Source: Acidobacteriota bacterium
Lineage (GTDB): Bacteria; Acidobacteriota; CAIWXX01
DNA length: 64,000 bases
Direction: 5' to 3'
NCBI GenBank assembly: GCA_016191015.1
Contig: JACPPM010000078.1
Span: 1,887 to 65,886, forward strand
In this document: one piece after another, positions 1 to 64,000 of the stretch
Position numbering within the stretch: position 1 is the first letter of the stretch
How the letters are laid out: each line of letters begins with the position of its first letter
Program-made: the position numbers and the translations under genes
The notes under the pieces: generated by a model
What the model was told of the DNA's origin: nothing
Databases searched by the model: none
The model's input: only the letters and a program-made list of their open reading frames with translations

Positions 1-489
1 ATCGTCCACACCTTTGCGCACGTACGAATCCGCTGCCTGAAACCTGGTGATGTCGACTCTGAGCTGCGCGCACGCGTGCGAAGGCGCGATCGCGACGATC
101 TTCGTGTACAGCTCGTAGGCACTTTCCACCCGCCCTTCAGCCTCCATCGCCTGTGCCATCCCTACCAGCGCTGATATGTTCGTGGGGTTGCTTCCGAGCA
201 CGTCCCTGAAAACCGCCATCGCAGCCGGCCGGTCTCCCCGCACAAAGTGGGCATAAGCAAGTCCAAGCCTCGCCGGGGTCCTCCATTCGGGAACCTTCGC
301 CAGCTTCCTGAACCCCTCCTCGCTCCCCGCCACATCGCCCTGCTGCAACCGCCGCCACGCGATCTGGAAATCCCTGACCCCCCCTTTCGATGTCTTCTCA
401 TCCAGGGTTTCGGCGGCCAGCGGATCCTCCATGCACAGGTCGGGCTTGATCAGAGGCCGTCGTGGCGCGCAATCCGTCAGCACGGCCAT
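1..489 (-). CDS. TPR-repeat protein, partial. Start at 489; the C-terminus runs off the window start.
   Basis: Manual reverse-complement translation of 489 down to 1 gives an open frame with no stops: MAVLTDCAPRRP... with TPR-like helices (AYAHFVRGDRPAAMAVFRDVLGSNP..., ALVGMAQAMEAEGRVESAYELYTKIVAIAPS). The N-terminus is hydrophobic and signal-like (LILALAVMAVLTDC). It is missing from the ORF track because it has no in-window stop. Confidence 0.45.
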   Translation of the reverse strand, partial: MAVLTDCAPRRPLIKPDLCMEDPLAAETLDEKTSKGGVRDFQIAWRRLQQGDVAGSEEGFRKLAKVPEWRTPARLGLAYAHFVRGDRPAAMAVFRDVLGSNPTNISALVGMAQAMEAEGRVESAYELYTKIVAIAPSHACAQLRVDITRFQAADSYVRKGVDD

Positions 490-536
490 GACTGCGAGGG
501 CCAGGATCAAGACAGTGCGATAGGGGCGAATCGATC

Positions 537-1673
537 TCAATTCACGACCTCCAACCTGGCTGCTGCTCCACCTCCAGGTCCTTCGAGTCCACTCCGTCCC
601 GCGCTCAGCTCCATCCCGAGCCTCTGCGAAATGGCAGAGAGCAAATCGGCGATGCCCGCTCCAGTCAGCGCGGAGACCCGGACGGAACCGTCCGGGCGGC
701 GGCCCGCGGCCCCGTCCGGCAGCCGATCAACCTTGTTGTAGACCATGATCGTGGACCGTCGAGCAGCTCCCAGCTCCGCCAGCACCGTCTCGACTGCTCT
801 GATGTCACCGTCGAGATCGTCGCTCGTCACATCGCAAACGTGCAGCAGTAGCTGCGCGTTGACGACCTCTTCAAGGGTCGCGCGGAAGGCCGCGACCAGC
901 TCCACCGGCAGCTTCCTGATGAAACCAACCGTGTCGGATAAATAACAGGATTTCCCGTCGGCCAGCCGGACGCGACGGCAGAGCGGGTCGAGGGTCGAAA
1001 ACAGTTTCGCCGACCTGAATGTGGCTGTGTGCGTCAGTTTCTCGAAGAGCGTTGACTTTCCGGCGTTCGTGTACCCGACGAGCGCCACGGTCGAGACCCG
1101 CTGCCGTTCGCGGTGCCGCCGGTGCAGTGAGCGCGTGTTCCTCACACGGTCAATGGCGTCCCCGATCTTGTGGATGCGCTCGCGGATTCGACGGCGATCC
1201 ACCTCGAGCTTCATCTCGCCCGGTCCGCGCGTGCCGATCCCGCCGCCGAGCCTCGAGAGCTCGATCCCCTTGCCGGTCAGACGCGGCAGGAGGTAGTTCA
1301 GCTGGGCAAGCTCGACCTGTAGTTTCCCCTCCTGAGTCCGCGCTCGCTGGGCGAATATATCGAGGATCAACTGCGTCCGGTCGACGACCTTGCATTCGAA
1401 GCGGTCCTGGAGGTTTCGGGTCTGGGCCGGACTGAGCGAATCGTTGACAAGCAGCAGGCTGGCCCCCTCAGCCGCACAAACGTGCGCGATCTCTTCGAGC
1501 TTGCCGCGGCCAAAATAGTACGCCGGGTCGATGCGCTCCCGCTCCTGGATGATCTGCACCGCGGGCGTGGCGCCGGACGTGTTCGCCAGCCCGGCGAGCT
1601 CATCCATCGACAGGATGAAATCCGATCGGCGGACGTTCTTCAGTCGAAGCCCAATCAGGACTGCTCTATACAA
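537..1673 (-). CDS. hflX: GTPase HflX
   Basis: 378 aa. It has the HflX N-terminal domain, G1 motif GYTNAGKST, DTVGF and NKVD GTPase motifs. It sits downstream of hfq in the canonical miaA-hfq-hflX order. Confidence 0.85.
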   Translation of the reverse strand: MYRAVLIGLRLKNVRRSDFILSMDELAGLANTSGATPAVQIIQERERIDPAYYFGRGKLEEIAHVCAAEGASLLLVNDSLSPAQTRNLQDRFECKVVDRTQLILDIFAQRARTQEGKLQVELAQLNYLLPRLTGKGIELSRLGGGIGTRGPGEMKLEVDRRRIRERIHKIGDAIDRVRNTRSLHRRHRERQRVSTVALVGYTNAGKSTLFEKLTHTATFRSAKLFSTLDPLCRRVRLADGKSCYLSDTVGFIRKLPVELVAAFRATLEEVVNAQLLLHVCDVTSDDLDGDIRAVETVLAELGAARRSTIMVYNKVDRLPDGAAGRRPDGSVRVSALTGAGIADLLSAISQRLGMELSAGRSGLEGPGGGAAARLEVVN

Positions 1674-1678
1674 GGTCC

Positions 1679-1948
1679 TCAGCTAACCTCGGTCCTCTCC
1701 GCAGCCGGAGCCGGTTCGAGCTTCTCGCGGTGGGTCACCCCCCGCGGAGTGACGATCGTCGAGATCGCGTGCTTGAAAACGAGCTGATCGGCACCATTCG
1801 CATCCACCAGGACCGAGAACTTGTCGAACCCTCTGATCCGCCCTTGCAGCTTGAACCCATTCAGGAGGTAGACGGTGACCTGGATCTTCTCTTTGCGAAT
1901 CGCGTTAATGAATTCATCCTGAACCCCGGACTGCGGCTCCTTATCCAT
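1679..1948 (-). CDS. hfq: RNA chaperone Hfq
   Basis: 89 aa. Sm-like core: QDEFINAIRKEKIQVTVYLLNGFKLQGRIRGFDKFSVLV... HAISTIV. Confidence 0.85.
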   Translation of the reverse strand: MDKEPQSGVQDEFINAIRKEKIQVTVYLLNGFKLQGRIRGFDKFSVLVDANGADQLVFKHAISTIVTPRGVTHREKLEPAPAAERTEVS

Positions 1949-1973
1949 TCACCTCACCTCAGAGATCAAAGTA

Positions 1974-2915
1974 TTACAAAAGCCAACGCCTGACAAGTGG
2001 GGTCATCCATTCGTTTCGGTCCGGTCGCAGCCAGATCGCGCCCTTCTCACGCCGAAACCAGGTGAGCTGCCGCTTGGCGTACCGCCGCGTCTCCGTCTTG
2101 ATCTCTTCTCGAAGCCCCGCCTCGTCACCCTCACCATCGATCAGTTTCAGCGCTTGCCTGTACCCTAGACCCTTGAATGGCGTGGCATCGCGCGAGACCT
2201 GCCGTGCCAACAGCAGCCTGGCCTCATCCACCAGACCCGCCGCCAGCATCGCGTCCACACGGAGATCGATGCGAGCGTAAAGGTCTCGTCGCGGAAGAAG
2301 CAGGCCGAGCTTGAGCAGGCGGTGGTCGCGCAGCCGCACCGAGCTCCTCTCGAAGTGAATCGAGATCGGCACGCCCGTGGTCTCCCAGACCTCGAGCGCT
2401 CGAATAATCCGCACGGGATCGTTCGGGTGGACACGTGCCTGATAAGCCGGATCCACGTCGCCGAGGCGTCGATAGAGGGCGGCAAGACCATGGGCGGTCG
2501 CATCCGAGCGAAGCCGGGAGCGGATTTCGGGGTTCCGCGGGGGTCCTTCGAAAATACCGTCGAGGAGAGCACGAAGATAGAGCCCCGTCCCGCCCACAAC
2601 GACCGGCAGGCGACCACGATTTTCAATCTCCGGTATGAGATCGAGTGTGCGAGTGACAAAGTCTGCAGCCGAGAAGGTCTCATCCGGATCACAGATATCA
2701 ACCAGATGGTGCCTGATATCGGCTGACTCGCGTCCGTGCTTCGCCGTTCCGATGTCAAAACCCCGGTAGACCTGCATGGAATCGCAGCTGATGATCTCGC
2801 CGTCGAGCGTGCGGCAGAGATCGACGGCGGCGTCGGTCTTCCCGACGGCAGTCGGACCGAGGATGATCACCAGGGGTCTCGCACCGTCCGGAGCCTCCTC
2901 GTGAGGGCGCGGCAT
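1974..2915 (-). CDS. miaA: tRNA dimethylallyltransferase MiaA
   Basis: 313 aa. P-loop GPTAVGKT. The family motifs DSMQVYRGFDIGTAK and QLTWFRRE are present. Confidence 0.85.
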   Translation of the reverse strand: MPRPHEEAPDGARPLVIILGPTAVGKTDAAVDLCRTLDGEIISCDSMQVYRGFDIGTAKHGRESADIRHHLVDICDPDETFSAADFVTRTLDLIPEIENRGRLPVVVGGTGLYLRALLDGIFEGPPRNPEIRSRLRSDATAHGLAALYRRLGDVDPAYQARVHPNDPVRIIRALEVWETTGVPISIHFERSSVRLRDHRLLKLGLLLPRRDLYARIDLRVDAMLAAGLVDEARLLLARQVSRDATPFKGLGYRQALKLIDGEGDEAGLREEIKTETRRYAKRQLTWFRREKGAIWLRPDRNEWMTPLVRRWLL

Positions 2916-3061
2916 ACGGAGCGCCTACAGGGAACGCACGAAGAGGTACAGAAGAAAGAGCAATCCGAGGATGAGCAGGATGAGCGCCTGCTTGCGAGTC
3001 GGGCTCAAGCCGGGTCCGGTCTCGCCCGCCGCAGCGGGGTTATTCGGCGCGTCGGGACCGA

Positions 3062-4183
3062 TCACGGGCTGAGATGGAGCTCCTGAAGGCTCCGGAGCAC
3101 CGAGGACTCGTGCTCGGGCCCGAGGGTCTTCTTGATCGCGAGCAGCTCCGCGTAGAAGAACTCGTTCAGGCCGCCGATCAAGGTCTCCCGCCGGACTTCG
3201 GGCTTGAGTGAGCTCACGTTCTTCTGGAGCATCTCGAGATCGAGCGAGCCGTCTTTGCGAAGCTTTACGTTCTTGAACAGCGCGTCCTGACTCGTGCGGA
3301 TGTCGTTCAGATATTTGTTGAGGACGTTTTCAGCAATGGGACCTATTTCGCGGAGCATGTATTTGTAGAGGAAGCCGTAAGCATCGTTGAATGTCTGGAG
3401 AATGCGCCGAATATCCTGCTGTTCTTCGACGGGGGCAGCCGGCACAGCGTCGCGGCGCTGAGGCGGAGCCTCCTCGCGCTGCCGCCGCCGGACGAAGCCG
3501 ATCGCTTCGAGCGCGTACAGCACCTTGAGGGTTTCGAAGTCACCGATCTCGCTCTTCGAGCAGATTTCCTGGGCGTGCCGATTGCCGTCGACCAGAAACA
3601 AAATGTGCTTCTCGTACGGTTCCAGGTTGATCTTGTCATCCAGTCCGAGGCGGGTCTGGATGAAAACCGCATCGGCGGCCGGGAAGCGGGGGCCGAGCGT
3701 GTCTGGATCCCGGAGCCTGCGGACGCCCTCGAGCGTGAGCTGAGGGACGTCCATGTCGATCACGATGTTTTCATTGGTCCGGAGGTCGCCGTCGGAAAAC
3801 GTGTACGTCCCCCGAGGCCAGGCTAGCAGGGAGTAAAAGATCTCCTTGAGCTGGTGCTGGACGCTCCACCAGAGCTCCTTCGGGCTGAGAGCGCCGATCT
3901 CGACCAGCGCCCTCCCCTGCCTCATCCCCCTCTTGATCAGCTCAGCGCTCTTGTCGTACTGCTCCTTGCTGATCTTGCCTTCTTTCAGGAGAATGTCACC
4001 GAGCCGCTCGTCGAGCAGACTCGAGCTGGCAAAAATCAGATTGCCGGCCTTGAAGTAGAGCCGTTTCTCGGCATCGTCACGCCTGAGGATCAGAACGCCT
4101 GTCTTCTTCTGCGTGCGAAGCGATTCCAAAACAAACGGGAGACCTCGTTCTTCGAGCTTTCCTTCGAGTGGTGTCCCCGTCAT
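3062..4183 (-). CDS. DUF4388 (PATAN-like) domain protein
   Basis: 373 aa. The N-terminal block FVLESLRTQKKTGVLILRRDDAEKRLYFKAGNLIFASSS is typical of DUF4388/PatA-N-type domains. No other recognisable domain. Confidence 0.5.
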   Translation of the reverse strand: MTGTPLEGKLEERGLPFVLESLRTQKKTGVLILRRDDAEKRLYFKAGNLIFASSSLLDERLGDILLKEGKISKEQYDKSAELIKRGMRQGRALVEIGALSPKELWWSVQHQLKEIFYSLLAWPRGTYTFSDGDLRTNENIVIDMDVPQLTLEGVRRLRDPDTLGPRFPAADAVFIQTRLGLDDKINLEPYEKHILFLVDGNRHAQEICSKSEIGDFETLKVLYALEAIGFVRRRQREEAPPQRRDAVPAAPVEEQQDIRRILQTFNDAYGFLYKYMLREIGPIAENVLNKYLNDIRTSQDALFKNVKLRKDGSLDLEMLQKNVSSLKPEVRRETLIGGLNEFFYAELLAIKKTLGPEHESSVLRSLQELHLSP

Positions 4184-4289
4184 TTACGATATCCAGAATT
4201 CAATGGCTAATGTACATCCGCGAAGGTCAGAGTGTCAACGCATCCTCCACCCACACCAGCTATTTCCGACACACAACATATTCTCGTTC

Positions 4290-4545
4290 TCGCTTCCCCT
4301 AACGCGGCGGAGCCGCAACCAAAAAGGTTGCGTCTCCACCGCGCGTGAGAGCGTCCGGCCCGCTTCGCGGGCCTGGAGCGTGGAGAGTGAGAGCGTGCTT
4401 CCGAGCCACCCTGATCGTCCGAGGCGACCGCTCCGTTCCTGCATTCCTCCCTTCCTGCTTTCCTGAGAGGGGTTCGGAGGATCTCACCCACTCGAACGTT
4501 TTGCCATTTCGTGTCAGCACTCAACTTGTAAGACAGTAGCCGTAC
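4290..4545. repeat. Copy 1 of a roughly 245-bp structured direct repeat (about 85% identical to copy 2). It contains a 15-bp-stem hairpin (cggcggagccgcaacc-aaaaa-ggttgcgtctccac) and a GC palindrome (ggcccgcttcgcgggcc). It ends about 105 nt upstream of the 4652 CDS.
   Basis: Direct comparison of 4290-4545 with 5225-5480. Conserved blocks: aacgcggcggagccgcaaccaaaaag, gcgtgagagcgtccggcccgctt, gatcgtccgaggcgaccgctccgttcctgcattcctcc, ttgccatttcgtgtca, caacttgtaagac. Confidence 0.7.
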
Positions 4546-4651
4546 CCGATGGGCTCGCCCTTCCTTCGACAGACATAGAAAAAACTCTTGACAGGTCTAG
4601 GTCTAATGTCTAGGCTAATATCAGCCGAAAACTTAAGCGAGGAGGCGACCA

Positions 4652-5140
4652 ATGAAATTGGGAAGATGGGCTATTGTCGTCGCATTCGGAACTCTGCTTG
4701 TGGCCTCCGGACAGGCCGCGGCTCAGTGCGGGGGTACACCCTGTGAGCTGAGTGTCGTTGCCACTCCAGAGCGGCAGGACGTACTCTATCCGTTCGCCGC
4801 CGTCATCAGGGTGACGGTCACAAACGCCTCGACCGGCGCCCCGGTCGGCGGTGTCCAGGTCAGCCTGCAGGCCGTCTACAGGACCTACCTGTACCCGACC
4901 GACCCCGGCTGTGAGGTCGACCAGAGCGCATCCATCGCAAGATGGAAAAAGACGAGCTCGAAAGGCACAGCTAGTTTTAGCATAAAAACGGGCTTCCAAT
5001 GGATCGGCGCCGACCCGCAGGAGTGCCCCGATATCCACGTCCACATTCGCGCTCGCAAACGAGGGTACGAAGGGGCCGATTGCGAGACCGATGTCGATGT
5101 GGTCGATTGCGAGGCTTGCCATTTCGCCAACCGGAAGTAA
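4652..5140 (+). CDS. Small secreted Cys-rich hypothetical protein
   Basis: 162 aa. Sec signal peptide MKLGRWAIVVAFGTLLVASGQAAA|Q. Seven Cys. A beta-sandwich-like block (VTVTNASTGAPVGGVQVSL). The gene is flanked on both sides by the 245-bp repeat. Confidence 0.55.
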   Translation: MKLGRWAIVVAFGTLLVASGQAAAQCGGTPCELSVVATPERQDVLYPFAAVIRVTVTNASTGAPVGGVQVSLQAVYRTYLYPTDPGCEVDQSASIARWKKTSSKGTASFSIKTGFQWIGADPQECPDIHVHIRARKRGYEGADCETDVDVVDCEACHFANRK

Positions 5141-5224
5141 CGTCCGCCTCGTCTGACTCCTCGCGATAACGGCTCGTTTGCCTGCCTCCGGCCGGTAGGA
5201 CCGACTCAGGGGCGCACCCACGCT

Positions 5225-5480
5225 GGTGCGCCCCAGCCCATCCCCCCAACGCGGCGGAGCCGCAACCAAAAAGTTGCGTCTCCGCCGCGCGTGAGAGCGT
5301 CCGGCCCGCTTCTCGGGCCTGGAGCGTGGAGCGTGAGTGCGTTTTTCTGAGGCACTCTGATCGTCCGAGGCGACCGCTCCGTTCCTGCATTCCTCCCCTC
5401 CTCCTGTCCTGAGAGGAGTTCGGAAAATCTAGCCGCCTCACATTTCTTGCCATTTCGTGTCAACACGCAACTTGTAAGAC
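5225..5480. repeat. Copy 2 of the roughly 245-bp structured direct repeat, about 260 nt upstream of the secA start
   Basis: See copy 1. The ORF-track entries 5206..5466(-) and 4299..4520(-) read through the two copies and share peptide blocks without synonymous-site bias, so they are non-coding. Confidence 0.7.
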
Positions 5481-5599
5481 GCTAATCGGCCAGACCTTAC
5501 CACCCATTGGTCAGATGAAACGAGGCCGACGCCGGGCACTCGCCGATTCCGCAGGTTTTCCGGAGGACGGATCACGGGGCCGTCAATGCTCACGGGTTG

Positions 5600-5690
5600 T
5601 ATCTGTGCAATCTGCGAAATCTGCGGTTTCGTACGGAGGGGACTCGCCATTGGCGGCGCCTGGATCTTGCCGCAATCCTGCCAAGGATTG
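5600..5690. mobile_element. Degenerate fragment of the 212-bp MITE-like element, in the secA leader
   Basis: atctgtgcaatctgcgaaatctgcggtttcgtacgg...ggatcttgccgcaatcctgccaagg resembles the MITE internal and terminal sequence (aatctgtgaaatctgcggtttccgggactttgccgtag). It produces the spurious N-terminus [11 protein letters not shown] of ORF 5597. Confidence 0.4.
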
Positions 5691-5740
5691 TCGGTCTTCT
5701 TGACGGGCCTTCGACCCGTCTGATAGATTTTCGGCTCCTC

Positions 5741-8419
<2,679 letters not shown>

Positions 8420-8431
8420 CGGGGGAGTGAG

Positions 8432-8470
8432 GAAGCGCGTCGGGTACGGGAACGGGAACGGGTACGGGAA
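8432..8470. repeat. Hexanucleotide microsatellite, (t/g)acggga in about 5 units
   Basis: gtacgggaacgggaacgggtacgggaacgga in the secA-guaB intergenic region. Confidence 0.6.
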
Positions 8471-8481
8471 CGGATGGATGA

Positions 8482-9960
<1,479 letters not shown>

Positions 9961-9985
9961 CCGTCGCGCGGCGGATCAGAGGCCC

Positions 9986-12244
9986 GTGCCGACACTCCTC
10001 CTCCTCTTTCTCCAACTCCAGTCGATCGCACCAGTGGTGGCCCCGGGCACAGGCTCCCCAGCCGTGACCATCCCCCGAATCGAAGGCACCGTGGAGATCG
10101 ACGGCGTGCTCGACGAGCCCATGTGGTCGCAGGCCGCGCGACTCACAGAATTCTCGCAATACCTGCCGGTTGACGGCCGCCCCGCTGAGAACAAGACCGA
10201 CGTCCTTGTCTGGTACTCGCCGGAAGCCTTGCATTTCGGCATCGTCGCCCACGATCTCGACCCCGCATCGATCCGCGCCACCGTCGCCGAACGGGACAAG
10301 CTCGACCGCGATGATTCCGTCACGATCTTCCTCGACACCTTCAACGATCGTCGCCGGGCCTTCTTCTTCCAGGTGAACCCGCTGGGTGTGCAACAGGACG
10401 GCGTCCAAAGCGAGGGGCAGTTCACGGCGGGGAATGTTCTTGGTGGTTCCACCGACAAGAGCCCGGACTACGTCTTCCAGTCGAAGGGACATCTCACCGA
10501 ACTGGGCTATTGCGTCGAGATGCGAATCCCCTTCCGAAGCCTCCGCTATCCTGGCAACGGCCCGCAGCGCTGGGGGATCAACATCAGACGGAAGACCCAG
10601 CGGACAGGTTATGAAGACACCTGGACCGATGTTCGACGCGGCAGCGCCAGCTTCCTCGCACAATCGGGCGCCATCGAAGGGCTCCACGACCTCCACCGCG
10701 GGCTCGTCACCGAAGTCCAACCGTTCAGCACCTTTGTCTCCGAAGGGTCGCGGGATGACAGGGGCGAGCTCTCGAGAGGCTCAGTGGATATCAATCCGGG
10801 CGTCAACGCTCACTTCGGTCTCACAAACGTGTCGTTCGACGCGACGGTCAAGCCGGACTTCAGCCAGGTCGAATCGGACGCGGGACTGGTGACGGTCAAT
10901 GAACGGTTCGCGCTGTTCTACCCGGAAAAGCGTCCATTCTTCCTGGAGGGGATTGAGCTCTTTTCGACCCCGAACCAGCTCGTCTATACCCGGCAGATCG
11001 GCCGCCCACTCGCCGGTGGCAAGTTCACCGGCAAGCTCGGTCCGTATGGCGTCGGCTACCTGATCGCCCGCGACGATGTTTCCGATGACGACGCGACTTT
11101 CAACATCGCACGTCTCCGGAGGGATATCGGCACGAATTCGATGGCCGGGATCACGTTCACAGATCGAACCGGCGCGGAGGGATTCAACCGCGTTGCGTCG
11201 GGGGATGTGCGACTGGTGTTCGCAAAGCTGTATTTTGTCCAGGGACAGCTCGGTGGATCGTGGACACGCGACGACGGCTCGACTCGGAGCGCCCCGCTCT
11301 GGGAGCTCCAATTCGACCGCACGGGACGCTCATGGGGGTTCAATTATAGGCTTGCGGGCATCGGTGAGTCGTTCATCACCCGATCGGGATTCATTCCGCG
11401 CAACAACATCGTGGAGGGGTCGGCCTTCAACAGGATCTCATGGTACGGAAAGCGCGGAGCACGGGTCGAAAACATCACCGCCTTCGCCGGTGTGGACTGG
11501 ATCTGGCCGTACAGCGGGTTCGGCGAGGAGCCATCAGTCGAAGGTTCAGGGTCGCTGAACGTCAACATCCAGCTCCGCGGGGGTTGGAAGGTGACGAGCA
11601 ACATCGGGAACAGTTTCTTCAGCTTTGATCCCAGTCGCTATCGGGGTTACACAGTCGACGAAGCCGAAAACGCGCCCTACAATCCGCCGGCGCGAATCAG
11701 CGGCGCATTCGCAATCACTACGGGGCTCACAACGCCGACGTACGGCATCTTCAACGCCAGCGTGGAGCTCACGCGCCGGGAGATCCCGATTTTTCTCGAG
11801 GCGTCGCAGGGCGTGGAATTGCGTCTCGATGCCACACTCGCCATCCGGCCGGGGGAATTCATCCGCATTGACGCCAGCGCCATCCACTCCCACATCGCAC
11901 GCAGTCGTGATGGTGACGAGTTTGCGAAAACTCTCATTCCGAGACTGAGAATCGAATACCAACCGCGACGATCGCTTTTCGTCAGAGTGGTCGGCGAGTA
12001 CAGATCCGAGCATCAGGCCGCGCTCGAGGACGCTCGCACGGGCCGCGTGTTGATCGTGGACAGCACACGCAGCGAGCCCCACGGGCAGAAGGGCCTCCGC
12101 CTCGACTGGCTTCTCTCTTATGAGCCGACGCCAGGAACGTCGTTCTTCCTCGGCTACGGCACATCCCTCGAAGATGTTGCCAGCGGTTTCGAACGCGCCA
12201 ACGACGGCTTCTTCGTCAAGGTTGCCTACGTTTTCCGGCGCTAG
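9986..12244 (+). CDS. Secreted DUF5916 / CBM9-like domain protein (putative outer-membrane or hydrolase-associated)
   Basis: 752 aa with a signal peptide. The N-terminal region EGTVEIDGVLDEPMWSQAARLTEF...VWYSPEALHFGIVAHDLDP...DSVTIFLDTFNDRRRAFFF matches the CBM9-like/DUF5916 architecture. It ends in a beta-rich C-terminus ...KVAYVFRR. Confidence 0.45.
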   Translation: MPTLLLLFLQLQSIAPVVAPGTGSPAVTIPRIEGTVEIDGVLDEPMWSQAARLTEFSQYLPVDGRPAENKTDVLVWYSPEALHFGIVAHDLDPASIRATVAERDKLDRDDSVTIFLDTFNDRRRAFFFQVNPLGVQQDGVQSEGQFTAGNVLGGSTDKSPDYVFQSKGHLTELGYCVEMRIPFRSLRYPGNGPQRWGINIRRKTQRTGYEDTWTDVRRGSASFLAQSGAIEGLHDLHRGLVTEVQPFSTFVSEGSRDDRGELSRGSVDINPGVNAHFGLTNVSFDATVKPDFSQVESDAGLVTVNERFALFYPEKRPFFLEGIELFSTPNQLVYTRQIGRPLAGGKFTGKLGPYGVGYLIARDDVSDDDATFNIARLRRDIGTNSMAGITFTDRTGAEGFNRVASGDVRLVFAKLYFVQGQLGGSWTRDDGSTRSAPLWELQFDRTGRSWGFNYRLAGIGESFITRSGFIPRNNIVEGSAFNRISWYGKRGARVENITAFAGVDWIWPYSGFGEEPSVEGSGSLNVNIQLRGGWKVTSNIGNSFFSFDPSRYRGYTVDEAENAPYNPPARISGAFAITTGLTTPTYGIFNASVELTRREIPIFLEASQGVELRLDATLAIRPGEFIRIDASAIHSHIARSRDGDEFAKTLIPRLRIEYQPRRSLFVRVVGEYRSEHQAALEDARTGRVLIVDSTRSEPHGQKGLRLDWLLSYEPTPGTSFFLGYGTSLEDVASGFERANDGFFVKVAYVFRR

Positions 12245-12342
12245 GGGCTCCCGCGCCTGGAAAGGGGCGCTGGGCTTCAGCCCGGACGCGAGCGATGGTG
12301 ATTCGATTTCGTGAGTTGCGCATCACTCCTCTCTGAATCCCA

Positions 12343-12373
12343 AATCCGCGGCCAAGCCGCGGATTTGGGCAAT
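12343..12373 (+). terminator. Perfect 13-bp-stem hairpin (cccaaatccgcgg-ccaa-ccgcggatttggg) followed by an AT-rich tract. Probable terminator of the 9986 gene.
   Basis: Seen directly in the sequence. It lies in a locally AT-rich segment (12340-12420) that is unusual for this genome. The downstream U-tract is weak (caauucaaaauu). Confidence 0.45.
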
Positions 12374-12469
12374 TCAAAATTCACAATTCAAAATTAAAAA
12401 AAACCGGAAACTGCTCGGTCAATCGCTGGGCGCGGCGTGCTCGGGTCGCCTATGAAAGCCGTCCCACAC

Positions 12470-12498
12470 TTGACAAGGCAATCGCGTGGCCCTACCGT
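12470..12498 (+). promoter_or_regulatory. Candidate sigma70-like promoter (TTGACA-N17-TACCGT) upstream of the DUF1569 gene
   Basis: Consensus -35 TTGACA at 12470-12475. The -10 is weak. A GAAGGGAAG ribosome-binding site precedes the ATG at 12574. Confidence 0.3.
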
Positions 12499-12573
12499 TT
12501 CACGGTGCGGAGCGGAAGTAACCGGTCACAAGCCAGCTTCGAGGCTGCCGCGAGGACGAAGGGAAGAAAAATC

Positions 12574-13017
12574 ATGAACACGTTTTTCGACGAAGCAAGC
12601 CGGGTCCGGCTCGTGGAGCGCCTGCAGAAAATCGATGTCCAGACCGGAGCCCTGTGGGGCAGGATGAGCGCCGCGCAGATGCTCGCTCACTGCACCGCCA
12701 CGATGCAGATGCCGGTCGGCGACCTCCAGGTCAAGCGCTCTTTTCTTAGCCTCATCGGCTGGATGTTCAAGGGGATGATCCATAGCGACAAGCCGTTCAG
12801 CAAGAGCTCGCCGACGGCCCCCGAATTCGTGATCCACGACGAGAGGAACTTCGAGACGGAGAAGAAGCGCTTCACGGATGCCTTTCAGAAGCTGACGCAA
12901 GGCCCAGCCACCATCACCTGTCACGATCATCCGTTCTTCGGGAAGATGACGAGTCACGATTGGGGACGCCTCGTGTACAAGCACCTCGATCATCATCTGA
13001 GGCAGTTCGGCGCTTAG
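12574..13017 (+). CDS. DUF1569 (DinB/YfiT-like) domain protein
   Basis: Start at the internal Met MNTFFDEASRVRLVERLQKIDVQTGALWGRMSAAQMLAHC... This N-terminus is typical of the DUF1569 family. Confidence 0.5.
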   Translation: MNTFFDEASRVRLVERLQKIDVQTGALWGRMSAAQMLAHCTATMQMPVGDLQVKRSFLSLIGWMFKGMIHSDKPFSKSSPTAPEFVIHDERNFETEKKRFTDAFQKLTQGPATITCHDHPFFGKMTSHDWGRLVYKHLDHHLRQFGA

Positions 13018-13210
13018 GCCCGTCGCGAGGATTGGGGAGCAGCCGTCGCCGAATCTATAGAGATGCCGGCGGTCCTCGCTGCCAGCGGTCACACTGCCAG
13101 TCAGCGAGCTCGTTCGTAATTCGTCGGAGACCGGGACTTGCGCGACTCACCCGTTGACGGCAAGGAGATGAGGGTCGCGCCCTCGGGCGTCCGCCAGCAA
13201 CTCCTCCCGG

Positions 13211-13384
13211 CTACTTCTCCGTGTAGTAGATCTTCACGTGAATGATGGCTGTGCTTCCATCGGCGGCCTCGTTCATGCGCACGTTGAACAGATAGACGTA
13301 ATTTGCGTTGTCGAATTTGGCGTTGATCGCCGCGGTGAAGGACTGCCAACTCGGCGATGCCCCCGTGTTGAACTTCATGCTCAT
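13211..13384 (-). CDS. Small hypothetical protein (57 aa) with a strong Shine-Dalgarno site. It is not in the supplied ORF track.
   Basis: Reverse-complement translation: MSMKFNTGASPSWQSFTAAINAKFDNANYVYLFNVRMNEAADGSTAIIHVKIYYTEK*. AAGGAGGTA lies 8 nt upstream of the chosen ATG. An alternative start is two codons upstream at 13390, but its spacing to the SD is too short. Local GC is lower than the surrounding sequence. Confidence 0.45.
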   Translation of the reverse strand: MSMKFNTGASPSWQSFTAAINAKFDNANYVYLFNVRMNEAADGSTAIIHVKIYYTEK

Positions 13385-13534
13385 GATCATTACCTCCTTG
13401 AGCTTTCATGAAGACCGGAAGCCGGCTGTCGTATCCCATGGAGCCCGAAGACCATGGCGACGTGCAAGCCCATCCGACCGCTCCCCCCCACCCACGTCTG
13501 AGACCATGCTTGTCGAGAACAGGGATTAGCTGGC

Positions 13535-15859
13535 CTACTTCACCCTGATCCCGGCGCTCGCGCTCCTTCCCTCCGTGTCGGTCGCTTCGATCGTGTGGGT
13601 GCCTCGGACGAGCGGCCAGAGAACGTTCCGATCGGGGGGCGCCTGGCCGAGGAGGATTCCATCGACCTTCCACGTGATTGCGCCCGCGCGGGCATGGGCT
13701 CGGAGCTCGAGTGACTGGTACTCCGTTCGCAACGTAGGATCGATCAGGTAGATCGCTCCGTCCGGCGGATTCTCGATCAGGAGATCGGAAGAGGCCGAAG
13801 GCGAGGTTCGCAGTTTCGCGGGCCGGATCCCTGCGGGGCGATCGCGAGGGCGATCGGCCGCCCATGCCGCGAACTCGACGGGCCACAGCGTCTCGCTGCC
13901 CTCATCAGACTGAACATGCCACGTACAGACGGGCGGCAGCCGATCGCCGGGGAGCCATTCCCGTTCTACCGACGGACACGACATACCGATCTTCATCCCG
14001 GAAAGGGCGCAGATCCGGACGCGCCTGAGATCATCGGATGGTTCTACGATCGCGTAGCCGTCGGAGGCGGCGGCCGGATAGCGCCCCATCACCCTGAGCT
14101 CCGCAGCCATCATCACGTCGCGGAAGATCGGCCCGGCTCCCATCACCCCCGAAGTCGTGCGAAGCGGGCGGCGGTCGAAGTTCCCCACCCACACCCCTAC
14201 CGTCACTTCGCGGGTGTACCCGAGCGTCCAGTTGTCCGTGTAGCCTTGGGACGTGCCCGTCTTGACCGCCACGGGGAAAGGGAGCTCGAGCGAGCCGCCG
14301 CGGCGGCCGAAGGAGTACGCTCGGGCTCGCGCATCCGCGAGGATGTCGGCGATCCAGAACGCCGTGCGCGGGGAGACGAGTCGTCTGGTAGAGTCGCGGC
14401 CGCCCCCCTGGGACAACAACCAATGCGGGCGCAGATACAGCCCTCCCCGAGCCAGGGCCGAGTAGGCAGCGGTGAGCTCGAAGAGCGGCACTTCGGCATC
14501 GCCGAGAGTGAGCCCGTAACCGTAGAAGTCCGCAGATTTGCCCAGCGTCGAGAACCCGGCGCGCCGCAACAGCTCGAGTGTGCGCGGCACCCCGGCGTAG
14601 GCGAGAGTGCGGACTGCCGGAACGTTTTGCGATCCGGCCAGGGCAACGCGCGCCCGCATGGGGCCACGGAAGACCCCATCGTAGTTGCGGGGGCTGTAGC
14701 TCACGCCCTTCTCGGCCGTCTGGAAATGCGACGGGACATCGGCCAACACCGAGGCCGGCGTCATGCCGAGCTCGAAAGCCGCGGCGTACGTGAACGGCTT
14801 CAAGGCCGAGCCCGGCTGGCGCGGCGTCATCACCCCGTCGATCGCCCCCGAATGCGCGGCATCGAAGTAATCGCCCGATCCCTCCCACGCCAGCACGTCG
14901 CCTGTAGCGTTCCCGATCACGAGCACCGCGACGTTGTACGCACCCTTCGATGACAGGTATCGTCTCTTCGCCGCGATGACCCCGTGCACATCGTGCTGGA
15001 GATCGAGGTCGAGCGTCGTCCGCAGATGCCGGGCCGGCTGTCCAGCGTCGGCGAGAAGCATCTGCACAAAATGAGGCGCCTCGAACGAGGCATCCGCGCT
15101 CTTGAGCGCCAGGCGCTCGTGACGCGCCTCGTCGTAGGCGTCGTCATCGAGAAACCTCAGCACGCGCATCCGACCCAGCACCCACCGCTGGCGCTCCACG
15201 GCCCCCTCCAGGTTTCTGTACGGATCGAGGACCGATGGACGCTGCGGGAGACCCGCCAGCAAAGCCGCCTGCGCCGGTGTCAAATTCTCCGGTGCCGTGC
15301 CGAAGTACCCGCGTGATGCAGCGTCGACTCCCGCGTACTGGTTTCCGTAGGGAGCAAGGTTCAGATACAGCGCCAGGATCTGAGGCTTCGTCACGCTGTG
15401 CTCCAAGCGCAAGGCCAACACGATCTCGCGCAGCTTTCCCCCGATCGTTCGCCGCCGGTCCGTCAGCTGCTTCACGACCTGCTGCGTGATCGTGGAGCCC
15501 CCCGATACGATTCGGCCGGCGCGCAGGTTTGACCACATCGCGCGCAGGAGCGCCACGGGATCGACGCCCGGATGACGGTAGAACCGGCTGTCTTCGGCGG
15601 CGATTGTTGCGTTCATGAGATGAGGAGGAAGCTGATCGCCGTGCAGCCAGCGGCTGCGCATCTCTCGTGCCGACAGTGCCTCGTAGAGCACGCGGCCATG
15701 GCGATCGGTCACGAGAACGGACTGGTGGTCGGACGGCTCGAGCAGGCCCGGCGGCAGCGGCCCGCATCGGACCCATAGCCAGAGCCCAACCGGCAATGCG
15801 CACGCCGCAGTCCAGATCGCTGCCCGCCGGAAACCCCGTCTCAACCATCGCTCTCTCAC
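13535..15859 (-). CDS. pbpC: Penicillin-binding protein 1C (bifunctional transglycosylase/transpeptidase)
   Basis: 774 aa. GT51 motifs (EDSRFYRHPGVDP, GGSTITQQVVK). A transpeptidase domain and a PbpC C-terminal domain. It lies immediately downstream of the alpha-2-macroglobulin gene, the known A2M/PBP1C pairing. Confidence 0.85.
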   Translation of the reverse strand: MRERWLRRGFRRAAIWTAACALPVGLWLWVRCGPLPPGLLEPSDHQSVLVTDRHGRVLYEALSAREMRSRWLHGDQLPPHLMNATIAAEDSRFYRHPGVDPVALLRAMWSNLRAGRIVSGGSTITQQVVKQLTDRRRTIGGKLREIVLALRLEHSVTKPQILALYLNLAPYGNQYAGVDAASRGYFGTAPENLTPAQAALLAGLPQRPSVLDPYRNLEGAVERQRWVLGRMRVLRFLDDDAYDEARHERLALKSADASFEAPHFVQMLLADAGQPARHLRTTLDLDLQHDVHGVIAAKRRYLSSKGAYNVAVLVIGNATGDVLAWEGSGDYFDAAHSGAIDGVMTPRQPGSALKPFTYAAAFELGMTPASVLADVPSHFQTAEKGVSYSPRNYDGVFRGPMRARVALAGSQNVPAVRTLAYAGVPRTLELLRRAGFSTLGKSADFYGYGLTLGDAEVPLFELTAAYSALARGGLYLRPHWLLSQGGGRDSTRRLVSPRTAFWIADILADARARAYSFGRRGGSLELPFPVAVKTGTSQGYTDNWTLGYTREVTVGVWVGNFDRRPLRTTSGVMGAGPIFRDVMMAAELRVMGRYPAAASDGYAIVEPSDDLRRVRICALSGMKIGMSCPSVEREWLPGDRLPPVCTWHVQSDEGSETLWPVEFAAWAADRPRDRPAGIRPAKLRTSPSASSDLLIENPPDGAIYLIDPTLRTEYQSLELRAHARAGAITWKVDGILLGQAPPDRNVLWPLVRGTHTIEATDTEGRSASAGIRVK

Positions 15860-15947
15860 TTTCGCGGTCCCCTCACCGATCAGGTGGTCCCCCGTTTTGC
15901 ATTTTGGATTTTGCGTTGCAGGGCAAACCCCCGCGTTACATCCACTC

Positions 15948-18900
15948 CTATTTCTTCACCTCGAGCACCGTCTCCGCCGTGCGCCCGTGAACCTCCGGCT
16001 CGTACATTTCCTCGGCCCGCGCTGGAGCTACCCGGAACGATCCCGCCGTTGTCGCGCGGCAGACATACGTGAAGGTGTGGCGGCCTTGCGAGAGACGAGT
16101 CGCGAAGAGCAGCACGCGGTCATCATGCCTTTCGACGTGATCGAACCCTCCGCGTTCCCACCACTCCCACCACGAGCCTCCCGCCGACCATTCATTCGCA
16201 CTGCTGGCCAGGTCCTGCCTGGTCGTAGCGAACCACGACTCGACCGCCTCCAGACCCGCCGGCACCGGGTCGGTCACCGCCACCCAACGCCGCTCCTTCG
16301 ACAGCGTGAAGGTCAGGGTCACCTGGACTAGATCTCCGGCGTTAAAGGTTGTCGCGGATTCTGCCGCTCCCTGGCGCGCATAGCTTCGCTCGACCTTGAA
16401 CCCCGCATCGAGGGGGTCGCGAATCGGATCCGCCGATGCGTAGGTAAAGCGTGCCTTGTAGAAAAGCGTGCCGGTCCCCTGGCGCTCGAACGTCAGCGGG
16501 AGCGACTGTCCCGGCGCGCCGCCGGCAAGGAGAGTCTCCATCGACTGCCCGCCGATGCGGGCCTTCGTGTCGCGGCCCTTGAACGTCTCCTTCATGAGGG
16601 AGTGCGCGCCGAGCGAGACGATGGCGGTGAAATCCGGGTCCTCGGCCTCGTACTTTACATAGTAGTCGATCAGGGATGACATCGCCCAGGCGTTTTCCTG
16701 CGTGTTCTCCCAACGCCCCTCTTTCTGAGCCTGCATCAGCCACCGCACGAGGGCCGTGATCGTCGACGGATCGCCGCCGTTGCGGACGAGGGAGCCCAGT
16801 GCGATCGCAGAAGAGCGCGCCGTCGTATTCCAGAACCAGAGCAGATATGGATCCTGGAGCTCCTCGACGTGCGCCGACCCACCCTCGGGGAGAATCGCGT
16901 TCATAACGCGCCGTTTCACGTCATCGAGGCGCCGGCCCGAGCCCCCTCTGGCCGCCATGGCGTCCCAGAGGTGGCACAGACCGAACACGGGCATTCTGGC
17001 GCGCAGCTCATAGAGCCGCGTGATGTGGCTGTCGACGTTCTTGCCGCCTTCGGCCAGCACTTTCACCGCGAACGCCTGCCATGCCAGATATCCCATCAGC
17101 AGCCGTTCCTCGGGTTTCTCCGTCTGGTTCATTTCATTCTCGAGATAGTCGCGGGCAGCGCTGAGGACTTGAGGGGAGACCTTGTATCTGAGCGTCACGG
17201 CTCGCTGCATGACATACAAGACATAACTCGTCAGATACGGACTGCTGTGGGCGCACGAACCCTTCCAGAATGAGAAACCGCCGGCACATTGGAATGTTTC
17301 GAGCTCCTCCAGCGTCTCCTGCACGATGCGGCGCAACTCGTCGGGCTTGATTTCGGGGATCTGGAAGGCTCCGCCAAGGTCGGCGGCGAGCATGAGGGCG
17401 AGCGCCGCCGACGCCCTCTGCTCGACGCATCCATACGGGTACTCGATCACGTATCGCGCGCCTTCTCCGAGTCCCACCATCGCGGTCGATGCAAGCTCGA
17501 CATGGAGCCCGCCCACTCCCGCAACCGGGTTCGCCGGCAGTACGAGTTTCTCGGCTGCCGCAGGGGCGGCCGTCCCATACGCCGCCACGGTCTCGGGAGT
17601 CTGCACCAGCCGCACGGGCAGCGACGTCTCGAAGCTGTCATCCTCGCCCAGCAGCTTTGTCGACATCACGATCCCCGCCTCACCCACCGCTTTCGCGTCG
17701 ATGTCGAAGCGTACCTCCGCGACACCATTCGCCGCGGTTTCGACCGTCTTCGTCGCGGCGCCGGTGACGGCCAGGATCGCTGGATTCAGGCTCTTCATTG
17801 TCACGATCGCCGGACCAGCTTCCTTCAGCAGACTGTGGACGACTGCTCCGAAATGCGCCTTGTCCCCCATGGTCAGGAAGCGCGGGAACGCCGGCCGGAG
17901 CTGAACCGGCTTGCTGAGCCTGATCTCGCGCTGAGCCCATCCGAACCGGTGTGCCTTGTCGTTGACAACGGCCATGATGCGATATGTCGTGAGCGCGTCG
18001 GGCAGTTTCTGAGTCACTTGAAGCCGCCCTTGAGCGTCTGTGGCGGCCGAGCCGAGCCAGAAGGCGAGCACCCGGAAGTCCTTGCGCACCTTGTTCTCTG
18101 GACCCTCTTCGTATCCACCTCCACCGCCTTCATCCGCACCCTTGGGCGTGATCACCCGACGACTCACGATTCTCTGTCGCGAATCAGACGTCAACACCTG
18201 CAGCGCCTTCTCCACATAGACGGAGGGAAGCACGTCCGGTGTCTTGTAGCCCGTCAGGCTCAGCACACCGTAGTCGACCGCCCAGAGCGTGACTTCGCTC
18301 GCAGAAGGCTTCCCGTCGCGATCCTTCACCTGCGCTGTGATTGTCGCCTCCTCGGCCGGCCGGAACTCTTCCTTGTTCGTGGCCAGCTCGACTGATAGCC
18401 GCTTCGATCCGTTGTCGACCGAAAGCTCGGTATACCCGACCCTGAACGCCGGCTTGCCAGGGTCGCTCCCGTCCTTCTCGATCGTCGAGCTCGTGCGCCC
18501 TTTCACCAGCAACACCGAAACGTAGATATTTGGGATGTCCGATTCGGTGATGGGCACTTCCAAGGTCTGTTGGGAGGAGGTGAGTTGGAGCTCGCGATGG
18601 CTCCGGATCCCTTCACGCTCGACAGTCAGCAGCGCCGTGGCGCTCTCCCAGGGCGACTTGACCATGATCCGCGCCGTCTCCCCCGGTCTGTATGTCTTCC
18701 GCTCAGGAACGAGATCGATCCGGTTGTGATCGTACCGCTCCCAGGCCGTGTAACCCGAACCGATCGCATAGAAGTCGGCTGTCGTGGTGGTGCTCCGCCC
18801 TTCGCCGTCGGTCGCTTCGAGGACGAGTATGAAGTAACCGCCGCCATCGAGTGGGATCGCCAGAGGCAGCGGCGCGGTACCGGTCGTGATCCGCCCTGTC

Positions 18901-21794
18901 CATCTCTCGATCTCGATTCGCTTCGTCTCCCACGTATAGAAACCATGGCCCTCGGCTCGCCGCACGCTGTTCCATTGAACCTGCTTCAGCGTCGCCTTCA
19001 CCGGAACGCCGGCAACGGCATCGCCGCTCGGCGACACGGCCACGATCTCGGTCTTCAGCCCGCCCTGCGATTCGATGAGGTACCCGGTGCGTTTGACCCC
19101 GATGTACCATGGGGCCGGATGCACGGCCATCGAGGCCCGCCCGGCGAGCGCCTGGCGCGAAACGTCGGTGACCTCGCCTTCGATCGTGTAGGAATAGGGC
19201 TGGCCCGCGGCAGGATCGGTGCTCAGATCGAGGCTCGCGGTCCCGTCGGGGCCGAGCGCCAGCTCCTTCTGGAAAATCGCCCCCTCGGGCGGTCTTCCTC
19301 CGCTCTCCCACGCTTCCCGGAGAAAGACGAACCGCTCAGCCGGGAAATGCTCGCGCACGGCCGAGGGGACATCGTTCAGCCACTGCTTCGAATACGAGAT
19401 TGCCACCGGGCGGCCGGCCATGGCCGCGCCGAAGAGGTAGCGGCCGGACACCACGCCCTTGAGCGTCGCACCGGCGACGTCGTCGGCTCCTCCGATTGTC
19501 GCTTCCACGCGAAAATCAGGCTTGCGGTAGGCTGCCACCAGGAGCTCTCCAAAGACACTCGACGCTTCATCCTTGCCGAGCCACGCCTGGAGTGAGTAGC
19601 CGCCGAGCGCACCGTTTTGCGGGAGTCTGACGACCCAATCAGCAGAGCTCCACTCCGAGAGCACCAGCTGCCGCCTATCGATCTCCTTGTCGTTTGTATC
19701 CGTCATCACCACGGTGATCGTCCCACCGGATGGCAGGAGCCTCATCCCGTCGGCGGTGTCGTGACGAAGAATCGCCTTGAGATGAACCTCTTCGCCAAGC
19801 TTGTAGACGCCTCGGTCGGCGAAAACAGTGCCCCGCAAGACCGGCTTCGCCTCGTCGGTACGGTAGTCGTAGCCGAAATCGCCCGCCTGAACGCCCTCGT
19901 TCCAATCGCTGCACAGATAGGCAAAATCATCTCCCTTGCTGGCCGTGACGACGAAGGCGAGCGTCCAGGGTATTTCCCAGGAATCCAGCTTGGTGCGCAG
20001 ACGCATGTCGGTGGATGGAGCGAGGGCCACGCCTTTGGCGTCTGTCACGCCGCGCCAGAAGACCTTGTTATCAAGCGTCCTGATGGCCACCTCAGCGCCC
20101 TCTACAGGAGCGGCGTCATCAAGGCGCGTCACCATGATGAGGGTGTTGGCGGGGCTGTCCTTCACGCTGATCCCGAGGTTAGTGACCTGGATCAGGCTCC
20201 CGAACGCTTCTTGCTGGATCGACGCCGCATCCTGAATCGCCTCCTCGGGCGCGAGCGCGGCCCAGACGAGGCCTGTGCCCGCAGGGGACAGGACCGGAGA
20301 CAGCCGCAGGCCGAAGTTTTGAATCTCGTCAGGCATCGGTTCCAGATTTCGAATCGTCGGCTCGATGGACCCCGGCAGTTCTTCTCCGCCGACATACTTG
20401 ACTGTGCCATCGGGCTTGATCACGTGCCCCCAGAACTTCATGATGGCCGGCACAAGGTCCTCGACCCCGATGGGAGCGAGCCACTGACGGACGGATGCGA
20501 GGTTGCGGGCGTAGAAGGGGAGCTGCGGCCCGCCGGAGACCTCCCACACGCCATGCCCTGTCCCGAAGCTTGCGAACGCTCGTTCGTGGATGAAGGCGAC
20601 CTGGCCGTACCAGTTGTACCCTAACGTCTGGCCGTCGGATGCCTGGAGGGTTCTGTCCACCTTGACCACATACGTTCTGGCCGGTTTGATTGCGACGCCG
20701 AGCCAATCGAGGCTGAAGAAGGATCGTTCGGCATCCTGTTCGAGCCACGACTCTCCGCGCTCTTCGGCTCCCTCAACCCTCCGGGGGAGAGTGACTTCGG
20801 CCCCGGGGTCGGTCACGTCAATGACCGTCGCATGAGACACCACGTCGACGGATTTGACGGCTCCCTCGAAACTGATCGAAGTGTAGTCATCCGATGAACA
20901 GCGATTCATGCAGGATAGGCCTGTGACAAAGAGGGCTGGAGCCATCTTGAGGGTGTAAGTCTGGATCGAGCCGGGTGTTTGGCGGCCACCGAGTCCGGGG
21001 AGCGACTCATCGAATTCAGCGCGGATCCATGACTCCGGGGGCGGCGGATCGCGGGTTTCGAGCACCAGGAGGGTGGGCTCGGGCTTGTATCGATTCCTGT
21101 CCCAGTCCGAGGCGATCGTGAAGGGGACTGAGGCGATGGAGGCGGCAGCGCGCGCCGTGTCCCCGACCTTTTCCACGAAGTCGATGTAGGCGCCGGGATC
21201 GATTGAAGCCATGCGCTTCATCATCTCGTCCTGGAATTTCGGCGGCGTCCAGGCGTGGAGCTCATAGCGGAAGTGCAGGTGCCGGATCAGAGCCTCCGGC
21301 GAGATCGGCTGGTTGAAATTGAATATGAGGATTGCAGGTGAATCGACGCGCTGGTTCTTCCTGTAGTGGTCGGCGCGGACAAGCCTCACCGTAGGGGTGG
21401 TGAAGCTAAAGAGATACGGAGAACCGAGGCGTCGCCCATCGATCGAGGCCGCGGCGGCATCAACCGTCACCGTATACTTTGTGCCAAATGGAAGCGGGCT
21501 TGTGCTCTCGGGTGTGAAGATGAGCAGTTTCGTGCCGGACCAGTGGAAACGTCCGCTGACCGGCGGATCGATCCGCACAAACGACGCAGTGGCATCGCCC
21601 GCTGCCGCGCTCAGCGCCACCATCGGATCCGAAAACTGGATGCGGATTTCGTTGGCCTCTTCGAGGCGCGCGATCTCCCCTTCCGGCCCGGCCTGCGTCA
21701 CGGAGAGCGGTGTGGCCGAGTGAGAAGCGGGCATCCCGGGAAGGAGGATCATCAGGCCAAAAAGGAACGGAACACGAACACGGCGCGTATTCAC
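15948..21794 (-). CDS. Bacterial alpha-2-macroglobulin family protein (YfhM-like) with a thioester motif
   Basis: About 1950 aa. The thioester CxEQ motif is present (EYPYGCVEQRASA). Start reassigned to a GTG (VNTRRVRVPFLFGLMILLPGMPASHSA|TP signal peptide) with AAGGGGG 7 nt upstream. The ORF-track Met at 21881 lies further 5'. Confidence 0.8.
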   Translation of the reverse strand: MNTRRVRVPFLFGLMILLPGMPASHSATPLSVTQAGPEGEIARLEEANEIRIQFSDPMVALSAAAGDATASFVRIDPPVSGRFHWSGTKLLIFTPESTSPLPFGTKYTVTVDAAAASIDGRRLGSPYLFSFTTPTVRLVRADHYRKNQRVDSPAILIFNFNQPISPEALIRHLHFRYELHAWTPPKFQDEMMKRMASIDPGAYIDFVEKVGDTARAAASIASVPFTIASDWDRNRYKPEPTLLVLETRDPPPPESWIRAEFDESLPGLGGRQTPGSIQTYTLKMAPALFVTGLSCMNRCSSDDYTSISFEGAVKSVDVVSHATVIDVTDPGAEVTLPRRVEGAEERGESWLEQDAERSFFSLDWLGVAIKPARTYVVKVDRTLQASDGQTLGYNWYGQVAFIHERAFASFGTGHGVWEVSGGPQLPFYARNLASVRQWLAPIGVEDLVPAIMKFWGHVIKPDGTVKYVGGEELPGSIEPTIRNLEPMPDEIQNFGLRLSPVLSPAGTGLVWAALAPEEAIQDAASIQQEAFGSLIQVTNLGISVKDSPANTLIMVTRLDDAAPVEGAEVAIRTLDNKVFWRGVTDAKGVALAPSTDMRLRTKLDSWEIPWTLAFVVTASKGDDFAYLCSDWNEGVQAGDFGYDYRTDEAKPVLRGTVFADRGVYKLGEEVHLKAILRHDTADGMRLLPSGGTITVVMTDTNDKEIDRRQLVLSEWSSADWVVRLPQNGALGGYSLQAWLGKDEASSVFGELLVAAYRKPDFRVEATIGGADDVAGATLKGVVSGRYLFGAAMAGRPVAISYSKQWLNDVPSAVREHFPAERFVFLREAWESGGRPPEGAIFQKELALGPDGTASLDLSTDPAAGQPYSYTIEGEVTDVSRQALAGRASMAVHPAPWYIGVKRTGYLIESQGGLKTEIVAVSPSGDAVAGVPVKATLKQVQWNSVRRAEGHGFYTWETKRIEIERWTGRITTGTAPLPLAIPLDGGGYFILVLEATDGEGRSTTTTADFYAIGSGYTAWERYDHNRIDLVPERKTYRPGETARIMVKSPWESATALLTVEREGIRSHRELQLTSSQQTLEVPITESDIPNIYVSVLLVKGRTSSTIEKDGSDPGKPAFRVGYTELSVDNGSKRLSVELATNKEEFRPAEEATITAQVKDRDGKPSASEVTLWAVDYGVLSLTGYKTPDVLPSVYVEKALQVLTSDSRQRIVSRRVITPKGADEGGGGGYEEGPENKVRKDFRVLAFWLGSAATDAQGRLQVTQKLPDALTTYRIMAVVNDKAHRFGWAQREIRLSKPVQLRPAFPRFLTMGDKAHFGAVVHSLLKEAGPAIVTMKSLNPAILAVTGAATKTVETAANGVAEVRFDIDAKAVGEAGIVMSTKLLGEDDSFETSLPVRLVQTPETVAAYGTAAPAAAEKLVLPANPVAGVGGLHVELASTAMVGLGEGARYVIEYPYGCVEQRASAALALMLAADLGGAFQIPEIKPDELRRIVQETLEELETFQCAGGFSFWKGSCAHSSPYLTSYVLYVMQRAVTLRYKVSPQVLSAARDYLENEMNQTEKPEERLLMGYLAWQAFAVKVLAEGGKNVDSHITRLYELRARMPVFGLCHLWDAMAARGGSGRRLDDVKRRVMNAILPEGGSAHVEELQDPYLLWFWNTTARSSAIALGSLVRNGGDPSTITALVRWLMQAQKEGRWENTQENAWAMSSLIDYYVKYEAEDPDFTAIVSLGAHSLMKETFKGRDTKARIGGQSMETLLAGGAPGQSLPLTFERQGTGTLFYKARFTYASADPIRDPLDAGFKVERSYARQGAAESATTFNAGDLVQVTLTFTLSKERRWVAVTDPVPAGLEAVESWFATTRQDLASSANEWSAGGSWWEWWERGGFDHVERHDDRVLLFATRLSQGRHTFTYVCRATTAGSFRVAPARAEEMYEPEVHGRTAETVLEVKK

Positions 21795-21901
21795 AAGACG
21801 CCCCCTTTGAAGAATGCGGAAAGTAGGACACCGAAGAAGCACAGTAGTCTCAGCGTAGCACACGGCTTCTGAGGGCGGCAAACCCCAACGCGGCTTCGCC
21901 C

Positions 21902-22112
21902 AAGGCTACGGCAAAGTCCCGGAACCCGCAGATTTCACAGATTGACTCGCAGATGTCGCCGATTGCTTCGCGCCGACCCGAGAGTGAGGAGCAAGTTGCT
22001 CGTCGGTTGAATGCTGGAAGAATCTGCGTAATCTGCGCGGAAATCCGTGCCATCTGCGGTTTCGCACGGAACGGCCTCGCCCGAGTCGGCGCCTCGACTT
22101 TGCCGCAGCCCC
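21902..22112. mobile_element. MITE-like 212-bp element, copy A, in the divergent promoter region between the A2M gene and the histidine phosphatase gene
   Basis: Termini aaggctacggcaaagtc ... gactttgccgcagcccc. Internal (c)gcagat-type motifs. A long imperfect palindrome. It generates the spurious ORFs 21953..22159(+), 21906..22322(-) and the start of 21850..22575(-). Confidence 0.7.
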
Positions 22113-22194
22113 GGCTCCCGGGGGGTTGGTTTGAAGCGGCGCGGCTGTTTCTGTTATAAAGTACGATTCGATCGGCGTATGAGGGCGAGGATGT

Positions 22195-22839
22195 ATGGTG
22201 TTGTACCTGATCAGACACGGGGAGACAGATTTCAACGCGGGTAATCTTGTCCAGGGGTGGACCGAGTCGGAGCTGAACGCGACGGGCCGGTGGCAGGCCG
22301 AGATGCTGGCAAAGAGACTCACTCAACCAGACGAGCGGCCGACGGCGATCTACTGTTCCCCGCAGAGCCGGGCGGCGGAAACGGCTCGCCCCACCGCAGA
22401 GGCGCTCGGCCTCCAGCCCGTCTACGACGACGCGCTGATGGAGATGCGGTGCGGGGATTGGGAGGGGCTGAACTTCGACCAGATCAAGCATGAGCGCCGT
22501 GATGAGTTCCATGCGTGGGCAAGGTCGGCGGATAGCTGTATTCCTGGCGGCGGAGAGAGCATTCGAGATCTCCACCGCCGCGCTTCGAAGTCCGCGGATC
22601 GAATCATCTCCTCACACCCGGACGGGTCCCGGATTGCGATTTTCACGCACGGAGGAGTCAACCGGGTCCTGATGGCGCATTTTCTAGGGATCGATCTCCA
22701 GGTGTCGCGCCGCTGCCACCAGGATAACGCATCGATCAGCCTCTTCGTCCGCCGTCTGGACATGTTTTTCATGGACCGCTGGAACGACATTTCACATCTC
22801 GTGAGCGGCACCGACGGCCGCCCGCTGTCGCAGAAATGA
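22195..22839 (+). CDS. Histidine phosphatase family protein (phosphoglycerate mutase-like)
   Basis: The N-terminal motif LYLIRHGETDFN places it in the histidine phosphatase family. A catalytic-His region follows (IFTHGG). Confidence 0.75.
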   Translation: MVLYLIRHGETDFNAGNLVQGWTESELNATGRWQAEMLAKRLTQPDERPTAIYCSPQSRAAETARPTAEALGLQPVYDDALMEMRCGDWEGLNFDQIKHERRDEFHAWARSADSCIPGGGESIRDLHRRASKSADRIISSHPDGSRIAIFTHGGVNRVLMAHFLGIDLQVSRRCHQDNASISLFVRRLDMFFMDRWNDISHLVSGTDGRPLSQK

Positions 22840-24761
22840 TCGAGTTCCTCGAGCTCCTCAGGGAGGAGATACGGGGGCGGGTGCCCGCACTGCGCGAGGT
22901 TGGGATCGCGTTCGAGTACCCGCCGAATCTCTCGATGGGAGATCTTTCGATTGCGGCGGCTTTCGAGCTGGCGAAGCAACAGAAGCGGAAGCCGCGCGAG
23001 ATCGCGACCGAGATCGCCGGTCAGATGCAGGGATTGGCATTCGTACGGCGTGTCGATGTGGCAGGCGGAGGGTACATTAATCTCTTCCTGGACCGGCCGG
23101 CCTTTCTGAAACGAATGCTCGATCCGAGATCCACGGAGGTGGGAGCAGGTCCTGGGGACGGTAAGGTCATCGTCGAGCACACGAACATCAATCCGAACAA
23201 GGCGGCGCACGTCGGGCATCTGCGCAATGCGGTTCTGGGTGACACCCTGGTCCGCCTCCTCAGGTTTCAGGGTCAAGAGGTCGAAGCGCAGAACTACATC
23301 GATGATACCGGCGTGCAAGTCGCGGATGTTGTCTGCGCGTTCATGCACGTGAAGAAGATGTCCCGCGAGCAGGTGGCGGCGATACCCGACCCCTTCGACT
23401 ACTACTGCTGGGATCTGTATGCCGAGTTCTCGACGCGGGTGACACAGGACAAGGAGTTGGAAGGAAGGCGAGAGGAGACGCTGCACCGGATCGAGCAGGG
23501 GGGAAACGAAACGGCCGAGCTCGCGCAAGAGGTCGCGACGCGAATCGTGAAGGCGCACCTGGCCACGATGGAGCGGATTGGGGTGCGATACGACCTTCTG
23601 GCCTGGGAGGGCGATATTATCCGCCGTCGGTTCTGGGCCACCTGCTTCGAGCTGCTGAAGGAAAAAGGGGCGGTCCATCTGGCCCTGGAAGGCAAGAACG
23701 CCGGGTGTTGGGTCATGGACCTGCCGGACCTCCCCGAAGCGGAAAAGGTCATCGTGCGGAGCAGCGGGGTCGTCACTTATGTCGGCAAGGACATCGCCTA
23801 CCAGATGTGGAAGTTCGGACTGCTGGGGATGGACTTCTTCTACAAGGTGTGGGCACGATACCCGGACGGATCGGTCGTCTGGACGACGACGGCTGACACA
23901 TCGGATGAGCACCCCGGGTTTGGGGGCGCATCGTCCGTGTACAACGTGATCGACGTGCGGCAGGCCTATCTCCAGAAGGTTGTCTACAAGGGGCTCGAGG
24001 CGCTGGGGTACCGGGAGCAGAGCGGTCGGTCGGTGCACTTTTCTTACGAGATGGTGGCATTGACTCCGGGGTGTGCGCGGGATCTCGGGTACGAGCTTTC
24101 CCCCGAGGACGAGAAACGGCCGTTTGTCGAGGTGTCTGGCCGCAAGGGGCTCGGCGTCAAGGCCGACGATCTGCTGACCGCGCTGGAGAGGAAGGCCTAC
24201 GACGAGGTCGCCCAGCGTAACCCGCAATACGACGACACCATGCTGCATGAGATGGCGCGATCGGTCGCCTCCGGCGCGCTGCGATATTTCATGCTCCGAT
24301 TCGGCCGGGCAAAGGTCCTCGCCTTCGACCTCAAAGAGGCCCTCAACTTCGACGGCGAGACCGGACCGTATCTGCAGTATGCCGCAGTCCGCGCTCGCAA
24401 TATCTTCGCGAAGCTGAAGGAGCGTGACGGGACGACGGCCGAAACCGTCCGGGGGATCGCGGCGGATGCCGCGAGCTACGCGTATCTGGATGAGGCCGAT
24501 GACATCTGGGACCTGGTGCTCTCGGCCGCGCGGATGGACGAGACCGTGGCCCAGGCGCTGTCGTCTCTCGAGCTCTCGCACGTGGCCAAGTATTCCTATA
24601 CACTCGCACAAAAATTCAACGGTTTCTACCACAAACACCCCATCCTGCATGAAGCTGATCCCGCGAAAAAGCAGCTCAGGATTCTGGCCGCCCACTACCT
24701 CTCGGGCACGATCCAGACGGCGCTGAACCTGCTCGGCATCGAGCTCCCGGAGAGGATGTGA
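22836..24761 (+). CDS. argS: Arginine--tRNA ligase
   Basis: 641 aa. The class I signature is NPNKAAHVGHLRN. ArgS N-terminal add-on domain. An anticodon-binding (DALR) C-terminus ending ...LLGIELPERM. Confidence 0.85.
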   Translation: MIEFLELLREEIRGRVPALREVGIAFEYPPNLSMGDLSIAAAFELAKQQKRKPREIATEIAGQMQGLAFVRRVDVAGGGYINLFLDRPAFLKRMLDPRSTEVGAGPGDGKVIVEHTNINPNKAAHVGHLRNAVLGDTLVRLLRFQGQEVEAQNYIDDTGVQVADVVCAFMHVKKMSREQVAAIPDPFDYYCWDLYAEFSTRVTQDKELEGRREETLHRIEQGGNETAELAQEVATRIVKAHLATMERIGVRYDLLAWEGDIIRRRFWATCFELLKEKGAVHLALEGKNAGCWVMDLPDLPEAEKVIVRSSGVVTYVGKDIAYQMWKFGLLGMDFFYKVWARYPDGSVVWTTTADTSDEHPGFGGASSVYNVIDVRQAYLQKVVYKGLEALGYREQSGRSVHFSYEMVALTPGCARDLGYELSPEDEKRPFVEVSGRKGLGVKADDLLTALERKAYDEVAQRNPQYDDTMLHEMARSVASGALRYFMLRFGRAKVLAFDLKEALNFDGETGPYLQYAAVRARNIFAKLKERDGTTAETVRGIAADAASYAYLDEADDIWDLVLSAARMDETVAQALSSLELSHVAKYSYTLAQKFNGFYHKHPILHEADPAKKQLRILAAHYLSGTIQTALNLLGIELPERM

Positions 24762-24891
24762 AACACGCACGCGAGTTTCTGAGTCATATGGGGGGTGGGA
24801 GTGTTTGCTGGCGGAATAGGGTGCGCGCGGAGTGCACGATGGTGAGCGCTCAGCACCCGGCACTCAGCACGGATCCGGATTTGGAGGAGGC

Positions 24892-25836
24892 ATGATCGAG
24901 GTCGAGAATCTGGGAAAGAAATACGGGGAACGGTACGCCGTCCAGAACCTGAACTTCTCCGTGAAAAAGGGGGAGATCCTCGGGTTTCTGGGACCCAACG
25001 GCGCAGGCAAGACGACGACAATGCGGATCCTGACCTGCTACCTGCCGGCCAATGAAGGGACGGCGCGTGTGGCCGGATTCGATGTGTTCAAGGAGAGCAT
25101 GCAGGTTCGCAAGCGGATCGGGTATCTGCCCGAAAACCCGCCGCTCTATCGTGAGATGGCGGTCTCGTCGTTTCTGGACTTCGTCTCGCGCATCAAGGGT
25201 GTGCCGCGCAGGAAGCGGGCCGGGAGAATCGAGTATGCGCTGAAGCGGTGCATAATCAACGACGTGAAGGACCGGTTGATCCAGCATCTTTCGAAGGGGT
25301 ACAGGCAGCGCGTCGGGCTCGCCGCCGCCCTCGTCAATGACCCTGAGGTCCTGATTCTCGATGAGCCGACCATAGGACTCGACCCGAAGCAGATCATCGA
25401 GATCCGCGAGCTGATCAAATCGCTCGCCGGCGACCACACCGTCATCCTGTCATCGCACATCCTGCCCGAGGTCACCCAGACCTGCCAGCGTGTGGTGATC
25501 ATCAACGAGGGGAAGGTGGTGGCCGAGGACTCGTTCGAGAATCTCTCCGAGCGGTTGCGGAAGGCCGAGCGGATCTCGCTGCAAGTGCGGCGGGACAGCG
25601 CGGAGATTGCCGAGAAGCTGGGAGCCATCGAAGGAGTCGTCAAGGTCTCTCCCGATGGGGAGGCGGCATATCTCATCGAGGCAAAGCTCGGTTCAGACGT
25701 ACGCGAAGAGATTTCGAGCGTGGTCGTTCGCGAGAACTGGGGGCTACTCGAGCTCAGCCCGATGAGGATGAGTATGGAGGATGTCTTCCTCAAACTGACC
25801 ACCGAGGAAGTGGGACTAACCGAATCGATACAGTGA
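24892..25836 (+). CDS. ABC transporter ATP-binding protein (GldA-like)
   Basis: Start at the internal Met MIEVENLGKKYG. Walker A GPNGAGKTT. Signature LSKGYRQR. Walker B ILDEPT. Confidence 0.85.
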   Translation: MIEVENLGKKYGERYAVQNLNFSVKKGEILGFLGPNGAGKTTTMRILTCYLPANEGTARVAGFDVFKESMQVRKRIGYLPENPPLYREMAVSSFLDFVSRIKGVPRRKRAGRIEYALKRCIINDVKDRLIQHLSKGYRQRVGLAAALVNDPEVLILDEPTIGLDPKQIIEIRELIKSLAGDHTVILSSHILPEVTQTCQRVVIINEGKVVAEDSFENLSERLRKAERISLQVRRDSAEIAEKLGAIEGVVKVSPDGEAAYLIEAKLGSDVREEISSVVVRENWGLLELSPMRMSMEDVFLKLTTEEVGLTESIQ

Positions 25837-26612
25837 GGTCGGACATGCGAAATATCTGGGCGATTTTGTTGAGGGAGCTCAAGTCATACTTCGTCTCCCC
25901 GATTGGATATGTTGTCACCGTGGTGTTCCTGATAATTTCCGGGTACTTCTTCTTTTATAGCCTCGTGTGGTTCAACATGCAGTGCATGCAGTTCATGCAG
26001 TACCCGCAGTATGCCAAGGAGCTGAACATCAACGAGATGGTCTTGCGCCCGTTGATGCAAAACATGACCGTTGTCTATCTGTTGGTCATTCCGCTTCTGA
26101 CGATGCGGCTGTTGGCCGAAGAGAGGAAGAACGGCACGGACGAGCTCCTACTCACCTCGCCCGTCACGATGAATCAGATCATCCTCGGGAAGTTCTCCGG
26201 GGCGATGGCGGCGGTGCTTCTCATGCTTGTCCTCACAGGTGTCTATCCCGCTTTTGCCTTCAAGTACTCGAACCCTGAGATCGGGCCGATTCTGAGCGGC
26301 TATCTGGGGCTCCTGTTCCTGGCAGCCTGCTTCGTCACGATCGGGCTCCTCTTTTCTGCACTGACCGAGAACCAGATCGTTGCTGCCGTGCTCACCTTCG
26401 GCGTCCTCCTGATCCTATGGATCATTGATTGGGCCGCCGAATCCGCGAGCTATTCGACGCGGGAGATCATCCAGTATCTCTCGGTGAGGGCCCATCTGGA
26501 CGAGTTGAGCAAGGGCGTGATCGATACGAAGGACATCGTGTTTTATCTGAGCTTCTCCATCTTCGGTCTGTTTCTCACGAAGATGGCGCTCGAGTCCCGG
26601 AGGTGGAGATGA
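25833..26612 (+). CDS. ABC-2 type permease (GldF-like)
   Basis: 259 aa with six predicted TM segments. Translationally coupled to the ATPase upstream. Confidence 0.75.
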   Translation: MRSDMRNIWAILLRELKSYFVSPIGYVVTVVFLIISGYFFFYSLVWFNMQCMQFMQYPQYAKELNINEMVLRPLMQNMTVVYLLVIPLLTMRLLAEERKNGTDELLLTSPVTMNQIILGKFSGAMAAVLLMLVLTGVYPAFAFKYSNPEIGPILSGYLGLLFLAACFVTIGLLFSALTENQIVAAVLTFGVLLILWIIDWAAESASYSTREIIQYLSVRAHLDELSKGVIDTKDIVFYLSFSIFGLFLTKMALESRRWR

Positions 26613-28192
26613 GAGTCATGAATGCATCTGTTATGAGATCCATCGCCGGAACAATCGGCATCGGTATGCTGGTAGCAGCCGGGGTTGTCTATCGAATCAA
26701 GCCCGACTGGAAGACCTACTGTCTGGTCGGTGCAGGCGTCGGTCTTGGACTCTTCATCATGTACCTGGTCCTGAACTGGGCCGAGGTGAAGAAGGCGTTG
26801 AGCGGCCGGTCGACGATCTACAGCGCGAACACCTTCCTGGCCATCGCCATGGTGCTCGGAATCATCGGTCTCGTCAACTTCCTCTCCAACCGGCACCACA
26901 AGAGATGGGACATCACCGAGGGGAAGATCCATTCGCTCTCCGACCAGTCCCTAAAAATTCTGGCGAACCTCGACAAGACGGCTCGGAAGGTGGAAGTCAG
27001 CGCGTTCTTCAAGGAAGGCGACGCGCCCGAGCGGAAAATGAAAGACCTGCTCACGATGTACCAAGCCGAATCGAGGGAGCTGAAGGTCCAATTCTACGAC
27101 CCCGCCAAGAACCCTGGCCTGGCGAAACGCTTCAGCATCGAAGAGTACAACACGACGGTCTTCACGAGCGGGGAGAAGGAAACCAAGATCACCGGCGTTG
27201 GCGAAGAAGAGATCACCAATGCCCTGATCCAGGTGAGCCGCGATCTGCGCAAGACCGTCTACTTTCTCGAGGGTCACGGTGAGGTCAACATAGCGGCCGC
27301 CGAACCCAACGGCTACACGATCGCCAAGGAGCGGCTCGAGAAGGACAACTACTTCGTCAAGAAGTTGCAGCTCGCGACCGCGCCCGCGTTTCCCCACGAC
27401 TGCGCAGTCCTGATTGTCGGCGGTCCGCAGGTAGCCGTGACGCCCCCCGAGCTGAAGGCCATCGACGACTATCTCAGCACGGGCGGCCGGGCCCTCTTCA
27501 TGGTCGATCCCAGGGCCGGGCCCGGGCTCGAGAGCTTTCTCATGCCATGGGGAGTGCGCCTCGGCGACGATATCATCGTCGACCGCGTCTCGCGCGTGTT
27601 CGGCGGGGACGAGCTCATGCCGATCGTTACCGCGTACGAAGAGCACGATCTCACCAAGAAGTTCAACTATGCCACCTTCTACCCTCTCGCGCGCTCGGTC
27701 GATACCGCAGACAAGAACGATCGGGGGGCGACCGACACGGTCGTGGGCAGATCCAGCGATCAGAGCTGGGCCGAGACCGATCCAAAGATCGCCGAATTCA
27801 ATGAGGGTACCGACCGGCTGGGCCCGATCCCCCTCATCGTTGCCGTCACGGCTGAAGGGAAGAAGAAAGAGAATGCCTCTGAGCCTGTCGAGTCGGAGAA
27901 GAAACTCGAAGAAAAGTCGCCACAGACGCGGCTGGTCGTCTTCGGAGACAGCGACTTCGCCAATAACACCTACTACACATTCTCCGGCAATATGAACCTC
28001 TTCCTCAACACCGTTGCCTGGCTTGCCGAGGAGGAGGACCTCATCAGCATCCGGCCCTCGACACAGGCCCCAAAGACGGTCGCACTGTCGCGAGAACAGG
28101 CGTCGCTCATCTTCTGGTCCACCATCATCATCCTGCCCGCGCTCGTGCTGGTGGCCGGGACCGGGGTGTGGGTGAGGCGCCGAAACAAGTAA
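26609..28192 (+). CDS. GldG-like ABC-transporter auxiliary protein (ABC_transp_aux domain)
   Basis: Start at the internal Met MRVMNASV, which overlaps the previous stop (ATGA). N- and C-terminal TM anchors flank a large periplasmic domain. The family block is FMVDPRAGPGLESFLMPWGVRLGDDIIVD. Confidence 0.7.
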   Translation: MRVMNASVMRSIAGTIGIGMLVAAGVVYRIKPDWKTYCLVGAGVGLGLFIMYLVLNWAEVKKALSGRSTIYSANTFLAIAMVLGIIGLVNFLSNRHHKRWDITEGKIHSLSDQSLKILANLDKTARKVEVSAFFKEGDAPERKMKDLLTMYQAESRELKVQFYDPAKNPGLAKRFSIEEYNTTVFTSGEKETKITGVGEEEITNALIQVSRDLRKTVYFLEGHGEVNIAAAEPNGYTIAKERLEKDNYFVKKLQLATAPAFPHDCAVLIVGGPQVAVTPPELKAIDDYLSTGGRALFMVDPRAGPGLESFLMPWGVRLGDDIIVDRVSRVFGGDELMPIVTAYEEHDLTKKFNYATFYPLARSVDTADKNDRGATDTVVGRSSDQSWAETDPKIAEFNEGTDRLGPIPLIVAVTAEGKKKENASEPVESEKKLEEKSPQTRLVVFGDSDFANNTYYTFSGNMNLFLNTVAWLAEEEDLISIRPSTQAPKTVALSREQASLIFWSTIIILPALVLVAGTGVWVRRRNK

Positions 28193-28272
28193 TACCGGGA
28201 TTGACGATTGAATCATTGCCGATTCAGTCATTGACCGGAACGGGTCAATCCAGTCGCTTTGGAAGTGATTCA

Positions 28273-29733
28273 ATGAAACAATGGTTCAATGATCCGACCG
28301 AGGTGCCTATGAATCTCAAGTCTACTCTCGCGCTTTTTCTCGTCCTGGCCGCGCTGGGCGGCTATGTCTACTACACGGAGATCCGCGGACATGAGGACCG
28401 GGACGAGGCAGATCGAAAGAAGGACCGCGTCTTCGACTTGAAAGAGGAGGATGTGGAGAAGCTCGAGCTCTTCACACTCGCCGACGAGAAGGCCGCGGTG
28501 CGGGTCGAACGCTCGGGAGCAGACAAGAAGGAGTGGAAGATCACGGCACCGTTGGCGACCGAGGGCGACAAGGGGGCCATCGGCGGCGTCATCTCCAGTC
28601 TCGCCTATCTGACGAGCCAGCGAATCGTCGAAGAGAACCCCAAGGACCTCGCCCCCTATGGACTCAAGGACACTCAGCACCACATTTCCCTCTGGATGAA
28701 AGGCAAGAAAGACCCGATCGTGCTCACGATCGGCGACAAGAGCACCATCGGCAACTCCTACTATGCATACAGGAAGGACACCGCCAAGGTGTTGATCCTG
28801 GACACGTCCTATGAGCAGTCCGTCCAGAAGGGGCTCTTCGACCTGCGCGAGAAGAAGATCTTCCCGATCGACGACGAGAAGGCGAAACGAATCGAGATCA
28901 CTCGTGTGTCGGACTCGATCGTCCTCGAGAAGGCCGCCCAGGGCTCGTGGCGCCTGCGCCAGCCGACGGAGGTCGAGGGGTCGAAATCGGCAGTGGAGGA
29001 TCTTCTGAGAGAGCTGAAGAACGCGGCGGCAACGAAATTCGCCCAGGAAGAGATGACCGAGGAAAAGGCATTCGGCTTCGACAAACCCCAGGCCAAGGTG
29101 AAGGTGGAGTTCGAGGGTTCGACCGTGCCGGCCGAACTGACGATCGGATCGAAAGGGACCCACGAGAACGACCTCTTCGCGCACTCTTCTCTCAACAAGT
29201 CAGTCGTCATGATCAATGAATCCGTCTTCAATGCCCTCACGAAGCTGGCGGTCGATTTCCGGGAGAAGAACGCCGTGGTCTTCGACCATTACGAGGTGAC
29301 GAAAGTTTCGGTCGTGTATCCCGACTCGACGATTACATGCATCAAATCCGGGGACTACGATTGGAAACTGGATGCGCCGGAGAAGGGCGAGGCCGAAGGG
29401 TCTCGGGTCGACGACCTCCTGTACGCCGCCGATGCCCTGGAGGCCAAGGAGTTCATCGATGAGCCGGACAAAGAGATGGGCAGGTACGGACTCGACAAGC
29501 CCAGGATGACTCTCCGTATCTGGCAGAAGGGCGACAAGGAGCCGCGTGTGGTCATGATCGGAGGTGAGGACCCGGCTAAGAGCCTCACCTACGTGAAGAA
29601 CCTGGCTGTGCCGTACATATTCATGGTGGAAACCGGCGCGACCGAGGATATGTTCCCCAAGCTCGACGAGTTCAAGAAGAAGCCTGAAAGCGAGACGAAG
29701 GCTGATAGCGTCGAAGAGGAAGGCGAGGAGTAG
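28273..29733 (+). CDS. DUF4340 domain protein (frequent GldG partner)
   Basis: Start at MKQWFNDPTEVPMNLKSTLALFLVLAALGGY (TM anchor). Three repeated DUF4340-like modules. An acidic C-terminus. Confidence 0.6.
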   Translation: MKQWFNDPTEVPMNLKSTLALFLVLAALGGYVYYTEIRGHEDRDEADRKKDRVFDLKEEDVEKLELFTLADEKAAVRVERSGADKKEWKITAPLATEGDKGAIGGVISSLAYLTSQRIVEENPKDLAPYGLKDTQHHISLWMKGKKDPIVLTIGDKSTIGNSYYAYRKDTAKVLILDTSYEQSVQKGLFDLREKKIFPIDDEKAKRIEITRVSDSIVLEKAAQGSWRLRQPTEVEGSKSAVEDLLRELKNAAATKFAQEEMTEEKAFGFDKPQAKVKVEFEGSTVPAELTIGSKGTHENDLFAHSSLNKSVVMINESVFNALTKLAVDFREKNAVVFDHYEVTKVSVVYPDSTITCIKSGDYDWKLDAPEKGEAEGSRVDDLLYAADALEAKEFIDEPDKEMGRYGLDKPRMTLRIWQKGDKEPRVVMIGGEDPAKSLTYVKNLAVPYIFMVETGATEDMFPKLDEFKKKPESETKADSVEEEGEE

Positions 29734-29947
29734 TCCCGAGCTACAGCACGAGGCTGCCCGAGAGCGCCTCCATTTAGGCCCTCGCGGTGAAACCCCCTCG
29801 ATTTGACATTTCCCCCGCTTGGGTTCAGATTTCTCTCCGCCCGTCGAGGTGGCGATAGTGGTCAGGGTGAAGCTCAGGGTCTTGGGAGGCGACTGGGGAG
29901 CGCGCGTTATCGTGTCATTATTTGATCATTGTGGATATTTTAAATAG

Positions 29948-31033
29948 ATGAAACGGAAATCTCGCGAGCTCTTGTATAGCCGCGACACGTTGAAGTTCGA
30001 GATTCTCTCGACTCCGATCAACCAGCTGGGACTGCAAATCAGAGCGACGTTGATAGACGAGGCCATCCGGCGGGTGAGGGAAGACATGATGCGCCTCTGG
30101 ATCACGCAACTCAATCCGACCTTCTACATCTCCAGCGGGTATGGGTGCGTGGAGGGGACGCGGAACATAGCGGTGGGCTTTTACGACTGCAATGATCTTC
30201 TTCGGGAGATGAACAAGGAGTTCCGAGGCTGGAGGCATGACCCGGCCGATTTGCTGCAGATCGTGCGTCACGAGGTCGGCCACGCGTTCTGCTACGCGTA
30301 CAAGCTGTACAGATCGAAGGAATTCCGCCACCTGTTCAACGTCAAAGGGCATTTCTTCAATACCTATCCGCAGAACGCGGGCCAGAGGCCGGACGAATGG
30401 AGTGCCGACTATGTGAACCCGGCCGGGGATTTCTACGCGCAAAAACACCCCGACGAAGACTTCGCGGAGACCTTCTCGGTCTGGATGACGCCTGAGATCG
30501 ACTGGCGGCAGCAGTTTGCGGCGAAGCACGGCGTGATGAGGAAGCTGGCATACGTGGAGAAGGTCGTCCAGGAATTCGGGCGCCACGAACCGCTGACCAA
30601 TGGCAATGCCAATGCGTTTCATGTGCCACTCGAGCAGCTTTCGATGACGGTTGCCGAATTCCTCGGTGCGAAGGTCTCACAGGTCAAGGCCTACCGCCGC
30701 CATGCGACCGGTTATGTCGATGGGGACCTGCGCGAGCTTTTCCAGGGACCGCCGAGGAGCCTCCCATTGAAGCGCGTTCGTCGCGAGTATCACAGGGCGA
30801 GCCGGTTTCTCCATTCCTACAAGCGACTGCTCGTCAACCGTGTCAGCTACTGGGTCGATGTGGACGAACGGATCGTCGCCGACCTCGTCGACAAGCTCTC
30901 CCTTCGAGCCCGCGCCACCGACCGCTACCTCAAGATCGCTGAGAGCGAAAGGAAGCTCATCGAGGTCACCTCCTACCTCGCCGTCCTCTCCCGCAATTTC
31001 AAAGCGACCGAGCAGTTCTTTCGAGCGGCGTAG
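29948..31033 (+). CDS. Putative zinc metallopeptidase (HExxH, Peptidase_Mx-like)
   Basis: 361 aa. HEVGH zincin motif with the downstream glutamate (DEDFAETFSVW) that is characteristic of this uncharacterised family. Confidence 0.5.
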   Translation: MKRKSRELLYSRDTLKFEILSTPINQLGLQIRATLIDEAIRRVREDMMRLWITQLNPTFYISSGYGCVEGTRNIAVGFYDCNDLLREMNKEFRGWRHDPADLLQIVRHEVGHAFCYAYKLYRSKEFRHLFNVKGHFFNTYPQNAGQRPDEWSADYVNPAGDFYAQKHPDEDFAETFSVWMTPEIDWRQQFAAKHGVMRKLAYVEKVVQEFGRHEPLTNGNANAFHVPLEQLSMTVAEFLGAKVSQVKAYRRHATGYVDGDLRELFQGPPRSLPLKRVRREYHRASRFLHSYKRLLVNRVSYWVDVDERIVADLVDKLSLRARATDRYLKIAESERKLIEVTSYLAVLSRNFKATEQFFRAA

Positions 31034-31341
31034 TGCGAACGGGGAGCGGCAAGGGTTCCCAAACTCCGCTCAGGATCGTCGTGCGTCAGTCTTGTGGGGC
31101 TCGTCGCGCGGCTTGTGATGAGAAAGACATTTCGGCTTTGATCGAGACTTTTTCAAACGCAAAGCCGGGAAGCCGCAAAGAATTCTGGCCCGATCCTCTG
31201 GCGTTGCGCCTTTGCGTTAGACCGGAAAAGGACTTGCCTACATCCGGTTCGAGGATCGGCGGATGCCCCACAACACTGAGGCGCTACCTCAGGAACGCAG
31301 AATGGTATCGATCTCCTCAGTGATATAATGCGCGCCGCCTC

Positions 31342-32166
31342 ATGAAGAGCTCAACGGGATTGCGAGATTGTAAGGGCGTCGTCGTGGAGCGCGCTTGCCG
31401 CGCCGTTGGCGTGGCGGTCGCAGCGTGCCTGGCTTCGGTTCTGACGGCGTGTTACCCCAAGTTCCAGCTCAGGGTGTACACAGATGTCGGCAGCGATGCC
31501 AGCGTTTCGAGGACCCTTACGTTCATGGGGGATGAGTTCTCCCCCCTCAGGCTTCCCGATGGCCCTCCGTGGAGCGTCGAATTGAAAAAGAGCAACTATT
31601 ATAAGGTGACCGCCTTCTTCCCCGACGCCGCGCAGCTCACCAACGACATCTCCTTCCCCCGCGAATACCCCAATCGGGAAACCTTCTCTGACGAGGACCG
31701 TGCCCTTCTCGCCGATCTGCGTATCAAGGAGTTCGGCCCATCGACCTTTTTCTCGAAAAACGATGTCTCGATCGTCCGGCGGAACTGGTTCTTCTTCACC
31801 GTGTACCGTTACACCGAATCTTTCCAGAACCGTAAGGTCATCGAAATGTTGCGCAAAGTCGAAGGCATCGACTCTTATAGCTATAAGATCCTGGGCAAGG
31901 ACGAGGACCTCGCACGGATCCTCTCGGGTATCAAGTTTATTTATGAGCTGAAGATGCCTGGCAGCCTGATCAAGACGAATTCCAAGAATGTCAGCGGCAA
32001 CTACTGCAGCTGGAATTTCTCGATGGCCGAGTTCAACTGGGGATACCGAGAATTCGTGCTCAAGGCCACCTCGATCAAGGTCGACTACCTGGCGATCGGC
32101 GGAACGGCTCTCGCCGTGGTCGCGCTGGTCTTTGCCCTGTACCTCTACCGGTCCCGGCGCCGCTAG
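31342..32166 (+). CDS. Hypothetical lipoprotein with a C-terminal TM anchor
   Basis: Lipobox LTAC after a signal sequence. C-terminal TM LAIGGTALAVVALVFALYLY-RSRRR. Confidence 0.5.
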   Translation: MKSSTGLRDCKGVVVERACRAVGVAVAACLASVLTACYPKFQLRVYTDVGSDASVSRTLTFMGDEFSPLRLPDGPPWSVELKKSNYYKVTAFFPDAAQLTNDISFPREYPNRETFSDEDRALLADLRIKEFGPSTFFSKNDVSIVRRNWFFFTVYRYTESFQNRKVIEMLRKVEGIDSYSYKILGKDEDLARILSGIKFIYELKMPGSLIKTNSKNVSGNYCSWNFSMAEFNWGYREFVLKATSIKVDYLAIGGTALAVVALVFALYLYRSRRR

Positions 32167-32376
32167 CCTGGATTCGATCAAGCGGCCAACCGCGGTCGCA
32201 GACTTAAGCGGAATGGTGTCCTGTTCACCCATCGCTGTGTCCATGTTGATTCAAACGATGACAGCACCCCAGAACAAAGAGGTTCTGCCGCGCCTCAGCC
32301 GCTGATGTTGGCCAAGTCTCCCCCTGTTCGAACCAAGCGCAATCATGTTATTGTATCACGAGGAACGTAACGTGCC

Positions 32377-33639
32377 ATGAGCCTGTTCAGAAGCGGAAAG
32401 GGGAGGACGAGCAAGGAGTCCGACCATGACGTGGTCGGCGAATATCCCGTCCGGAATGCGCTCCAACGCGCGATCGATGAGAACTGCCTTTTCGCCGTGG
32501 TCGTGGACGAGGCGCGGTTCTCCCGGCGGGCCCGGATCGTCGGAATCGAAGAGCGCGAGAAGTTCTTCTTCGTGCTGCGTTTCTATGAAAACGTCGATTT
32601 CTCACCGGGCGCAACGATAGAAGCAACATTTGAGTCACCGGACTGGCGGTATTCTTTTACTACTAGCATAGAAGAAATCCGAGACGACACGTGGCATCTC
32701 TGTGCCATGCCCGATGTGCTCAGGGACGCTGAGAGACGCGCCTCGGGTCGCGTCAAGCTCAGGCGGGGTGAAAACGTCAGGGTCGCCGCGATCAGCGATC
32801 CGCAGAGCGGGGTGGCCGTCTCGGGCGTGATGCTCCAGTTCTCCACCAGCGGCTTCGTGTTTTGCCCGCAGAGCGTTGCCGAGGCAAAATCGCAGGAGGC
32901 GTTGCTCGTGGGTCGTGAGCACTTCCGTGCTGGGGCGGAGTATCCGACGGTCCGTTTCAAGTTGCCGGGCGCCGAGCGGGATACCGTTGTGTCGGCGGTC
33001 GTCCGGCGAGTCGTGGGAACGGCGCCGGAATTGAACGTTGCGATGGAGTTCCAGGAGCTGCGGGACGCCGACCATCGGATAATCGAGGAGCTGGTCGAGA
33101 TGCGGGCAACGCGATTGCCCGTCACCGGGCCGCTTTTTGCCGACGAGCGGTTCCAAGCGGAAGGAGAACGGGAGAAGTCGAGCGAGGGGCAGAAGAGCCC
33201 GGCGACGGCACGGACCAAGGCCGCGCCGGTGCAGGCTGATGGAGGCGCGGCGGAGCCGGCATCGCACATGGTTCTCCTGGTCGGTGACCCCTTCATTACC
33301 TGTCCCGATGGCCGACAAACCCTCCGCTCTCAGATCCCCCTCACATTCCAGGAGGTTGCCGACGCGAAGACGGCCCTCCTGTTCGTTGCTGAGCAGCCCT
33401 GTCACCTCCTCCTCGTCCGCGTGATCCATTCTGATCCACAGAGCCTCGCGCTGGTCAAGCTCCTCCGCAACCAGCAGGCCCTCACGAACATTCCCATTAT
33501 CGCCGTGACTCCAGCTCCGTCCCCAGTCGAAATCGTCAGGCTGAGATCGAACGGGGTCACTGACATCATCCATGAACCGGTCGACGCCAACTTGCTGGCC
33601 GAGAAGATCCGGAAGTGGATCGAGGCGGGCAGGACCTAG
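32377..33639 (+). CDS. PilZ domain protein fused to a degenerate (pseudo-)receiver domain
   Basis: PilZ motifs RRASGR (RxxxR) and QFSTSGF (xxSxGx). The C-terminal CheY-like fold has the phospho-Asp position replaced (LLLVRVIHSDP) and the conserved Lys replaced (IIHEP). Confidence 0.5.
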   Translation: MSLFRSGKGRTSKESDHDVVGEYPVRNALQRAIDENCLFAVVVDEARFSRRARIVGIEEREKFFFVLRFYENVDFSPGATIEATFESPDWRYSFTTSIEEIRDDTWHLCAMPDVLRDAERRASGRVKLRRGENVRVAAISDPQSGVAVSGVMLQFSTSGFVFCPQSVAEAKSQEALLVGREHFRAGAEYPTVRFKLPGAERDTVVSAVVRRVVGTAPELNVAMEFQELRDADHRIIEELVEMRATRLPVTGPLFADERFQAEGEREKSSEGQKSPATARTKAAPVQADGGAAEPASHMVLLVGDPFITCPDGRQTLRSQIPLTFQEVADAKTALLFVAEQPCHLLLVRVIHSDPQSLALVKLLRNQQALTNIPIIAVTPAPSPVEIVRLRSNGVTDIIHEPVDANLLAEKIRKWIEAGRT

Positions 33640-33697
33640 CTGTTAGCCGTTAGCCTTTAGCTCGAGAACCTGAATCCTGATAGCTGAACGCAACGGG

Positions 33698-35113
33698 TCA
33701 ATCGGTAGCAGATCCTCCTCCGGAGAGTGCGGCGCGGAGGGCTGCGACCAACTCGGAGTCCTCATCAGGCCGCACCGTGCGGAGGTCGACCAGGACCCTT
33801 CCCTTCTCGGCGCGCGCGATCACGGGCGGTAGCGATTTCCGGAGGGCGGCGAGCACTCGTGTATCCGAGATGCCTCGTGGGCGCGCGGAAAGCAGCCTCG
33901 TCGGCACGCGCAGATCCGCCGCCGACCCGCCTCCGACAAGCGACTCCCCGGCATGGATCTCGACGCCCGCCACATCGCGTATCGCCACCATGAGCTGTTG
34001 CGCACGTGCCTCGATCTTCGCCAGGGGCATCCTCAGCATCTGGAGCAACGGCACCTGATCGCTGCCCGTCCGCAGAGTCATCAGCGTCTCTTCGAGAACA
34101 GCCAGGGAGAGCTTGTCGGGACGGAGGGCCCGGTAGAGGGGATTACGCTTGAGGGCCTCGATCAACCGCGGCTTGCCGATAATGATCCCGGCCTGGCAGG
34201 CGCCGAGCATCTTGTCCCCGGAGAAGCAGACCAAGCCGTAGCCGAGGCGGAGATAGGCTGATGGCGATGGCTCTCGCAAGAGCTCCGCAGGCAGGTCCAC
34301 CACGGTGCCGCTGCCGAGGTCGGCGACGACGGTGATTCTCTTCGAGCGCCCCAAGGCCGCCAGATCGCCCGGATCAACTTCTTCCGTGAACCCCACGACA
34401 CGAAAGTTGCTCGGGTGAACCCTCAGCAACATCGCCGTCTCCTTCGTGATCACCCGGCGATAGTCGGCCAGACGTGTGCGGTTCGTGGTGCCCACCTCCA
34501 CCAGACGCGCCCCGCTTCTCGCGCAAATGTCCGGGATGCGGAACGACCCGCCGATTTCAACCAGCTCCCCGCGTGAGACGACGACTTCACGGTCCTGGGC
34601 GAGGGTATTGAGGATCAGCAGGACGGCCGCCGCGTTGTTGTTGACGACAAGACTGCCGGATGATGGGAAGAGAGTGAGAAGGTGCTTCTGGACATGGGTG
34701 AGCCGGCTGCCCCGAGTGCCGGTCTGGAGATCCATCTCGAGATTGCAGAAACCCGCCGCACGGTGAGCCGCTCGCTCGACGACTTCGCGCCCAAGAGGTG
34801 CGCGACCGAGGTTGGTGTGGAGCAGGACGCCGGTTGCGTTGATCACGCGCACTAGCGATGGACGGCCCGCTTCCTCAATCAGCCGGCCGCATTCGCTTTC
34901 CAGCCACACCGCGGGCTCCGGCGGCGCCTGTCCGCCGCCGAGGATCATCTTCCGCAGCGTTGAGGCGGCATTTCGCGCAGCAGACAAGACCGCGGGGCGG
35001 CCGTATCTCGCGATCGCGCCAGCCAGGGATGGCCGCTTCAGGAGGAGCTCTATCGATGGGAGCGAGCGCAGCACATCTCCGTCGGTCTCCGCCACTCGCC
35101 CTTTTCGCTTCAC
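33698..35113 (-). CDS. selA: L-seryl-tRNA(Sec) selenium transferase
   Basis: 471 aa. SelA blocks: INATGVLLHTNLGRAPL, VVNNNAAAVLL, SRGELVEIGGSFRIPD. A PLP-lysine region. Confidence 0.8.
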   Translation of the reverse strand: MKRKGRVAETDGDVLRSLPSIELLLKRPSLAGAIARYGRPAVLSAARNAASTLRKMILGGGQAPPEPAVWLESECGRLIEEAGRPSLVRVINATGVLLHTNLGRAPLGREVVERAAHRAAGFCNLEMDLQTGTRGSRLTHVQKHLLTLFPSSGSLVVNNNAAAVLLILNTLAQDREVVVSRGELVEIGGSFRIPDICARSGARLVEVGTTNRTRLADYRRVITKETAMLLRVHPSNFRVVGFTEEVDPGDLAALGRSKRITVVADLGSGTVVDLPAELLREPSPSAYLRLGYGLVCFSGDKMLGACQAGIIIGKPRLIEALKRNPLYRALRPDKLSLAVLEETLMTLRTGSDQVPLLQMLRMPLAKIEARAQQLMVAIRDVAGVEIHAGESLVGGGSAADLRVPTRLLSARPRGISDTRVLAALRKSLPPVIARAEKGRVLVDLRTVRPDEDSELVAALRAALSGGGSATD

Positions 35114-35205
35114 GCTGACCTCCGACCCGGCCGTGATTATACCCCTTTGTGTGTGTCGGCGATTCTGTCTATACTCTACAGGAGTCCCTGAGACGCAGAG
35201 TGTGG

Positions 35206-35811
35206 ATGCAGAGGAGGTGGCGCGTGTATCGAAGAGGAGTGATCGGTGTCCTGGTGGCGGTGTCGTACGCCGTCCCGGCCGTCCAGGCCTACGACGACAG
35301 TCGCATTTCGAGCGGGGCGGCGGAGAAGATGGAGAGGGTGCTGAATGACGTTTTGACGAAGAGGCGGGATGGAAAGCTCCTGCCGAAGGTCGTCGTCTTC
35401 ACCGAGAAGGAGCTCAATTCCTATCTCTACTACAAGGCAGGCACGCAGCTTCCCCCCAATTTGAGAAATCTCGATCTGCAGCTGGAGCAGGATTCGGTGG
35501 TGGCGCAGGCGGATCTCGATCTGAGCCAGGCCAAGAGTGCGAACGCATCGACGATTCCGGACATGTTCAAACGGCCGTTGCCAATCTATTTGAGCGGAAA
35601 GCTCCTCACGAACAAAGGGTGGGGATACTTCCAGCCCGAATCGATACGGGTCGGGATGTTGCCGGTGCCCGTGTCCGTGCTCGATTCGATCGTCAAGTAC
35701 GTGACCGAACGCCAGACGGGCAAGGCACATTCCCTCAACGACTGGTTCGCCCTCCCCTACGGCATCAAGGAAATCAAAATCCAGAAGGAGAAGATCCTCC
35801 TCTCGCCGTAA
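35206..35811 (+). CDS. Secreted hypothetical protein
   Basis: Start chosen at MQRRWRVYRRGVIGVLVAVSYAVPAVQA|YDD (Sec signal with an AxA site). The ORF-track start at 35149 would add a non-signal leader. Confidence 0.45.
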   Translation: MQRRWRVYRRGVIGVLVAVSYAVPAVQAYDDSRISSGAAEKMERVLNDVLTKRRDGKLLPKVVVFTEKELNSYLYYKAGTQLPPNLRNLDLQLEQDSVVAQADLDLSQAKSANASTIPDMFKRPLPIYLSGKLLTNKGWGYFQPESIRVGMLPVPVSVLDSIVKYVTERQTGKAHSLNDWFALPYGIKEIKIQKEKILLSP

Positions 35812-35880
35812 GCGGGCCGGTGGACGGGTAGCCGCAGACTTCAGCCGGCGTGCCCACTGCGACCGTCTTCTCTCTCAGGG

Positions 35881-36417
35881 ATGGAGATCATTGCAGGCGC
35901 ATTCAGAGGGCGGAGGATCCTGTCTCCGCCGCCCGAGGTGCGTCCCATCCCTGTGCTTCTGCGAAAGAGCATGTTCGACATCCTGGGCGGGCGAATCCAG
36001 GGGTGCTCCTTCCTCGACGGCTTCGCCGGTAGCGGCATCGTCGGGATCGAAGCGATCTCGCGCGGCGCTGCGCGAGTGGATTTCGTCGAATCGGACCGGC
36101 AGGTGGTCCGCCTGCTTGAGAAGAACCTCGCTCGTCTGGGCAGTCCTGACGCTGCCATGGTCCATGCGGCGCGATATGAGGACTTCCTCGGCACAGTGGC
36201 CTCTCCCTACGAGATCATCTTTCTCGACCCCCCCTACGACCAGCCTTCTCCAGAGGCTTTGGTCGAGCTCACACGCCGGAGCGGCGTGACGGGCCCGCAG
36301 ACATTGCTCATCGTGAAGGCATCGACCAGATGGCCGTGGGCGGAGGCGCACGAGCGCATGTTCCGAAAGAAAGTCCAGGGGTCGAACTCGCTGTACTTCT
36401 TCCGGTGCGACGATTGA
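35881..36417 (+). CDS. rsmD: 16S rRNA (guanine966-N2)-methyltransferase
   Basis: 178 aa. SAM motif LDGFAGSG. Catalytic motif DPPY. Confidence 0.8.
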   Translation: MEIIAGAFRGRRILSPPPEVRPIPVLLRKSMFDILGGRIQGCSFLDGFAGSGIVGIEAISRGAARVDFVESDRQVVRLLEKNLARLGSPDAAMVHAARYEDFLGTVASPYEIIFLDPPYDQPSPEALVELTRRSGVTGPQTLLIVKASTRWPWAEAHERMFRKKVQGSNSLYFFRCDD

Positions 36418-36432
36418 GATGTCCCGGTAGCC

Positions 36433-37047
36433 TCAGGACGCGAGATCGCGCGCCTCGCGTTTCAGCTCCTCCAGGGATCTGAGCTCACGGATCGTATAGC
36501 GTTTCAGCCAGACAAGGCTGATCGCGGCGAGCAGGCCGGCCGCGGCCAGGAACAGGTACGGCCACGCGTAGTCCCAAAGACGCAGGGGCCGCTGATGGGA
36601 TTCAGCGAGTAGCTGGATTCTGTGGGCGAGCCACGGAATGAAGAGGACGATCTCGAACAAGAGGACGCCCCACTGAGCCCGTACCGTGCGCAAGCGCCGA
36701 TCGCAGCGCCGGATGCAAAGATCGAGATATGCACGCGTGGTTTGCGCCGATGCAGACCAGATGTCTCGGCGGTTGTAGTGGGCAAACCCCAGCACGGCCA
36801 CCACCAGCAACGCAAAGGATCCCAGGACGATCCGGTCGAAGAGCGCCGGGGAGCGGGACATTGCCCACCAGAGGAGGCCGAGCATCCCGATCGCGAGGAA
36901 CACTTCCGATGCCGAGATCGCCAACAGTCCAGCGGTCCGTCTCCGGACGCGGCGACGCAGATCCGCCGCGTTGATCTCCGGTTGCCGCGATTCCTCCCGC
37001 CAGGCTTCGCTCCATTCGCTCAATTGCCGGTCTGTGTTGTCTCTCAT
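36433..37047 (-). CDS. Membrane protein, putative anti-sigma factor. It overlaps the ECF sigma stop.
   Basis: 204 aa with about four TM helices. Translationally coupled (4-nt overlap) to the upstream ECF sigma gene. Confidence 0.45.
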   Translation of the reverse strand: MRDNTDRQLSEWSEAWREESRQPEINAADLRRRVRRRTAGLLAISASEVFLAIGMLGLLWWAMSRSPALFDRIVLGSFALLVVAVLGFAHYNRRDIWSASAQTTRAYLDLCIRRCDRRLRTVRAQWGVLLFEIVLFIPWLAHRIQLLAESHQRPLRLWDYAWPYLFLAAAGLLAAISLVWLKRYTIRELRSLEELKREARDLAS

Positions 37048-37565
37048 GATCGTTTCTCCCTCGTGGAAAGCGCCTCACGCAAAAGCGCGCGTCCGCGTGT
37101 GAGCCGCACGGCGACATTGCCGTCGGAAATGCCCAGCACCTCACCGATCTCACGATTCGTGAGACCTTCAAGGGCCAGCGAGACTGCCTGTCGGATCGGC
37201 AGCGGCAAGGCGTGCACGGCCGCGCGCAGCCGATCCGCGTCGGAGTGAGCCTGCGCCGCCTCCTCCGGGTTGGGCCGCCGATCAGGCAGATCCAGCGCCT
37301 CCTCCATGCTTCCAACGGCCGACCTCCTCGCGCGCCAGCGATGGGTGAGCCCGCGGTTGTGCGCGATGCGAAACACGAAGGTCCGCGGCGACGCTTCTGC
37401 GCGAAAGCCCGGCAGTGCACGCCAGATGGCCAGACAAATCTCCTGGAAGAGATCATCACGCCGGCCCGAATCGCGCTCGTAGATTCCCGCGACCCGTCGC
37501 AGCGCCGCGCCTTGTGCGGCGATGATGCTGTCAAAAAGCGCCTCGATCTCGGCTCGTCGTGACAT
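37044..37565 (-). CDS. ECF-type RNA polymerase sigma-70 factor
   Basis: Start at the internal Met MSRRAEIEALFDS (about 173 aa). Region 2 (DLFQEICLAIWRAL) and region 4 (LTNREIGEVLGISDGNVAVRLTRGRALLR) are both present. Confidence 0.8.
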   Translation of the reverse strand: MSRRAEIEALFDSIIAAQGAALRRVAGIYERDSGRRDDLFQEICLAIWRALPGFRAEASPRTFVFRIAHNRGLTHRWRARRSAVGSMEEALDLPDRRPNPEEAAQAHSDADRLRAAVHALPLPIRQAVSLALEGLTNREIGEVLGISDGNVAVRLTRGRALLREALSTREKRS

Positions 37566-37591
37566 CTCGGCGTGAGGGACCTCCCGGCCCC

Positions 37592-39520
37592 CTACATTCT
37601 CAGTCCACTCGCCAGTCGCTTCAACCATAAACCTGCCTCCGGCCCCTCCACCGTCAGGACCCAAATCTCGATTCCGTCCGCGACGACCGCCACAGCCTTC
37701 GGACCCGTGTCGATCATCTGCGCCTTGCGATCGCCGATGAGCACTGACCCGGGCGCACCACCGCGGCATTCGGCGGCGAGGCGTTTGCTGACGTCGTCAT
37801 TGAGCTCCAGTCCGAAATTCCGCTGATGGCACGAAAGCCGCGCAGTGCGGCCGTCCCCGGAGGATGCACCGGCCACGACGCTTTCCGACCACGTACGATC
37901 GAGGTCCGCGAAGGTGAAAGTATCCGGAATCCTCCACTCGATTCCGAGCCACGGATTGCGGTAGCTTCCTTTTTCGACCTGGTACGGGCGCGCGTCCGCA
38001 GGCACCTCGGTGCGATCATGGCCGCCGACCGCATACCCAAGCACGGTTGCATCGATCTGCCCGTAGAGTTGGGCGGCCGGGCCGACGCTCAGATCGCCGG
38101 CACCGCCGTTGAGCGAGCTGCTGAGGATGGCAAAGCGGGCGGCGTCGGCGACCCCCCCGGCGCTCATTGCCGAATCGAATGGTATCCAATCAGGGCCGAA
38201 CTTGGCTTCTACCCACGCGTGCCCTCCGAGGATCCCTCCGACATACACGTACCCCATGACAACGCGAGCCGGGATGCCCGCCGCTCGGAGGAGAGTCGCC
38301 AGCAGCGTCGCGTAGCCGACGCATGTCCCACGGCGATCCCTGAAGAGCTCAACCGACGGGGCCATCGCGATTCCCGGGTCAAACGACATGTTCTCGGTGA
38401 CCCACCTTTCGAGACGCGTACAGGCATCCAGCAGGTCGTGGGAGTCGCCCACGACTTTCAACGCCGTTTCGCGCACCACCGGGTCGTCAGACTGCAAGTA
38501 CGCGTTCGCCTGCAGGTAGGCGCGATCTTCGGGGGTGACACTGACGGGAAAGCTCATGACGTCAGGCTGGCGAGGTCGTTGGATCTCGAGGACCAGCGAG
38601 TCCCTGGTCTTGTCACTGACATGCTGGCCCGGGCGCTCGAGATCCGGCCAGCCGAGGTCCGGTTGCCGGTGTGTCAACCGCAGCGACAGCCAGGAAACCT
38701 CCCGCGCCTTCGGCAGACGGATTTGAGTTCGAACGAGCGTGCGCGCGTAGATATCAGCGGGGAGCTCGCCTCCTGACATCGCGGCCTCGGCTTCGGCTCG
38801 AGTCGCGAGACACGATCTCACGATGCCGAACGGTCCTGGCTGTTCCGTTTGCAGGGTGTATCCTTCTTCATCGAGCCAGATCGTGGAGACGATCGGCGCT
38901 GCTGTGAGCTTTTCTTCGATCTTCAGTGTGAGACGTGCCTGACCCAGCACCTCGATTGTCTCGACGGCGGTGACGGCGCGCACAACCTCGCTCACCGCGC
39001 CGATCTCCCCGACGAACAGCTGGTAGCGTACTTGATCCTTCGGTGCGTGGAGCGATCGGAGATTCAATGCCCGCGCTCCCTCGGGTCCCAGGATCTCGCC
39101 ATCCACATCTACTTTTCTCTCGAACGACTTGCCTCCGACCGTCATGGCTACCACCAGCGCGTCGCCCTGTCGAACGGCGGTTGTCGCAGTCTCCTGCTCC
39201 GACAGACGCATACGAATATCCGCGCGCCGGAAGTCGCCTTTCTGGCTCTCCACCGACTTCGCATCGACAACCATCTGGACCTTGCTGCCGAGCCGGTTGA
39301 GCTCGATCTGTGACGACGCGATCTGAATCAGATCATCTCCTTCTCGCACAGATCGCTCGTGAAGAAGACCCACGGGTTGATCCGCGATCGAAACGACGTA
39401 CCATCGATCGCTGGCGCGCCCCAGGTGTGCGATCGAGACGAACAGCCACACGAGAGCGGCGCCGCGGAGTCGTGCCCGGAGCGCAGATCTGCCCTTGGTC
39501 GATGTCGCGATGTCTTTCAA
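37592..39520 (-). CDS. Secreted transglutaminase-like (papain-fold Cys protease superfamily) protein
   Basis: 642 aa. N-terminal signal. Transglutaminase core GTCVGYATLLATLLRAAGIPARVVMGYVYVG...GHAWVEAKF (Cys-His-Asp triad). Only 26 nt from the ECF sigma gene. Confidence 0.65.
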   Translation of the reverse strand: MKDIATSTKGRSALRARLRGAALVWLFVSIAHLGRASDRWYVVSIADQPVGLLHERSVREGDDLIQIASSQIELNRLGSKVQMVVDAKSVESQKGDFRRADIRMRLSEQETATTAVRQGDALVVAMTVGGKSFERKVDVDGEILGPEGARALNLRSLHAPKDQVRYQLFVGEIGAVSEVVRAVTAVETIEVLGQARLTLKIEEKLTAAPIVSTIWLDEEGYTLQTEQPGPFGIVRSCLATRAEAEAAMSGGELPADIYARTLVRTQIRLPKAREVSWLSLRLTHRQPDLGWPDLERPGQHVSDKTRDSLVLEIQRPRQPDVMSFPVSVTPEDRAYLQANAYLQSDDPVVRETALKVVGDSHDLLDACTRLERWVTENMSFDPGIAMAPSVELFRDRRGTCVGYATLLATLLRAAGIPARVVMGYVYVGGILGGHAWVEAKFGPDWIPFDSAMSAGGVADAARFAILSSSLNGGAGDLSVGPAAQLYGQIDATVLGYAVGGHDRTEVPADARPYQVEKGSYRNPWLGIEWRIPDTFTFADLDRTWSESVVAGASSGDGRTARLSCHQRNFGLELNDDVSKRLAAECRGGAPGSVLIGDRKAQMIDTGPKAVAVVADGIEIWVLTVEGPEAGLWLKRLASGLRM

Positions 39521-39670
39521 AGCTCTATCTCCTTAATCTGTCCCGCTGTCGAATTGATCGCATAGGGGATCAGGTCCTGGTAGTCTCCGGGTCGCCCGGA
39601 ACCTTACACGCGTCGTCATCCGCCCCCGCTCCTTCTCTACCCACAGTTCGCGCGTTTGCCAACGCAGCGC

Positions 39671-39904
39671 CTGGTTGTCGCAAGACTACGGCAAAGTCCC
39701 GGAAACCGCAGATTTCACAGATTGACTCGCAGATGTCGCCGACTGCTTCGCGCCGACCCGAGAGTGAGGAGCAGGTTGCTCGTCGGCTGAATGCTGGAAG
39801 AATCTGCGTAATCTGCGCAGAAATCTGCGCCATCTGCGGTTTCGCGCGGAACGGCCTCGCCCGAGTCGGCGCCCCGACTTTGCCGCAGCCCTGCTGGTTG
39901 TCGC
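39671..39904. mobile_element. MITE-like 212-bp element, copy B (39682..39893), with its 11-bp target-site duplication ctggttgtcgc at both ends
   Basis: Termini aagactacggcaaagtc ... gactttgccgcagccctg. The direct repeat ctggttgtcgc sits at 39671-39681 and 39894-39904. It lies in the divergent promoter region between the transglutaminase-like gene and the GH57 gene. The spurious ORFs 39570..39833(-), 39686..39922(-) and the 5' part of 39310..40140(+) lie on it. Confidence 0.8.
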
Positions 39905-39953
39905 GTCACAGTTTGCCGACATCCGAGAGGATGTGGTACTTTCACGGCCGGTT

Positions 39954-41543
39954 ATGCACAGAGGCTATCTGGCGCTGGTTCTACACGCGCACCTGCCGTA
40001 CGTCAGGCACCCCGAGCACCCTCGGTTTCTTGAAGAGGACTGGCTCTACGAGGCCATCTCGGAGACGTACATCCCGTTGCTCTTCATGTTCGACAAGCTG
40101 GCGGAGGATGGGGTGCCTTACAAGGCGGCGATTTCCCTGACGCCGCCACTCTGCGAGATGCTCACCGACGAGCTTCTCGTGAAGCGCTACACCGATCATG
40201 TCGAGCGGCTCATCGATCTTTCGGCCAAGGAAGTCGTCCGTCACAAGAACAATCCTCCATTCGACGCGTCGGCACGGATGTATCTGCATCACTTTCAAGT
40301 CTCGCGGACGCTCCTCGTGGAGAAGTACAAAGGCAACCTTCTGGCCGGCTTCAAGGCTCTGCAGGATGCGGGACATCTCGACATCATGACCTGTGGTGCG
40401 ACCCACGGATTCCTGCCCCTGATCGTGCGTGAGGAGGCGAAGCGGGCGCAGATCGTGGTTGCGAAGCGCAACTATCAGAAGCACTTCGGAAGGCCTCCGG
40501 CCGGGATCTGGCTGCCCGAATGCGGCTTCAGTCCTGGAGATGACAGGCTGCTGGCGGACGCCGGCCTGAAGTTCTTCTTCATGGACTCTCACGGAGTCGT
40601 GTACGGCACACCGCGTCCGCGCTATGGGATTTTCGCGCCGATCCGCACCGACTATGGGCTCAACGCCTTCGCGCGCGATGTGGAGAGCAGCCGGCAGATC
40701 TGGAGCGCGACCGAGGGATATCCGGGCGACTACAACTACCGCGAGTTCTACCGGGATCTGGGCTACGATGGCGACTACCCTTACGTAAAGCCATTTCTGC
40801 ACCCCGACGGCGTGCGCCGCAACATCGGCCTCAAGTACTACAGGGTGACGGGCAAGGTCGAGCTGAACCAGAAGCAGCCGTACGTCCCCGCGTGGGCCAC
40901 CGAACGAGCTACCTCACACGCGTCGCATTTCATGTATCATCGGGAGCTGCAAATCGAGCACCTGCATGATCTGCTGGGGCGAGAGCCGTGCGTTGTCTCG
41001 GCATTCGACGCTGAGCTGTTTGGGCACTGGTGGTTTGAAGGGCCGCAGTTCCTCAATTTTCTCATCCGCAAGATCGCCTACGACCAGGACCGCATCTCCC
41101 TGACGAACCCCACTGCATATCTGGCAGCAAACGCGGACGTTCAAAAAGTGACCCCATCGATGTCAACCTGGGGAGCAGGCGGCTACAATCGTGTCTGGCT
41201 CAACGGAGTGAACGAGTGGATGTATCGACACCAGCATGTGGCGGAGGAGAGGATGGTGGAGCTGGCCAATGATTTTCCGGCTGCCACCGGGTGGCTCGAA
41301 CGCGCTCTGAATCAGGCCGCGCGCGAGTTGCTTCTGGCCGAGAGCTCGGACTGGGCCTTCATCATGACCACCGGCACCAGCGTACCCTATGCTCAAAAGC
41401 GGTTCCGCGACCACATCCACAGGTTCACGAAGATCTACGACGGGGTCATGCAGAACAACCTCGACCGCGAATGGCTCGCGGAAGTCGAAGGGAAGGATAA
41501 TATCTTCCGCGAGATCGACTACAACGTCTATCGAACGAAGTAG
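39954..41543 (+). CDS. GH57 family alpha-glucan branching enzyme-like protein
   Basis: Start at MHRGYLALVLHAHLPYVRHPE (the GH57 hallmark N-terminus). The catalytic region includes WLPECGFSPG. C-terminal DUF1957-like domain. Confidence 0.6.
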   Translation: MHRGYLALVLHAHLPYVRHPEHPRFLEEDWLYEAISETYIPLLFMFDKLAEDGVPYKAAISLTPPLCEMLTDELLVKRYTDHVERLIDLSAKEVVRHKNNPPFDASARMYLHHFQVSRTLLVEKYKGNLLAGFKALQDAGHLDIMTCGATHGFLPLIVREEAKRAQIVVAKRNYQKHFGRPPAGIWLPECGFSPGDDRLLADAGLKFFFMDSHGVVYGTPRPRYGIFAPIRTDYGLNAFARDVESSRQIWSATEGYPGDYNYREFYRDLGYDGDYPYVKPFLHPDGVRRNIGLKYYRVTGKVELNQKQPYVPAWATERATSHASHFMYHRELQIEHLHDLLGREPCVVSAFDAELFGHWWFEGPQFLNFLIRKIAYDQDRISLTNPTAYLAANADVQKVTPSMSTWGAGGYNRVWLNGVNEWMYRHQHVAEERMVELANDFPAATGWLERALNQAARELLLAESSDWAFIMTTGTSVPYAQKRFRDHIHRFTKIYDGVMQNNLDREWLAEVEGKDNIFREIDYNVYRTK

Positions 41544-41548
41544 CCCGC

Positions 41549-42280
41549 CTACCTGCCGGCTTCGACGCGCCTGACCACTCCCATTCCGATCTGCGTCTTT
41601 TGCCCGGCCGAAGCGAAGAAGGCGTAGTCCGCGAGAACATTGAGCTCGTGCAAAATGTCCCGTTGGACGCTGCCCGAGGCCTTGAATGCCACCGTCCCGG
41701 TGAATCCGATTCTGGTGCTACGGTCTTCCTTGAAAGACGTAGTCTCGATCTTCAGGGAGGAGATCGCAAGATGATGATCAGCGGCGTCGACCACTTCTTC
41801 GTGGAGCGCGAACCGCGTGTGCACGTGTTTCCAACGCCGGTAGAGACTGTTGTAGAGCTGGCGCGAGAGTGGGAGCGGAACGTCAAGATCGCCGTGGTGG
41901 AACGATGTCGGCGTGAGAAACTCGAAACAGAATTCCTTGGCCGTCGCGGAGGCTCTGCGGAAGATCTCCTCGTAAGATCTTCTCCCGGCCAACGGATGGG
42001 CTTCGACCGGCCTCAGCAGCATTTCGTGACCATCAATCGGAATCCGCGCCTCGCCAAGCCCGTTGAGGGCCGTCCCTGACCTCTCGTCGATCGTGGCAAT
42101 TCGGATCGCGGGTTCGCCGCTTGCCGCCGCAACCGGAGCGACCGAGAAGGTAAGCAATTCCTGCTCGAGCAAATCCTCACTCACCAGAAGGCCGACTACC
42201 GCCCGGAGGATCCGGGAGGCGTCGGGAGCAGAACCGCCCTTCGGCTCGGACGGCAGTGCAAAAACTACTGCTGCTGGCAT
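41549..42280 (-). CDS. Cas6-like RAMP-fold protein, standalone (no CRISPR array or other cas genes in the window)
   Basis: 243 aa. The C-terminal glycine-rich loop FASAGQKTQIGMGVV aligns to the Cas6 G-loop consensus G(F)GR(H)TSLG(Y)G(M)V. An LTPTSF strand is also present. Assignment rests on motif recognition only. Confidence 0.35.
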   Translation of the reverse strand: MPAAVVFALPSEPKGGSAPDASRILRAVVGLLVSEDLLEQELLTFSVAPVAAASGEPAIRIATIDERSGTALNGLGEARIPIDGHEMLLRPVEAHPLAGRRSYEEIFRRASATAKEFCFEFLTPTSFHHGDLDVPLPLSRQLYNSLYRRWKHVHTRFALHEEVVDAADHHLAISSLKIETTSFKEDRSTRIGFTGTVAFKASGSVQRDILHELNVLADYAFFASAGQKTQIGMGVVRRVEAGR

Positions 42281-42305
42281 CTGGACCGGCTCCCGCTCAC
42301 TCGAT

Positions 42306-44096
42306 TCACTTCCCCGGTTGGACCTTCTTGAGTAGGCCCTTGAACAGCCCCTTCTCCTCGGGCTTCAAGGCCGCCAGCTCGCGCATCGCCACCGGATGAT
42401 TGTCGTTGAGCTGCAGAGCCTTCTGAAACATCCCCACGGCGCGCTTGGCCATGTTCGACGCCTTGTAAAGCAATCCCAGCGACACATAAATGTCCGAATT
42501 GAATCGATCCAGCTCAATCGCCTTCAGATACGTCTCCTCAGCCTCCCGGCGGTTGTTGTTCTTCGTCAGCGCATTCGCGAGGAGGAAGCAATAGTTGCCC
42601 TTGGTCGGGTTGAGCCTCGTGGCGGCTTTCAAAAGCTGGATCGCCTCGGCGAACTTGCGCTGCTCATACAGCGTCTTCGCCATCCGGAAGTTTCGGTCCG
42701 CAATCTGCTCGTCGGATTCCTTCGAAACTCCCTCTTTCGCCTCCTCTTCCGGGCGGGCACCTCGCTGATCATAGAGCTTCCGGCGCTCAGAATCGGACAA
42801 CACCTCCCAGGCCTTGTTCACCTGGGCGAAGATCTCGGCCATTTCTTTCCTCAAATCCTGGAGATGAGGTGCGGCCGCCCGGTCAGGGTGGTACTTCTTC
42901 GCGAGGGCGAAGTACGATTTCTTGATCTCACCTTCCGCCGATCTCTTGTCGACCTCGAGCAGTGTGTAGTGATCCATCAGACTCAGGCGGCGGTGAACCT
43001 CCTGGATCTGTCCCCGCTCGTTTGCCTCCATCTCAGGATTGCGCACGGGAGCCTCGGGCGGCGACGCGACCGGAGCCGCCATGTCCGCCTCAGACTCCTC
43101 TCCGGTCAGCTCTTCGGGCGGCGGCGGTGGAGGAGCCTGCCGCTGCGGCACTTGCAGCGACGGCGCCGCCGCACGCGGCGGAACGCCAGGTGCGGGACGA
43201 GAATGTGGTGCCGCTGCGCGGGATGCTGCGAGAGGGCGTCCCGCCGTCTTCGGTGGCTGCGGCGGCGGAGCCTTCATGAAGGGCGTCGTCTCGTCCGTGA
43301 GCAAGGGCTCTCCGAAAATATCATCCGGAAGATCGAACTCCTCAGCCTCCGTCGACACCTGGACCGCCGCGGCCGCAGACCTCTGGGCGCTGACGGGTGC
43401 CGGCGCTTCAATAATCCCACTCAGAATCAGACCGCACAGAAGCCGCAGAGTCGCGTCGCGTTCGAGCGCTCCAATCTGGCAGATCTCCTCGGCCGTCGTG
43501 AGGTTGTTCAGGCACCCGGCCACAGCTGTTTCCTCGGGACTGAATTTCACCTTCTGGAATCGGAGGACTGGATCTATCGAAACGTGGAGCGGTTCGTCCA
43601 GGTTGCCGACAAACTTCGTCACGAGCGAGGTGTTGGCTATCTGTCGGCAGCACTCGACCAGAACATCCGCCGTGCTCAGCTCGATGGCCACATCGGCGAT
43701 CTCCTGGTTCTCCCCTTCGAGAAACTTGGTTCTCCCATCCTTCCACGCGAAGACGGAAGTCGCGACACGGCGGATGAATACATCCACAGTACGCAGGAGC
43801 TGCTCGGGCGTGATCACCCCTTCGATAACCAGAATCCGTCCCGTCCGGCGACCCGGACCAACCGAGCTCAACACCGCTTCCAACATCGTCGGATCGATCG
43901 TCTGCTGCGCGAGAAGTATCTGCCCTATTCTGTCGGCGTCCACACTCGTGCTCGCGAAGACCAACTCCCCTTCCTTGAAATAGAGATGTTTCTCCTCACG
44001 AACACGCACACACTGGAGATCCCCAGTCAGTCTCCCCAGCACAATCTCCGAAATTGTCTGTAGGAGCGCGCCCTTCTGGATCATCCCCTCCGTCAT
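42306..44096 (-). CDS. Multidomain protein: two DUF4388/PATAN-like domains, a Pro-rich linker, a J domain (DnaJ) and C-terminal TPR repeats
   Basis: Start at the internal Met MTEGMIQKG. The 60 residues upstream in the ORF track come from MITE copy C. J domain DHYTLLEVDKRSAEGEIKKSYFALAKKYHPDR. TPR repeats (AEETYLKAIELDRFNSDIYVSLGLLYKA...). DUF4388-like blocks (LYFKEGELVFASTSV, GRILVIEGVITPEQLL). Confidence 0.6.
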   Translation of the reverse strand: MTEGMIQKGALLQTISEIVLGRLTGDLQCVRVREEKHLYFKEGELVFASTSVDADRIGQILLAQQTIDPTMLEAVLSSVGPGRRTGRILVIEGVITPEQLLRTVDVFIRRVATSVFAWKDGRTKFLEGENQEIADVAIELSTADVLVECCRQIANTSLVTKFVGNLDEPLHVSIDPVLRFQKVKFSPEETAVAGCLNNLTTAEEICQIGALERDATLRLLCGLILSGIIEAPAPVSAQRSAAAAVQVSTEAEEFDLPDDIFGEPLLTDETTPFMKAPPPQPPKTAGRPLAASRAAAPHSRPAPGVPPRAAAPSLQVPQRQAPPPPPPEELTGEESEADMAAPVASPPEAPVRNPEMEANERGQIQEVHRRLSLMDHYTLLEVDKRSAEGEIKKSYFALAKKYHPDRAAAPHLQDLRKEMAEIFAQVNKAWEVLSDSERRKLYDQRGARPEEEAKEGVSKESDEQIADRNFRMAKTLYEQRKFAEAIQLLKAATRLNPTKGNYCFLLANALTKNNNRREAEETYLKAIELDRFNSDIYVSLGLLYKASNMAKRAVGMFQKALQLNDNHPVAMRELAALKPEEKGLFKGLLKKVQPGK

Positions 44097-44169
44097 GCAG
44101 TTACTCCTAGATGTTGCGGCGATTCTAGCATACGGCTCACACCCCAACAAGACAGGTATGGGTGCCTCC

Positions 44170-44362
44170 CAGGTCTGCGGCAAAGTCGAGGCGCCGACTC
44201 GGGCGAGGCCGTTCCGTGCGAACCCGCAGATGGCGCCGATCTCCGCGCAGGTTCCGCGGATCCTTCCAGCATCCACCCGACGCGAAACATCCTACTCACT
44301 CTCGGATCGACGCTTTGCGATCGGCGACATCTGCGAGTGAACCTGCGGCGTCGCAGAGCTTG
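44170..44362. mobile_element. MITE-like element, copy C (opposite orientation, 3' end diverged or truncated)
   Basis: The 5' terminus caggtctgcggcaaagtcgaggcgccgactcgggcgaggccgttccgtgcgaa is nearly identical to copy D. The distal end is degraded. It lies in the divergent promoter region between the DnaJ/PATAN gene and the wHTH regulator. Confidence 0.55.
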
Positions 44363-44467
44363 TCGGCTCCTGGGGCAACCCTCCCTGCGCGCCCGAGATT
44401 CGATTGATGTTATCATTCAGTTAACGATATGACGATAGTCTGCCGATATCACCATCGTGAGGTGAAG

Positions 44468-45088
44468 ATGTTGAGTATTGATGGACTGAGCTTTTTCCAA
44501 CCGACCCCTGATCTGCGCGAGCTGATCCTGCTGATGGAGATTGCCAAATGCCCAAAGCTCTCGCAGGCCAAGATGGCCACGAGCGCCGGCATTCGGCCGT
44601 CGATGGCCAATGGCTATCTGAAGCAATTCGTTCGCAGGGGACTCATGCGCAAGGGTGACGGGAACCACAAGAACATGAGCTACCACCTGACGGCGGAAGG
44701 GGAGGCACGGAGAGTCGACCTGCTGTGGAAGTACCTGAACGAGACCGTCGGACTCTACAAGAGAAGCAAGGATGAATTCGTGGAGGCAGTGCGGCGGTTG
44801 AAGGATACGGGGTTCACACGCCTGGTGCTTTACGGGGCGGGGGACACGGGCGAGCTTGTCGTGGCGGTCGCGGAGAAGCTGCAGATGGTGATACTGGGAA
44901 TCGTCGACAGCGATCCGCGCAAACAGGGGACGCTGTTCTGCGGCCGGACCGTGCTCGAGCCGTCGAAGATTCTTCCGCTGAACCCGCAGGCGGTGCTCGT
45001 GACCTCTCTCGGCTACGGGCATCAGATCGCAGCGTCTCTGGGATATCTCGAGGCTGCCGGCGTGAGAGTCGAGACGCTCAAGGTCTAA
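44468..45088 (+). CDS. Winged-helix transcriptional regulator with a C-terminal Rossmann-like domain
   Basis: Start at MLSIDGLSFF. MarR/Lrp-like wHTH (LSQAKMATSAGIRPSMANGYLKQFVRRGLMRK) followed by RLVLYGAGDTGELVVAVAEKLQMVILGIVDSD. It heads the nonulosonic-acid cluster. Confidence 0.45.
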   Translation: MLSIDGLSFFQPTPDLRELILLMEIAKCPKLSQAKMATSAGIRPSMANGYLKQFVRRGLMRKGDGNHKNMSYHLTAEGEARRVDLLWKYLNETVGLYKRSKDEFVEAVRRLKDTGFTRLVLYGAGDTGELVVAVAEKLQMVILGIVDSDPRKQGTLFCGRTVLEPSKILPLNPQAVLVTSLGYGHQIAASLGYLEAAGVRVETLKV

Positions 45089-45094
45089 CCCAAC

Positions 45095-46033
45095 GTGCGA
45101 CGTCGAGAAGTCCTCTTTGTCACGCAATGCGGCCCACGCCTCGGATTCGGACACCTCATCCGCTGTTTGCGGATTGCGGGCGCGATCAGGAAGCGCTTCC
45201 GTGTTGCGTTCTTGGCGGAGGGGCTTGGCGAGCATGCGCGGATGGCCGCGGCATATGAGATCCGGAACGACGTGCGCCCCGCCGCGTGCGTGATCACGGA
45301 CCTTGTGCAGCCGGGACTCTTACAGAGCTTTGCGAGGGTTCGCGAGATGCGGCCCAGCGTGAGCTTCCACGACATGGGGCTCGGTCAGTTCGAATCCGAC
45401 TGTGCCATTGACAGCTCAGTGGTGCAGGTACGGCCGTTTCCTGCTGGGCGGCGCGCTCTGTATCTCGGGCCGAAGTACGCGGTGCTGGATCCACGGCTCA
45501 GGGGAATCCGGGGAGGAAACATGCGGCGTGTGTTCGTCAATTTCGGTGGAGGCGATGTCCGAGCACTTTACCGTAAAGCCGTCGAGGCACTGGACATGAT
45601 TCCCGGTCCGATCGATATCCGCGCGTGCCGTGGGTACACGTGCTGGGATGGCGTGCAGTCGCGAATCCACAGGACATACTGGATCGGCCCGGGGGGCAGC
45701 CTCACCGACGGGATGGCAGGGAGCGCGCTGGCTCTATGCGCCGGCGGGACTGCGCTCTACGAGGCGGCCCGAACGGGATTGCCGGCCGTGGTCATATCAC
45801 ACCACCGGCTGCAGGAGCGGACCGCGAAGGAGTTCGAACGGCTCGGAGCCGCCATTTCGCTCGGGACGTATCGTGCTGTCGGCGTCGATACGATCCGCCG
45901 CGCATTGGAGACGATGCTCTGCGCCCCCGAAGCGCGGCAGCGAATGGGGCGAGCGGGGAGACGCATCGTTGACGGCCGGGGGCTGGAGAGGGTGTCGAAG
46001 ATCGTTGCGAGATTCGCCGAGGGACGGGCATGA
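45095..46033 (+). CDS. pseG: UDP-2,4-diacetamido-2,4,6-trideoxy-beta-L-altropyranose hydrolase (PseG-like, GT28-type fold)
   Basis: 312 aa. The N-terminal VLFVTQCGPRLGFGHLIRCLRIA pattern (GxGHxxR) is typical of PseG. It is adjacent to pseI. Confidence 0.65.
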   Translation: MRRREVLFVTQCGPRLGFGHLIRCLRIAGAIRKRFRVAFLAEGLGEHARMAAAYEIRNDVRPAACVITDLVQPGLLQSFARVREMRPSVSFHDMGLGQFESDCAIDSSVVQVRPFPAGRRALYLGPKYAVLDPRLRGIRGGNMRRVFVNFGGGDVRALYRKAVEALDMIPGPIDIRACRGYTCWDGVQSRIHRTYWIGPGGSLTDGMAGSALALCAGGTALYEAARTGLPAVVISHHRLQERTAKEFERLGAAISLGTYRAVGVDTIRRALETMLCAPEARQRMGRAGRRIVDGRGLERVSKIVARFAEGRA

Positions 46034-47052
46034 GGATCCATGGCAGGCCGATAGGGGGTGGTTCGGCCCCCTTCGTCGTGGCCGAGGTCGGGATCAACCA
46101 CAATGGTGAGTTGGATCTGGCGATCGAGATGGTGAAGGCGGCGGCGAAAGCAGGCGCCGATGCCGTGAAGTTTCAGGCCATTCGCGCCGACAAGCTGTTG
46201 GCGCCGCGAGGAGCCGGCCTGAGCCACGTGAGCGGGTCGGTCCATGATTTTTTCCGCAGTGTCGAGCTCACAACTGATCAATTTTCCAGGATTCGAGCGG
46301 CGTGTCGGGCGGCGGGCATCGGGTTCATCGTCACCCCCTTCGATGAGGGGGTGGCTGACGAGCTGAAAACTGCCGGAGTGGACGCGTTCAAGATCGCCTC
46401 CGGGGACATCACGCACCTGCCTCTCCTGCGTCATGTGGCGCGGAAGCGGCGCCCTCTCATCCTCTCCACCGGAGCCTCGACTCTCACCGAAATTGACACT
46501 GCACTGTCAGCGATCCGACAGTCCTCGGATGTTCCGGTGGTGCTTCTGCACTGTGTCTCCGCCTATCCGGCGGCCGCTCAGGACATGAACTTACGGGCGA
46601 TTCAGGTCATGTCCCGCCGCTTCGCGCTCCCGATCGGGCTTTCCGACCATACCCAGGGCATCCATCTGGCGCTCGCCGCCGTTGCCCTGGGAGCCGTGAT
46701 GATCGAAAAGCACTTCACAATCAGCCGTGGCCTCCCCGGTCCTGACCAGACCTTGTCGGTCGAAGCGGCCGAACTGACCAAGCTGGTGGCCTGCGCTCGT
46801 GAGGTCCACATGGCCCTGGGCGATGGGAAAAAAGTGCCGCGGAGGGCTGAAAGGGAGGCCCGTTCGCAGGGGAGGCGCGCCCTCTACACGATTCGTGATG
46901 TCGAGGCCGGCCGGGCGCTCGAGCTAGGAGACATCGCGGTCCTGCGGCCCGCTGCCGGCCTGCCTCCGGAACACATCGATAGGCTCATCGGGCGCAAGGT
47001 GAAAACCCAGCTTGCAGCAGGCGCGCCGATTAGGGCCAGAGATCTGGCATAA
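46030..47052 (+). CDS. pseI: Pseudaminic acid synthase / N-acetylneuraminate synthase family (NeuB/PseI)
   Basis: 340 aa. NeuB-domain block PFVVAEVGINHNG. C-terminal SAF domain. The PseI rather than NeuB/LegI assignment rests on pseG next door. Confidence 0.7.
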   Translation: MRIHGRPIGGGSAPFVVAEVGINHNGELDLAIEMVKAAAKAGADAVKFQAIRADKLLAPRGAGLSHVSGSVHDFFRSVELTTDQFSRIRAACRAAGIGFIVTPFDEGVADELKTAGVDAFKIASGDITHLPLLRHVARKRRPLILSTGASTLTEIDTALSAIRQSSDVPVVLLHCVSAYPAAAQDMNLRAIQVMSRRFALPIGLSDHTQGIHLALAAVALGAVMIEKHFTISRGLPGPDQTLSVEAAELTKLVACAREVHMALGDGKKVPRRAEREARSQGRRALYTIRDVEAGRALELGDIAVLRPAAGLPPEHIDRLIGRKVKTQLAAGAPIRARDLA

Positions 47053-47075
47053 CTATTGCAATCTTCAATCCGGGA

Positions 47076-48113
47076 GTGAGTATGCGACCAGTGAATACCC
47101 TCGTGACGGCAGCTTCCCGAAGGGTGGGGTTGATCCGGGCCTTCGTGAATGCCCTGCAGGCGATCGGCAACTCCGGGGTCGTGGTATCAACGGACATGAA
47201 CACGTTCTCGCCCGGTCTCTACTTCAGCCACCGGCACTATATCGTTCCGCTGACGACGCATCCCAACTATATCCCGATCATCAAGTCCATCTGTATCAAG
47301 GAGTGTGTTTCTCTCCTCATCCCGACGATCGACGATGAGATTCCGCTCTTCGGCGCATACAAAGATGATTTCGCACGAATTGGCGTTCGCGTCGCCTGCA
47401 GCGGCGCCGACGCGGCTCGGATCTGCAACGACAAGTATGAGACCTTCAGGTTCCTCAGACAAAAAGGGCTCCCTGTGGTCGAGACCTACCTGCCCGGCGC
47501 ATCTCTTCCTCGCAAATTCCCCCTCTTCATCAAGCCGCGATCTGGTCGTGGGAGCGTCGGCGCATACCCGGTCAAGAGCGAGAAGGAGCTCCAGTTTTTC
47601 CTCGGATACATTGAGAATCCGGTTGTGCAGGAGTTCTTGACCGGACGTGAGTTCACGATCGATGTGTGCACGGACTTCCAGGGGAGGGTCCTCTCCGTGG
47701 TGCCGCGGGAGAGGTTAGTGATCAGAGCGGGGGTAAGCGATCGCGGCATCACCGTGAAGGATCGGCGGTTGATTGATCTTGGCGAGCAGGTGACCATGGC
47801 GCTTGGTCTGGTGGGCGCCGCCAACATCCAGCTCAAGATGGATGGCGAGCGCATCCGGATCTTCGAAGTGAACCCACGGTACTCCGGAGGGATCCCGCTC
47901 ACGATTGCGGCTGGTGCGGACTTCCCACGCTGGCAGGTGAAGCTCGTGCTCGGCCGCCGCATCAGACCGAAGCTGGGACAGTTCACGGATGCGCTGACGA
48001 TGGCCTGTTTCGAAGAGGCCCTGTTCCTGGATCGCGAGCGCCTGGTGAAGCAACCGGTTGTCAGCGCTCCTCTCGAGGTCGGCCGGGTCGTCGAGCCTAT
48101 TCAGTTACAATAG
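47076..48113 (+). CDS. ATP-grasp domain protein (carbamoyl-phosphate-synthase-like ligase)
   Basis: 345 aa. ATP-grasp core (CNDKYETFRFL...PLFIKPRSGRGSVGAY...EFTIDVC...IFEVNPRYSGG). Confidence 0.6.
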   Translation: MSMRPVNTLVTAASRRVGLIRAFVNALQAIGNSGVVVSTDMNTFSPGLYFSHRHYIVPLTTHPNYIPIIKSICIKECVSLLIPTIDDEIPLFGAYKDDFARIGVRVACSGADAARICNDKYETFRFLRQKGLPVVETYLPGASLPRKFPLFIKPRSGRGSVGAYPVKSEKELQFFLGYIENPVVQEFLTGREFTIDVCTDFQGRVLSVVPRERLVIRAGVSDRGITVKDRRLIDLGEQVTMALGLVGAANIQLKMDGERIRIFEVNPRYSGGIPLTIAAGADFPRWQVKLVLGRRIRPKLGQFTDALTMACFEEALFLDRERLVKQPVVSAPLEVGRVVEPIQLQ

Positions 48114-48181
48114 GGAGAATGCGAGTGCGAGCAGCGGTCGGTGTCAGACGACAGGTTGGTCTCCTCGCCTGAGGCTTAGGC

Positions 48182-49171
48182 ATGAGGTGGAAGGGGATCG
48201 ACGTTCTCGTCACCGGGGCAGGCGGGTTCATCGGGAGCCATCTCGTTGAAAGGCTCCTGGTCGCGGGTGCGCGCGTCCGAGCCCTCGTCCGATATAACTC
48301 GATGAATGACTGGCACCTGCTGCGCGAGATCCCGGCCGAGTTGCTCTCCCGCGCCACCGTCCTCGAAGGTGACGTCCGCGACCCGTTCTTCGTACGCCGG
48401 GCATGCGACGGCACCGACACCGTCTTCCATCTCGCGGCCACGATCTCGATCCCGCACTCGTATCAGGCCCCGATCGATTTCGTCGACACGAACGTGCTCG
48501 GCACGGCCAACGTCCTCTCTGCTGCGCTCGAGTGCCGCTGCAGGCGAATCATCTGCACATCGACGAGCGAGGTCTATGGCACGGCGGTCACGCGGCCGAT
48601 GGACGAAAACCACCGGCTTCATCCCCAGTCACCGTATGCGGCGAGCAAGGTCGGGGCAGACATGCTGGCCCTCTCCTATTACGACTCCTTCGACGCGCCC
48701 GTGATTGTGGTCAGACCATTCAATACGTATGGTCCGAGGCAGAGTGCGCGCGCGATCATCCCCGCCATCCTCTCGCAGCTCATCGGCGGAGCCACGGTGC
48801 GGATCGGCGATGTCTCGACCAAGCGCGATTTTACATGTGTGTTCGACACGGTCGAGGGGTTCCTGGCAGCCGCGCGGTCGGCGGATGGAGTGGGCCAGGT
48901 GATCAACCTCGGCTCCCAGAGGCCGGTCTCGATCAAGCAGCTCATCGGCCTGGCGGGAAAAGTGGTCGGGCGGAAGCCGAGGATCGTCACGGACCGGCAG
49001 CGCATACGGCCTGACAAGAGCGAGGTGAGGGTCCTTCATGCCGACGCCGGAAGGGCCAGGACTCTGATTGGGTGGGAGTCGCGGATCCCCCTGGAGGATG
49101 GACTGAAGCAGACCTACGACTACATCAAGTCGAGGGTGGACCGATACCGCCCGGGAGAATACCTGAGATGA
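48182..49171 (+). CDS. NAD-dependent epimerase/dehydratase (extended SDR, sugar 4,6-dehydratase-like)
   Basis: 329 aa. Rossmann motif TGAGGFIGSH. Catalytic YAASK. Confidence 0.7.
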   Translation: MRWKGIDVLVTGAGGFIGSHLVERLLVAGARVRALVRYNSMNDWHLLREIPAELLSRATVLEGDVRDPFFVRRACDGTDTVFHLAATISIPHSYQAPIDFVDTNVLGTANVLSAALECRCRRIICTSTSEVYGTAVTRPMDENHRLHPQSPYAASKVGADMLALSYYDSFDAPVIVVRPFNTYGPRQSARAIIPAILSQLIGGATVRIGDVSTKRDFTCVFDTVEGFLAAARSADGVGQVINLGSQRPVSIKQLIGLAGKVVGRKPRIVTDRQRIRPDKSEVRVLHADAGRARTLIGWESRIPLEDGLKQTYDYIKSRVDRYRPGEYLR

Positions 49172-49875
49172 AGGCAGTGATTCTTGCCGGAGGGCGCGGC
49201 ACACGCCTTGCGCCGTACACAACGGTCTTCCCGAAACCGTTGGTTCCAATCGACGATCGCCCGATCGTGGATATCATCCTCGAGCAGCTGTCCCGCCACG
49301 GTTTCACGAACGTGACCATTTCCCTCGGACATCTCGGTCACCTGATCAAGGCCTACTACGCGACTGGCGACGGACACGGACTGACCATCGACTATGTGAC
49401 GGAGAAAGATCCTTTGGGAACGGCGGGCTCCCTGGCGTTGATCCAAGGGCTCGACTCGACCTTCCTCGTCATGAACGGTGACATCCTCACAACGCTCGAG
49501 TATCGGGCGCTGATCGAACACCACCGGAGCAGCGGGGCGGCACTCACGATTGCAGGCCATGTCAAAGAGGTGAGCATCGACCTCGGGGTCCTGGAGATAG
49601 GGGACGGCGGCCTTCTCACCGGGTACCGGGAGAAGCCTGTCGAGACGTTTCCGGTGAGCATGGGGATTTACGTATATGAACCGCGGATGATGCGGCACCT
49701 GGTTCCGGGGGAGTATCTGGATTTCCCGGCGTTGGTGCTGCGCGCCCTGGCGGCCGGCGAGAAGATCTCGGTGTGCAGGAGCGATGCGCTGTGGCTCGAC
49801 ATCGGTCGCCGCGAGGACTACGAAGAGGCTCAGCGTCTGTTCTGCGAGAAAAGGGAGCAGTTCCTTGGCGCGTAG
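49168..49875 (+). CDS. Sugar-phosphate nucleotidyltransferase (glucose-1-phosphate cytidylyl/guanylyltransferase-like)
   Basis: Start at the internal Met MKAVILAGGRGTRLAPYT (the G-x-G-T-R-L signature). Translationally coupled to the SDR gene (ATGA overlap). Confidence 0.7.
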   Translation: MKAVILAGGRGTRLAPYTTVFPKPLVPIDDRPIVDIILEQLSRHGFTNVTISLGHLGHLIKAYYATGDGHGLTIDYVTEKDPLGTAGSLALIQGLDSTFLVMNGDILTTLEYRALIEHHRSSGAALTIAGHVKEVSIDLGVLEIGDGGLLTGYREKPVETFPVSMGIYVYEPRMMRHLVPGEYLDFPALVLRALAAGEKISVCRSDALWLDIGRREDYEEAQRLFCEKREQFLGA

Positions 49876-50647
49876 GACAAGGCCGAGAGTCGCCGGAATC
49901 CTGCAGGCCAGGATGGGGTCGACCCGTCTCCCCGGCAAGGTCCTCCTGAGGCTCGCAGGGAAGACGATTCTGGCACACTGTATCGATCGTATGCGCGAGT
50001 CGGCTGTTCTCGACGATATCGTGGTTGCCACAACCGCCCTGGGGCGTGATGATCGAGTTGCGAGCGAGGCGCTGCGCAACGGCGCGCGCTGTTTCCGCGG
50101 CTCTGAGGACGACGTGTTGGGGCGGTATGCGGGAGCGGCGACAGAGGTGCGGGCGGATGTGGTCGTGAGGGTCACCGCCGACAATCCGCTGACCTGTCCG
50201 GAGGCGATGGCACGCTCGGTTCGTGAGCAGCTCGAAGGGGGATGGGACTACGTCGGCGAGGCTGGGTTGCCGTATGGATCTGCCTGCGAGGTCCTCACCG
50301 CGCGGACGTTGTTCGAGGTGGACCGGATCGCGCGCACCCCCGCACATCGGGAGCATGTGACGCTTTTCATCAAGGAGACGCCGCATCTTTTCACGATCCG
50401 GCTGCTCGATGCCGATCCCGCGAGGACGGCGCCCGAGATTCGCGTGACGATCGACACACCGGAAGACCTCGGTTTCCTGAGGTCGATGGCTCGAAGGCGG
50501 GTGTTGAGCTTCCGGCCGTTTCGCACGGCGGACTTCATTCGCAGGTTGCGTGAGATGCTGCTAACCAAGTCGCAAATGCCGGCCGATACAGAGGACAGGG
50601 GTGGGTGTGCACGTGAGGCATCGGCGGCCAACGGAGGATGTCAATGA
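49865..50647 (+). CDS. pseF: Acylneuraminate (pseudaminic acid) cytidylyltransferase family, PseF/NeuA/SpsF-like
   Basis: Block AGILQARMGSTRLPGKVL. Start tentatively a TTG at 49865. The nearest ATG, at 49913, would remove the conserved AIIQAR-type strand. The start is uncertain by about 50 nt. Confidence 0.6.
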   Translation: MARRTRPRVAGILQARMGSTRLPGKVLLRLAGKTILAHCIDRMRESAVLDDIVVATTALGRDDRVASEALRNGARCFRGSEDDVLGRYAGAATEVRADVVVRVTADNPLTCPEAMARSVREQLEGGWDYVGEAGLPYGSACEVLTARTLFEVDRIARTPAHREHVTLFIKETPHLFTIRLLDADPARTAPEIRVTIDTPEDLGFLRSMARRRVLSFRPFRTADFIRRLREMLLTKSQMPADTEDRGGCAREASAANGGCQ

Positions 50648-50916
50648 TACGCCTGACACGACTCAACTCCAGCGAGGTCATCGTCAACTCGGATCTGGTG
50701 GAGTTCATCGAGCTGACGCCCGATACGATTGTGTCCCTCACGACGGGCGAGAAGATTATCGTGAAGGAGGGTGCCGAGGAGATCATCGAGAAGATCATCG
50801 AGTTCAAGCGGAGGGTCTTCAATCGGGAGATCCCGGTCCGGACACCCCGGTTGCTTCCGGACGACCAGGACCCCGACGAGGGTCGGGCCGGCCCGAGGGC
50901 CCCAGCAGAGGACTGA
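50644..50916 (+). CDS. flbD: Flagellar protein FlbD
   Basis: MIRLTRLNSSEVIVNSDLVEFIELTPDTIVSLTTGEKIIVKEGAEEIIEKIIEFKRRV matches the FlbD family consensus (MIKLTRLNG.EF.LN.DLIE..E.TPDT.I.LT.G.K..VKES). Confidence 0.75.
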   Translation: MIRLTRLNSSEVIVNSDLVEFIELTPDTIVSLTTGEKIIVKEGAEEIIEKIIEFKRRVFNREIPVRTPRLLPDDQDPDEGRAGPRAPAED

Positions 50917-50919
50917 TCC

Positions 50920-51720
50920 ATGGATATCACTTCGGTCGGCGGTCTCATCCTGGGGATCTTCGCGGTGCTGCTGGGGCAAGCGCTCGAGGGAGGCAGCATC
51001 ATGTCGATTGTCCAGCCGACGGCGGCCTTGATCGTGTTTGGCGGCACGATCGGCGCGACCGTCCTGGGCTTCCCCCTGCGGGTAGTTCTGCAGGCCGCCC
51101 GGAGTGTCTCCTCGGTGTTCAAGGAAAAGAATGTTGCTCCGGAACGCATGATCGAGGAGATCCTGGCGTTCGCGAACAAGGCGCGCCGGGAAGGGATCAT
51201 TTCGCTGGAGCCTGAGATGCAGCGAGTCAAGAATTCCTTTCTGAAGAAGGCGCTGACGATGGCAATCGACGGTACGGATCCGAAGGTGCTCAAGGAGACG
51301 ATGGAGACCGAGCTGGCTCACATGGAGGAGCACGGAGAGATGCCGTCGAAAGTATTCGAGGCGGCCGGTGGTTTTGCGCCCACCATCGGGATCCTCGGCG
51401 CCGTCCTCGGGCTCATTCACGTCATGGAGAACCTGGCGGACCCCTCCAAGCTCGGAGAAGGAATCGCCGTCGCGTTCGTCGCGACGGTCTACGGTGTCGG
51501 CACGGCCAACCTGGTATTCCTGCCGATCGCATCGAAGCTCAAAGCCAAGCATCGCATCGAGATGGCGTTGCACGAGATGCTGCTGCAGGGTGCCATGTCC
51601 GTCCAGGAGGGGCTCAACCCGCGCATCATCGAGGAGAAGCTGCTCGCGTTCCTGAACGAGGAACAGAAAGCGCGATGGAAGAGCAAGGTCGATGCGGCAG
51701 CGAAACGAAAGGCGGCGTGA
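50920..51720 (+). CDS. motA: Flagellar motor stator protein MotA
   Basis: 266 aa, four TM segments. Conserved plug and TM3-4 region (AAGGFAPTIGILGAVLGLIHVM, TVYGVGTANLVFLPIASKL). Confidence 0.8.
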   Translation: MDITSVGGLILGIFAVLLGQALEGGSIMSIVQPTAALIVFGGTIGATVLGFPLRVVLQAARSVSSVFKEKNVAPERMIEEILAFANKARREGIISLEPEMQRVKNSFLKKALTMAIDGTDPKVLKETMETELAHMEEHGEMPSKVFEAAGGFAPTIGILGAVLGLIHVMENLADPSKLGEGIAVAFVATVYGVGTANLVFLPIASKLKAKHRIEMALHEMLLQGAMSVQEGLNPRIIEEKLLAFLNEEQKARWKSKVDAAAKRKAA

Positions 51721-52599
51721 ATGTCCAGAAAGAGACCCGACGATCATCCGAACCACGAGAGGTGGCTCGTCTCGTACGCTGACTTCATTACGCTTCTGTT
51801 CGCGTTTTTCACGGTTCTCTACGCGATCTCATCGGTCGATTCGAAGAAGATGAACCGGCTTGTGATGGCGATGCAGATGGCGTTCGATACGCAGGGATTC
51901 CCGGGCAAGGACTCGAAAATCGGTCTGTCACAGAGCGAGAGCTCGCCCACGATCGCCGAACAGCTCAGCCAGGGTATCCTTCCTCCATCGGTGACAGCCA
52001 CGTCACGGCGAATCAACCCGAACCCGAGCAAGGCAATTGGGGTCGACAGGAAGAATTTCGACATCGACATCATCAAGGCGAGGGTGGAAGAGGCGATCAG
52101 GGAGGAAATCCTGACCGGCAAAGTCAGTGTTCTCCAAGAGGATCGCGGGCTGGTTGTCTCGCTGGCCGAACACGGCTTCTTCGATTCGGGGAAGGCCTTC
52201 GTCAGACCGGATGCGCTGCCGATCCTGGACAAGCTCGCCTCCTCACTCTCCGGCCTGCCCAACCATGTCCGCATCGAGGGCCACACGGACAACATGCCGA
52301 TCAACACGGCGCAGTTTCCCTCGAATTGGGAGCTATCGACGGCGCGAGCGACCTTCATCATCCAGTACATGCTCTCGAGATTCCGCTTCCCCCCCGAAAC
52401 CCTCTCGGCCGCAGGCTACGGCGAATACAGGCCGGTCGCGACCAACGACACTCCCGCGGGGCGCGCCAAGAACCGTCGCGTCGACATCGTCATCCTCAAC
52501 GAAATCTATACCGAACGCGAGGAACCGGTTCCGTACACGGAGAGCACCGGCCCGAGCCAAGTCGAGGCCCCTCCCGAGCTCAGCAAAGCGGCACTCTGA
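51721..52599 (+). CDS. motB: Flagellar motor stator protein MotB (OmpA-like C-terminus)
   Basis: N-terminal WLVSYADFITLLFAFF plug and TM. C-terminal OmpA/PG-binding domain (RIEGHTDN...SNWELSTARA...GYGEYRPVATNDTPAGRAKNRRVDI). Confidence 0.8.
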   Translation: MSRKRPDDHPNHERWLVSYADFITLLFAFFTVLYAISSVDSKKMNRLVMAMQMAFDTQGFPGKDSKIGLSQSESSPTIAEQLSQGILPPSVTATSRRINPNPSKAIGVDRKNFDIDIIKARVEEAIREEILTGKVSVLQEDRGLVVSLAEHGFFDSGKAFVRPDALPILDKLASSLSGLPNHVRIEGHTDNMPINTAQFPSNWELSTARATFIIQYMLSRFRFPPETLSAAGYGEYRPVATNDTPAGRAKNRRVDIVILNEIYTEREEPVPYTESTGPSQVEAPPELSKAAL

Positions 52600-52629
52600 C
52601 GTCCGCATCCTACGACAGATTGGCCTGCC

Positions 52630-52863
52630 GGCCATCTTCGCAGGGCTGCGGCAAAGTCGAGGCGCCGACTCGGGCGAGGCCGTTCCGTGCGAAACCGCAG
52701 ATGGCGCAGATTTCCGCGCAGATTACGCAGATTTTACCAGCATTCAACCGACGAGCAACTTGCTCCTCACTCTCGGGTCGGCGCGAAGCAATCGGCGATA
52801 TCTGCGAGTCAATCTGTGAAATCTGCGGTTTCCGGGACTTTGCCGTAGTCTTGGCCATCTTCG
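52630..52863. mobile_element. MITE-like 212-bp element, copy D (52641..52852), flanked by its 11-bp target-site duplication ggccatcttcg
   Basis: Termini cagggctgcggcaaagtc ... gactttgccgtagtctt. The direct repeat ggccatcttcg sits at 52630-52640 and 52853-52863. Inverted relative to copy B. The spurious ORFs 52610..52900(-) and the 3' part of 52326..52916(+) lie on it. Confidence 0.8.
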
Positions 52864-53012
52864 TCCCCGGGTGGCAGCGACCCGGTTCTGCTGGTACCAT
52901 AGGAGCACCGGTATGATCTCTCTCGTGCGAGACACTTCGGTAGGAGGTTCAATCGCCAGATGCTGCGTCTTTCATCCTACACACTGACCGTACCGACTCC
53001 GGGTGGCGGTGG

Positions 53013-53729
53013 ATGAGCCTCGCCGTTCTCCGCGGCGTGGTCCGCCGCTATCCACCGTACATCTGGCTCGTCGGCTACCTGGCCGATCGGACGTACACCG
53101 AATTTCGAGACAAGTGCCGCTACATCTCCGGGCGCCTGATCGACATCGGCTGCGGCGAGAAGCCCAGCGAATCACTCTGGGCTCCCGTCGTCAGCGAGCA
53201 CATTGGTGTCGATCACGAAGGAACCTGCCACGATAGGTCTAAGATCGACATATTTGGATCGGCATATTCGATCCCCGTGGCTGACGCATCGTTCGACTCA
53301 GCCATCTGTACGGCGGTGCTCGAGCATCTTGAGGAACCTGAGCTCGCGATCCGCGAGTGTCATCGCGTTCTGAAGCCTGGAGGGACCGCCATCTATGCCG
53401 TTCCATTCATCTGGCACCTGCATGAGGCACCGCGCGATTTCTTCAGGTTCTCTAAGTTCGGCCTCGAATACCTGTTCACGAAGGTTGGATTCGAGATTGT
53501 GGAGCTGAGAGCTCTGTCTGGATTCTGGGCAACATTCGGACAGCTTCTCGTCTACAACCTCTATCGGTTGAACCGAGGGCCGCTGCGCTGGTTGCGGATT
53601 ATCGACGCACTCGGAATCATGCTCCAGCTCTTCGCCTACTGCCTGGACCGTATCGATACAACCTATGACTGGACGTGGATGTACGTCGTCGTCGCGCGGA
53701 AGAAATCGTCAACTGCTCCGTCTCCGTGA
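53013..53729 (+). CDS. Class I SAM-dependent methyltransferase
   Basis: 238 aa. Motif I IDIGCGEK. Post-I acidic residue. Methyltransf_11-like (LEHLEEP). Confidence 0.7.
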   Translation: MSLAVLRGVVRRYPPYIWLVGYLADRTYTEFRDKCRYISGRLIDIGCGEKPSESLWAPVVSEHIGVDHEGTCHDRSKIDIFGSAYSIPVADASFDSAICTAVLEHLEEPELAIRECHRVLKPGGTAIYAVPFIWHLHEAPRDFFRFSKFGLEYLFTKVGFEIVELRALSGFWATFGQLLVYNLYRLNRGPLRWLRIIDALGIMLQLFAYCLDRIDTTYDWTWMYVVVARKKSSTAPSP

Positions 53730-55186
53730 TGGACACCCTCCGCGTCCGAACGGTCGCAGCGCTCTCCTGGAGCGCGCTTGCGTACGTGGGAAAACAGGGG
53801 CTCGGTTTCGGCGTTGCCATCCTTCTGGCGCGGCTCCTCACTCCCCGTGATTTCGGCCTCGTCGGCATGGCCATGGTCTTTGTCGGTATCACCCAGACGA
53901 TTGGCGATCTCGGACTCGGCCCGGCTCTAATCCAGAGACCGAACCCCGAGATCCGCCACCTGAATGCCGCCTTCTGGATGAGCGTGAGCACGGGTCTATT
54001 CGCCACCACGATCATGATCGCGGCTGCACCCCTGATCAGCCGCTTCTACCGGCAGCCGTCTCTTACCCCGCTTCTCCTGGTCCTTGCAATCAACGCATTC
54101 GTCACTTCGACCGGTTGTGTCAGCTCCGCCTTGCTCCAGAAACATCTGAGCTTCCGTCGAATCGCCGGCATCGAAATCGCGTCGACGCTGATCACGGGAG
54201 CGATCGTGGTGACGATGGCCGCGACCGGCTGCGGGGTGTGGAGTCTCGTCGCCCAGATCGTCATCAGCAACCTCCTCAATGTCGTCCTGACATTGAGGGC
54301 CGCAGCGTGGCGCCCGACCATGCACGTCGAGCTCACCGCGGCGCGCGAACTGCTCCGGTTCAGCTTGCCCCTGCTTGGCTTCCACGTGATGAACTACGGC
54401 GTGAGGAATGCCGACAACCTGATCATCGGCCGATCGCTCGGCTCCGCCGCCCTCGGACTCTATGGCCGCGCCTACAACCTCATGGCCCTGCCCGTCAGCC
54501 AGGTCTCGGCCATCATCTCAACAGTCATGCTCCCAGCCCTCTCCTCAATCCAGCAGGACATCGACCGCGTCAGACAGGCCTACCTACGCGCGATCAGCAT
54601 CATCGGCCTCGCCGGGTTCCCGGTCATGATCGGGCTCCTCGCCATCGCCCGCCCATTCATTCTCGTCTTCTTCGGCGATCAATGGGTGGAGACCATTCCC
54701 GTCCTGCAGGTTCTGTGCGTGATCGGCGTGGCACAGGTCATCGGCACCACCGTTGGCTGGATCTACGTATCGCAGGCCAGGACTGACCTCATGCTGAAGT
54801 GGGGTGTCGCGTCGGGCTTTGTGTACATCACGGCATTCATCATCGGCGTCCGCTGGGGAATCGTTGGGGTGGCGTCTGCGTACGTCCTGAGCGGCTACGT
54901 GCTTCTGCTGTATCCTGGTTGGGCCATACCGGCCCGGCTGATCAACCTGAGTTTCGGCGCAATGGTCCGGGCCGTCGCGGCGCCGTTTGGTTGCGCATGT
55001 GCCATGGGCGCGGTCGCATGGGGAGTCGGGCAGCTGTTGCCCGACGCGTTGCCGTTGTGGGGCATCCTGTTCGCACAGATCGCCGCGGGCGCCGTCTCCT
55101 ACACTCTCCTGATCGCGTCGCTGCAGCTCCGAGCCTTCGCCGAGCTGAAACAGCTGGTCCGTGAGCGGCTCCGTGAGCGGATTTGA
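53729..55186 (+). CDS. Polysaccharide biosynthesis protein / Wzx-like MOP flippase
   Basis: Start at the internal Met MDTLRVRTVAALSW, which overlaps the previous stop (TGATG). About 12-14 TM helices. Wzx-family N-terminal pattern. Confidence 0.7.
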   Translation: MDTLRVRTVAALSWSALAYVGKQGLGFGVAILLARLLTPRDFGLVGMAMVFVGITQTIGDLGLGPALIQRPNPEIRHLNAAFWMSVSTGLFATTIMIAAAPLISRFYRQPSLTPLLLVLAINAFVTSTGCVSSALLQKHLSFRRIAGIEIASTLITGAIVVTMAATGCGVWSLVAQIVISNLLNVVLTLRAAAWRPTMHVELTAARELLRFSLPLLGFHVMNYGVRNADNLIIGRSLGSAALGLYGRAYNLMALPVSQVSAIISTVMLPALSSIQQDIDRVRQAYLRAISIIGLAGFPVMIGLLAIARPFILVFFGDQWVETIPVLQVLCVIGVAQVIGTTVGWIYVSQARTDLMLKWGVASGFVYITAFIIGVRWGIVGVASAYVLSGYVLLLYPGWAIPARLINLSFGAMVRAVAAPFGCACAMGAVAWGVGQLLPDALPLWGILFAQIAAGAVSYTLLIASLQLRAFAELKQLVRERLRERI

Positions 55187-55235
55187 CGACGGTGATTCAC
55201 GTCTGGCAAAGTGCCTGCCACAGGACTGAGCCGCG

Positions 55236-56474
55236 ATGAACTACCTGTACATCTCATTTTTCCTGCCTCCCTTGGGCGGGGCGGAGCCGCGGCACAATCT
55301 GAGCGTGATTCGAAGGCTCTACGCTCGAGGATACACTCCACTGGCCGTCACAGCTCCTCTGGATTTCGATCACCCGCGCGATCCGGCACTCGAGGCCCTC
55401 CTGCCCGAAGGAACGAGACTCAGGCGCGTCAGGTGGGGCGGCAAGAAGTACGGTGGACGGGTCAGGGAGATCTGCGGTGTGCCGGCGAACCCACTGGGGT
55501 TCGGTCGTTGGCGCCGCCTCTACAGGGCCGCCAGGGACGAGATCCGCACGGGAAGCCCCGCATTCATCTACTCTGTCCATGGAATCGGGGCCGCGCATCT
55601 TGCCGCCCTTCGCCTCAAGCGAGACACCGGACTGCCTTGGGTGGCCGAATTCCGTGATCCCTGGTCTCAGAACGCCATAGCCTGGAGGTACATGCGGGAC
55701 AAGTCGTGGCGCTGGTGGTATCGCGCCTGCCTTGCCCGTACCAGGTCCCTCACGGCTCGTGTCGCCAAAGAGGCGGATCTGATCGTCGTCGAGTCCCCCA
55801 TGCACGGAGACGCCCTCGTCGCTGATTTCGGCGCACAAAGAAACAAGGTGGTTTCTCACGGCATGGGATTCGAGCCGGATTACTTCACGGATCGTGCCGT
55901 CGATGTCGTGGATCTCCCTCGCCGACCGGTGATCGGGTACCTGGGGTACGTGTACTACGGGCACGAACAGGTGGTCGGCAACTTCGTGGCCGCCTTGCGC
56001 AAGCTGGAGCAGAGGGGGGTCAGGTTCACCCTGCTCACCGCAGGTGACGGCTCAGGTCTATTCAGCAGGTGTGCCATCGAGGCCGGGCTGGAGAGCCATG
56101 TCCCACTCGCCCGCCTCCCGCTCACCACCGCCCTCTCACTCATGCGACAGCTCGATTTCGGTCTCGTCTGCCGGATCCCCGAAGACCGGTGCAATATCAA
56201 CAGCAAGCTTTGGGAGTACCTCCAGGCCGGCGTGTCACTGCTCGCGCTCGTGCCCCCAGACGGCGCCATGGCCGCTCTGATCGAGGAGGGCGCCTGCGGA
56301 TACATGCTTCCCTATGACGCTGACGCCATGGCCGGCGCCATCTCGCACGCCCTCGAAGATTTCCGCGCGGGCACGACGCAACGGGCCAGTCCCGAATTCG
56401 TCGCTCGCTACTCCTCCGAGCGCATCGTCGACGCCCTGGCGTCGAAGATCCGCGAGATCGTCGGGCCGCGATGA
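55236..56474 (+). CDS. Glycosyltransferase (GT4-like)
   Basis: 412 aa. The N-domain block VAEFRDPW is characteristic of the GT4 N-terminal domain. Confidence 0.55.
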   Translation: MNYLYISFFLPPLGGAEPRHNLSVIRRLYARGYTPLAVTAPLDFDHPRDPALEALLPEGTRLRRVRWGGKKYGGRVREICGVPANPLGFGRWRRLYRAARDEIRTGSPAFIYSVHGIGAAHLAALRLKRDTGLPWVAEFRDPWSQNAIAWRYMRDKSWRWWYRACLARTRSLTARVAKEADLIVVESPMHGDALVADFGAQRNKVVSHGMGFEPDYFTDRAVDVVDLPRRPVIGYLGYVYYGHEQVVGNFVAALRKLEQRGVRFTLLTAGDGSGLFSRCAIEAGLESHVPLARLPLTTALSLMRQLDFGLVCRIPEDRCNINSKLWEYLQAGVSLLALVPPDGAMAALIEEGACGYMLPYDADAMAGAISHALEDFRAGTTQRASPEFVARYSSERIVDALASKIREIVGPR

Positions 56475-57646
56475 TGGCTGCGGGGGAGTCTCCCGATCCC
56501 ATCGTGGTCGTGCACAGCTTTCCCGTCTGGCTGCCCCTCACGCAAACCTGGATGTATAATCAGGTTACATATCTACCGTCCTCGGTCGATGCTCACGTGG
56601 CATGCCTGAGCACTCAGAATCTGGACCAATTCGGACTCTCTCGAATCCACAGCCTCTCGGATCAACCGCTCTGGAGACAGCTCTGGGAGAAGGGGATCAG
56701 GCGACTCAGACGGCAGCACCACTCGAGGTGGCTCGAGCGGGTGGTCGAGCGGACGCATGCCGAGATCATCCACTCCCACTTCGGTGATATCGGATGGGCC
56801 GATGCGGGCACCGCGAAAAGTGCCGCGAGCCGGCACGTGGTGACGTTTTATGGCTATGAGGTGAACTACCTCCCCTGTCATGACCCTGTGTGGCGGGGGA
56901 GGTACCGTGAGCTTTTCGCTTCTGTGGATCGCGTCCTCTGCGAAGGGCCGCATATGGCCCGCTGCGTCACAGCCATGGGATGCCCTGAGAGCAAGATCCG
57001 CGTGCATCACCTCGGTGTGCCGCTGGATCGAATCCCGTACCGCCCGAGGCGGTGGATCCCCACCGAGCCCCTCCGGATTCTGATAGCTGCGTCATTCCAG
57101 GAAAAGAAGGGGATTCCTGATGCGATCGAAGCGACGGCGAGGCTGCGCGCCGACGTGCCGCTTGAGATCACCGTCATCGGGGACGCCAACGCGGAGCCTC
57201 GCAGCCAAGCCGAGAAGCGCAAGATCCTGGAGACCATCGAAAGGTGCGCCATGTCGGCCAGCGTCAGGCTGCTTGGCTATCAGCCCTACGCCCGCCTGAT
57301 GGAGGAATGCTATCGGCACCATCTCTTCCTGCATCCGAGTCTCACATCTGCCGATGGCGACACGGAAGGAGGAGCTCCGGTGACGCTGATCGAGATGGCC
57401 GCGAGCGGGATGCCGGTCGTCAGTACGGCACATTGCGACATTCCCGAGGTCATTCTCCACGGTACGACGGGATTGCTGGCGCAGGAGCGTGATGTCGACG
57501 GCCTTGTCGCTCAGCTCAGGCATCTGATCGAGACCCCTGATTGCTGGGGGGATCTGGTCATGGCGGCGCGCCTGCGGCTGGAGCAGGAGTATGACGCCGC
57601 AAAGCAGGGCTCGCGGCTCGCGGCGATTTACTCGGAGCTTGTCTGA
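56471..57646 (+). CDS. Glycosyltransferase family 4
   Basis: C-terminal GT4 catalytic domain: IAASFQEKKG...EGGAPVTLIEMAASGMPVVSTAHCDIPEVI...GLL. Confidence 0.7.
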   Translation: MMAAGESPDPIVVVHSFPVWLPLTQTWMYNQVTYLPSSVDAHVACLSTQNLDQFGLSRIHSLSDQPLWRQLWEKGIRRLRRQHHSRWLERVVERTHAEIIHSHFGDIGWADAGTAKSAASRHVVTFYGYEVNYLPCHDPVWRGRYRELFASVDRVLCEGPHMARCVTAMGCPESKIRVHHLGVPLDRIPYRPRRWIPTEPLRILIAASFQEKKGIPDAIEATARLRADVPLEITVIGDANAEPRSQAEKRKILETIERCAMSASVRLLGYQPYARLMEECYRHHLFLHPSLTSADGDTEGGAPVTLIEMAASGMPVVSTAHCDIPEVILHGTTGLLAQERDVDGLVAQLRHLIETPDCWGDLVMAARLRLEQEYDAAKQGSRLAAIYSELV

Positions 57647-59733
57647 TGGACGAATTGGACCGAATTCGCGCCGAGTATCGTAGACGAGACAGTGGAGCAT
57701 TGGCCGAGGTTTACAGCAGTGCCAATCCGGCGTTCGCATTCCATGTTCAGGAGCGCGAGGCGGCAGTGTTGAAGATCCTCCAGGACCGGCACGTGGCTCT
57801 GGCGGGTGCTCGAATCCTGGAGGTGGGATGTGGAACAGGTCATATCCTTAAGCGCTTCCTCGACCTCGGTGCAGCCGAGGCGCACGGAGTTGATCTGAGT
57901 GACGTGCGACTCAACGAGGGAATGAAGGGAGGTGCTGCGGTGCGCCTCGTTCAGGCCAACGCTGCAACGCTGCCATACAAAGGGCAGACGTTCGATATCG
58001 TGATGCAGTTCACCTGCCTGAGCTCTGTCCTCGACCCCGTCATGCGCCGACGGATCGCGGAGGAGATGTGGCGGGTCGTGCGGCCGGGCGGCGCCATGCT
58101 TCACTATGACATGCGCCCGACCCCTCACTCTGTGCGTCTGGCGCGCTTTCTGATCCGAGCCCTCCGGTGGATCGTGCGGTTGGGCCGCCCGGACCCGGCT
58201 CAGGCTCGCCCCGAGTCGCGTGCGACGCCAATCGTGATGCTGGGGGCGCGTGGTGTACGCGGGTTGTATCCACACCCGTTTGTGCGTTCGGTCTCACTCG
58301 ATTTCAGTATCGCCTACGTGGCGCGGTATTCCGTGACGCTCACCCGGCTTCTTTCCTGGTTGCCCCCGCTGCGCACGCATCTTCTCGCGCTTGCGATCAA
58401 ACCCACGAGCAGAGCGCAATCGCACGCCTCGATCCCAGCCTCCCCAGTCCCCGGCACCTCTCGAGATAGCGGCGTGAAGAAGACAAAAGCCGTTCTGGTT
58501 ACGCCCACATTGGGGTACGGAGGAGCCGAGCAGCAGGTGGTGCTGCTCGCGCGGAAGCTGGACAAGAGCCGCTTCGACATCGTCGTGCAGTGCGTCTTCG
58601 CGAGAGGCCCGTACGCATCGGTTCTCGGTGAGATCGGCGTCAGAGTCCGCGGCGGATTCACCGTCTTCGCACTCCCATGGCTGGCGTATCAATCGCTCAA
58701 GCGATGGCTCTCCGCGTCCGGAAGAGGGCAGCGATCGTCGGACTCTGCGACGGCGCTGGAGAGCCTGCCGGGGAGCCGCACGGTATCGTGGGCGGCGAAG
58801 ACCAACGAGTGGATCAGCGAGGCCCTATACAATCTCGCCGTTATCGCACTGTGCCGGGACTTCTTCCTGGAACCGCCCGATGTCGTGCATGCCTGGCAGA
58901 ATCACTCCAAGATGGCGCTGCTGGCGGCGCGGCTCGCAGGCTGTCGCGCGACGTGCTACACCGAGGTATGCCTCGTCGACGATTTCCTGAGCTCCGTACA
59001 GAGACGGATCCTGATCCGGCGACTGAGCCGGACGTCGAGGGTGATAGCGATGTCGGAGGCCGTCAAGGGACATTTGATGCGGCACGGGATTACAGCAGCG
59101 CGAATCGACGTGGTACCGGCGATGATCGACTATCGCATCGCCGCCGATCCGGTCCCGGCGGACGCGGGATTGCCTCGCATGGGTGTCGTCGGGAGGCTCG
59201 TGGAAGGCAAGGGCCACAGCTTCCTCATTGAGGCGATGCAGGAGGTTCACAGCCGATATCCGGAAGCTCGGCTGACAGTCGCGGGGGCCGGACCGTTGAG
59301 GGACAGCCTGGAGGCGCGCGCGCGTGCGCTGGGGGTGGAACGGAGCGTCGCATTTACCGGGGATTTCGAGAATCTTTCCGATGTCATGCGCGGCTTCGAA
59401 ATATTCGTTCTGCCCTCTCTCTCGGAAGGCATGCCCGTGACGATCCTCGAGGCGATGACCCACGGCAAAGCCGTCGTGGCGACGCGTGTGGGAGGCGTGC
59501 CGGAAGAGATCATCGACGGCGAAACCGGCCTCCTCGTCCCACCGGCCGACCCCGGTGCGCTCGCTCAGGCGCTCTGCAAGCTGCTCGGCGACCCGGCGCG
59601 AGTCCGACAGCTGGGAGGGCGCGGGCGCCGTCGGGCGCAGGAAGTCTTCAGCGCGGAGGTCGTGACCCGGCGGGTTGAGGCAATCTACGACGAGATCACG
59701 GAGTCGTCCCGTAGCGGGAATCGTGTCGGCTAG
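57646..59733 (+). CDS. Bifunctional fusion: N-terminal class I SAM methyltransferase plus C-terminal GT4 glycosyltransferase
   Basis: 695 aa. MTase motif I ILEVGCGTGH. GT4 domain LPSLSEGMPVTILEAMTHGKAVVATRVGGVPEEIIDGETGLL. Confidence 0.65.
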   Translation: MDELDRIRAEYRRRDSGALAEVYSSANPAFAFHVQEREAAVLKILQDRHVALAGARILEVGCGTGHILKRFLDLGAAEAHGVDLSDVRLNEGMKGGAAVRLVQANAATLPYKGQTFDIVMQFTCLSSVLDPVMRRRIAEEMWRVVRPGGAMLHYDMRPTPHSVRLARFLIRALRWIVRLGRPDPAQARPESRATPIVMLGARGVRGLYPHPFVRSVSLDFSIAYVARYSVTLTRLLSWLPPLRTHLLALAIKPTSRAQSHASIPASPVPGTSRDSGVKKTKAVLVTPTLGYGGAEQQVVLLARKLDKSRFDIVVQCVFARGPYASVLGEIGVRVRGGFTVFALPWLAYQSLKRWLSASGRGQRSSDSATALESLPGSRTVSWAAKTNEWISEALYNLAVIALCRDFFLEPPDVVHAWQNHSKMALLAARLAGCRATCYTEVCLVDDFLSSVQRRILIRRLSRTSRVIAMSEAVKGHLMRHGITAARIDVVPAMIDYRIAADPVPADAGLPRMGVVGRLVEGKGHSFLIEAMQEVHSRYPEARLTVAGAGPLRDSLEARARALGVERSVAFTGDFENLSDVMRGFEIFVLPSLSEGMPVTILEAMTHGKAVVATRVGGVPEEIIDGETGLLVPPADPGALAQALCKLLGDPARVRQLGGRGRRRAQEVFSAEVVTRRVEAIYDEITESSRSGNRVG

Positions 59734-59773
59734 CCGGGCCTCGCAAGACACTCTCGTGCCCATTCACGAGCTC

Positions 59774-60925
59774 CTACGAGAGGCCGGCGAGAGCGCGCAT
59801 CAAGGACGTCGCCACATACTTCACCTGCGCAGCGGTCATGTGCGGGTACAACGGCAGTGTGAGGAGGCGAGGGGCAATGCGATCGAGGACCGGCAGGCGC
59901 GGGCCGGCTCCGAAGGTCTCCCTGTAAAACGTGAATGTGTGGATCGGCCGATAATGGATACTGGTCTGGATCCCATGGCCGCGAAGGCGCGTCATCACGG
60001 CGAGGCGATCCGCGCCTTCGGGCAGCAGGACCGGCATGATGTGATAGGCGGGAGTGCCGCGCGCTTTCTGGAAGGGGACGGTGAGGCCGGGGATTTGAGC
60101 CAGATCACGAAGGTACAATTTCACGATTCTCTCGCGGCGTGCATTCTGTGCGCGGAGCCTGCGGAGCTGAGCAAGTCCCAGTGCCGCGCGCAGATCGTCC
60201 ATTCGGTAGTTGGTGAAAGCCATGACGACGTCATACGTGAAGGAATGGCCCCGATGCCGCTCGTAGCTTAGCGTGGTCATGCCATGGGACCGCATCAGCC
60301 GCATCCGTTCGGCCAGCTCCGTGTTCGCCGTCGTGATCATGCCCCCCTCGGCTGTGGTGATGTTCTTGTTCGAGTAGAAGCTGAAGCAGCCGATGTCGCC
60401 GATGGCGCCGCAGCTCTTCCGTCCGATCCCTGCGCCGATGGCATGGGCCGCATCTTCGACGACGGCAATCCCTTTGTCCTTCACGATTCGCCGGATCGGT
60501 GAAAGGTCCACGGCATGGCCGGCGTAGTCGACGATGGCAAGCGCGCGCGTGCGCGGTGTGATCTTGGCGATCACATCGTCCAACGAGATCGTCAGTCTCG
60601 ATTCACTCTCGGAATCGACAAAAACCGGTGTCGCACCGGTCATCACGATCGCGTTCGCGGTGGCGACGAATGAGAGGGAGGGGCAGAGCACTTCGTCGCC
60701 GGGGCCGAGGCCGAGCGCGGCGTAGGCGAGATGGAGCGCGGCGGTGCCGGATGCAACGGCCAGAGCGTGCGGCACCCCGACCAACTCCGCCACGGCTCGC
60801 TCGAACCGCTCCGTGGCCGGCCCCGTCGTAATCCAGTTTGTCCTCATCGTCCGCTCGACCGCGCGCAAATCCGCGGCGGTCAACCGCAGATCGAAGAGCG
60901 GCACTTTCCATCGCATTCCAGTCAA
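59774..60925 (-). CDS. DegT/DnrJ/EryC1/StrS family PLP-dependent aminotransferase (PseC-like sugar aminotransferase)
   Basis: 383 aa. The PLP-lysine region SFYSNKNITTAEGG and GTAAL are present. An assignment to PseC specifically is contextual. Confidence 0.7.
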   Translation of the reverse strand: MTGMRWKVPLFDLRLTAADLRAVERTMRTNWITTGPATERFERAVAELVGVPHALAVASGTAALHLAYAALGLGPGDEVLCPSLSFVATANAIVMTGATPVFVDSESESRLTISLDDVIAKITPRTRALAIVDYAGHAVDLSPIRRIVKDKGIAVVEDAAHAIGAGIGRKSCGAIGDIGCFSFYSNKNITTAEGGMITTANTELAERMRLMRSHGMTTLSYERHRGHSFTYDVVMAFTNYRMDDLRAALGLAQLRRLRAQNARRERIVKLYLRDLAQIPGLTVPFQKARGTPAYHIMPVLLPEGADRLAVMTRLRGHGIQTSIHYRPIHTFTFYRETFGAGPRLPVLDRIAPRLLTLPLYPHMTAAQVKYVATSLMRALAGLS

Positions 60926-60937
60926 CCCTCCTCCCCT

Positions 60938-61852
60938 TCATCTTACTCTGGGCGGCCTGCGCGACACAGCCTCCACGCCCTTCTCGAGAAGAAACCGGGC
61001 GAGCCGCCACAGCACACTCGGGCTGGTCAGCGTGGTGTAACCGAGGAGGGCGACATCTCGCGCCAGGATCGCAGGCAGGTGTTGGACGAACGCAGCCGGC
61101 CGGTCATTCTTCATGATCGTGAGATATCGGTTCTTCAGAATGTGAAAACGCACGATCGGACTCTTGCGTGTGAAGGCGAACCGCCCGGAGCCCGAGCTAC
61201 CCCCGCGATAGTGATAGGCGCGGGCGTCGTGCACGTAGTAAGCGCGCCAGCCTGCCCGGTGCGCACGCCAGCCGACGTCGAGATCCTCATAGAATGTGAA
61301 GAACTCCGGATCGAAGAAGTCACCTTTGTCCCGCACCCGTTGGACCATCTCACGGCGATACAGAACACACGCCCCACAGGCCGAGAAGACATACTCATCG
61401 CGGTCGTACTGCCCTTCGTCGCATTTCCCGTACCCACGCTCGCACGGCCACCGCGACGACGACAGGAACTGGCCCGTCGAATCGATCGTCCGGTGGTCGA
61501 AGCGCAAAATCTTGCCCGTGACCATCCCGACTAAGGGATCGCAGTCGAATACCGGAAGACATCTCTCCAGAAAGTCCCGTGCGACGACCACGTCGGGATT
61601 GCAGCATAGGATGTGATGCCCGACCGCCTCCCGGATCGCCTGATTGTTGGCGACCGCGAAGCCCGCATTCGACGGATTTTCAATCAACTCGATCCCATCA
61701 ATCGTCCGCAATCTCTCCAACGATCCATCACGGCTCGCGTTATCCACGACCCAGATGCGATGGAGCGGACGAGTCTGCGCCTTCAGAGACGCCAGGCAGT
61801 CGAAGACGAAGCGACCGCTGTTGTAGTTGACGACGACCGCATCGACGCTCAT
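60938..61852 (-). CDS. Glycosyltransferase family 2
   Basis: Start at the internal Met MSVDAVVVNYNS. DxD-type motif WVVDNASRDGS and a GT2 catalytic core. Confidence 0.7.
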   Translation of the reverse strand: MSVDAVVVNYNSGRFVFDCLASLKAQTRPLHRIWVVDNASRDGSLERLRTIDGIELIENPSNAGFAVANNQAIREAVGHHILCCNPDVVVARDFLERCLPVFDCDPLVGMVTGKILRFDHRTIDSTGQFLSSSRWPCERGYGKCDEGQYDRDEYVFSACGACVLYRREMVQRVRDKGDFFDPEFFTFYEDLDVGWRAHRAGWRAYYVHDARAYHYRGGSSGSGRFAFTRKSPIVRFHILKNRYLTIMKNDRPAAFVQHLPAILARDVALLGYTTLTSPSVLWRLARFLLEKGVEAVSRRPPRVR

Positions 61853-62646
61853 CCCGAGGCTCCAGCGCGTGAGGATTCGCCGCGGAGGAGGAGGCGGGTA
61901 TAGGGGTGCGCGGGATCGCTGCACAGAGCGGCGGTCAGCCCTTCCTCGACGATCCGGCCGCGGCACATCACCGCTGTCCGACGGCTGAGGCGTTGGGCGA
62001 ATCGCAGATCATGGGTGATCAGGAGTATCGCCAGCCGCCGCTCGATCTGGAGTCGCTCGAGCAGATCGGCGATCTGAGCGGCGGTACACGCATCCAGCGC
62101 CGAAGCCGGCTCATCTGCGACCAGCAGTTCGGGCGAGAGCACCAGGGCACGCGCAATCGCCACCCGCTGTTGCTGCCCGCCAGAGAGCTCATGCGGGTAG
62201 CTCGCCATCTGCGCCGCCGTCAGCCCCACCTCGGCCATGACCGCACCGACCCTCCCCTCGATCTCCTCACGCCTCAGCTCCGGAAAATGGACCTCGAGTG
62301 GCTCAGCTACCTGCGCGTTCACCCTCATGTGCGGATCCAACGACCGCGATGGGCTCTGGAACACGATCTGCATTCGTCGACGCAGCGCGAGCAGTTCGGC
62401 GGTGCCGAGCTCGTTCAGATCCGACCGCTCAAAAAAAACCCGCCCCGCCGTCGGTTCGATCAACCTCACGAGCAGCCGCCCGAGCGTCGTCTTCCCGGAC
62501 CCGGACTCGCCGACCAAAGCCACGCACTCTCCAACGCGAATCGCCACGTCCACACCGTCGACCGCCCGAATCAACGCGCGGCCCACACCTCGGCGGTAGT
62601 GTTTCCGCAGCGACACGCCTTGAAGCAGGACCACTTCGTCACTCAT
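61849..62646 (-). CDS. ABC transporter ATP-binding protein (OppF/DppF type)
   Basis: Start at MSDEVVLLQGVSL. Walker A GESGSGKTT. Signature LSGGQQQR. An Opp/Dpp-type C-terminal extension (PAHPYTRLL). Confidence 0.75.
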   Translation of the reverse strand: MSDEVVLLQGVSLRKHYRRGVGRALIRAVDGVDVAIRVGECVALVGESGSGKTTLGRLLVRLIEPTAGRVFFERSDLNELGTAELLALRRRMQIVFQSPSRSLDPHMRVNAQVAEPLEVHFPELRREEIEGRVGAVMAEVGLTAAQMASYPHELSGGQQQRVAIARALVLSPELLVADEPASALDACTAAQIADLLERLQIERRLAILLITHDLRFAQRLSRRTAVMCRGRIVEEGLTAALCSDPAHPYTRLLLRGESSRAGASG

Positions 62647-63559
62647 AGTGCACGCAACGGACTGCGCGCCCGTCCTTGCGGCACAGCTCGACATCTCGTG
62701 AATCGCATGCGGGTAAGCGCCGAGGACATCGCTCCCGGAACGCGCAGCCAGCCGGGAGGCTGAACATGTCGGGGGCGGAGCCGACCCCACCGGAACCTTC
62801 GAAGCGGCTGGCTCTCAACATCAACGCCGTGTAGGGATGCAGGGGCGTGCTCAGGACATCGCACACCGCTCCTTCCTCCACGATCCGTCCCGCGTACATC
62901 ACGGCGATCCTCTGGCAGAATCGCGAGATAACTGAGAGATCGTGCGAGATCAGGATCACGGACAGGGCGAGGCGGGTTCGGAGTGACGACAAGAGATCGA
63001 GCAGTTGCGTCTGGAGGACCGCGTCGATCGCCGACGTCGGCTCATCGGCGATCAGCAGAGAAGGCCGGGCGGCGAGCGCTGCCGCAAGCTGCGCCCGCTG
63101 AAGCATCCCGCCGCTCATCCTGTGTGGATACGCGCTCGCCACGTCGGGGTCCAGACCCACCAGCACCAACAACTCCTCGACTCGCGCGGCCACGCCCTCA
63201 GTCATGCGGTGGGCTTTCAGCACTTCCGCGATATGCTGTCCGATCCGGGCCAGCGGGTCGAAGCTCGGTTCCTGGAAGACAATTGCGATATCTCTCCCGC
63301 GGATCCCGCGCATTTCCACGGGGTCGATCGCCAGGAGGTCGCGCCCGCGGAACGATATCGAGCCGCTGATCTCCCCCTTGATCGGAAGCGTCCGAATGAT
63401 CGTCGATGCCAGCGTCGATTTCCCGCTTCCGCTCTCGCCTGCGATCCCCAGTGCCTCTCCTTCAGCGAGGTCCAGGTCGATTCCGCGCAGCACCAGCACA
63501 GGTCCGCGGCGGGTCTGCAACGTGACGCGCAATGCCCGGAGGTTCAGGAGCGAATTCAC
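62639..63559 (-). CDS. ABC transporter ATP-binding protein (OppD/DppD type)
   Basis: Walker A GESGSGKST. Signature MSGGMLQR. C-terminal PLHPYTALML. Adjacent to the OppF-like gene. No permease or substrate-binding-protein gene is visible in the window. Confidence 0.75.
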   Translation of the reverse strand: MNSLLNLRALRVTLQTRRGPVLVLRGIDLDLAEGEALGIAGESGSGKSTLASTIIRTLPIKGEISGSISFRGRDLLAIDPVEMRGIRGRDIAIVFQEPSFDPLARIGQHIAEVLKAHRMTEGVAARVEELLVLVGLDPDVASAYPHRMSGGMLQRAQLAAALAARPSLLIADEPTSAIDAVLQTQLLDLLSSLRTRLALSVILISHDLSVISRFCQRIAVMYAGRIVEEGAVCDVLSTPLHPYTALMLRASRFEGSGGVGSAPDMFSLPAGCAFRERCPRRLPACDSRDVELCRKDGRAVRCVHYE

Positions 63560-64000
63560 ACAGTCACGCGCTCCTGGTATTCGCCAAAGACAGTGCGCAG
63601 CGTGTGAGAAACTTCACCGACCGTGGCCCCGCACTTCACGCACTCGACGACCAGCGGCATGATGTTGTCGGACCCGGCGGCCGCCGACCGCAGTGCGTTC
63701 AGGGCGGCGTCGACCTGGGCCGCGTTTCGCGTCGCGCGGAATGCCCGCAGGCGATCCTGCTGGTCACTCTCGAGCTCGGGGGGGACCCTCAGAATCGTCA
63801 TGTCCCGCTCCCGCTCGATCTCGAATCGATTGACGCCGACCACCACCTCCTCTCCGGTCTCGACCGAACGCTGGTAGCGGTACGAGCTGTCCTGGATCTC
63901 GCGCTGCACAAACCCGCTCTCGATGCATCGAATCATCCCGCCCATGCTGTCGATCTTCCGGATGTACTCTGTGGCGCGTGCCTCGATTTCGTCCGTCATC
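63556..64000 (-). CDS. Methylmalonyl-CoA mutase family, catalytic (substrate-binding) subunit, partial. The N-terminus lies beyond the window end.
   Basis: C-terminal blocks of the MCM (beta/alpha)8 domain: GGMIRCIESGFVQREIQDSSYRYQRSVETGEEVVVGVNRF ... NIMPLVVECVKCGATVGEVSHTLRTVFGEY. A stop follows with no B12-binding domain, so this is a split-type mutase. Confidence 0.65.
   Translation of the reverse strand, partial: MTDEIEARATEYIRKIDSMGGMIRCIESGFVQREIQDSSYRYQRSVETGEEVVVGVNRFEIERERDMTILRVPPELESDQQDRLRAFRATRNAAQVDAALNALRSAAAGSDNIMPLVVECVKCGATVGEVSHTLRTVFGEYQERVTV

Follow-up and report, generated by a model that had tools for sequence, protein, structure and literature searches.

The window analysed here is a 64-kb stretch of DNA, 61.8% G+C, from a bacterium of the Acidobacteriota. 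Near its left end two genes point away from each other—a DUF4388/PatA_N gene on the minus strand (3062–4183) and a small orphan gene on the plus strand (4652–5140)—and the second of these is followed, in the same direction, by secA (5741–8419), which starts with the ATG at 5741. The gene for IMPDH comes next after secA, and miaA, together with hfq-side and hflX-like genes, lies to the left. The orphan gene encodes a protein of 162 aa that carries a signal peptide and has eight cysteines. The protein matches no Pfam family, exact look-ups of it and of the window's SecA returned no record, and among 5.8 billion proteins it has only two relatives, 97% identical (locus L005) and 90% identical (locus L004). 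Flanking this gene, and not including it, are two plus-strand copies of a non-coding dispersed repeat that we call F1. Copy A (4298–4539, 242 nt) is in the spacer from which the DUF4388 and 162-aa genes diverge, and copy B (5245–5485, 241 nt) lies between the terminator-like hairpin of the 162-aa gene and an older remnant, upstream of secA, that resembles a second repeat family, F2.

The two copies are direct repeats spaced 946–947 bp apart. Aligned with MAFFT, they are 87.5–88% identical over 241 columns, with a single 1-nt indel at 4326; a repeat search of the window reports them in two segments, 4322–4534/5268–5480 (213 nt, 87%) and 4296–4326/5243–5273 (97%). There is no third copy within the 64-kb window. 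The boundaries used here were set from an alignment of six copies, and the termini are accurate to about 5 nt. The original prediction had placed direct repeats of about 85% identity at 4290–4545 and 5225–5480; the pair is real, at 88%, and is slightly narrower than was thought, with copy B ending 5 nt later. The prediction also held that the reading frames across the copies diverge without synonymous bias, and so they do: the 30 differences between A and B split 14/8/8 across the three codon phases, and the conservation of F1 is thus not at the level of protein. ORFs that span F1 match no Pfam family, and the six copies differ by indels of 1, 20, 25 and 26 nt. One minus-strand ORF that stays open in several copies was considered as a coding sequence and set aside, for it lacks phase bias, is frameshifted by indels, ends in differing C-termini and has no Pfam match. 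A DGR template/variable repeat pair was considered, too, and rejected because the substitutions between A and B are not adenine-specific.

Each copy opens with a hairpin. In copy A this occupies 4303–4343, directly after the left boundary CC-TAA, and has an imperfect stem of 17–18 bp, including an A.C mismatch, closed by an A5 loop; in copy B it occupies 5250–5289, and its arms are 94% complementary. Folded as DNA, the hairpin has an energy of −18.6 kcal/mol in A (z = −5.2) and −21.5 kcal/mol in B (z = −7.1), and in neither case was any of 200 shuffled sequences as stable, which bears out the strong A5-loop hairpin seen at the outset. The GC palindrome ggcccgcttcgcgggcc follows. It was described as perfect, and it is so in copy A (4357–4373), but in copy B (5303–5319) it contains one mismatch. 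Conservation in F1 is highest in a core, about 190 nt long, that includes an inverted repeat and a set of tandem 8-mers. In copy A, the conserved core spans 4397–4481, and its 10-nt inverted-repeat arms (4397–4406 and 4472–4481) bracket approximately four 8-mers of the form CnTTCCTG (4431–4465; period 8, 3.8–4.2 copies) that read AGGAA, four times over, on the minus strand. The arms constitute helix 5 of the consensus fold and display one compensatory change. The right-end block, 4501–4539 in copy A, reads TTGCCATTTCGTGTCA...CAACTTnnnAGACAGTAG, for which the family consensus is ...AGACACTAA. Copies A and B both contain, in identical form, the two blocks originally singled out as conserved at the ends, ttgccatttcgtgtca and caacttgtaagac. 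A sigma-54 or sigma-70 promoter in the right-end block was considered and dropped, since neither inspection by eye nor a scan gave an acceptable match.

Six copies of F1 were recovered altogether: A, B, and four elsewhere. One, L008, comes from a back-translated scan of JGI metagenomes (Ga0209341), and is situated downstream of a gene. The other three, L009, L010 and L011, were reached by way of the spurious minus-strand ORF, an HMMER profile of which picked out three short ORFs among 1.84 billion representative proteins. All three are full copies at unrelated intergenic loci in a single assembly, GCA_040960765.1, which is also the assembly of L004, whose secA locus has no F1. L009 adjoins an HlyIII gene, and is antisense to both of its neighbours; L010 lies downstream of a response-regulator gene; L011 has a hypothetical gene on either side. 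This dispersal at unrelated intergenic loci brings F1 closest to the REP-like, or structured intergenic repeat, that the original prediction had listed as one of its options. Searches of plasmid and phage collections with blastn gave no match, DNA and translated scans of viral contigs did not find F1, and an exact 20-mer taken from the longest invariant block met only two chance matches, in Rubellimicrobium and Nonomuraea, among the contigs of GTDB representatives. When F1 was concatenated as a six-frame pseudo-protein and used as a homologue query, none of 8000 candidates was significant. The L008 copy begins 47 nt past the end of an ISAzo13-type IS, and we considered whether F1 might derive from that element; the IS has terminal inverted repeats of its own (GGGGCCGCGCAAKAACAA) and a TAA duplication, and it ends before F1 begins, so this was rejected.

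The left and right ends of the copies are not alike. On the left, all six read CC-YAA-CGCGGCGGAGCC (also CC-YAA-CGCGGCGG), with CC-YAA preceding CGCGG. On the right, the copies read ...TTGCCATTTCGTGTCA-RCAC-N-CAACTT-NNN-AGAC-RC-TAA, with the final CTAA, or a variant of it, present in five. The six-copy alignment reveals no terminal inverted repeats (TIRs)—the left CC-YAA-CGCGGCGGAGCC and the right ...CAACTTnnnAGACACTAA are not complementary—and no target-site duplications (TSDs), the flanks of the six copies being unrelated beyond the invariant CC-YAA and CTAA. Both hairpins are modules that the element can do without, and some copies have them in shortened form or not at all. In L008, hairpin 1 is missing its inner 26 nt and retains a stem of 6 bp, and there is no GC palindrome; the palindrome region is missing from L010 as well; and L009 possesses an additional hairpin of 25 nt.

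Pairwise identities among the six copies range from 82% to 90%, and within this range A and B do not form the closest pair: they are 88.0% identical to one another, versus 89.7% for A and L009, and 89.2% for B and L009. Star-like divergence of this kind argues for what would be separate insertions, from sources that had already diverged, rather than for duplication in situ. The divergence between A and B (12%) is about the same as that between the intergenic DNA of the window and L005 (~10%), a point against this reading in that it requires the source copies to have diverged beforehand.

Comparison with relatives is informative about the order of events. L004 (GCA_040960765.1) and L005 (Logan SRR22388342) have the same arrangement as the window—DUF4388 on one side, pointing left, then the 162-aa gene and secA, pointing right—and have no F1 at either site, and the sequence that flanks both empty sites aligns well with that of the window. 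The 162-aa gene was present, then, before the repeats arrived. A more distant relative (L006/L007; DUF4388 81% identical) has neither the 162-aa gene nor F1, and its DUF4388–secA spacer is 592 bp in length; that of the window is 1557 bp. On the tree ((window, L005), L004), parsimony calls for two insertions versus four precise deletions. Deletion from the relatives, instead of insertion in the lineage of the window, would be the costlier course. The empty sites are not clean junctions of flank to flank: an additional GCAACTAG is present at site B of L004, while site A falls in a variable, C-rich run. The termini of F1 are for this reason uncertain by about 5 nt, and loss from the relatives, though less likely, keeps some probability.

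The same comparison bears on the suggestion, made in the original prediction, that A and B are the two ends of a small mobile cassette that carries the 162-aa protein. It is easy to see why a cassette, a composite transposon or a local segmental duplication should come to mind: the copies are in direct orientation, they bracket exactly one small orphan gene, and the spacer of the window is longer, by roughly one period of the repeat, than that of the relative without the gene. But the 162-aa gene occupies the same place in L004 and L005 with neither copy beside it, so the stretch between the repeats, which comparison of the regions upstream of secA might have exposed as an insert, was not brought in by F1. 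The sequences between the copies and outside them are not duplicated, moreover, and the pattern of identities among the six copies does not pair A with B. Import or duplication of the gene along with the repeats is, we think, the least probable of the explanations considered, and highly improbable in absolute terms.

A second suggestion was that each copy occupies the 5′ leader of a gene, as a cis-regulatory leader RNA or as a promoter module that was duplicated when a gene was inserted with it. The predicted promoters lie elsewhere. That of secA, a sigma-70-like match found by promoter scan (TTGACG-18-TAGATT, 5700–5729, plus strand), is separated by 215 nt from copy B, on its upstream side, and by 12 nt from the ATG that follows, and it is kept in L004, L005, L006 and L007. 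That of the 162-aa gene probably falls within the promoter-proximal block and 5′ UTR at 4583–4651 (plus strand; TTGACA at 4588, GGAGG at 4641), which is downstream of copy A and 100% identical in the window, L004 and L005. The promoter-like site of the DUF4388 gene (4238–4209) is outside copy A, and no sigma-70-like promoter or terminator was called within either copy. Thus, as judged from these predictions, the F1 copies are likely to be upstream of transcription units rather than within them.

F1 could nevertheless be transcribed on its own account, as a small RNA gene, or function as a cis-regulatory RNA of some other kind: a leader for secA or for the 162-aa gene, for example, or a GGA-rich sRNA, encoded by the minus strand, that titrates a protein. 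Single-sequence folds of F1 are more stable than shuffled controls (z = −3.5 and −5.4), the stretch that is conserved best reads, on the minus strand, as four CAGGAA-like motifs in tandem, and copies A and B are co-oriented with the genes downstream of them. Against this, neither an RNA family nor covariation was found. Rfam 15 returned nothing for the entire window at gathering thresholds, and for 4150–5750 at E ≤ 10 the matches, among them models of eukaryotic lncRNAs and miRNAs, were no more than noise. The covariation term of RNAalifold is penalizing on both strands (+3.73 and +3.93), there is but a single compensatory pair, pairing is the same in the alignment (93.9%) as in shuffled controls (93.9%; 273/500), and the covariation score was matched by 163 of 500 shuffles, all in tests of low power, based on only six sequences. 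Several of the substitutions among the copies break the hairpins. Close relatives have the same leaders with no F1 in them, L009 runs antisense to the genes on both sides, and L010 and L008 are each situated downstream of a gene. The lack of covariation, for what tests of such low power are worth, together with the non-orthologous locations and the mixed orientations with respect to neighbours, makes a regulatory leader very unlikely, and we regard an RNA function of any of these kinds as a slim prospect. Since both sites are F1-less in relatives, and since A and B are not closest kin, the idea of a promoter module duplicated with its gene falls as well. Of the three options in the original prediction, then, the dispersed repeat survives, and the leader RNA and the cassette ends do not.

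Two insertions in the same orientation less than 1 kb apart are unusual for a low-copy element. The DUF4388–secA spacer has received other DNA, too. At site A, upstream of DUF4388, the window has F1; L004 has a different, palindromic insert of about 190 bp, flanked by direct repeats of ACACACAT; and L012, whose DUF4388 is 99% identical, has an F2 element. Three different elements in three strains mark this spacer as a hot spot for insertion. A further sign of traffic is the diverged, F2-like remnant at 5595–5685, between copy B and the secA promoter, which the window has in common with L004 and L005. The presence of two F1 insertions within 1 kb is best explained, in our opinion, by a spacer that is permissive and repeatedly targeted, with the possible addition of some local hopping.

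F2 itself serves as a useful yardstick. Four members are present in the window (21900–22114, 39681–39894, 44167–44345 and 52638–52854), and they are textbook MITEs, with TIRs of approximately 19 bp (CARGRCTRCGGCAAAGTC) and 9-bp TSDs (TGGTTGTCG and GAAGATGGC). Classical features of this sort are readily visible in the same window, and so can be detected when they are present; F1 is without them. The two families appear to be unrelated, having only short strings, at the level of chance, in common.

Our reading, to which we attach a probability of roughly 0.7, is that F1 is a low-copy, non-autonomous mobile repeat, some 200–270 nt long and non-coding, that belongs to a narrow, uncultured lineage of Acidobacteriota, and that copies A and B are independent insertions of it. 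The two would have inserted separately, in intergenic DNA that is permissive for insertion, to the left and to the right of an orphan gene that was there already, and both would have entered the lineage of the window once this had separated from the closest relatives sampled. The enzyme that moves F1 would be encoded elsewhere, and would act in trans. We found neither an autonomous parent of F1 nor a transposase associated with ends that match, and no transposase is encoded in the 64-kb window. Elements without TIRs or TSDs belong to the IS200/IS605, IS91 or IS110 kinds. Because F1 has no inverted ends and no duplication of its flanks, and because the CC-YAA on its left resembles its own 3′ end, CACTAA, mobilization was most likely of a single-strand or site-directed type, for which the ‘peel and paste’ of IS200/IS605-like elements might be the nearest model, rather than DDE cut-and-paste. 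By analogy, then, IS200/IS605-like mobilization is the leading, but unproven, candidate mechanism.

If this reading is right, F1 is a new repeat family—with a consensus, defined ends and dispensable modules—for an acidobacterial lineage that is poorly sampled. It also calls for a correction: neither regulation of secA, nor mobility of the orphan secreted protein, should be deduced from the presence of F1, and if the repeats influence secA or the 162-aa gene at all, they would do so incidentally. F1 is also an element, with neither TIRs nor TSDs, whose mobilizing enzyme could be sought. A bolder proposal, which we consider doubtful, is that F1 represents an undescribed class of non-autonomous element without inverted ends, either an acidobacterial, PATE-like one that still encodes a guide-RNA scaffold for a TnpB/IscB-type nuclease to use in trans, or else one moved by some unrecognized mechanism that reads CC-YAA and CACTAA.

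How does F1 compare with known systems? It shares with REP/BIME, ERIC, BOX and Correia sequences an intergenic location, the ability to form hairpins, and a modular organization in which modules vary from copy to copy. REPs, though, are 20–40 nt in length, usually high in copy number, and tagged with GTAG or CGTC (PMC3733652), and go with a RAYT partner, whereas F1 is about 240 nt, is low in copy number (two in 64 kb), is mostly non-palindromic over its conserved length, and has a hairpin with neither tag. With leader RNAs and riboswitches it has in common a position upstream of genes and a stable fold in silico; it differs in being missing upstream of secA in L004–L007, and in L004 and L005 ahead of the 162-aa gene too, and in that it goes with no particular class of gene, shows no covariation and belongs to no Rfam family. 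Integron attC sites are repeats that travel with a gene, and have core sites of the form RYYYAAC...GTTRRRY. The YYYAAC at the left of F1 fits R″ loosely, no conserved GTTRRRY is found at its right end, and the 162-aa gene, unlike a cassette gene, occurs without F1 in L004 and L005. MITEs are a better match—like them, F1 is a short (about 240 nt), AT-poor, non-coding sequence, dispersed in multiple intergenic copies, that shows insertion polymorphism and has no transposase of its own—apart from the TIRs and TSDs, which F1 lacks and F2, in the same window, has.

There remain the PATEs. F1 might be a non-autonomous, IS200/IS605-type PATE, perhaps with an omega-RNA-like scaffold (omega-RNAs are said to be often encoded by PATEs), that inserts 3′ of a CYAA-type motif under the action of a Y1 TnpA supplied in trans. 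We consider this identification unlikely as it stands. F1 has no convincing hairpin at its right end, where helix 9 is only 5 bp and is broken in five of the six copies. Its left hairpin is terminal rather than subterminal, so close to the boundary that there is no space for a guide tetranucleotide 5′ of the foot, and it is dispensable, being cut to 6 bp in L008. F1 matches no Rfam family even at E ≤ 10, tnpA and tnpB were not found in the window, and the empty sites of L004 and L005 have no clean TAA junction. There are resemblances, all the same. In IS200/IS605 elements the left flank has a transposon-adjacent motif, and the right terminus a transposon-encoded one (PMC10055086), and in F1 the CC-YAA outside the left end, present in six of six copies, resembles the last bases, CACTAA, of the right end, where a CTAA-type sequence is present in five of six. 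A described PATE of 271 nt has a 28-nt left end with a hairpin and a 160-nt right end (PMC7290912), and F1 likewise combines a short, hairpin-bearing left portion with a conserved right portion of about 190 nt. Like PATEs, F1 lacks TIRs and TSDs, is asymmetric at its ends, has a hairpin on the left and is comparable in size, and its short motifs just outside the left end and at the right terminus may correspond to each other as theirs do (PMC7290912, PMC10055086).

The second repeat family of the window, F2, is a classical MITE, dispersed and unrelated to F1, the ~240-nt non-coding repeat whose two copies lie on either side of the 162-aa gene near secA. F2 copies of ~215 nt, 85–97% identical to one another, occur at 21900–22114 and 39681–39894 on the plus strand, and at 44167–44345 and 52638–52854 on the minus strand, for the most part in divergent promoter spacers. 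They end in ~19-bp TIRs (CARGRCTRCGGCAAAGTC), enclose ATCTGCG-rich inverted repeats, and have target duplications of 9 bp, which read TGGTTGTCG for the copy at 39681 and GAAGATGGC for the one at 52638. F2 has no match in Rfam. Directly to the left of the first copy, 12 nt (21884–21895) are identical to the left end of F1 (CCCCAACGCGGC), with no more F1 similarity on either side. This is probably a chance match, because 6 occurrences of the 12-mer with no more than one mismatch were observed versus 2.7 expected. Elsewhere in the window, a solitary Cas6-like ORF (PF10040, E = 3e-14) occupies 41552–42280 of the minus strand; no further cas genes were found among the window ORFs scanned.

F1 copy B is separated from the secA promoter by a diverged, F2-like remnant (5595–5685, alignable from ~5515; nhmmer E = 5e-12). 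This remnant is kept in two relatives that lack F1 at both sites, L004 (NCBI GCA_040960765.1) and L005 (Logan SRR22388342), and therefore predates the F1 insertions. The block that follows it, 5700–5741, is conserved in every relative examined, and contains a promoter match, TTGACG-18-TAGATT with a TG, that ends 12 nt 5' of the secA ATG. With the promoter match this close, and no obvious Shine-Dalgarno sequence within 5700–5741, the predicted secA mRNA is suggested to be leaderless, or nearly so.

The spacer upstream of the DUF4388 gene, the left neighbor, is an insertion hot spot. In L004 it contains a different palindromic insert of ~190 bp (~330–560), with GTAGACG-rich arms and ACACACAT direct repeats on both sides. 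In L012 (Logan SRR22388139), whose DUF4388 protein is 99% identical, an F2 copy (positions 1–60) is found in place of the L004-type insert. Another Logan contig, L001 (SRR12113390), encodes an identical DUF4388 protein; its positions 1–33 correspond to window 4293–4325, and it ends within the loop of hairpin 1, the 5' hairpin of F1 copy A, as expected if assembly graphs stop at this repeat or palindrome.

Beside the F1 copy in the JGI contig L008, 47 nt from it, is an ISAzo13-type IS (254–2170, minus strand; PF07592 DDE domain, E = 3e-109) with an overlapping upstream ORF of 262 aa, TIRs GGGGCCGCGCAATAACAA and GGGGCCGCGCAAGAACAA, and an apparent target duplication, TAA. Compared with F1, the ends of this IS gave no match.

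The 162-aa gene (4652–5140) encodes a secreted, 8-Cys protein that matches no Pfam family and has only two homologues among 5.8 billion proteins (97% and 90%). It is an orphan restricted to this lineage; the relative with 81% DUF4388 identity does not have the gene. Within its conserved promoter block is a 13-nt tandem duplication (GTCTAGGCTAAT twice; 4595–4619), the same in L004 and L005. AlphaFold, given an alignment of 3 sequences, models the protein with moderate confidence (pLDDT 62.5, pTM 0.62) as an all-beta sandwich, and the top PDB match, a weak one, is macroglobulin domain 4 of complement C5 (6rpt; E = 1e-3, TM 0.48–0.65).

Follow-up and report, generated by a model that had tools for sequence, protein, structure and literature searches.

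A 213-bp intergenic element in an Acidobacteriota genome: a probable ISAs1-type MITE family with a heptamer-array core

A 64-kb stretch of an acidobacterial genome (the window) carries four copies and one fragment of a short palindromic sequence, which raises the question of what kind of element this is and by what means it came to occupy these sites. Our analysis argues strongly that the copies are non-autonomous DNA transposons (MITEs), with a unit of 213 bp whose imperfect 19-bp terminal inverted repeats are of the ISAs1 type and which an ISAs1-family transposase would mobilise.

Copies in the window and their gene context

The four copies and the fragment named in the preliminary description were recovered by sequence comparison. 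Three copies are full length and mutually 95-97% identical over 211-214 nt: copy A (21901 to 22113, forward strand), flanked by an A2M-like gene on the reverse strand and a histidine phosphatase gene on the forward strand; copy B (39681 to 39893, forward; 213 bp), between a transglutaminase-like gene (reverse) and a GH57 branching-enzyme gene (forward; start at about 39954); and copy D (52641 to 52853, reverse, in the opposite orientation to B; 213 bp), between the motB stop (52599) and a methyltransferase start (53013). D lies 41 nt past the motB stop codon, and the two proteins that flank it have consecutive GenBank accessions. The right tip of copy A is mutated, with CGGGG in place of CAGGG. 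Copy C (44170 to 44372, reverse), between a PATAN-DnaJ-TPR gene (reverse; start at about 44100) and a regulator gene (forward; 44429), is 85% identical over about 177 nt and degenerate at its far, left end; judging from its sequence, it is older than the others, and it probably ends near 44372, not at 44362. The fragment is a degenerate right half (5600 to 5685, forward), with three heptamers and the side hairpin still in place and the right terminal repeat decayed. It lies about 57 nt upstream of the probable start of secA, and its positions 5609-5681 share 77-79% identity with the rightmost 73 nt of the element. All of these loci are intergenic, as the preliminary description had it and as the gene positions across the window agree.

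The terminal motif CTRCGGCAAAGTCS occurs seven times in the window in exact form, each time at the end of a copy. With up to two mismatches there are nine matches against 1.8 expected from shuffled sequence, and none of 100 shuffles reaches nine.

Ends, target-site duplications and an empty site

The family ends are CAGGGCTGCGGCAAAGTCG and CAAGRCTACGGCAAAGTCC, with 15-16 of 19 positions common to both. In copy B, the left terminal inverted repeat spans 39681 to 39699 (forward, CAAGACTACGGCAAAGTCC) and the right one 39875 to 39893 (reverse, reading inward as CAGGGCTGCGGCAAAGTCG). Immediately outside them lies ctggttgtcg, at 39671 to 39680 and again at 39894 to 39903. Copy D is likewise flanked by gccatcttcg (52631 to 52640 and 52854 to 52863), of which L256 retains an imperfect second copy, and a further copy, found on the metagenome contig L125, is flanked by tctgatctcG and tctgatctcA. 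The duplications differ among these three insertions. The repeats at B and D, being different from one another, are therefore not part of the element. Clean 11-bp duplications had been claimed for the family; exact repeats are indeed present at B and D, but no intact duplication was found in the flanks of A and C.

The comparison of empty sites that had been proposed gave a clear result at B. Two sister-species contigs (L253 and L254, 86-90% nucleotide identity) lack exactly 223 nt there and carry the target once. Terminal inverted repeats, site-specific duplications, multiple copies, a lack of transposase coding capacity and a clean empty site thus uphold the earlier interpretation of the element as a MITE.

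Relationship to the ISAs1 family

The ISAs1 family is described as having inverted repeats of 14-22 bp that start with CAGGG and direct repeats of 10 bp, and experimental transposition in Frankia involved a 19-bp inverted repeat and a 10-bp direct repeat (PMC11946415). One member, ISArsp11, has the left repeat CAGGGCTGATGCAAAGTCG, the right repeat CAGGGCTAATGCAAAGTCG and a 10-bp direct repeat (PMC6305408). The right end of the MITE matches the left repeat of ISArsp11 at 17 of 19 positions, and an ISAs1 element of Streptomyces NBC_00829, with CAGGGCTTCGGCGTAGTCG at both ends, matches the MITE at 16 of 19. CAGGG ends were verified on six ISAs1 elements. They are present in E. coli ISEc1, and elements of Hydrogenophilus and Azospirillum as well as ISRm21, checked beside annotated ISAs1 transposases, combine them with exact 10-bp duplications. 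The right end of the MITE has the CAGGG start itself; its left end reads CAAGG or CAAGA (CAAGR), one or two changes away, a departure that counts against the assignment. ISAs1, which the preliminary description did not name, is the best reading of these sequences as the parent family.

A DDE transposase of the ISAs1 family, presumably encoded elsewhere in the genome, would bind both ends, excise or copy the element and insert it at a 10-bp staggered cut, the repair of which would leave the 10-bp target duplication. Insertions would land in intergenic DNA near gene starts or ends, and copies would be lost or decay by deletion, or could act as recombination substrates, as may be the case for copy A. 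Transposition may still be possible.

As had been stated of transposase genes in general, the window encodes no ISAs1-type transposase, since tblastn with eight ISAs1 transposases found no match. Nor was an autonomous ISAs1 element with these ends found in the window, in IMG/VR or among the PLSDB plasmids: the scan of IMG/VR with an 18-base end gave seven chance matches, none with an inverted partner, and BLAST of the whole element and a 32-nt end against PLSDB gave chance matches only. A search for the parent seeded with the Streptomyces ISAs1 transposase led, among named matches, only to Streptomyces and its close relative Kitasatospora. The open frames within the element are short and without a family match. 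A MITE-encoded peptide ending in GLARVGAPTLPQP, considered as a transposase carboxy terminus, resembles the Streptomyces carboxy terminus only where the terminal repeats are themselves alike, and the comparison is therefore not informative.

The heptamer-array core

The gene-free interior would form a long hairpin: its palindrome combines a 30-nt side hairpin with two arrays, inverted to one another and each made up of four CGCAGAT heptamers. In copy B, the left array (39707 to 39743, forward) consists of four CGCAGAT-type heptamers spaced 9, 12 and 9 nt apart; the right array (39802 to 39838, forward) is inverted relative to it, with four ATCTGCG heptamers at the same spacing. The side hairpin, of about 30 nt and present in the right arm only (39843 to 39874, forward; GCGCGGAACGGCCTCGCCCGAGTCGGCGCC), is better conserved across the family than any other stretch. 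The heptamer CGCAGAT is not skewed towards either strand of the window, and we know of no fit of the arrays to DnaA boxes, Chi sites or arm-type integrase sites. Canonical ISAs1 ends lack arrays of this kind, so the interior does not derive from a typical ISAs1 parent, and the CGCAGAT reiterations are a separate module and not a feature of ISAs1 ends.

Inverted CGCAGAT arrays also occur in other settings. They are present, without the MITE ends, in about 20 distinct uncultivated phage contigs of IMG/VR and in plasmids of Gemmatirosa, a member of the Gemmatimonadota, and without terminal repeats at L125:1609-1708; these array-only elements have no target duplication. The consensus of an arm is ATC-CGCAGAT-KN-CGCAGAT-KN-CGCAGAT, and two such arms face each other in inverted orientation across a spacer that varies from 15 to 140 nt. 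The phage sites are short intergenic gaps, and the adjoining genes encode portal, capsid and terminase proteins and a 'phage stabilisation protein' family related to tails. One phage (UViG_3300033153_010704) has 24 nt in common with the MITE, extending into the terminal repeat (CAAAGaCCCGGAggAACCGCAGATT). Full-text literature searches found no paper on the array sequences. The heptamers are conserved and the spacer bases are non-complementary between the two arms, a pattern that might mark the arrays as sites for a sequence-specific protein of host or phage and not as a simple hairpin. We tentatively suggest, as a possibility, that the element is a chimera in which ISAs1-type ends enclose an undescribed but widespread heptamer-array palindrome, the arrays being protein sites spread by the MITE through the acidobacterial chromosome.

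Both the arrays that stand alone in phages, plasmids and L125, free of target duplications, and the conservation pattern of heptamers over spacers would also suit a quite different account, in which the copies are a palindromic module of host or phage, REP/BIME-like or a protein-binding heptamer array, that spread by recombination or by some other enzyme and has ISAs1-like ends as a secondary or coincidental feature. We regard this as improbable, as the unit that moved in the window has ISAs1-type ends as its exact boundaries, is flanked by 10-bp duplications and corresponds to a 223-nt gap at the empty site, and the window has no arrays outside the copies.

Length of the unit and alternative origins

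The preliminary description gave the unit as 212 bp with an 11-bp duplication. Eleven identical bases do flank both B (ctggttgtcgc at 39671 and 39894) and D (ggccatcttcg at 52630 and 52853), and the 223-nt gap is equally compatible with 213 + 10 and 212 + 11. Read in this way, the element could be a 212-bp MITE of another DDE family with an 11-bp duplication, such as the IS4 or IS231 groups of the IS4 family. The ends of IS4-family elements likewise start with CA, and according to the ISfinder family tables duplications of 10-13 bp are typical of some subgroups. The compatibility is limited to the length of the flanking repeat, however. All full-length copies (A, B, D and the one on L125) have a C before AAG, which is more simply taken as the first base of the element, so that both ends are of equal length and start with CA and the element is 213 bp long. 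In addition, the L125 flanks agree at 9 of 10 positions under the 10-bp model versus 9 of 11 under the 11-bp model. All three insertions (B, D and L125) are compatible with a 10-bp duplication, B and D with an 11-bp one as well, and the three verified ISAs1 elements duplicate exactly 10 bp. Because the 19-bp end matches two ISAs1 elements so closely, an IS4-family origin is unnecessary, and we consider it quite improbable. The exact repeats therefore stand, but the element is most likely 213 bp long and duplicates 10 bp of its target, and the 11th base is its own terminal C.

Folding bears out the long imperfect palindrome reported earlier (-94 and -112 kcal/mol as RNA for the two strands and -55 as DNA; z-scores -4.3 to -6.9). 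These very stable folds, compensatory changes at three base pairs among five copies and the position of D just after motB would be expected of structured small RNA genes or of a transcription terminator or attenuator duplicated for that function, but such an origin is highly improbable, since both strands fold, the orientation to neighbouring genes varies, and target duplications and an empty site are marks of transposition and not of gene duplication. Rfam gave no match anywhere in the window at gathering thresholds, nor at E<=1 in the region of the fragment (4200-5760), and scans found no sigma-70-like promoter in or beside copies A, B and D and no terminator-like T-run inside them. The sole terminator-like match straddles the mutated right tip of A and its flank. 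Across 11 related loci, Rfam returned one unrelated match, ACA64, away from the elements.

Comparison with known elements

The MITE resembles members of the ISAs1 family (ISAs1, ISEc1/H-repeat, ISArsp11 and ISRm21; DDE transposase PF01609 + PF13808) in its CAGGG-type inverted repeats of about 19 bp and its 10-bp duplications. Unlike these elements of 1.2-1.5 kb, it is 213 bp long without a transposase gene, has a CAAGR left tip and contains an interior unrelated to theirs. Known bacterial MITEs include the Correia/NEMIS elements of Neisseria and MIC231 of Bacillus. Like them, the element is short, non-coding, multi-copy, intergenic and hairpin-forming, has terminal inverted repeats and target duplications and breaks short-read assemblies, but it belongs to a different sequence family and a different host phylum (Acidobacteriota). 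Our non-exhaustive literature search found no description of an ISAs1-derived MITE. REP/BIME sequences are also intergenic, often right after stop codons, with two inverted arms around a variable linker and solo arms; their units, however, are single imperfect palindromes with a GTAG/CGTC head, whereas the arms here are tandem 9-nt units, no RAYT gene was seen, and the window copies carry transposon-type ends and duplications. MITEs common to prokaryotes and their viruses have been described as vMITEs (PMC11602168). The core of the present element, the inverted CGCAGAT arrays, is likewise also found in phage contigs, but the array-bearing phage elements are without the outer ISAs1-type tips and duplications.

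The element is an ordinary kind of mobile element with an unusual repeat-array core. As a MITE with a link to the ISAs1 family, it offers a concrete and checkable example from the Acidobacteriota, whose mobile DNA has been little described. The core, being common to a bacterial chromosome and phage genomes, may help to assign phage hosts and may point to a putative DNA-binding factor.

Distribution and effects on the genome

The presence and absence of copies differ between close relatives. About 48 kb of sister-species DNA contains no copy, on which basis we consider the family lineage-restricted, and in a 95%-identical genome only a relic of about 30 nt is left at site D. Synteny with the sister species breaks at copy A. 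Copies are found 40-70 nt from the starts or stops of the GH57 branching enzyme, the A2M-like gene, the PATAN-DnaJ gene and motB. Through this placement near genes, together with the breakpoint and the differences between relatives, the family has recently contributed structural variation, and perhaps regulatory variation too, to the lineage.

The family is rare in public data: beyond the window, a single copy was found elsewhere in the same MAG and another on a metagenome contig. A scan of genome contigs with an end pattern of 14 specified bases (CTRCGGCAAAGTCSNGG) gave 113 single chance matches in unrelated genomes and no element. A 20-base right-end pattern gave 17 loci in metagenome contigs, one of which is the true copy on L125; the other 16 are coincidences in coding sequence, for example in a PIN-like gene. 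A search of a protein collection with the concatenated six-frame translation of copy B gave a single match (P0121), a protein of the same MAG that extends into a further copy, located where another contig ends. In addition, a Logan contig, assembled from short reads of this organism, has one end within copy C and the other within copy D. The further copy and these contig breaks favour the earlier suggestion that the element is abundant genome-wide, but they do so only indirectly. In practice, the family also accounts for broken contigs and for spurious ORFs when this organism is assembled.

Copies in the window and their gene context

The window derives from an uncultured Acidobacteria MAG, has a GC content of 61.8% and encodes a GH57 protein that is 100% identical to GenBank MBI2837626.1, which is encoded on a 76,396-nt contig. 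Site reading, alignment, and repeat and BLAST searches identify one repeat family at four sites plus a fragment, as the preliminary description had proposed. Copies A (21901-22113, + strand), B (39681-39893, + strand) and D (52641-52853, - strand) are 95-97% identical to one another; copy C (44170 to ~44372, - strand) has a decayed left end and is ~85% identical to the other copies; and the fragment (5600-5685, + strand) matches the rightmost 73 nt of the element at 77-79% identity. Exact occurrences of the terminal motif CTRCGGCAAAGTCS number seven in 64 kb, every one at a copy end, and at up to two mismatches the motif has 9 matches against 1.8 expected, a count reached by no shuffle. The gene context originally assigned is borne out by Pfam: copy A is flanked by an alpha-2-macroglobulin-like gene and a histidine phosphatase gene; copy B separates a transglutaminase-like gene from GH57; copy C neighbors a PATAN/DnaJ/TPR gene and a regulator gene; copy D neighbors motB and a methyltransferase gene; and the fragment is upstream of secA. 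The GenBank accessions of MotB and the methyltransferase are consecutive, so no depositor annotation lies over copy D.

Evidence for transposition

Copies B and D carry ctggttgtcg and gccatcttcg, respectively, on either flank. Since these flanking repeats differ between the two sites, they represent target DNA outside the element. A metagenome scan with a 20-base pattern taken from the right end recovered one additional true copy, on contig L125, which is 91-93% identical and is flanked by tctgatctcG and tctgatctcA. A comparison with empty-site orthologues, as the preliminary description had suggested, was made possible by sister-species contigs reached through 90%-identity protein clusters. 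Two of these (L253 from SRR22388139 and L254 from SRR22388342) share 86-90% DNA identity with the window and keep the transglutaminase-GH57 arrangement. At the B locus they differ from the window by one gap, exactly 223 nt long, and have one target copy, reading tCGATTTTCGcg where the window has CTGGTTGTCGcg. The gap equals the element plus one duplication, so the sister species has a clean empty site at B. In a relative at a greater distance (82% GH57 identity), the element is likewise missing from the region ahead of GH57 and from site C.

Probable assignment to the ISAs1 family and duplication length

The base preceding AAG is C in copies A, B and D and in L125. When this C is counted into the element, the two ends become equally long, each with CA at its tip; the right end begins CAGGG, and the duplication measures 10 bp. 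The ISAs1 family is described as having inverted repeats of 14-22 bp with CAGGG at the start and direct repeats of 10 bp, and an ISAs1 element whose transposition was observed experimentally in Frankia has a 19-bp inverted repeat and a 10-bp direct repeat (PMC11946415). ISArsp11, an ISAs1-family element of an Arthrobacter plasmid, likewise has a 10-bp direct repeat, and its left inverted repeat (CAGGGCTGATGCAAAGTCG; PMC6305408) is identical to the right end of the MITE at 17/19 positions. The ends of the E. coli YhhI element (ISEc1) read CAGGGAAAGATC... and CAGGGCAAGATT..., and YhhI used as a tblastn query against plasmids retrieved ISAs1 transposases, from which the ends of eight elements were read. 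The Hydrogenophilus, Azospirillum and ISRm21 elements have CAGGG ends, each with an exact 10-bp duplication (caacgctcga, gccggtcacg and cccttgaggg, respectively), and in none of these three is the right duplication followed by a further copy of the element's C. A Streptomyces ISAs1-type element, whose protein contains PF01609 and PF13808, has CAGGGCTTCGGCGTAGTCG at either end, matching the MITE at 16/19 positions.

The flanking direct repeats first described at B and D stand, with their length corrected from 11 to most probably 10 bp on the basis of the CA ends, the ISAs1 family value and the L125 flanks, which match at 9/10 positions under a 10-bp model vs 9/11 under an 11-bp model. The 11th matching base at B and D would most simply be a coincidence with the element's terminal C, with a chance that we estimate at ~0.3 per site at the GC content of the window. 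The original observation is correct, and its interpretation as a MITE is supported by both the empty site and a named parent family.

History of individual sites

Copy A has a mutated right tip (CGGGG) and lacks a matching duplication. Homology to the sister species starts 12 nt right of this copy (window 22114-22126 vs L255:9911-9960), and the genes on the left differ: the window has the A2M-like gene, and the sister species has Memo, an unannotated small ORF and a Ser/Thr protein kinase ahead of its histidine phosphatase gene. Copy A therefore sits on a synteny breakpoint. Memo, the unannotated ORF and the protein kinase of the sister species are found nowhere in the window. The breakpoint is consistent with recombination between MITE copies, a process that would also account for the mismatch between the two flanks.

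At site D, a genome that is 94-95% identical to the window (L256, GCA_040960765.1) keeps both copies of the duplication, one of them imperfect (GCCATCTTCG ... cAGATCTTCG; L256:515-555, equivalent to window 52631-52863), with just ~30 nt between them. The first 17 of these resemble the MITE end (12/17) and the next 14 its center. This remnant looks like a relic or the footprint of an imprecise loss; its divergence from the MITE is far above that of the flanks from the window and above that expected from 5% genome divergence. Site C in the sister species is occupied by unrelated sequence with an inverted array of GGGAAC hexamers, where the contigs break.

Parent element and distribution

The window was said to lack a transposase gene, and this holds for ISAs1 transposases, none of which is encoded there. 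The MITE ends gave only chance matches in IMG/VR and are absent from plasmids, and a protein search seeded with the Streptomyces transposase had, among its named hits, only Streptomyces and its close relative Kitasatospora; none of these searches yielded a parent element. Indirect evidence on copy number comes from L114, a 100% identical short-read contig of the same organism that spans from 24 nt inside copy C to 27 nt inside copy D, and from the partial protein MBI2837186.1 of the same MAG, which reads into another MITE copy where a 17.5-kb contig ends. The presence of copies in this MAG, together with their absence from ~48 kb of sister-species DNA, argues for a lineage-specific expansion. 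The family is rare in public data.

Anatomy and folding of the element

The MITE consists of a 19-bp left end (CAAGACTACGGCAAAGTCC, with the tip CAAGG in copy A and L125); four CGCAGAT-type heptamers arrayed at spacings of 9, 12 and 9 nt; a ~60-nt center; an inverted array of four ATCTGCG units with the same spacing (9, 12 and 9 nt); and, on the right side only, a ~30-nt side hairpin followed by the right end, which reads inward as CAGGGCTGCGGCAAAGTCG. The complete element is predicted to fold as a single long, imperfect hairpin that carries a side branch (-94 and -112 kcal/mol for the two strands as RNA, -55 for the DNA; z-scores -4.3, -6.9 and -4.75). None of the shuffles was as stable, and the fold agrees with the long imperfect palindrome initially described. 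Compensatory changes occur at three base pairs (n=5 copies), which are too few to argue for selection on structure. Promoter activity had also been raised as a possibility; our scan found no sigma-70-like promoter in or beside copies A, B and D, and the sole terminator-like site spans the mutated right tip of copy A and its flank. The MITE has no match in Rfam.

A heptamer-array module beyond the MITE

We read the MITE as ISAs1-type tips around a heptamer-array module. The MITE belongs to an already known kind of element, and novelty of kind may be limited to the module. Canonical ISAs1 ends contain no CGCAGAT arrays. At a distance of 290 nt from its MITE, L125 has a palindrome of ~100 nt (L125:1609-1708) with three CGCAGAT units per arm and without ISAs1-type ends. 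An IMG/VR scan with the pattern ATCTGCGNNATCTGCGNNATCTGCG (21 specified bases, ~0.03 chance hits estimated) returned 98 loci, many of them coding tandem repeats, among which 23 hits (~20 distinct) are palindromes of heptamer-array design (including L155, L158, L168, L169, L172, L175, L178, L180, L186, L193, L199, L203, L206, L207, L214, L215, L222, L233 and L243). The two megaplasmids of the cultivable Gemmatirosa kalamazoonensis KBS708 contain the same arrays, both paired (L250, L251) and as solo arms.

The arm consensus is (TT)ATC-CGCAGAT-K-N-CGCAGAT-K-N-CGCAGAT, with a 9-nt period, a variable spacer of 15-140 nt between arms, and a near-invariant outer ATC that the scan pattern left unconstrained. 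The N positions match between arms in just 10/24 and 7/24 elements, which indicates conservation of the heptamers and not of the pairing between arms. The palindromes occupy short intergenic gaps beside portal, capsid, terminase and tail-related 'phage stabilisation protein' genes and show no target duplications. Spacer sequence is shared by copies on one contig and by some copies on different contigs, so the palindromes are dispersed homologous repeats. The palindromes are absent from cultured-phage records and have no Rfam match, and a full-text sequence search for the arrays found no paper. One phage (UViG_3300033153_010704) has CAAAGaCCCGGAggAACCGCAGATT in common with the MITE left end, the similarity extending into the inner half of the terminal repeat and stopping short of the CAGGG tip.

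A Segatella copri plasmid (L252:1455-1560) contains the same arrays in a different arrangement. Here, and in the IMG/VR loci L159 and L177, ATCTGCG/ATCTGTG triplets in low-GC Bacteroidota-type DNA form direct repeated blocks followed by TGACAAAA, an architecture unlike that of the palindromes.

Other repeats and genes

A second repeat family in the window comprises two direct copies of ~240 bp (4295-4538 and 5242-5484; ~88% identical) that bracket a small, lower-GC ORF (4652-5140) with a signal-peptide-like N-terminus and no Pfam match. The repeat has no Rfam match at E<=1. Its 3' part also occurs at a different locus, by selA, at the start of a sister-species contig (L254:1-60), which suggests a dispersed element that breaks assemblies too. 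Tandem GGGAAC/GGGTAC hexamers (x5) are present at 8440-8475, in the gap that separates the secA stop from the next gene. Two arrays of this type, inverted relative to each other, occupy the sister-species counterpart of the intergenic region that holds copy C in the window (last ~15 nt of L253; L257:1-90), and represent a second kind of array palindrome. The window contains no CRISPR array; a lone Cas6-like gene (41549-42280, - strand; PF10040 in orthologues) lies between GH57 and the PATAN-DnaJ gene, a position that is kept in relatives down to 73% GH57 identity.

Follow-up and report, generated by a model that had tools for sequence, protein, structure and literature searches.

What does a nonulosonic acid (NulO) pathway do beside flagellar stator genes? 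The question is raised by a 64-kb stretch of DNA (the window) from an uncultured Acidobacteriota genome, a MAG. An earlier note had described its region from 44468 to 61852 as a pseudaminic-acid-type glycosylation island, with stator genes inside it and a flippase and glycosyltransferases as part of it. Pfam and NCBIfam searches found all the listed genes in the order and on the strands claimed, and gene calls on contigs of the same organism place the starts of the first and last genes at these two positions. We consider it likely that the locus is a flagellar-regulon operon that makes a CMP-5,7-diamino-3,5,7,9-tetradeoxy-nonulosonic acid (legionaminic/pseudaminic class) for flagellin, with co-expressed FlbD-MotA-MotB.

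From 44,468 to 52,599 the + strand reads as a single operon that runs from the sugar genes through MotB, in the order wHTH, PseG-like, NeuB, ATP-grasp, LegB-like, sugar-1-phosphate nucleotidyltransferase, cytidylyltransferase, FlbD, MotA, MotB. Its gene junctions are overlaps or gaps of at most 68 nt, the cytidylyltransferase stop and the flbD start share an ATGA, and no terminator-like site was found on the + strand within 44.4-52.6 kb. The stator end comprises flbD (50644-50916; Pfam FlbD, 88 bits), motA (50920-51720; MotA_ExbB and MotA_N domains; NCBIfam PRK09109 at 291.6 bits, above its cut-off of 237) and motB (51721-52599; plug and OmpA domain, conserved Asp in SYADFIT). It is exceedingly improbable that this adjacency came about by chance or is an artefact of assembly. 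The source is a MAG, and short-read contigs of the same organism do break at MITE copies flanking the operon on both sides; however, the cytidylyltransferase-flbD-motA-motB junction also lies on an independent 8.5-kb contig of this organism, the coding frames overlap at the cytidylyltransferase/flbD junction, and the join of sugar genes to motAB is found in dozens of independent MAGs, including on contigs of 0.9-6.9 Mb.

The sugar genes of the operon, all on the + strand, begin with one at 44468-45088 that had been called a wHTH protein. A weak MarR-type winged helix is present (residues ~19-106), but it is followed by a Rossmann-like (GAG) C-terminal domain, so the gene is not a plain wHTH. 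This domain resembles the N-terminal domain of NeuD/PglD (C2185-like_N / Methyltransf_14-C), and the orthologue in L004, the locus of the closest relative, is annotated HTH_24 + C2185-like_N; a search for a solved relative of the first gene product found none. Next comes a divergent PseG-family nucleotide-sugar hydrolase (45095-46033), which scores 54.6 bits with NCBIfam PseG (cut-off 153.6); the profile of its family (A3) gives a full-length match to Campylobacter jejuni PseG (3HBM; E = 1.2e-15), and the motif with the catalytic His, GfGH-x2-R, is invariant in the family. The nonulosonate synthase (46030-47052; NeuB and SAF domains; Pfam NeuB, 265 bits) scores higher with NeuB_NnaB (331 bits) than with PseI (281 bits), each under its cut-off.

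The ATP-grasp ligase (47076-48113) belongs to PRK12767 ('carbamoyl-phosphate-synthase-like') and has a PylC-like N domain. Among the candidates scored, 1,893 homologues reached E<=1e-10, with 56-94% identity among the 120 matches listed. Its best solved relative is 2PN1, a structure of unknown function, after which L-amino-acid ligases come next in the fold search. An extended SDR with STSEVYG and YAASK motifs (48182-49171) is a LegB-like NDP-HexNAc 4,6-dehydratase, scoring 390.6 bits with TIGR04180 LegB (cut-off 475) versus 59 bits with PseB; among relatives this gene was seen in the window and in L003 only. The sugar-1-phosphate nucleotidyltransferase (49168-49875, start taken from the L001 gene call; Pfam NTP_transferase, 124 bits) met no equivalog model and may have a PtmE-like role. 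The candidate CMP-sugar synthetase (49913-50647; Pfam CTP_transf_3, 119.5 bits) is weak with KdsB models and scores 27 bits with PseF; its best solved relative, 6OEW, is an uncharacterised cytidylyltransferase. On the - strand, convergent with the operon, lies a DegT-family sugar aminotransferase (59774-60925) that scores 341 bits with PseC (cut-off 423.5), 303 with ArnB and 231 with LegC. It shares 67% identity with its positional counterpart in L004 and 42-47% with in-operon DegT genes of other Acidobacteriota, and is probably the aminotransferase of the sugar pathway. A GT2 glycosyltransferase gene beside it (60938-61852, - strand) is kept together with it only in L004.

These scores do not bear out the label 'pseudaminic-acid-type', against which stand the preference of the dehydratase for LegB, that of the synthase for NeuB_NnaB, and the accompanying nucleotidyltransferase. 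The proposed PseG, PseI and PseF assignments likewise all fall under the curated cut-offs. Because none of the Pse, Leg or Neu equivalog models reaches its cut-off on the locus enzymes, the product is not defined by the models. Nor does a PseG-like hydrolase imply pseudaminic acid, since SpsG, SpsE and SpsF of Bacillus subtilis produce legionaminic acid (PMC7439481). As noticed earlier, canonical PseB and PseH are missing; domain searches found every needed enzyme class in the window except an acetyltransferase, and no N-acetyltransferase lies within its 64 kb.

From the enzyme families we infer the following pathway. The nucleotidyltransferase would form NDP-GlcNAc, which the LegB-like SDR would dehydrate at C4/C6 and the convergent DegT enzyme would aminate at C4. 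The new amine would then be acylated, a step for which the window offers no candidate but the ATP-grasp ligase; the PseG-like enzyme would remove the nucleotide, NeuB would condense the hexose with PEP, and the CTP_transf_3 enzyme would make the CMP-sugar. Flagellin, the presumed acceptor, would be O-glycosylated in the cytoplasm before export by a transferase not found in the window.

By precedent, the ATP-grasp enzyme could plausibly add an amino acid as the acyl group. A very unlikely alternative is that the ATP-grasp/PseG-like pair has a separate flagellar job, such as joining an amino acid to a different sugar or to a protein of the flagellum, and only happens to lie beside an ordinary nonulosonate pathway, the N-acyl groups of which are plain acetyls from enzymes encoded elsewhere. 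Clostridia- and Omnitrophota-labelled MAGs do pair PseG-like and ATP-grasp genes with a class-III aminotransferase and an FlgO-domain gene, without NeuB; in Nitrospirae and Nitrospinota MAGs an ATP-grasp homologue stands alone behind a sigma-28-like promoter; and most Acidobacteriota loci have a GNAT acetyltransferase alongside the ATP-grasp gene. Yet in Acidobacteriota the ATP-grasp gene always has NeuB on one side and the nucleotidyl- or cytidylyltransferase genes on the other, and since the window and L004 loci have no acetyltransferase, it is the sole acylating candidate there.

Putative expression signals also tie the predicted pathway to the flagellum. A putative sigma-28 (FliA)-like promoter, P1 (44421..44449, + strand; TTAACG-N15-GCCGATAT), ends 19 nt 5' of the ATG at 44468, which has the Shine-Dalgarno sequence GAGGTG, and in L003 and L004 the motif stands directly 5' of the orthologue of this first gene. 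A putative internal one, P2 (50561..50589, + strand; CTAACC-N15-GCCGATAC), lies within the 3'-terminal part of the cytidylyltransferase gene, ~55 nt 5' of flbD; 21 of 53 loci have a site at its position, where 0.013 would be expected per region. Both are known as sequence matches alone. The motif TAA-N15/16-GCCGATAw is kept 5' of the operon in the window, L003 and L004, and in related loci it also lies 114-155 nt before flagellin genes. Sigma-28-type promoters before the operon and before flbD would synchronise sugar supply, stator production and flagellin synthesis. No fliA gene was seen, and the sigma factor encoded at 37.0-37.8 kb of the window is of the ECF type. ATP-grasp homologues outside Acidobacteriota also have sigma-28-like promoters.

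Related loci were gathered with the ATP-grasp protein as query, so the frequencies that follow describe ATP-grasp-bearing loci and not all Acidobacteriota flagellar loci: motA lies on the same strand, <5 kb downstream, in 46 of the 51 species-level loci from Acidobacteriota that have enough flank, and flagellin genes are present in 39 of 43 Acidobacteriota species loci with the ATP-grasp gene. The order NeuB, ATP-grasp, NTP_transferase, CTP_transf_3, FlbD, MotA, MotB is repeated in relatives whose ATP-grasp proteins are 61-73% identical, and in related loci the same operon adjoins flagellin, fliD and fliS. In a Vicinamibacterales locus (L030) the sugar genes stand among flagellar genes in a fuller set that includes GNAT and PseB-like genes: flagellin, GNAT, FliD, flagellin, DegT, PseG-like, HAD, NeuB, ATP-grasp, CTP_transf_3, MotA, MotB, PseB-like. 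Within the sub-lineage of the window, L003 and L004, flagellin genes are not adjacent to the operon. Recurrence at this rate means that the adjacency of sugar genes and motAB is not chance; with the shared promoter motif, the two frequencies are far stronger support for a link to flagellin glycosylation than adjacency in a single genome would be. In part the earlier note is borne out: the NulO pathway is physically linked to the flagellum, by its tight junctions and by its flagellar neighbours in relatives, and its genes are probably co-transcribed with flagellar genes, as the junctions and the promoter-like sites suggest.

The nonulosonate might instead serve a surface polysaccharide, LPS or another glycoprotein by way of the neighbouring Wzx and glycosyltransferases, with its place beside motAB being inherited gene order that means nothing for flagellar function. 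Nonulosonates are known on non-flagellar surfaces, such as the B. subtilis spore crust (PMC7439481). The window has no flagellin, fliD or Maf/FlmG-type transferase gene within its 64 kb, a Wzy_C gene lies near the locus in L004, and Wzx, three GT4 domains, two methyltransferase domains and one GT2 are encoded within 10 kb. On the + strand these are a SAM methyltransferase (53013-53729), a MOP/Wzx flippase (~53.7-55186), two GT4 enzymes (55236-56474 and 56471-57646) and a methyltransferase-GT4 fusion (57646-59733), the last with almost no homologues (one close one besides itself). However, this block (53,013-59,733) is missing between motB and DegT in L004, which shares the chromosomal context, and absent from all 80 other loci, while the linkage of sugar genes to motAB is kept; the earlier idea that it forms one island with the sugar genes is not borne out. 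GT4 and GT2 enzymes are not among the families known to use CMP-nonulosonates. The sigma-28-like promoter conserved in three orthologous loci and the flagellin genes of the relatives also count against this reading, which we judge rather unlikely.

By these comparisons the block is a lineage-specific insert, outside the conserved module, beside a MITE. The MITE is real (52641-52853): its termini are imperfect inverted repeats of 18 nt, and it is flanked by a target-site duplication of 10 bp, GCCATCTTCG (52631..52863, + strand; hairpin fold z = -4.5). The element recurs at ~22.0 kb and ~39.8 kb, and a degenerate fourth copy (44168..44370, + strand; ~83% identity to the 52.6-kb copy over ~200 nt), first detected as a 3-mismatch match, lies immediately 5' of the operon promoter. 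The block would be a separate accessory polysaccharide module, recently inserted.

Returning to the flagellin reading, the nearest systems for comparison are of several kinds. Schoenhofen et al. (2009) reportedly described a GDP-linked pathway by which C. jejuni makes CMP-legionaminic acid with PtmE, LegB, LegC, LegH, LegG, LegI and LegF. As there, a dedicated sugar-1-phosphate nucleotidyltransferase adjoins a LegB-like dehydratase and the synthase fits best with a Neu/Leg-type model; the window differs in having a PseG-like hydrolase in place of a 2-epimerase of the NeuC/LegG type, an aminotransferase with a better PseC than LegC score, and no LegH-type acetyltransferase, and all the scores are below cut-off. 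The B. subtilis sps genes (SpsM, C, D, G, E, F) share a PseG-like hydrolase (SpsG), a NeuB homologue (SpsE), a CTP_transf_3 enzyme (SpsF) and a DegT enzyme (SpsC), but serve the spore crust, start from UDP-GlcNAc via a PglF-like dehydratase, and include an acetyltransferase (SpsD) and neither an ATP-grasp enzyme nor a nucleotidyltransferase (PMC7439481). Compared by class and context, not sequence, the ATP-grasp gene resembles two ATP-grasp/carbamoyl-phosphate-synthase-like genes in flagellin glycan loci: SfmE of Shewanella oneidensis, whose mutant has an altered glycan mass (PMC3765264), and CDR20291_0245 of Clostridioides difficile, whose mutant loses a peptidylamido-sugar (PMC5207246). Their loci have no stator genes, and neither enzyme has a defined reaction (PMC3765264, PMC5207246).

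The literature searched held no description of flagellin glycosylation in Acidobacteriota. Like the flagellin glycosylation islands of C. jejuni, Helicobacter pylori, Aeromonas caviae and Caulobacter (flm), the locus has NeuB-family, CTP_transf_3, DegT, SDR 4,6-dehydratase and PseG-type hydrolase genes, linkage to flagellar genes (flagellin and fliD in relatives) and late-flagellar-class expression signals. It differs in that no Maf/PseE/FlmG-type transferase was found with the window operon and no acetyltransferase in the window, no window enzyme is at Pse/Leg equivalog cut-offs, an ATP-grasp ligase is a constant component, and flbD-motAB lies within the sugar operon or is attached to it. This combined sugar and stator operon, usually beside flagellin genes in dozens of species, would be a previously undescribed form of a well-known kind of island.

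Ten consecutive plus-strand genes fill 44468-52599, overlapping or at most 68 nt apart (ORF map, starts refined by gene calls). A sigma-70 and terminator scan found no terminator-like sites on the plus strand within this operon, the region being at background level. The gene list that the earlier note had drawn up was borne out by Pfam and NCBIfam for all genes, in order and in strand. The three flagellar genes close the operon: the flbD start and the cytidylyltransferase stop share ATGA, preceded by GGAGGA, flbD and motA are spaced by 3 nt, and motA and motB have no spacing. FlbD, the MotA_ExbB channel subunit, and the MotB plug and OmpA-like domain are all present (Pfam/NCBIfam). MotA scores 291.6 bits with PRK09109 (cut-off 237), and MotB retains the conserved transmembrane aspartate, within WLVSYADFITLLFAFF. 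The window itself shows genetic linkage to flagellar genes, with flbD-motAB inside the sugar operon.

The first operon gene (44468-45088, +) combines a weak MarR-type winged helix with a C-terminal, Rossmann-like domain that resembles the N-terminal domain of NeuD/PglD acetyltransferases. By analogy, this architecture may recall ligand-sensing regulators such as Rex; a PDB sequence search gave no informative relative. A start at 44429 (ORF 44429-45088) was dropped in favor of 44468, because the promoter motif falls within the longer ORF and gene calls agree on the shorter. In most Acidobacteriota loci a DUF8042 protein of ~200 aa heads the sugar operon (6467-7078 in the Acidobacteriota locus L002, with equivalents in about 25 loci). 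The window protein, equivalent to it in position, is unrelated to it in sequence.

Homologous loci were collected using the ATP-grasp protein as query, which gave 1,893 homologues at E <= 1e-10 among the candidates scored, the 120 listed being 56-94% identical. Three homologue neighborhoods agree in the order NeuB, ATP-grasp, (SDR), NTP_transferase, CTP_transf_3, FlbD, MotA, MotB. Locus L004 (66% identity), of the window's own sub-lineage, retains the entire chromosomal context of the window, SelA through ABC ATPases. In L002, which is 61% identical and sits on a contig of 940 kb, the operon directly adjoins two flagellin genes, fliD and fliS. For a species survey, one genome per species was scanned with an alignment of the ATP-grasp family, yielding 80 loci, mostly from Acidobacteriota metagenome-assembled genomes (MAGs). 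Among loci carrying this ATP-grasp gene, to which both of the following frequencies apply, motA follows it within 5 kb and on the same strand in 46 of the 51 with enough flank, and flagellin is present in 39/43 related loci with enough flank, with fliD also adjacent. In the sub-lineage of the window, L004 and its other close relative L003, flagellin genes are not beside the operon. The Vicinamibacterales locus L030 has two motA-motB pairs (11616-13273 and 15653-17505), one of them within the sugar operon; the second is preceded by a PseB-like dehydratase and by a protein that has the N-terminal GT4 domain alone.

The sigma-28 consensus is TAAA-N15-GCCGATAA. A site close to it, TTAACG-N15-GCCGATAT (44421-44449), stands 19 nt upstream of the ATG at 44468, and L003 and L004 have TTAATG-N14/15-GCCGATAA at the equivalent position. 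A second site, CTAACC-N15-GCCGATAC (50561-50589), falls about 55 nt upstream of flbD, where it is still within the 3′ end of the cytidylyltransferase gene. Sites at this second position occur in 21 of the 53 motA-carrying loci, against 0.013 per region expected from the background rate of the same loci. In related loci the motif also precedes flagellin genes, at a distance of 114-155 nt, as well as fliD operons. Both motif matches, conserved in L003 and L004, would place the operon in a sigma-28 (FliA) regulon. The window contains no fliA gene, its sigma factor at 37044-37769 being of ECF type and ruled out as FliA. A third sigma-28-like match, at 4624, was rejected, its region reading as the sigma-70 promoter TTGACA ... 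TAATAT. That near-consensus promoter precedes a gene (4590-5140, +) for a small secreted cysteine-rich protein of 162 aa with a signal peptide.

Conservation and promoter motifs together strongly support the central idea of the earlier note, a flagellum-linked nonulosonate locus. The unity of the island it had drawn is not supported by comparison. The stretch 52600-59773, consisting of a miniature inverted-repeat transposable element (MITE), a methyltransferase, Wzx, two GT4 genes and a methyltransferase-GT4 fusion, reads as an insertion, because in L004, which shares the context, DegT (-), with GT2 (-) beyond it, lies about 10 nt past motB. No other locus of the 80-locus survey has the Wzx/GT4 block, and the fusion has one close homologue besides itself. 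The GT2 adjoining DegT is retained in L004 only and has no informative family match. The note had further proposed that the sugar may enter a surface polysaccharide. A Wzx flippase (PRK10459, 314.6 bits, cut-off 273) and glycosyltransferases are indeed present; no Wzy polymerase or initiating phosphoglycosyltransferase was found in the window, and the idea gains no support. MAF_flag10 or comparable flagellin glycosyltransferase domains were found neither in the window nor within 10 kb of the operon in L002 and L030, and a dedicated flagellin glycosyltransferase may be encoded elsewhere.

The MITE that the earlier note called was confirmed at 52641-52853 (+), with imperfect terminal inverted repeats (TIRs) and a 10-bp target-site duplication. 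The element is ~213 bp long, matches at 15 of 18 TIR positions, and has four copies in the 64 kb, all intergenic. Those at 21.9-22.1 kb (-) and 39.7-39.9 kb (-) are near-identical to the 52.6-kb copy, and the one at 44168-44370 (+) is degenerate. The 10-bp target-site duplications are clear at two copies, GCCATCTTCG and CGACAACCAG. The degenerate copy abuts the operon upstream, and the sugar-stator operon is flanked on its two sides by copies in the same orientation. Parts of the region are also carried by two short-read contigs of the window organism (L001 and L084), which end at or near MITE repeats. ORF 39310-40140 (+, 276 aa) is probably not a gene, having atypical codon-position GC, an overlap with a MITE copy and no family match. 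ORF 42306-44276 (-) encodes 656 aa versus 603 aa in its L004 orthologue; translation probably begins downstream of the called start, because the N-terminal end runs into the degenerate MITE.

The window has a G+C content of 58-66%, and the methyltransferase-GT4 fusion it encodes is 100% identical to a protein of an NCBI MAG labelled "Acidobacteria bacterium". Its other genes are housekeeping: HflX, MiaA, SecA, IMPDH, a PBP1C/alpha-2-macroglobulin pair, ArgRS, an ABC transporter, SelA, the ECF sigma factor, a DnaJ-DUF4388-TPR protein, a GH57 branching enzyme and a Cas6-like gene. In the pair, at 13535-21881 (-), a penicillin-binding protein of PBP1C type (774 aa) adjoins a bacterial alpha-2-macroglobulin of 1,977 aa, the usual arrangement of these genes. 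DUF4388/PatA_N domains occur in the products of 3062-4183 (-) and 42306-44276 (-), one of them a fusion with DnaJ and TPR repeats. The Cas6-like gene (41549-42280, -) has the same position in L004; a tandem-repeat scan found no CRISPR array near it, and the window has no other cas genes. No flagellin, hook, basal-body or Maf genes were found in the window, and no RNA genes in its whole length (Rfam at gathering threshold; tRNA scan).

The ATP-grasp protein has as its closest solved relative 2PN1, a structural-genomics entry without known function. A fold search with a predicted model (pLDDT 77.5) returned, after 2PN1, L-amino-acid ligases and then biotin carboxylases, PurK/PurT and PylC, which fits a carboxylate-amine ligase. 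These matches beyond 2PN1 are generic to ATP-grasp proteins, and the model therefore points to no substrate. Since the window and L004 loci lack an acetyltransferase, the enzyme is the only candidate in the locus for acylating the new 4-amino group; this assignment is weakened because most other Acidobacteriota loci also carry a GNAT acetyltransferase.

In other phyla, too, the gene looks tied to the flagellum. Loci from Nitrospirae/Nitrospinota MAGs (L041, L047, L052 and L053) have a lone ATP-grasp homologue with no NeuB nearby. Near-consensus sigma-28-like sites, e.g. TAAAGTTATTGTGGCGCGATGACGATAT, precede these homologues by about 84-230 nt, which suggests that the family would belong to the flagellar regulon of other phyla too. 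MAGs labelled Clostridia or Omnitrophota (L043, 7772-11905; L062, 7699-11652) carry, in conserved order, aminotransferase-III, PseG-like, ATP-grasp and FlgO-domain genes and no nonulosonate synthase; in L043 this four-gene set adjoins a heptosyltransferase and a GmhB-like HAD phosphatase. ATP-grasp genes of undefined reaction have been described in the flagellin-glycan loci of Shewanella (SfmE; PMC3765264) and Clostridioides difficile (CDR20291_0245; PMC5207246). We advance only tentatively, as a proposal more apt to fail than to hold, that PRK12767-type ATP-grasp ligases, usually with a divergent PseG-like partner, are an unrecognised flagellar-regulon enzyme of several phyla (Acidobacteriota, Nitrospinota, Nitrospirota, Omnitrophota and others), attaching an acyl group of amino-acid type either to the nonulosonate of flagellin or to some other glycan of the flagellum. 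If so, a new nonulosonate derivative would be present on the flagella of Acidobacteriota, and its synthesis would be hard-wired to expression of the stator.

Judged from sequence, the locus is a predicted flagellin glycosylation island of undescribed layout in a phylum unstudied for flagellin glycosylation, and it is distinguished by stator genes lying within the sugar operon and by a constant, uncharacterised ATP-grasp member. Acidobacteriota are an abundant, mostly uncultured phylum of soil and sediment. To our knowledge, work on flagellin glycosylation by sugars resembling sialic acid has been confined almost entirely to a few pathogens, and literature searches on flagellin glycosylation or nonulosonic acids in Acidobacteria, or on motA inside pse operons, returned nothing relevant. 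The locus would extend a known process to a new phylum. A sugar-stator-flagellin arrangement conserved in dozens of species with a common promoter motif predicts a filament glycan needed for motility in Acidobacteriota, and it draws attention to an unstudied ATP-grasp family with a solved structure.

As to which sugar is made, the locus has the parts of a nonulosonate island: a NeuB synthase (Pfam NeuB, 265 bits), a candidate CMP-sugar synthetase (CTP_transf_3, 119.5 bits), a 4,6-dehydratase, a 4-aminotransferase (DegT, 376 bits) and a nucleotide-sugar hydrolase. The presence of these classes, the synthase being PEP-condensing and the synthetase a cytidylyltransferase, would imply a 5,7-diamino-3,5,7,9-tetradeoxy-nonulosonate, of which the isomer is not nameable from sequence. 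None of the sugar-pathway proteins reaches a curated NCBIfam equivalog cut-off, and the pseudaminic-type label of the earlier note is not supported. The SDR dehydratase scores 390.6 bits with LegB (cut-off 475) and 59 with PseB TIGR03589 (cut-off 408). The synthase scores 331 with NeuB_NnaB (cut-off 400) and 281 with PseI (cut-off 340), and the DegT aminotransferase 341 with PseC (cut-off 423.5) and 231 with LegC (cut-off 420). PseG (55, cut-off 153.6) and PseF (27, cut-off 206) fall short as well, so that none of the PseG, PseI and PseF assignments, for which the note had proposed an HMM check, is confirmed at a curated cut-off. The note was right that canonical PseB and PseH (GNAT) are missing: no N-acetyltransferase of PseH GNAT or LegH/PglD type was found among the scanned window ORFs, and tblastn with the relatives' GNAT gave no match in the window. 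Nor does the window encode an Epimerase_2-type (NeuC/LegG) protein. The PseG-like family has an invariant GfGH-x2-R motif, and a profile built from 24 of its members gives a full-length match to C. jejuni PseG (3HBM; E 1.2e-15). In the SDR there are STSEVYG and YAASK motifs, as in GDP-mannose-type dehydratases; the NTP_transferase adjoining it matched no specific model.

Two mutually exclusive pathway variants occur across loci. In the clade that includes the window NTP_transferase is present; in a Vicinamibacterales-type clade it is absent, and motB is followed instead by a PseB-like Polysacc_synt_2 dehydratase. These Leg-like (nucleotidyltransferase) and Pse-like (PseB-type dehydratase) variants could serve to predict glycan diversity from genomes. 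Compared with the canonical CMP-pseudaminic pathway (PseB, C, H, G, I and F), the window lacks PseB and PseH, and its counterparts of PseC, PseG, PseI and PseF stay below equivalog level. Because its clade carries NTP_transferase, the first steps encoded in the window look like those of the GDP-linked legionaminic route in C. jejuni, but the window differs in having a PseG-type hydrolase and in lacking a NeuC/LegG-type epimerase, a LegC-level DegT and LegH. In B. subtilis, legionaminic acid is made by SpsG, SpsE and SpsF, which are PseG-like, NeuB-like and CTP_transf_3 proteins (PMC7439481).
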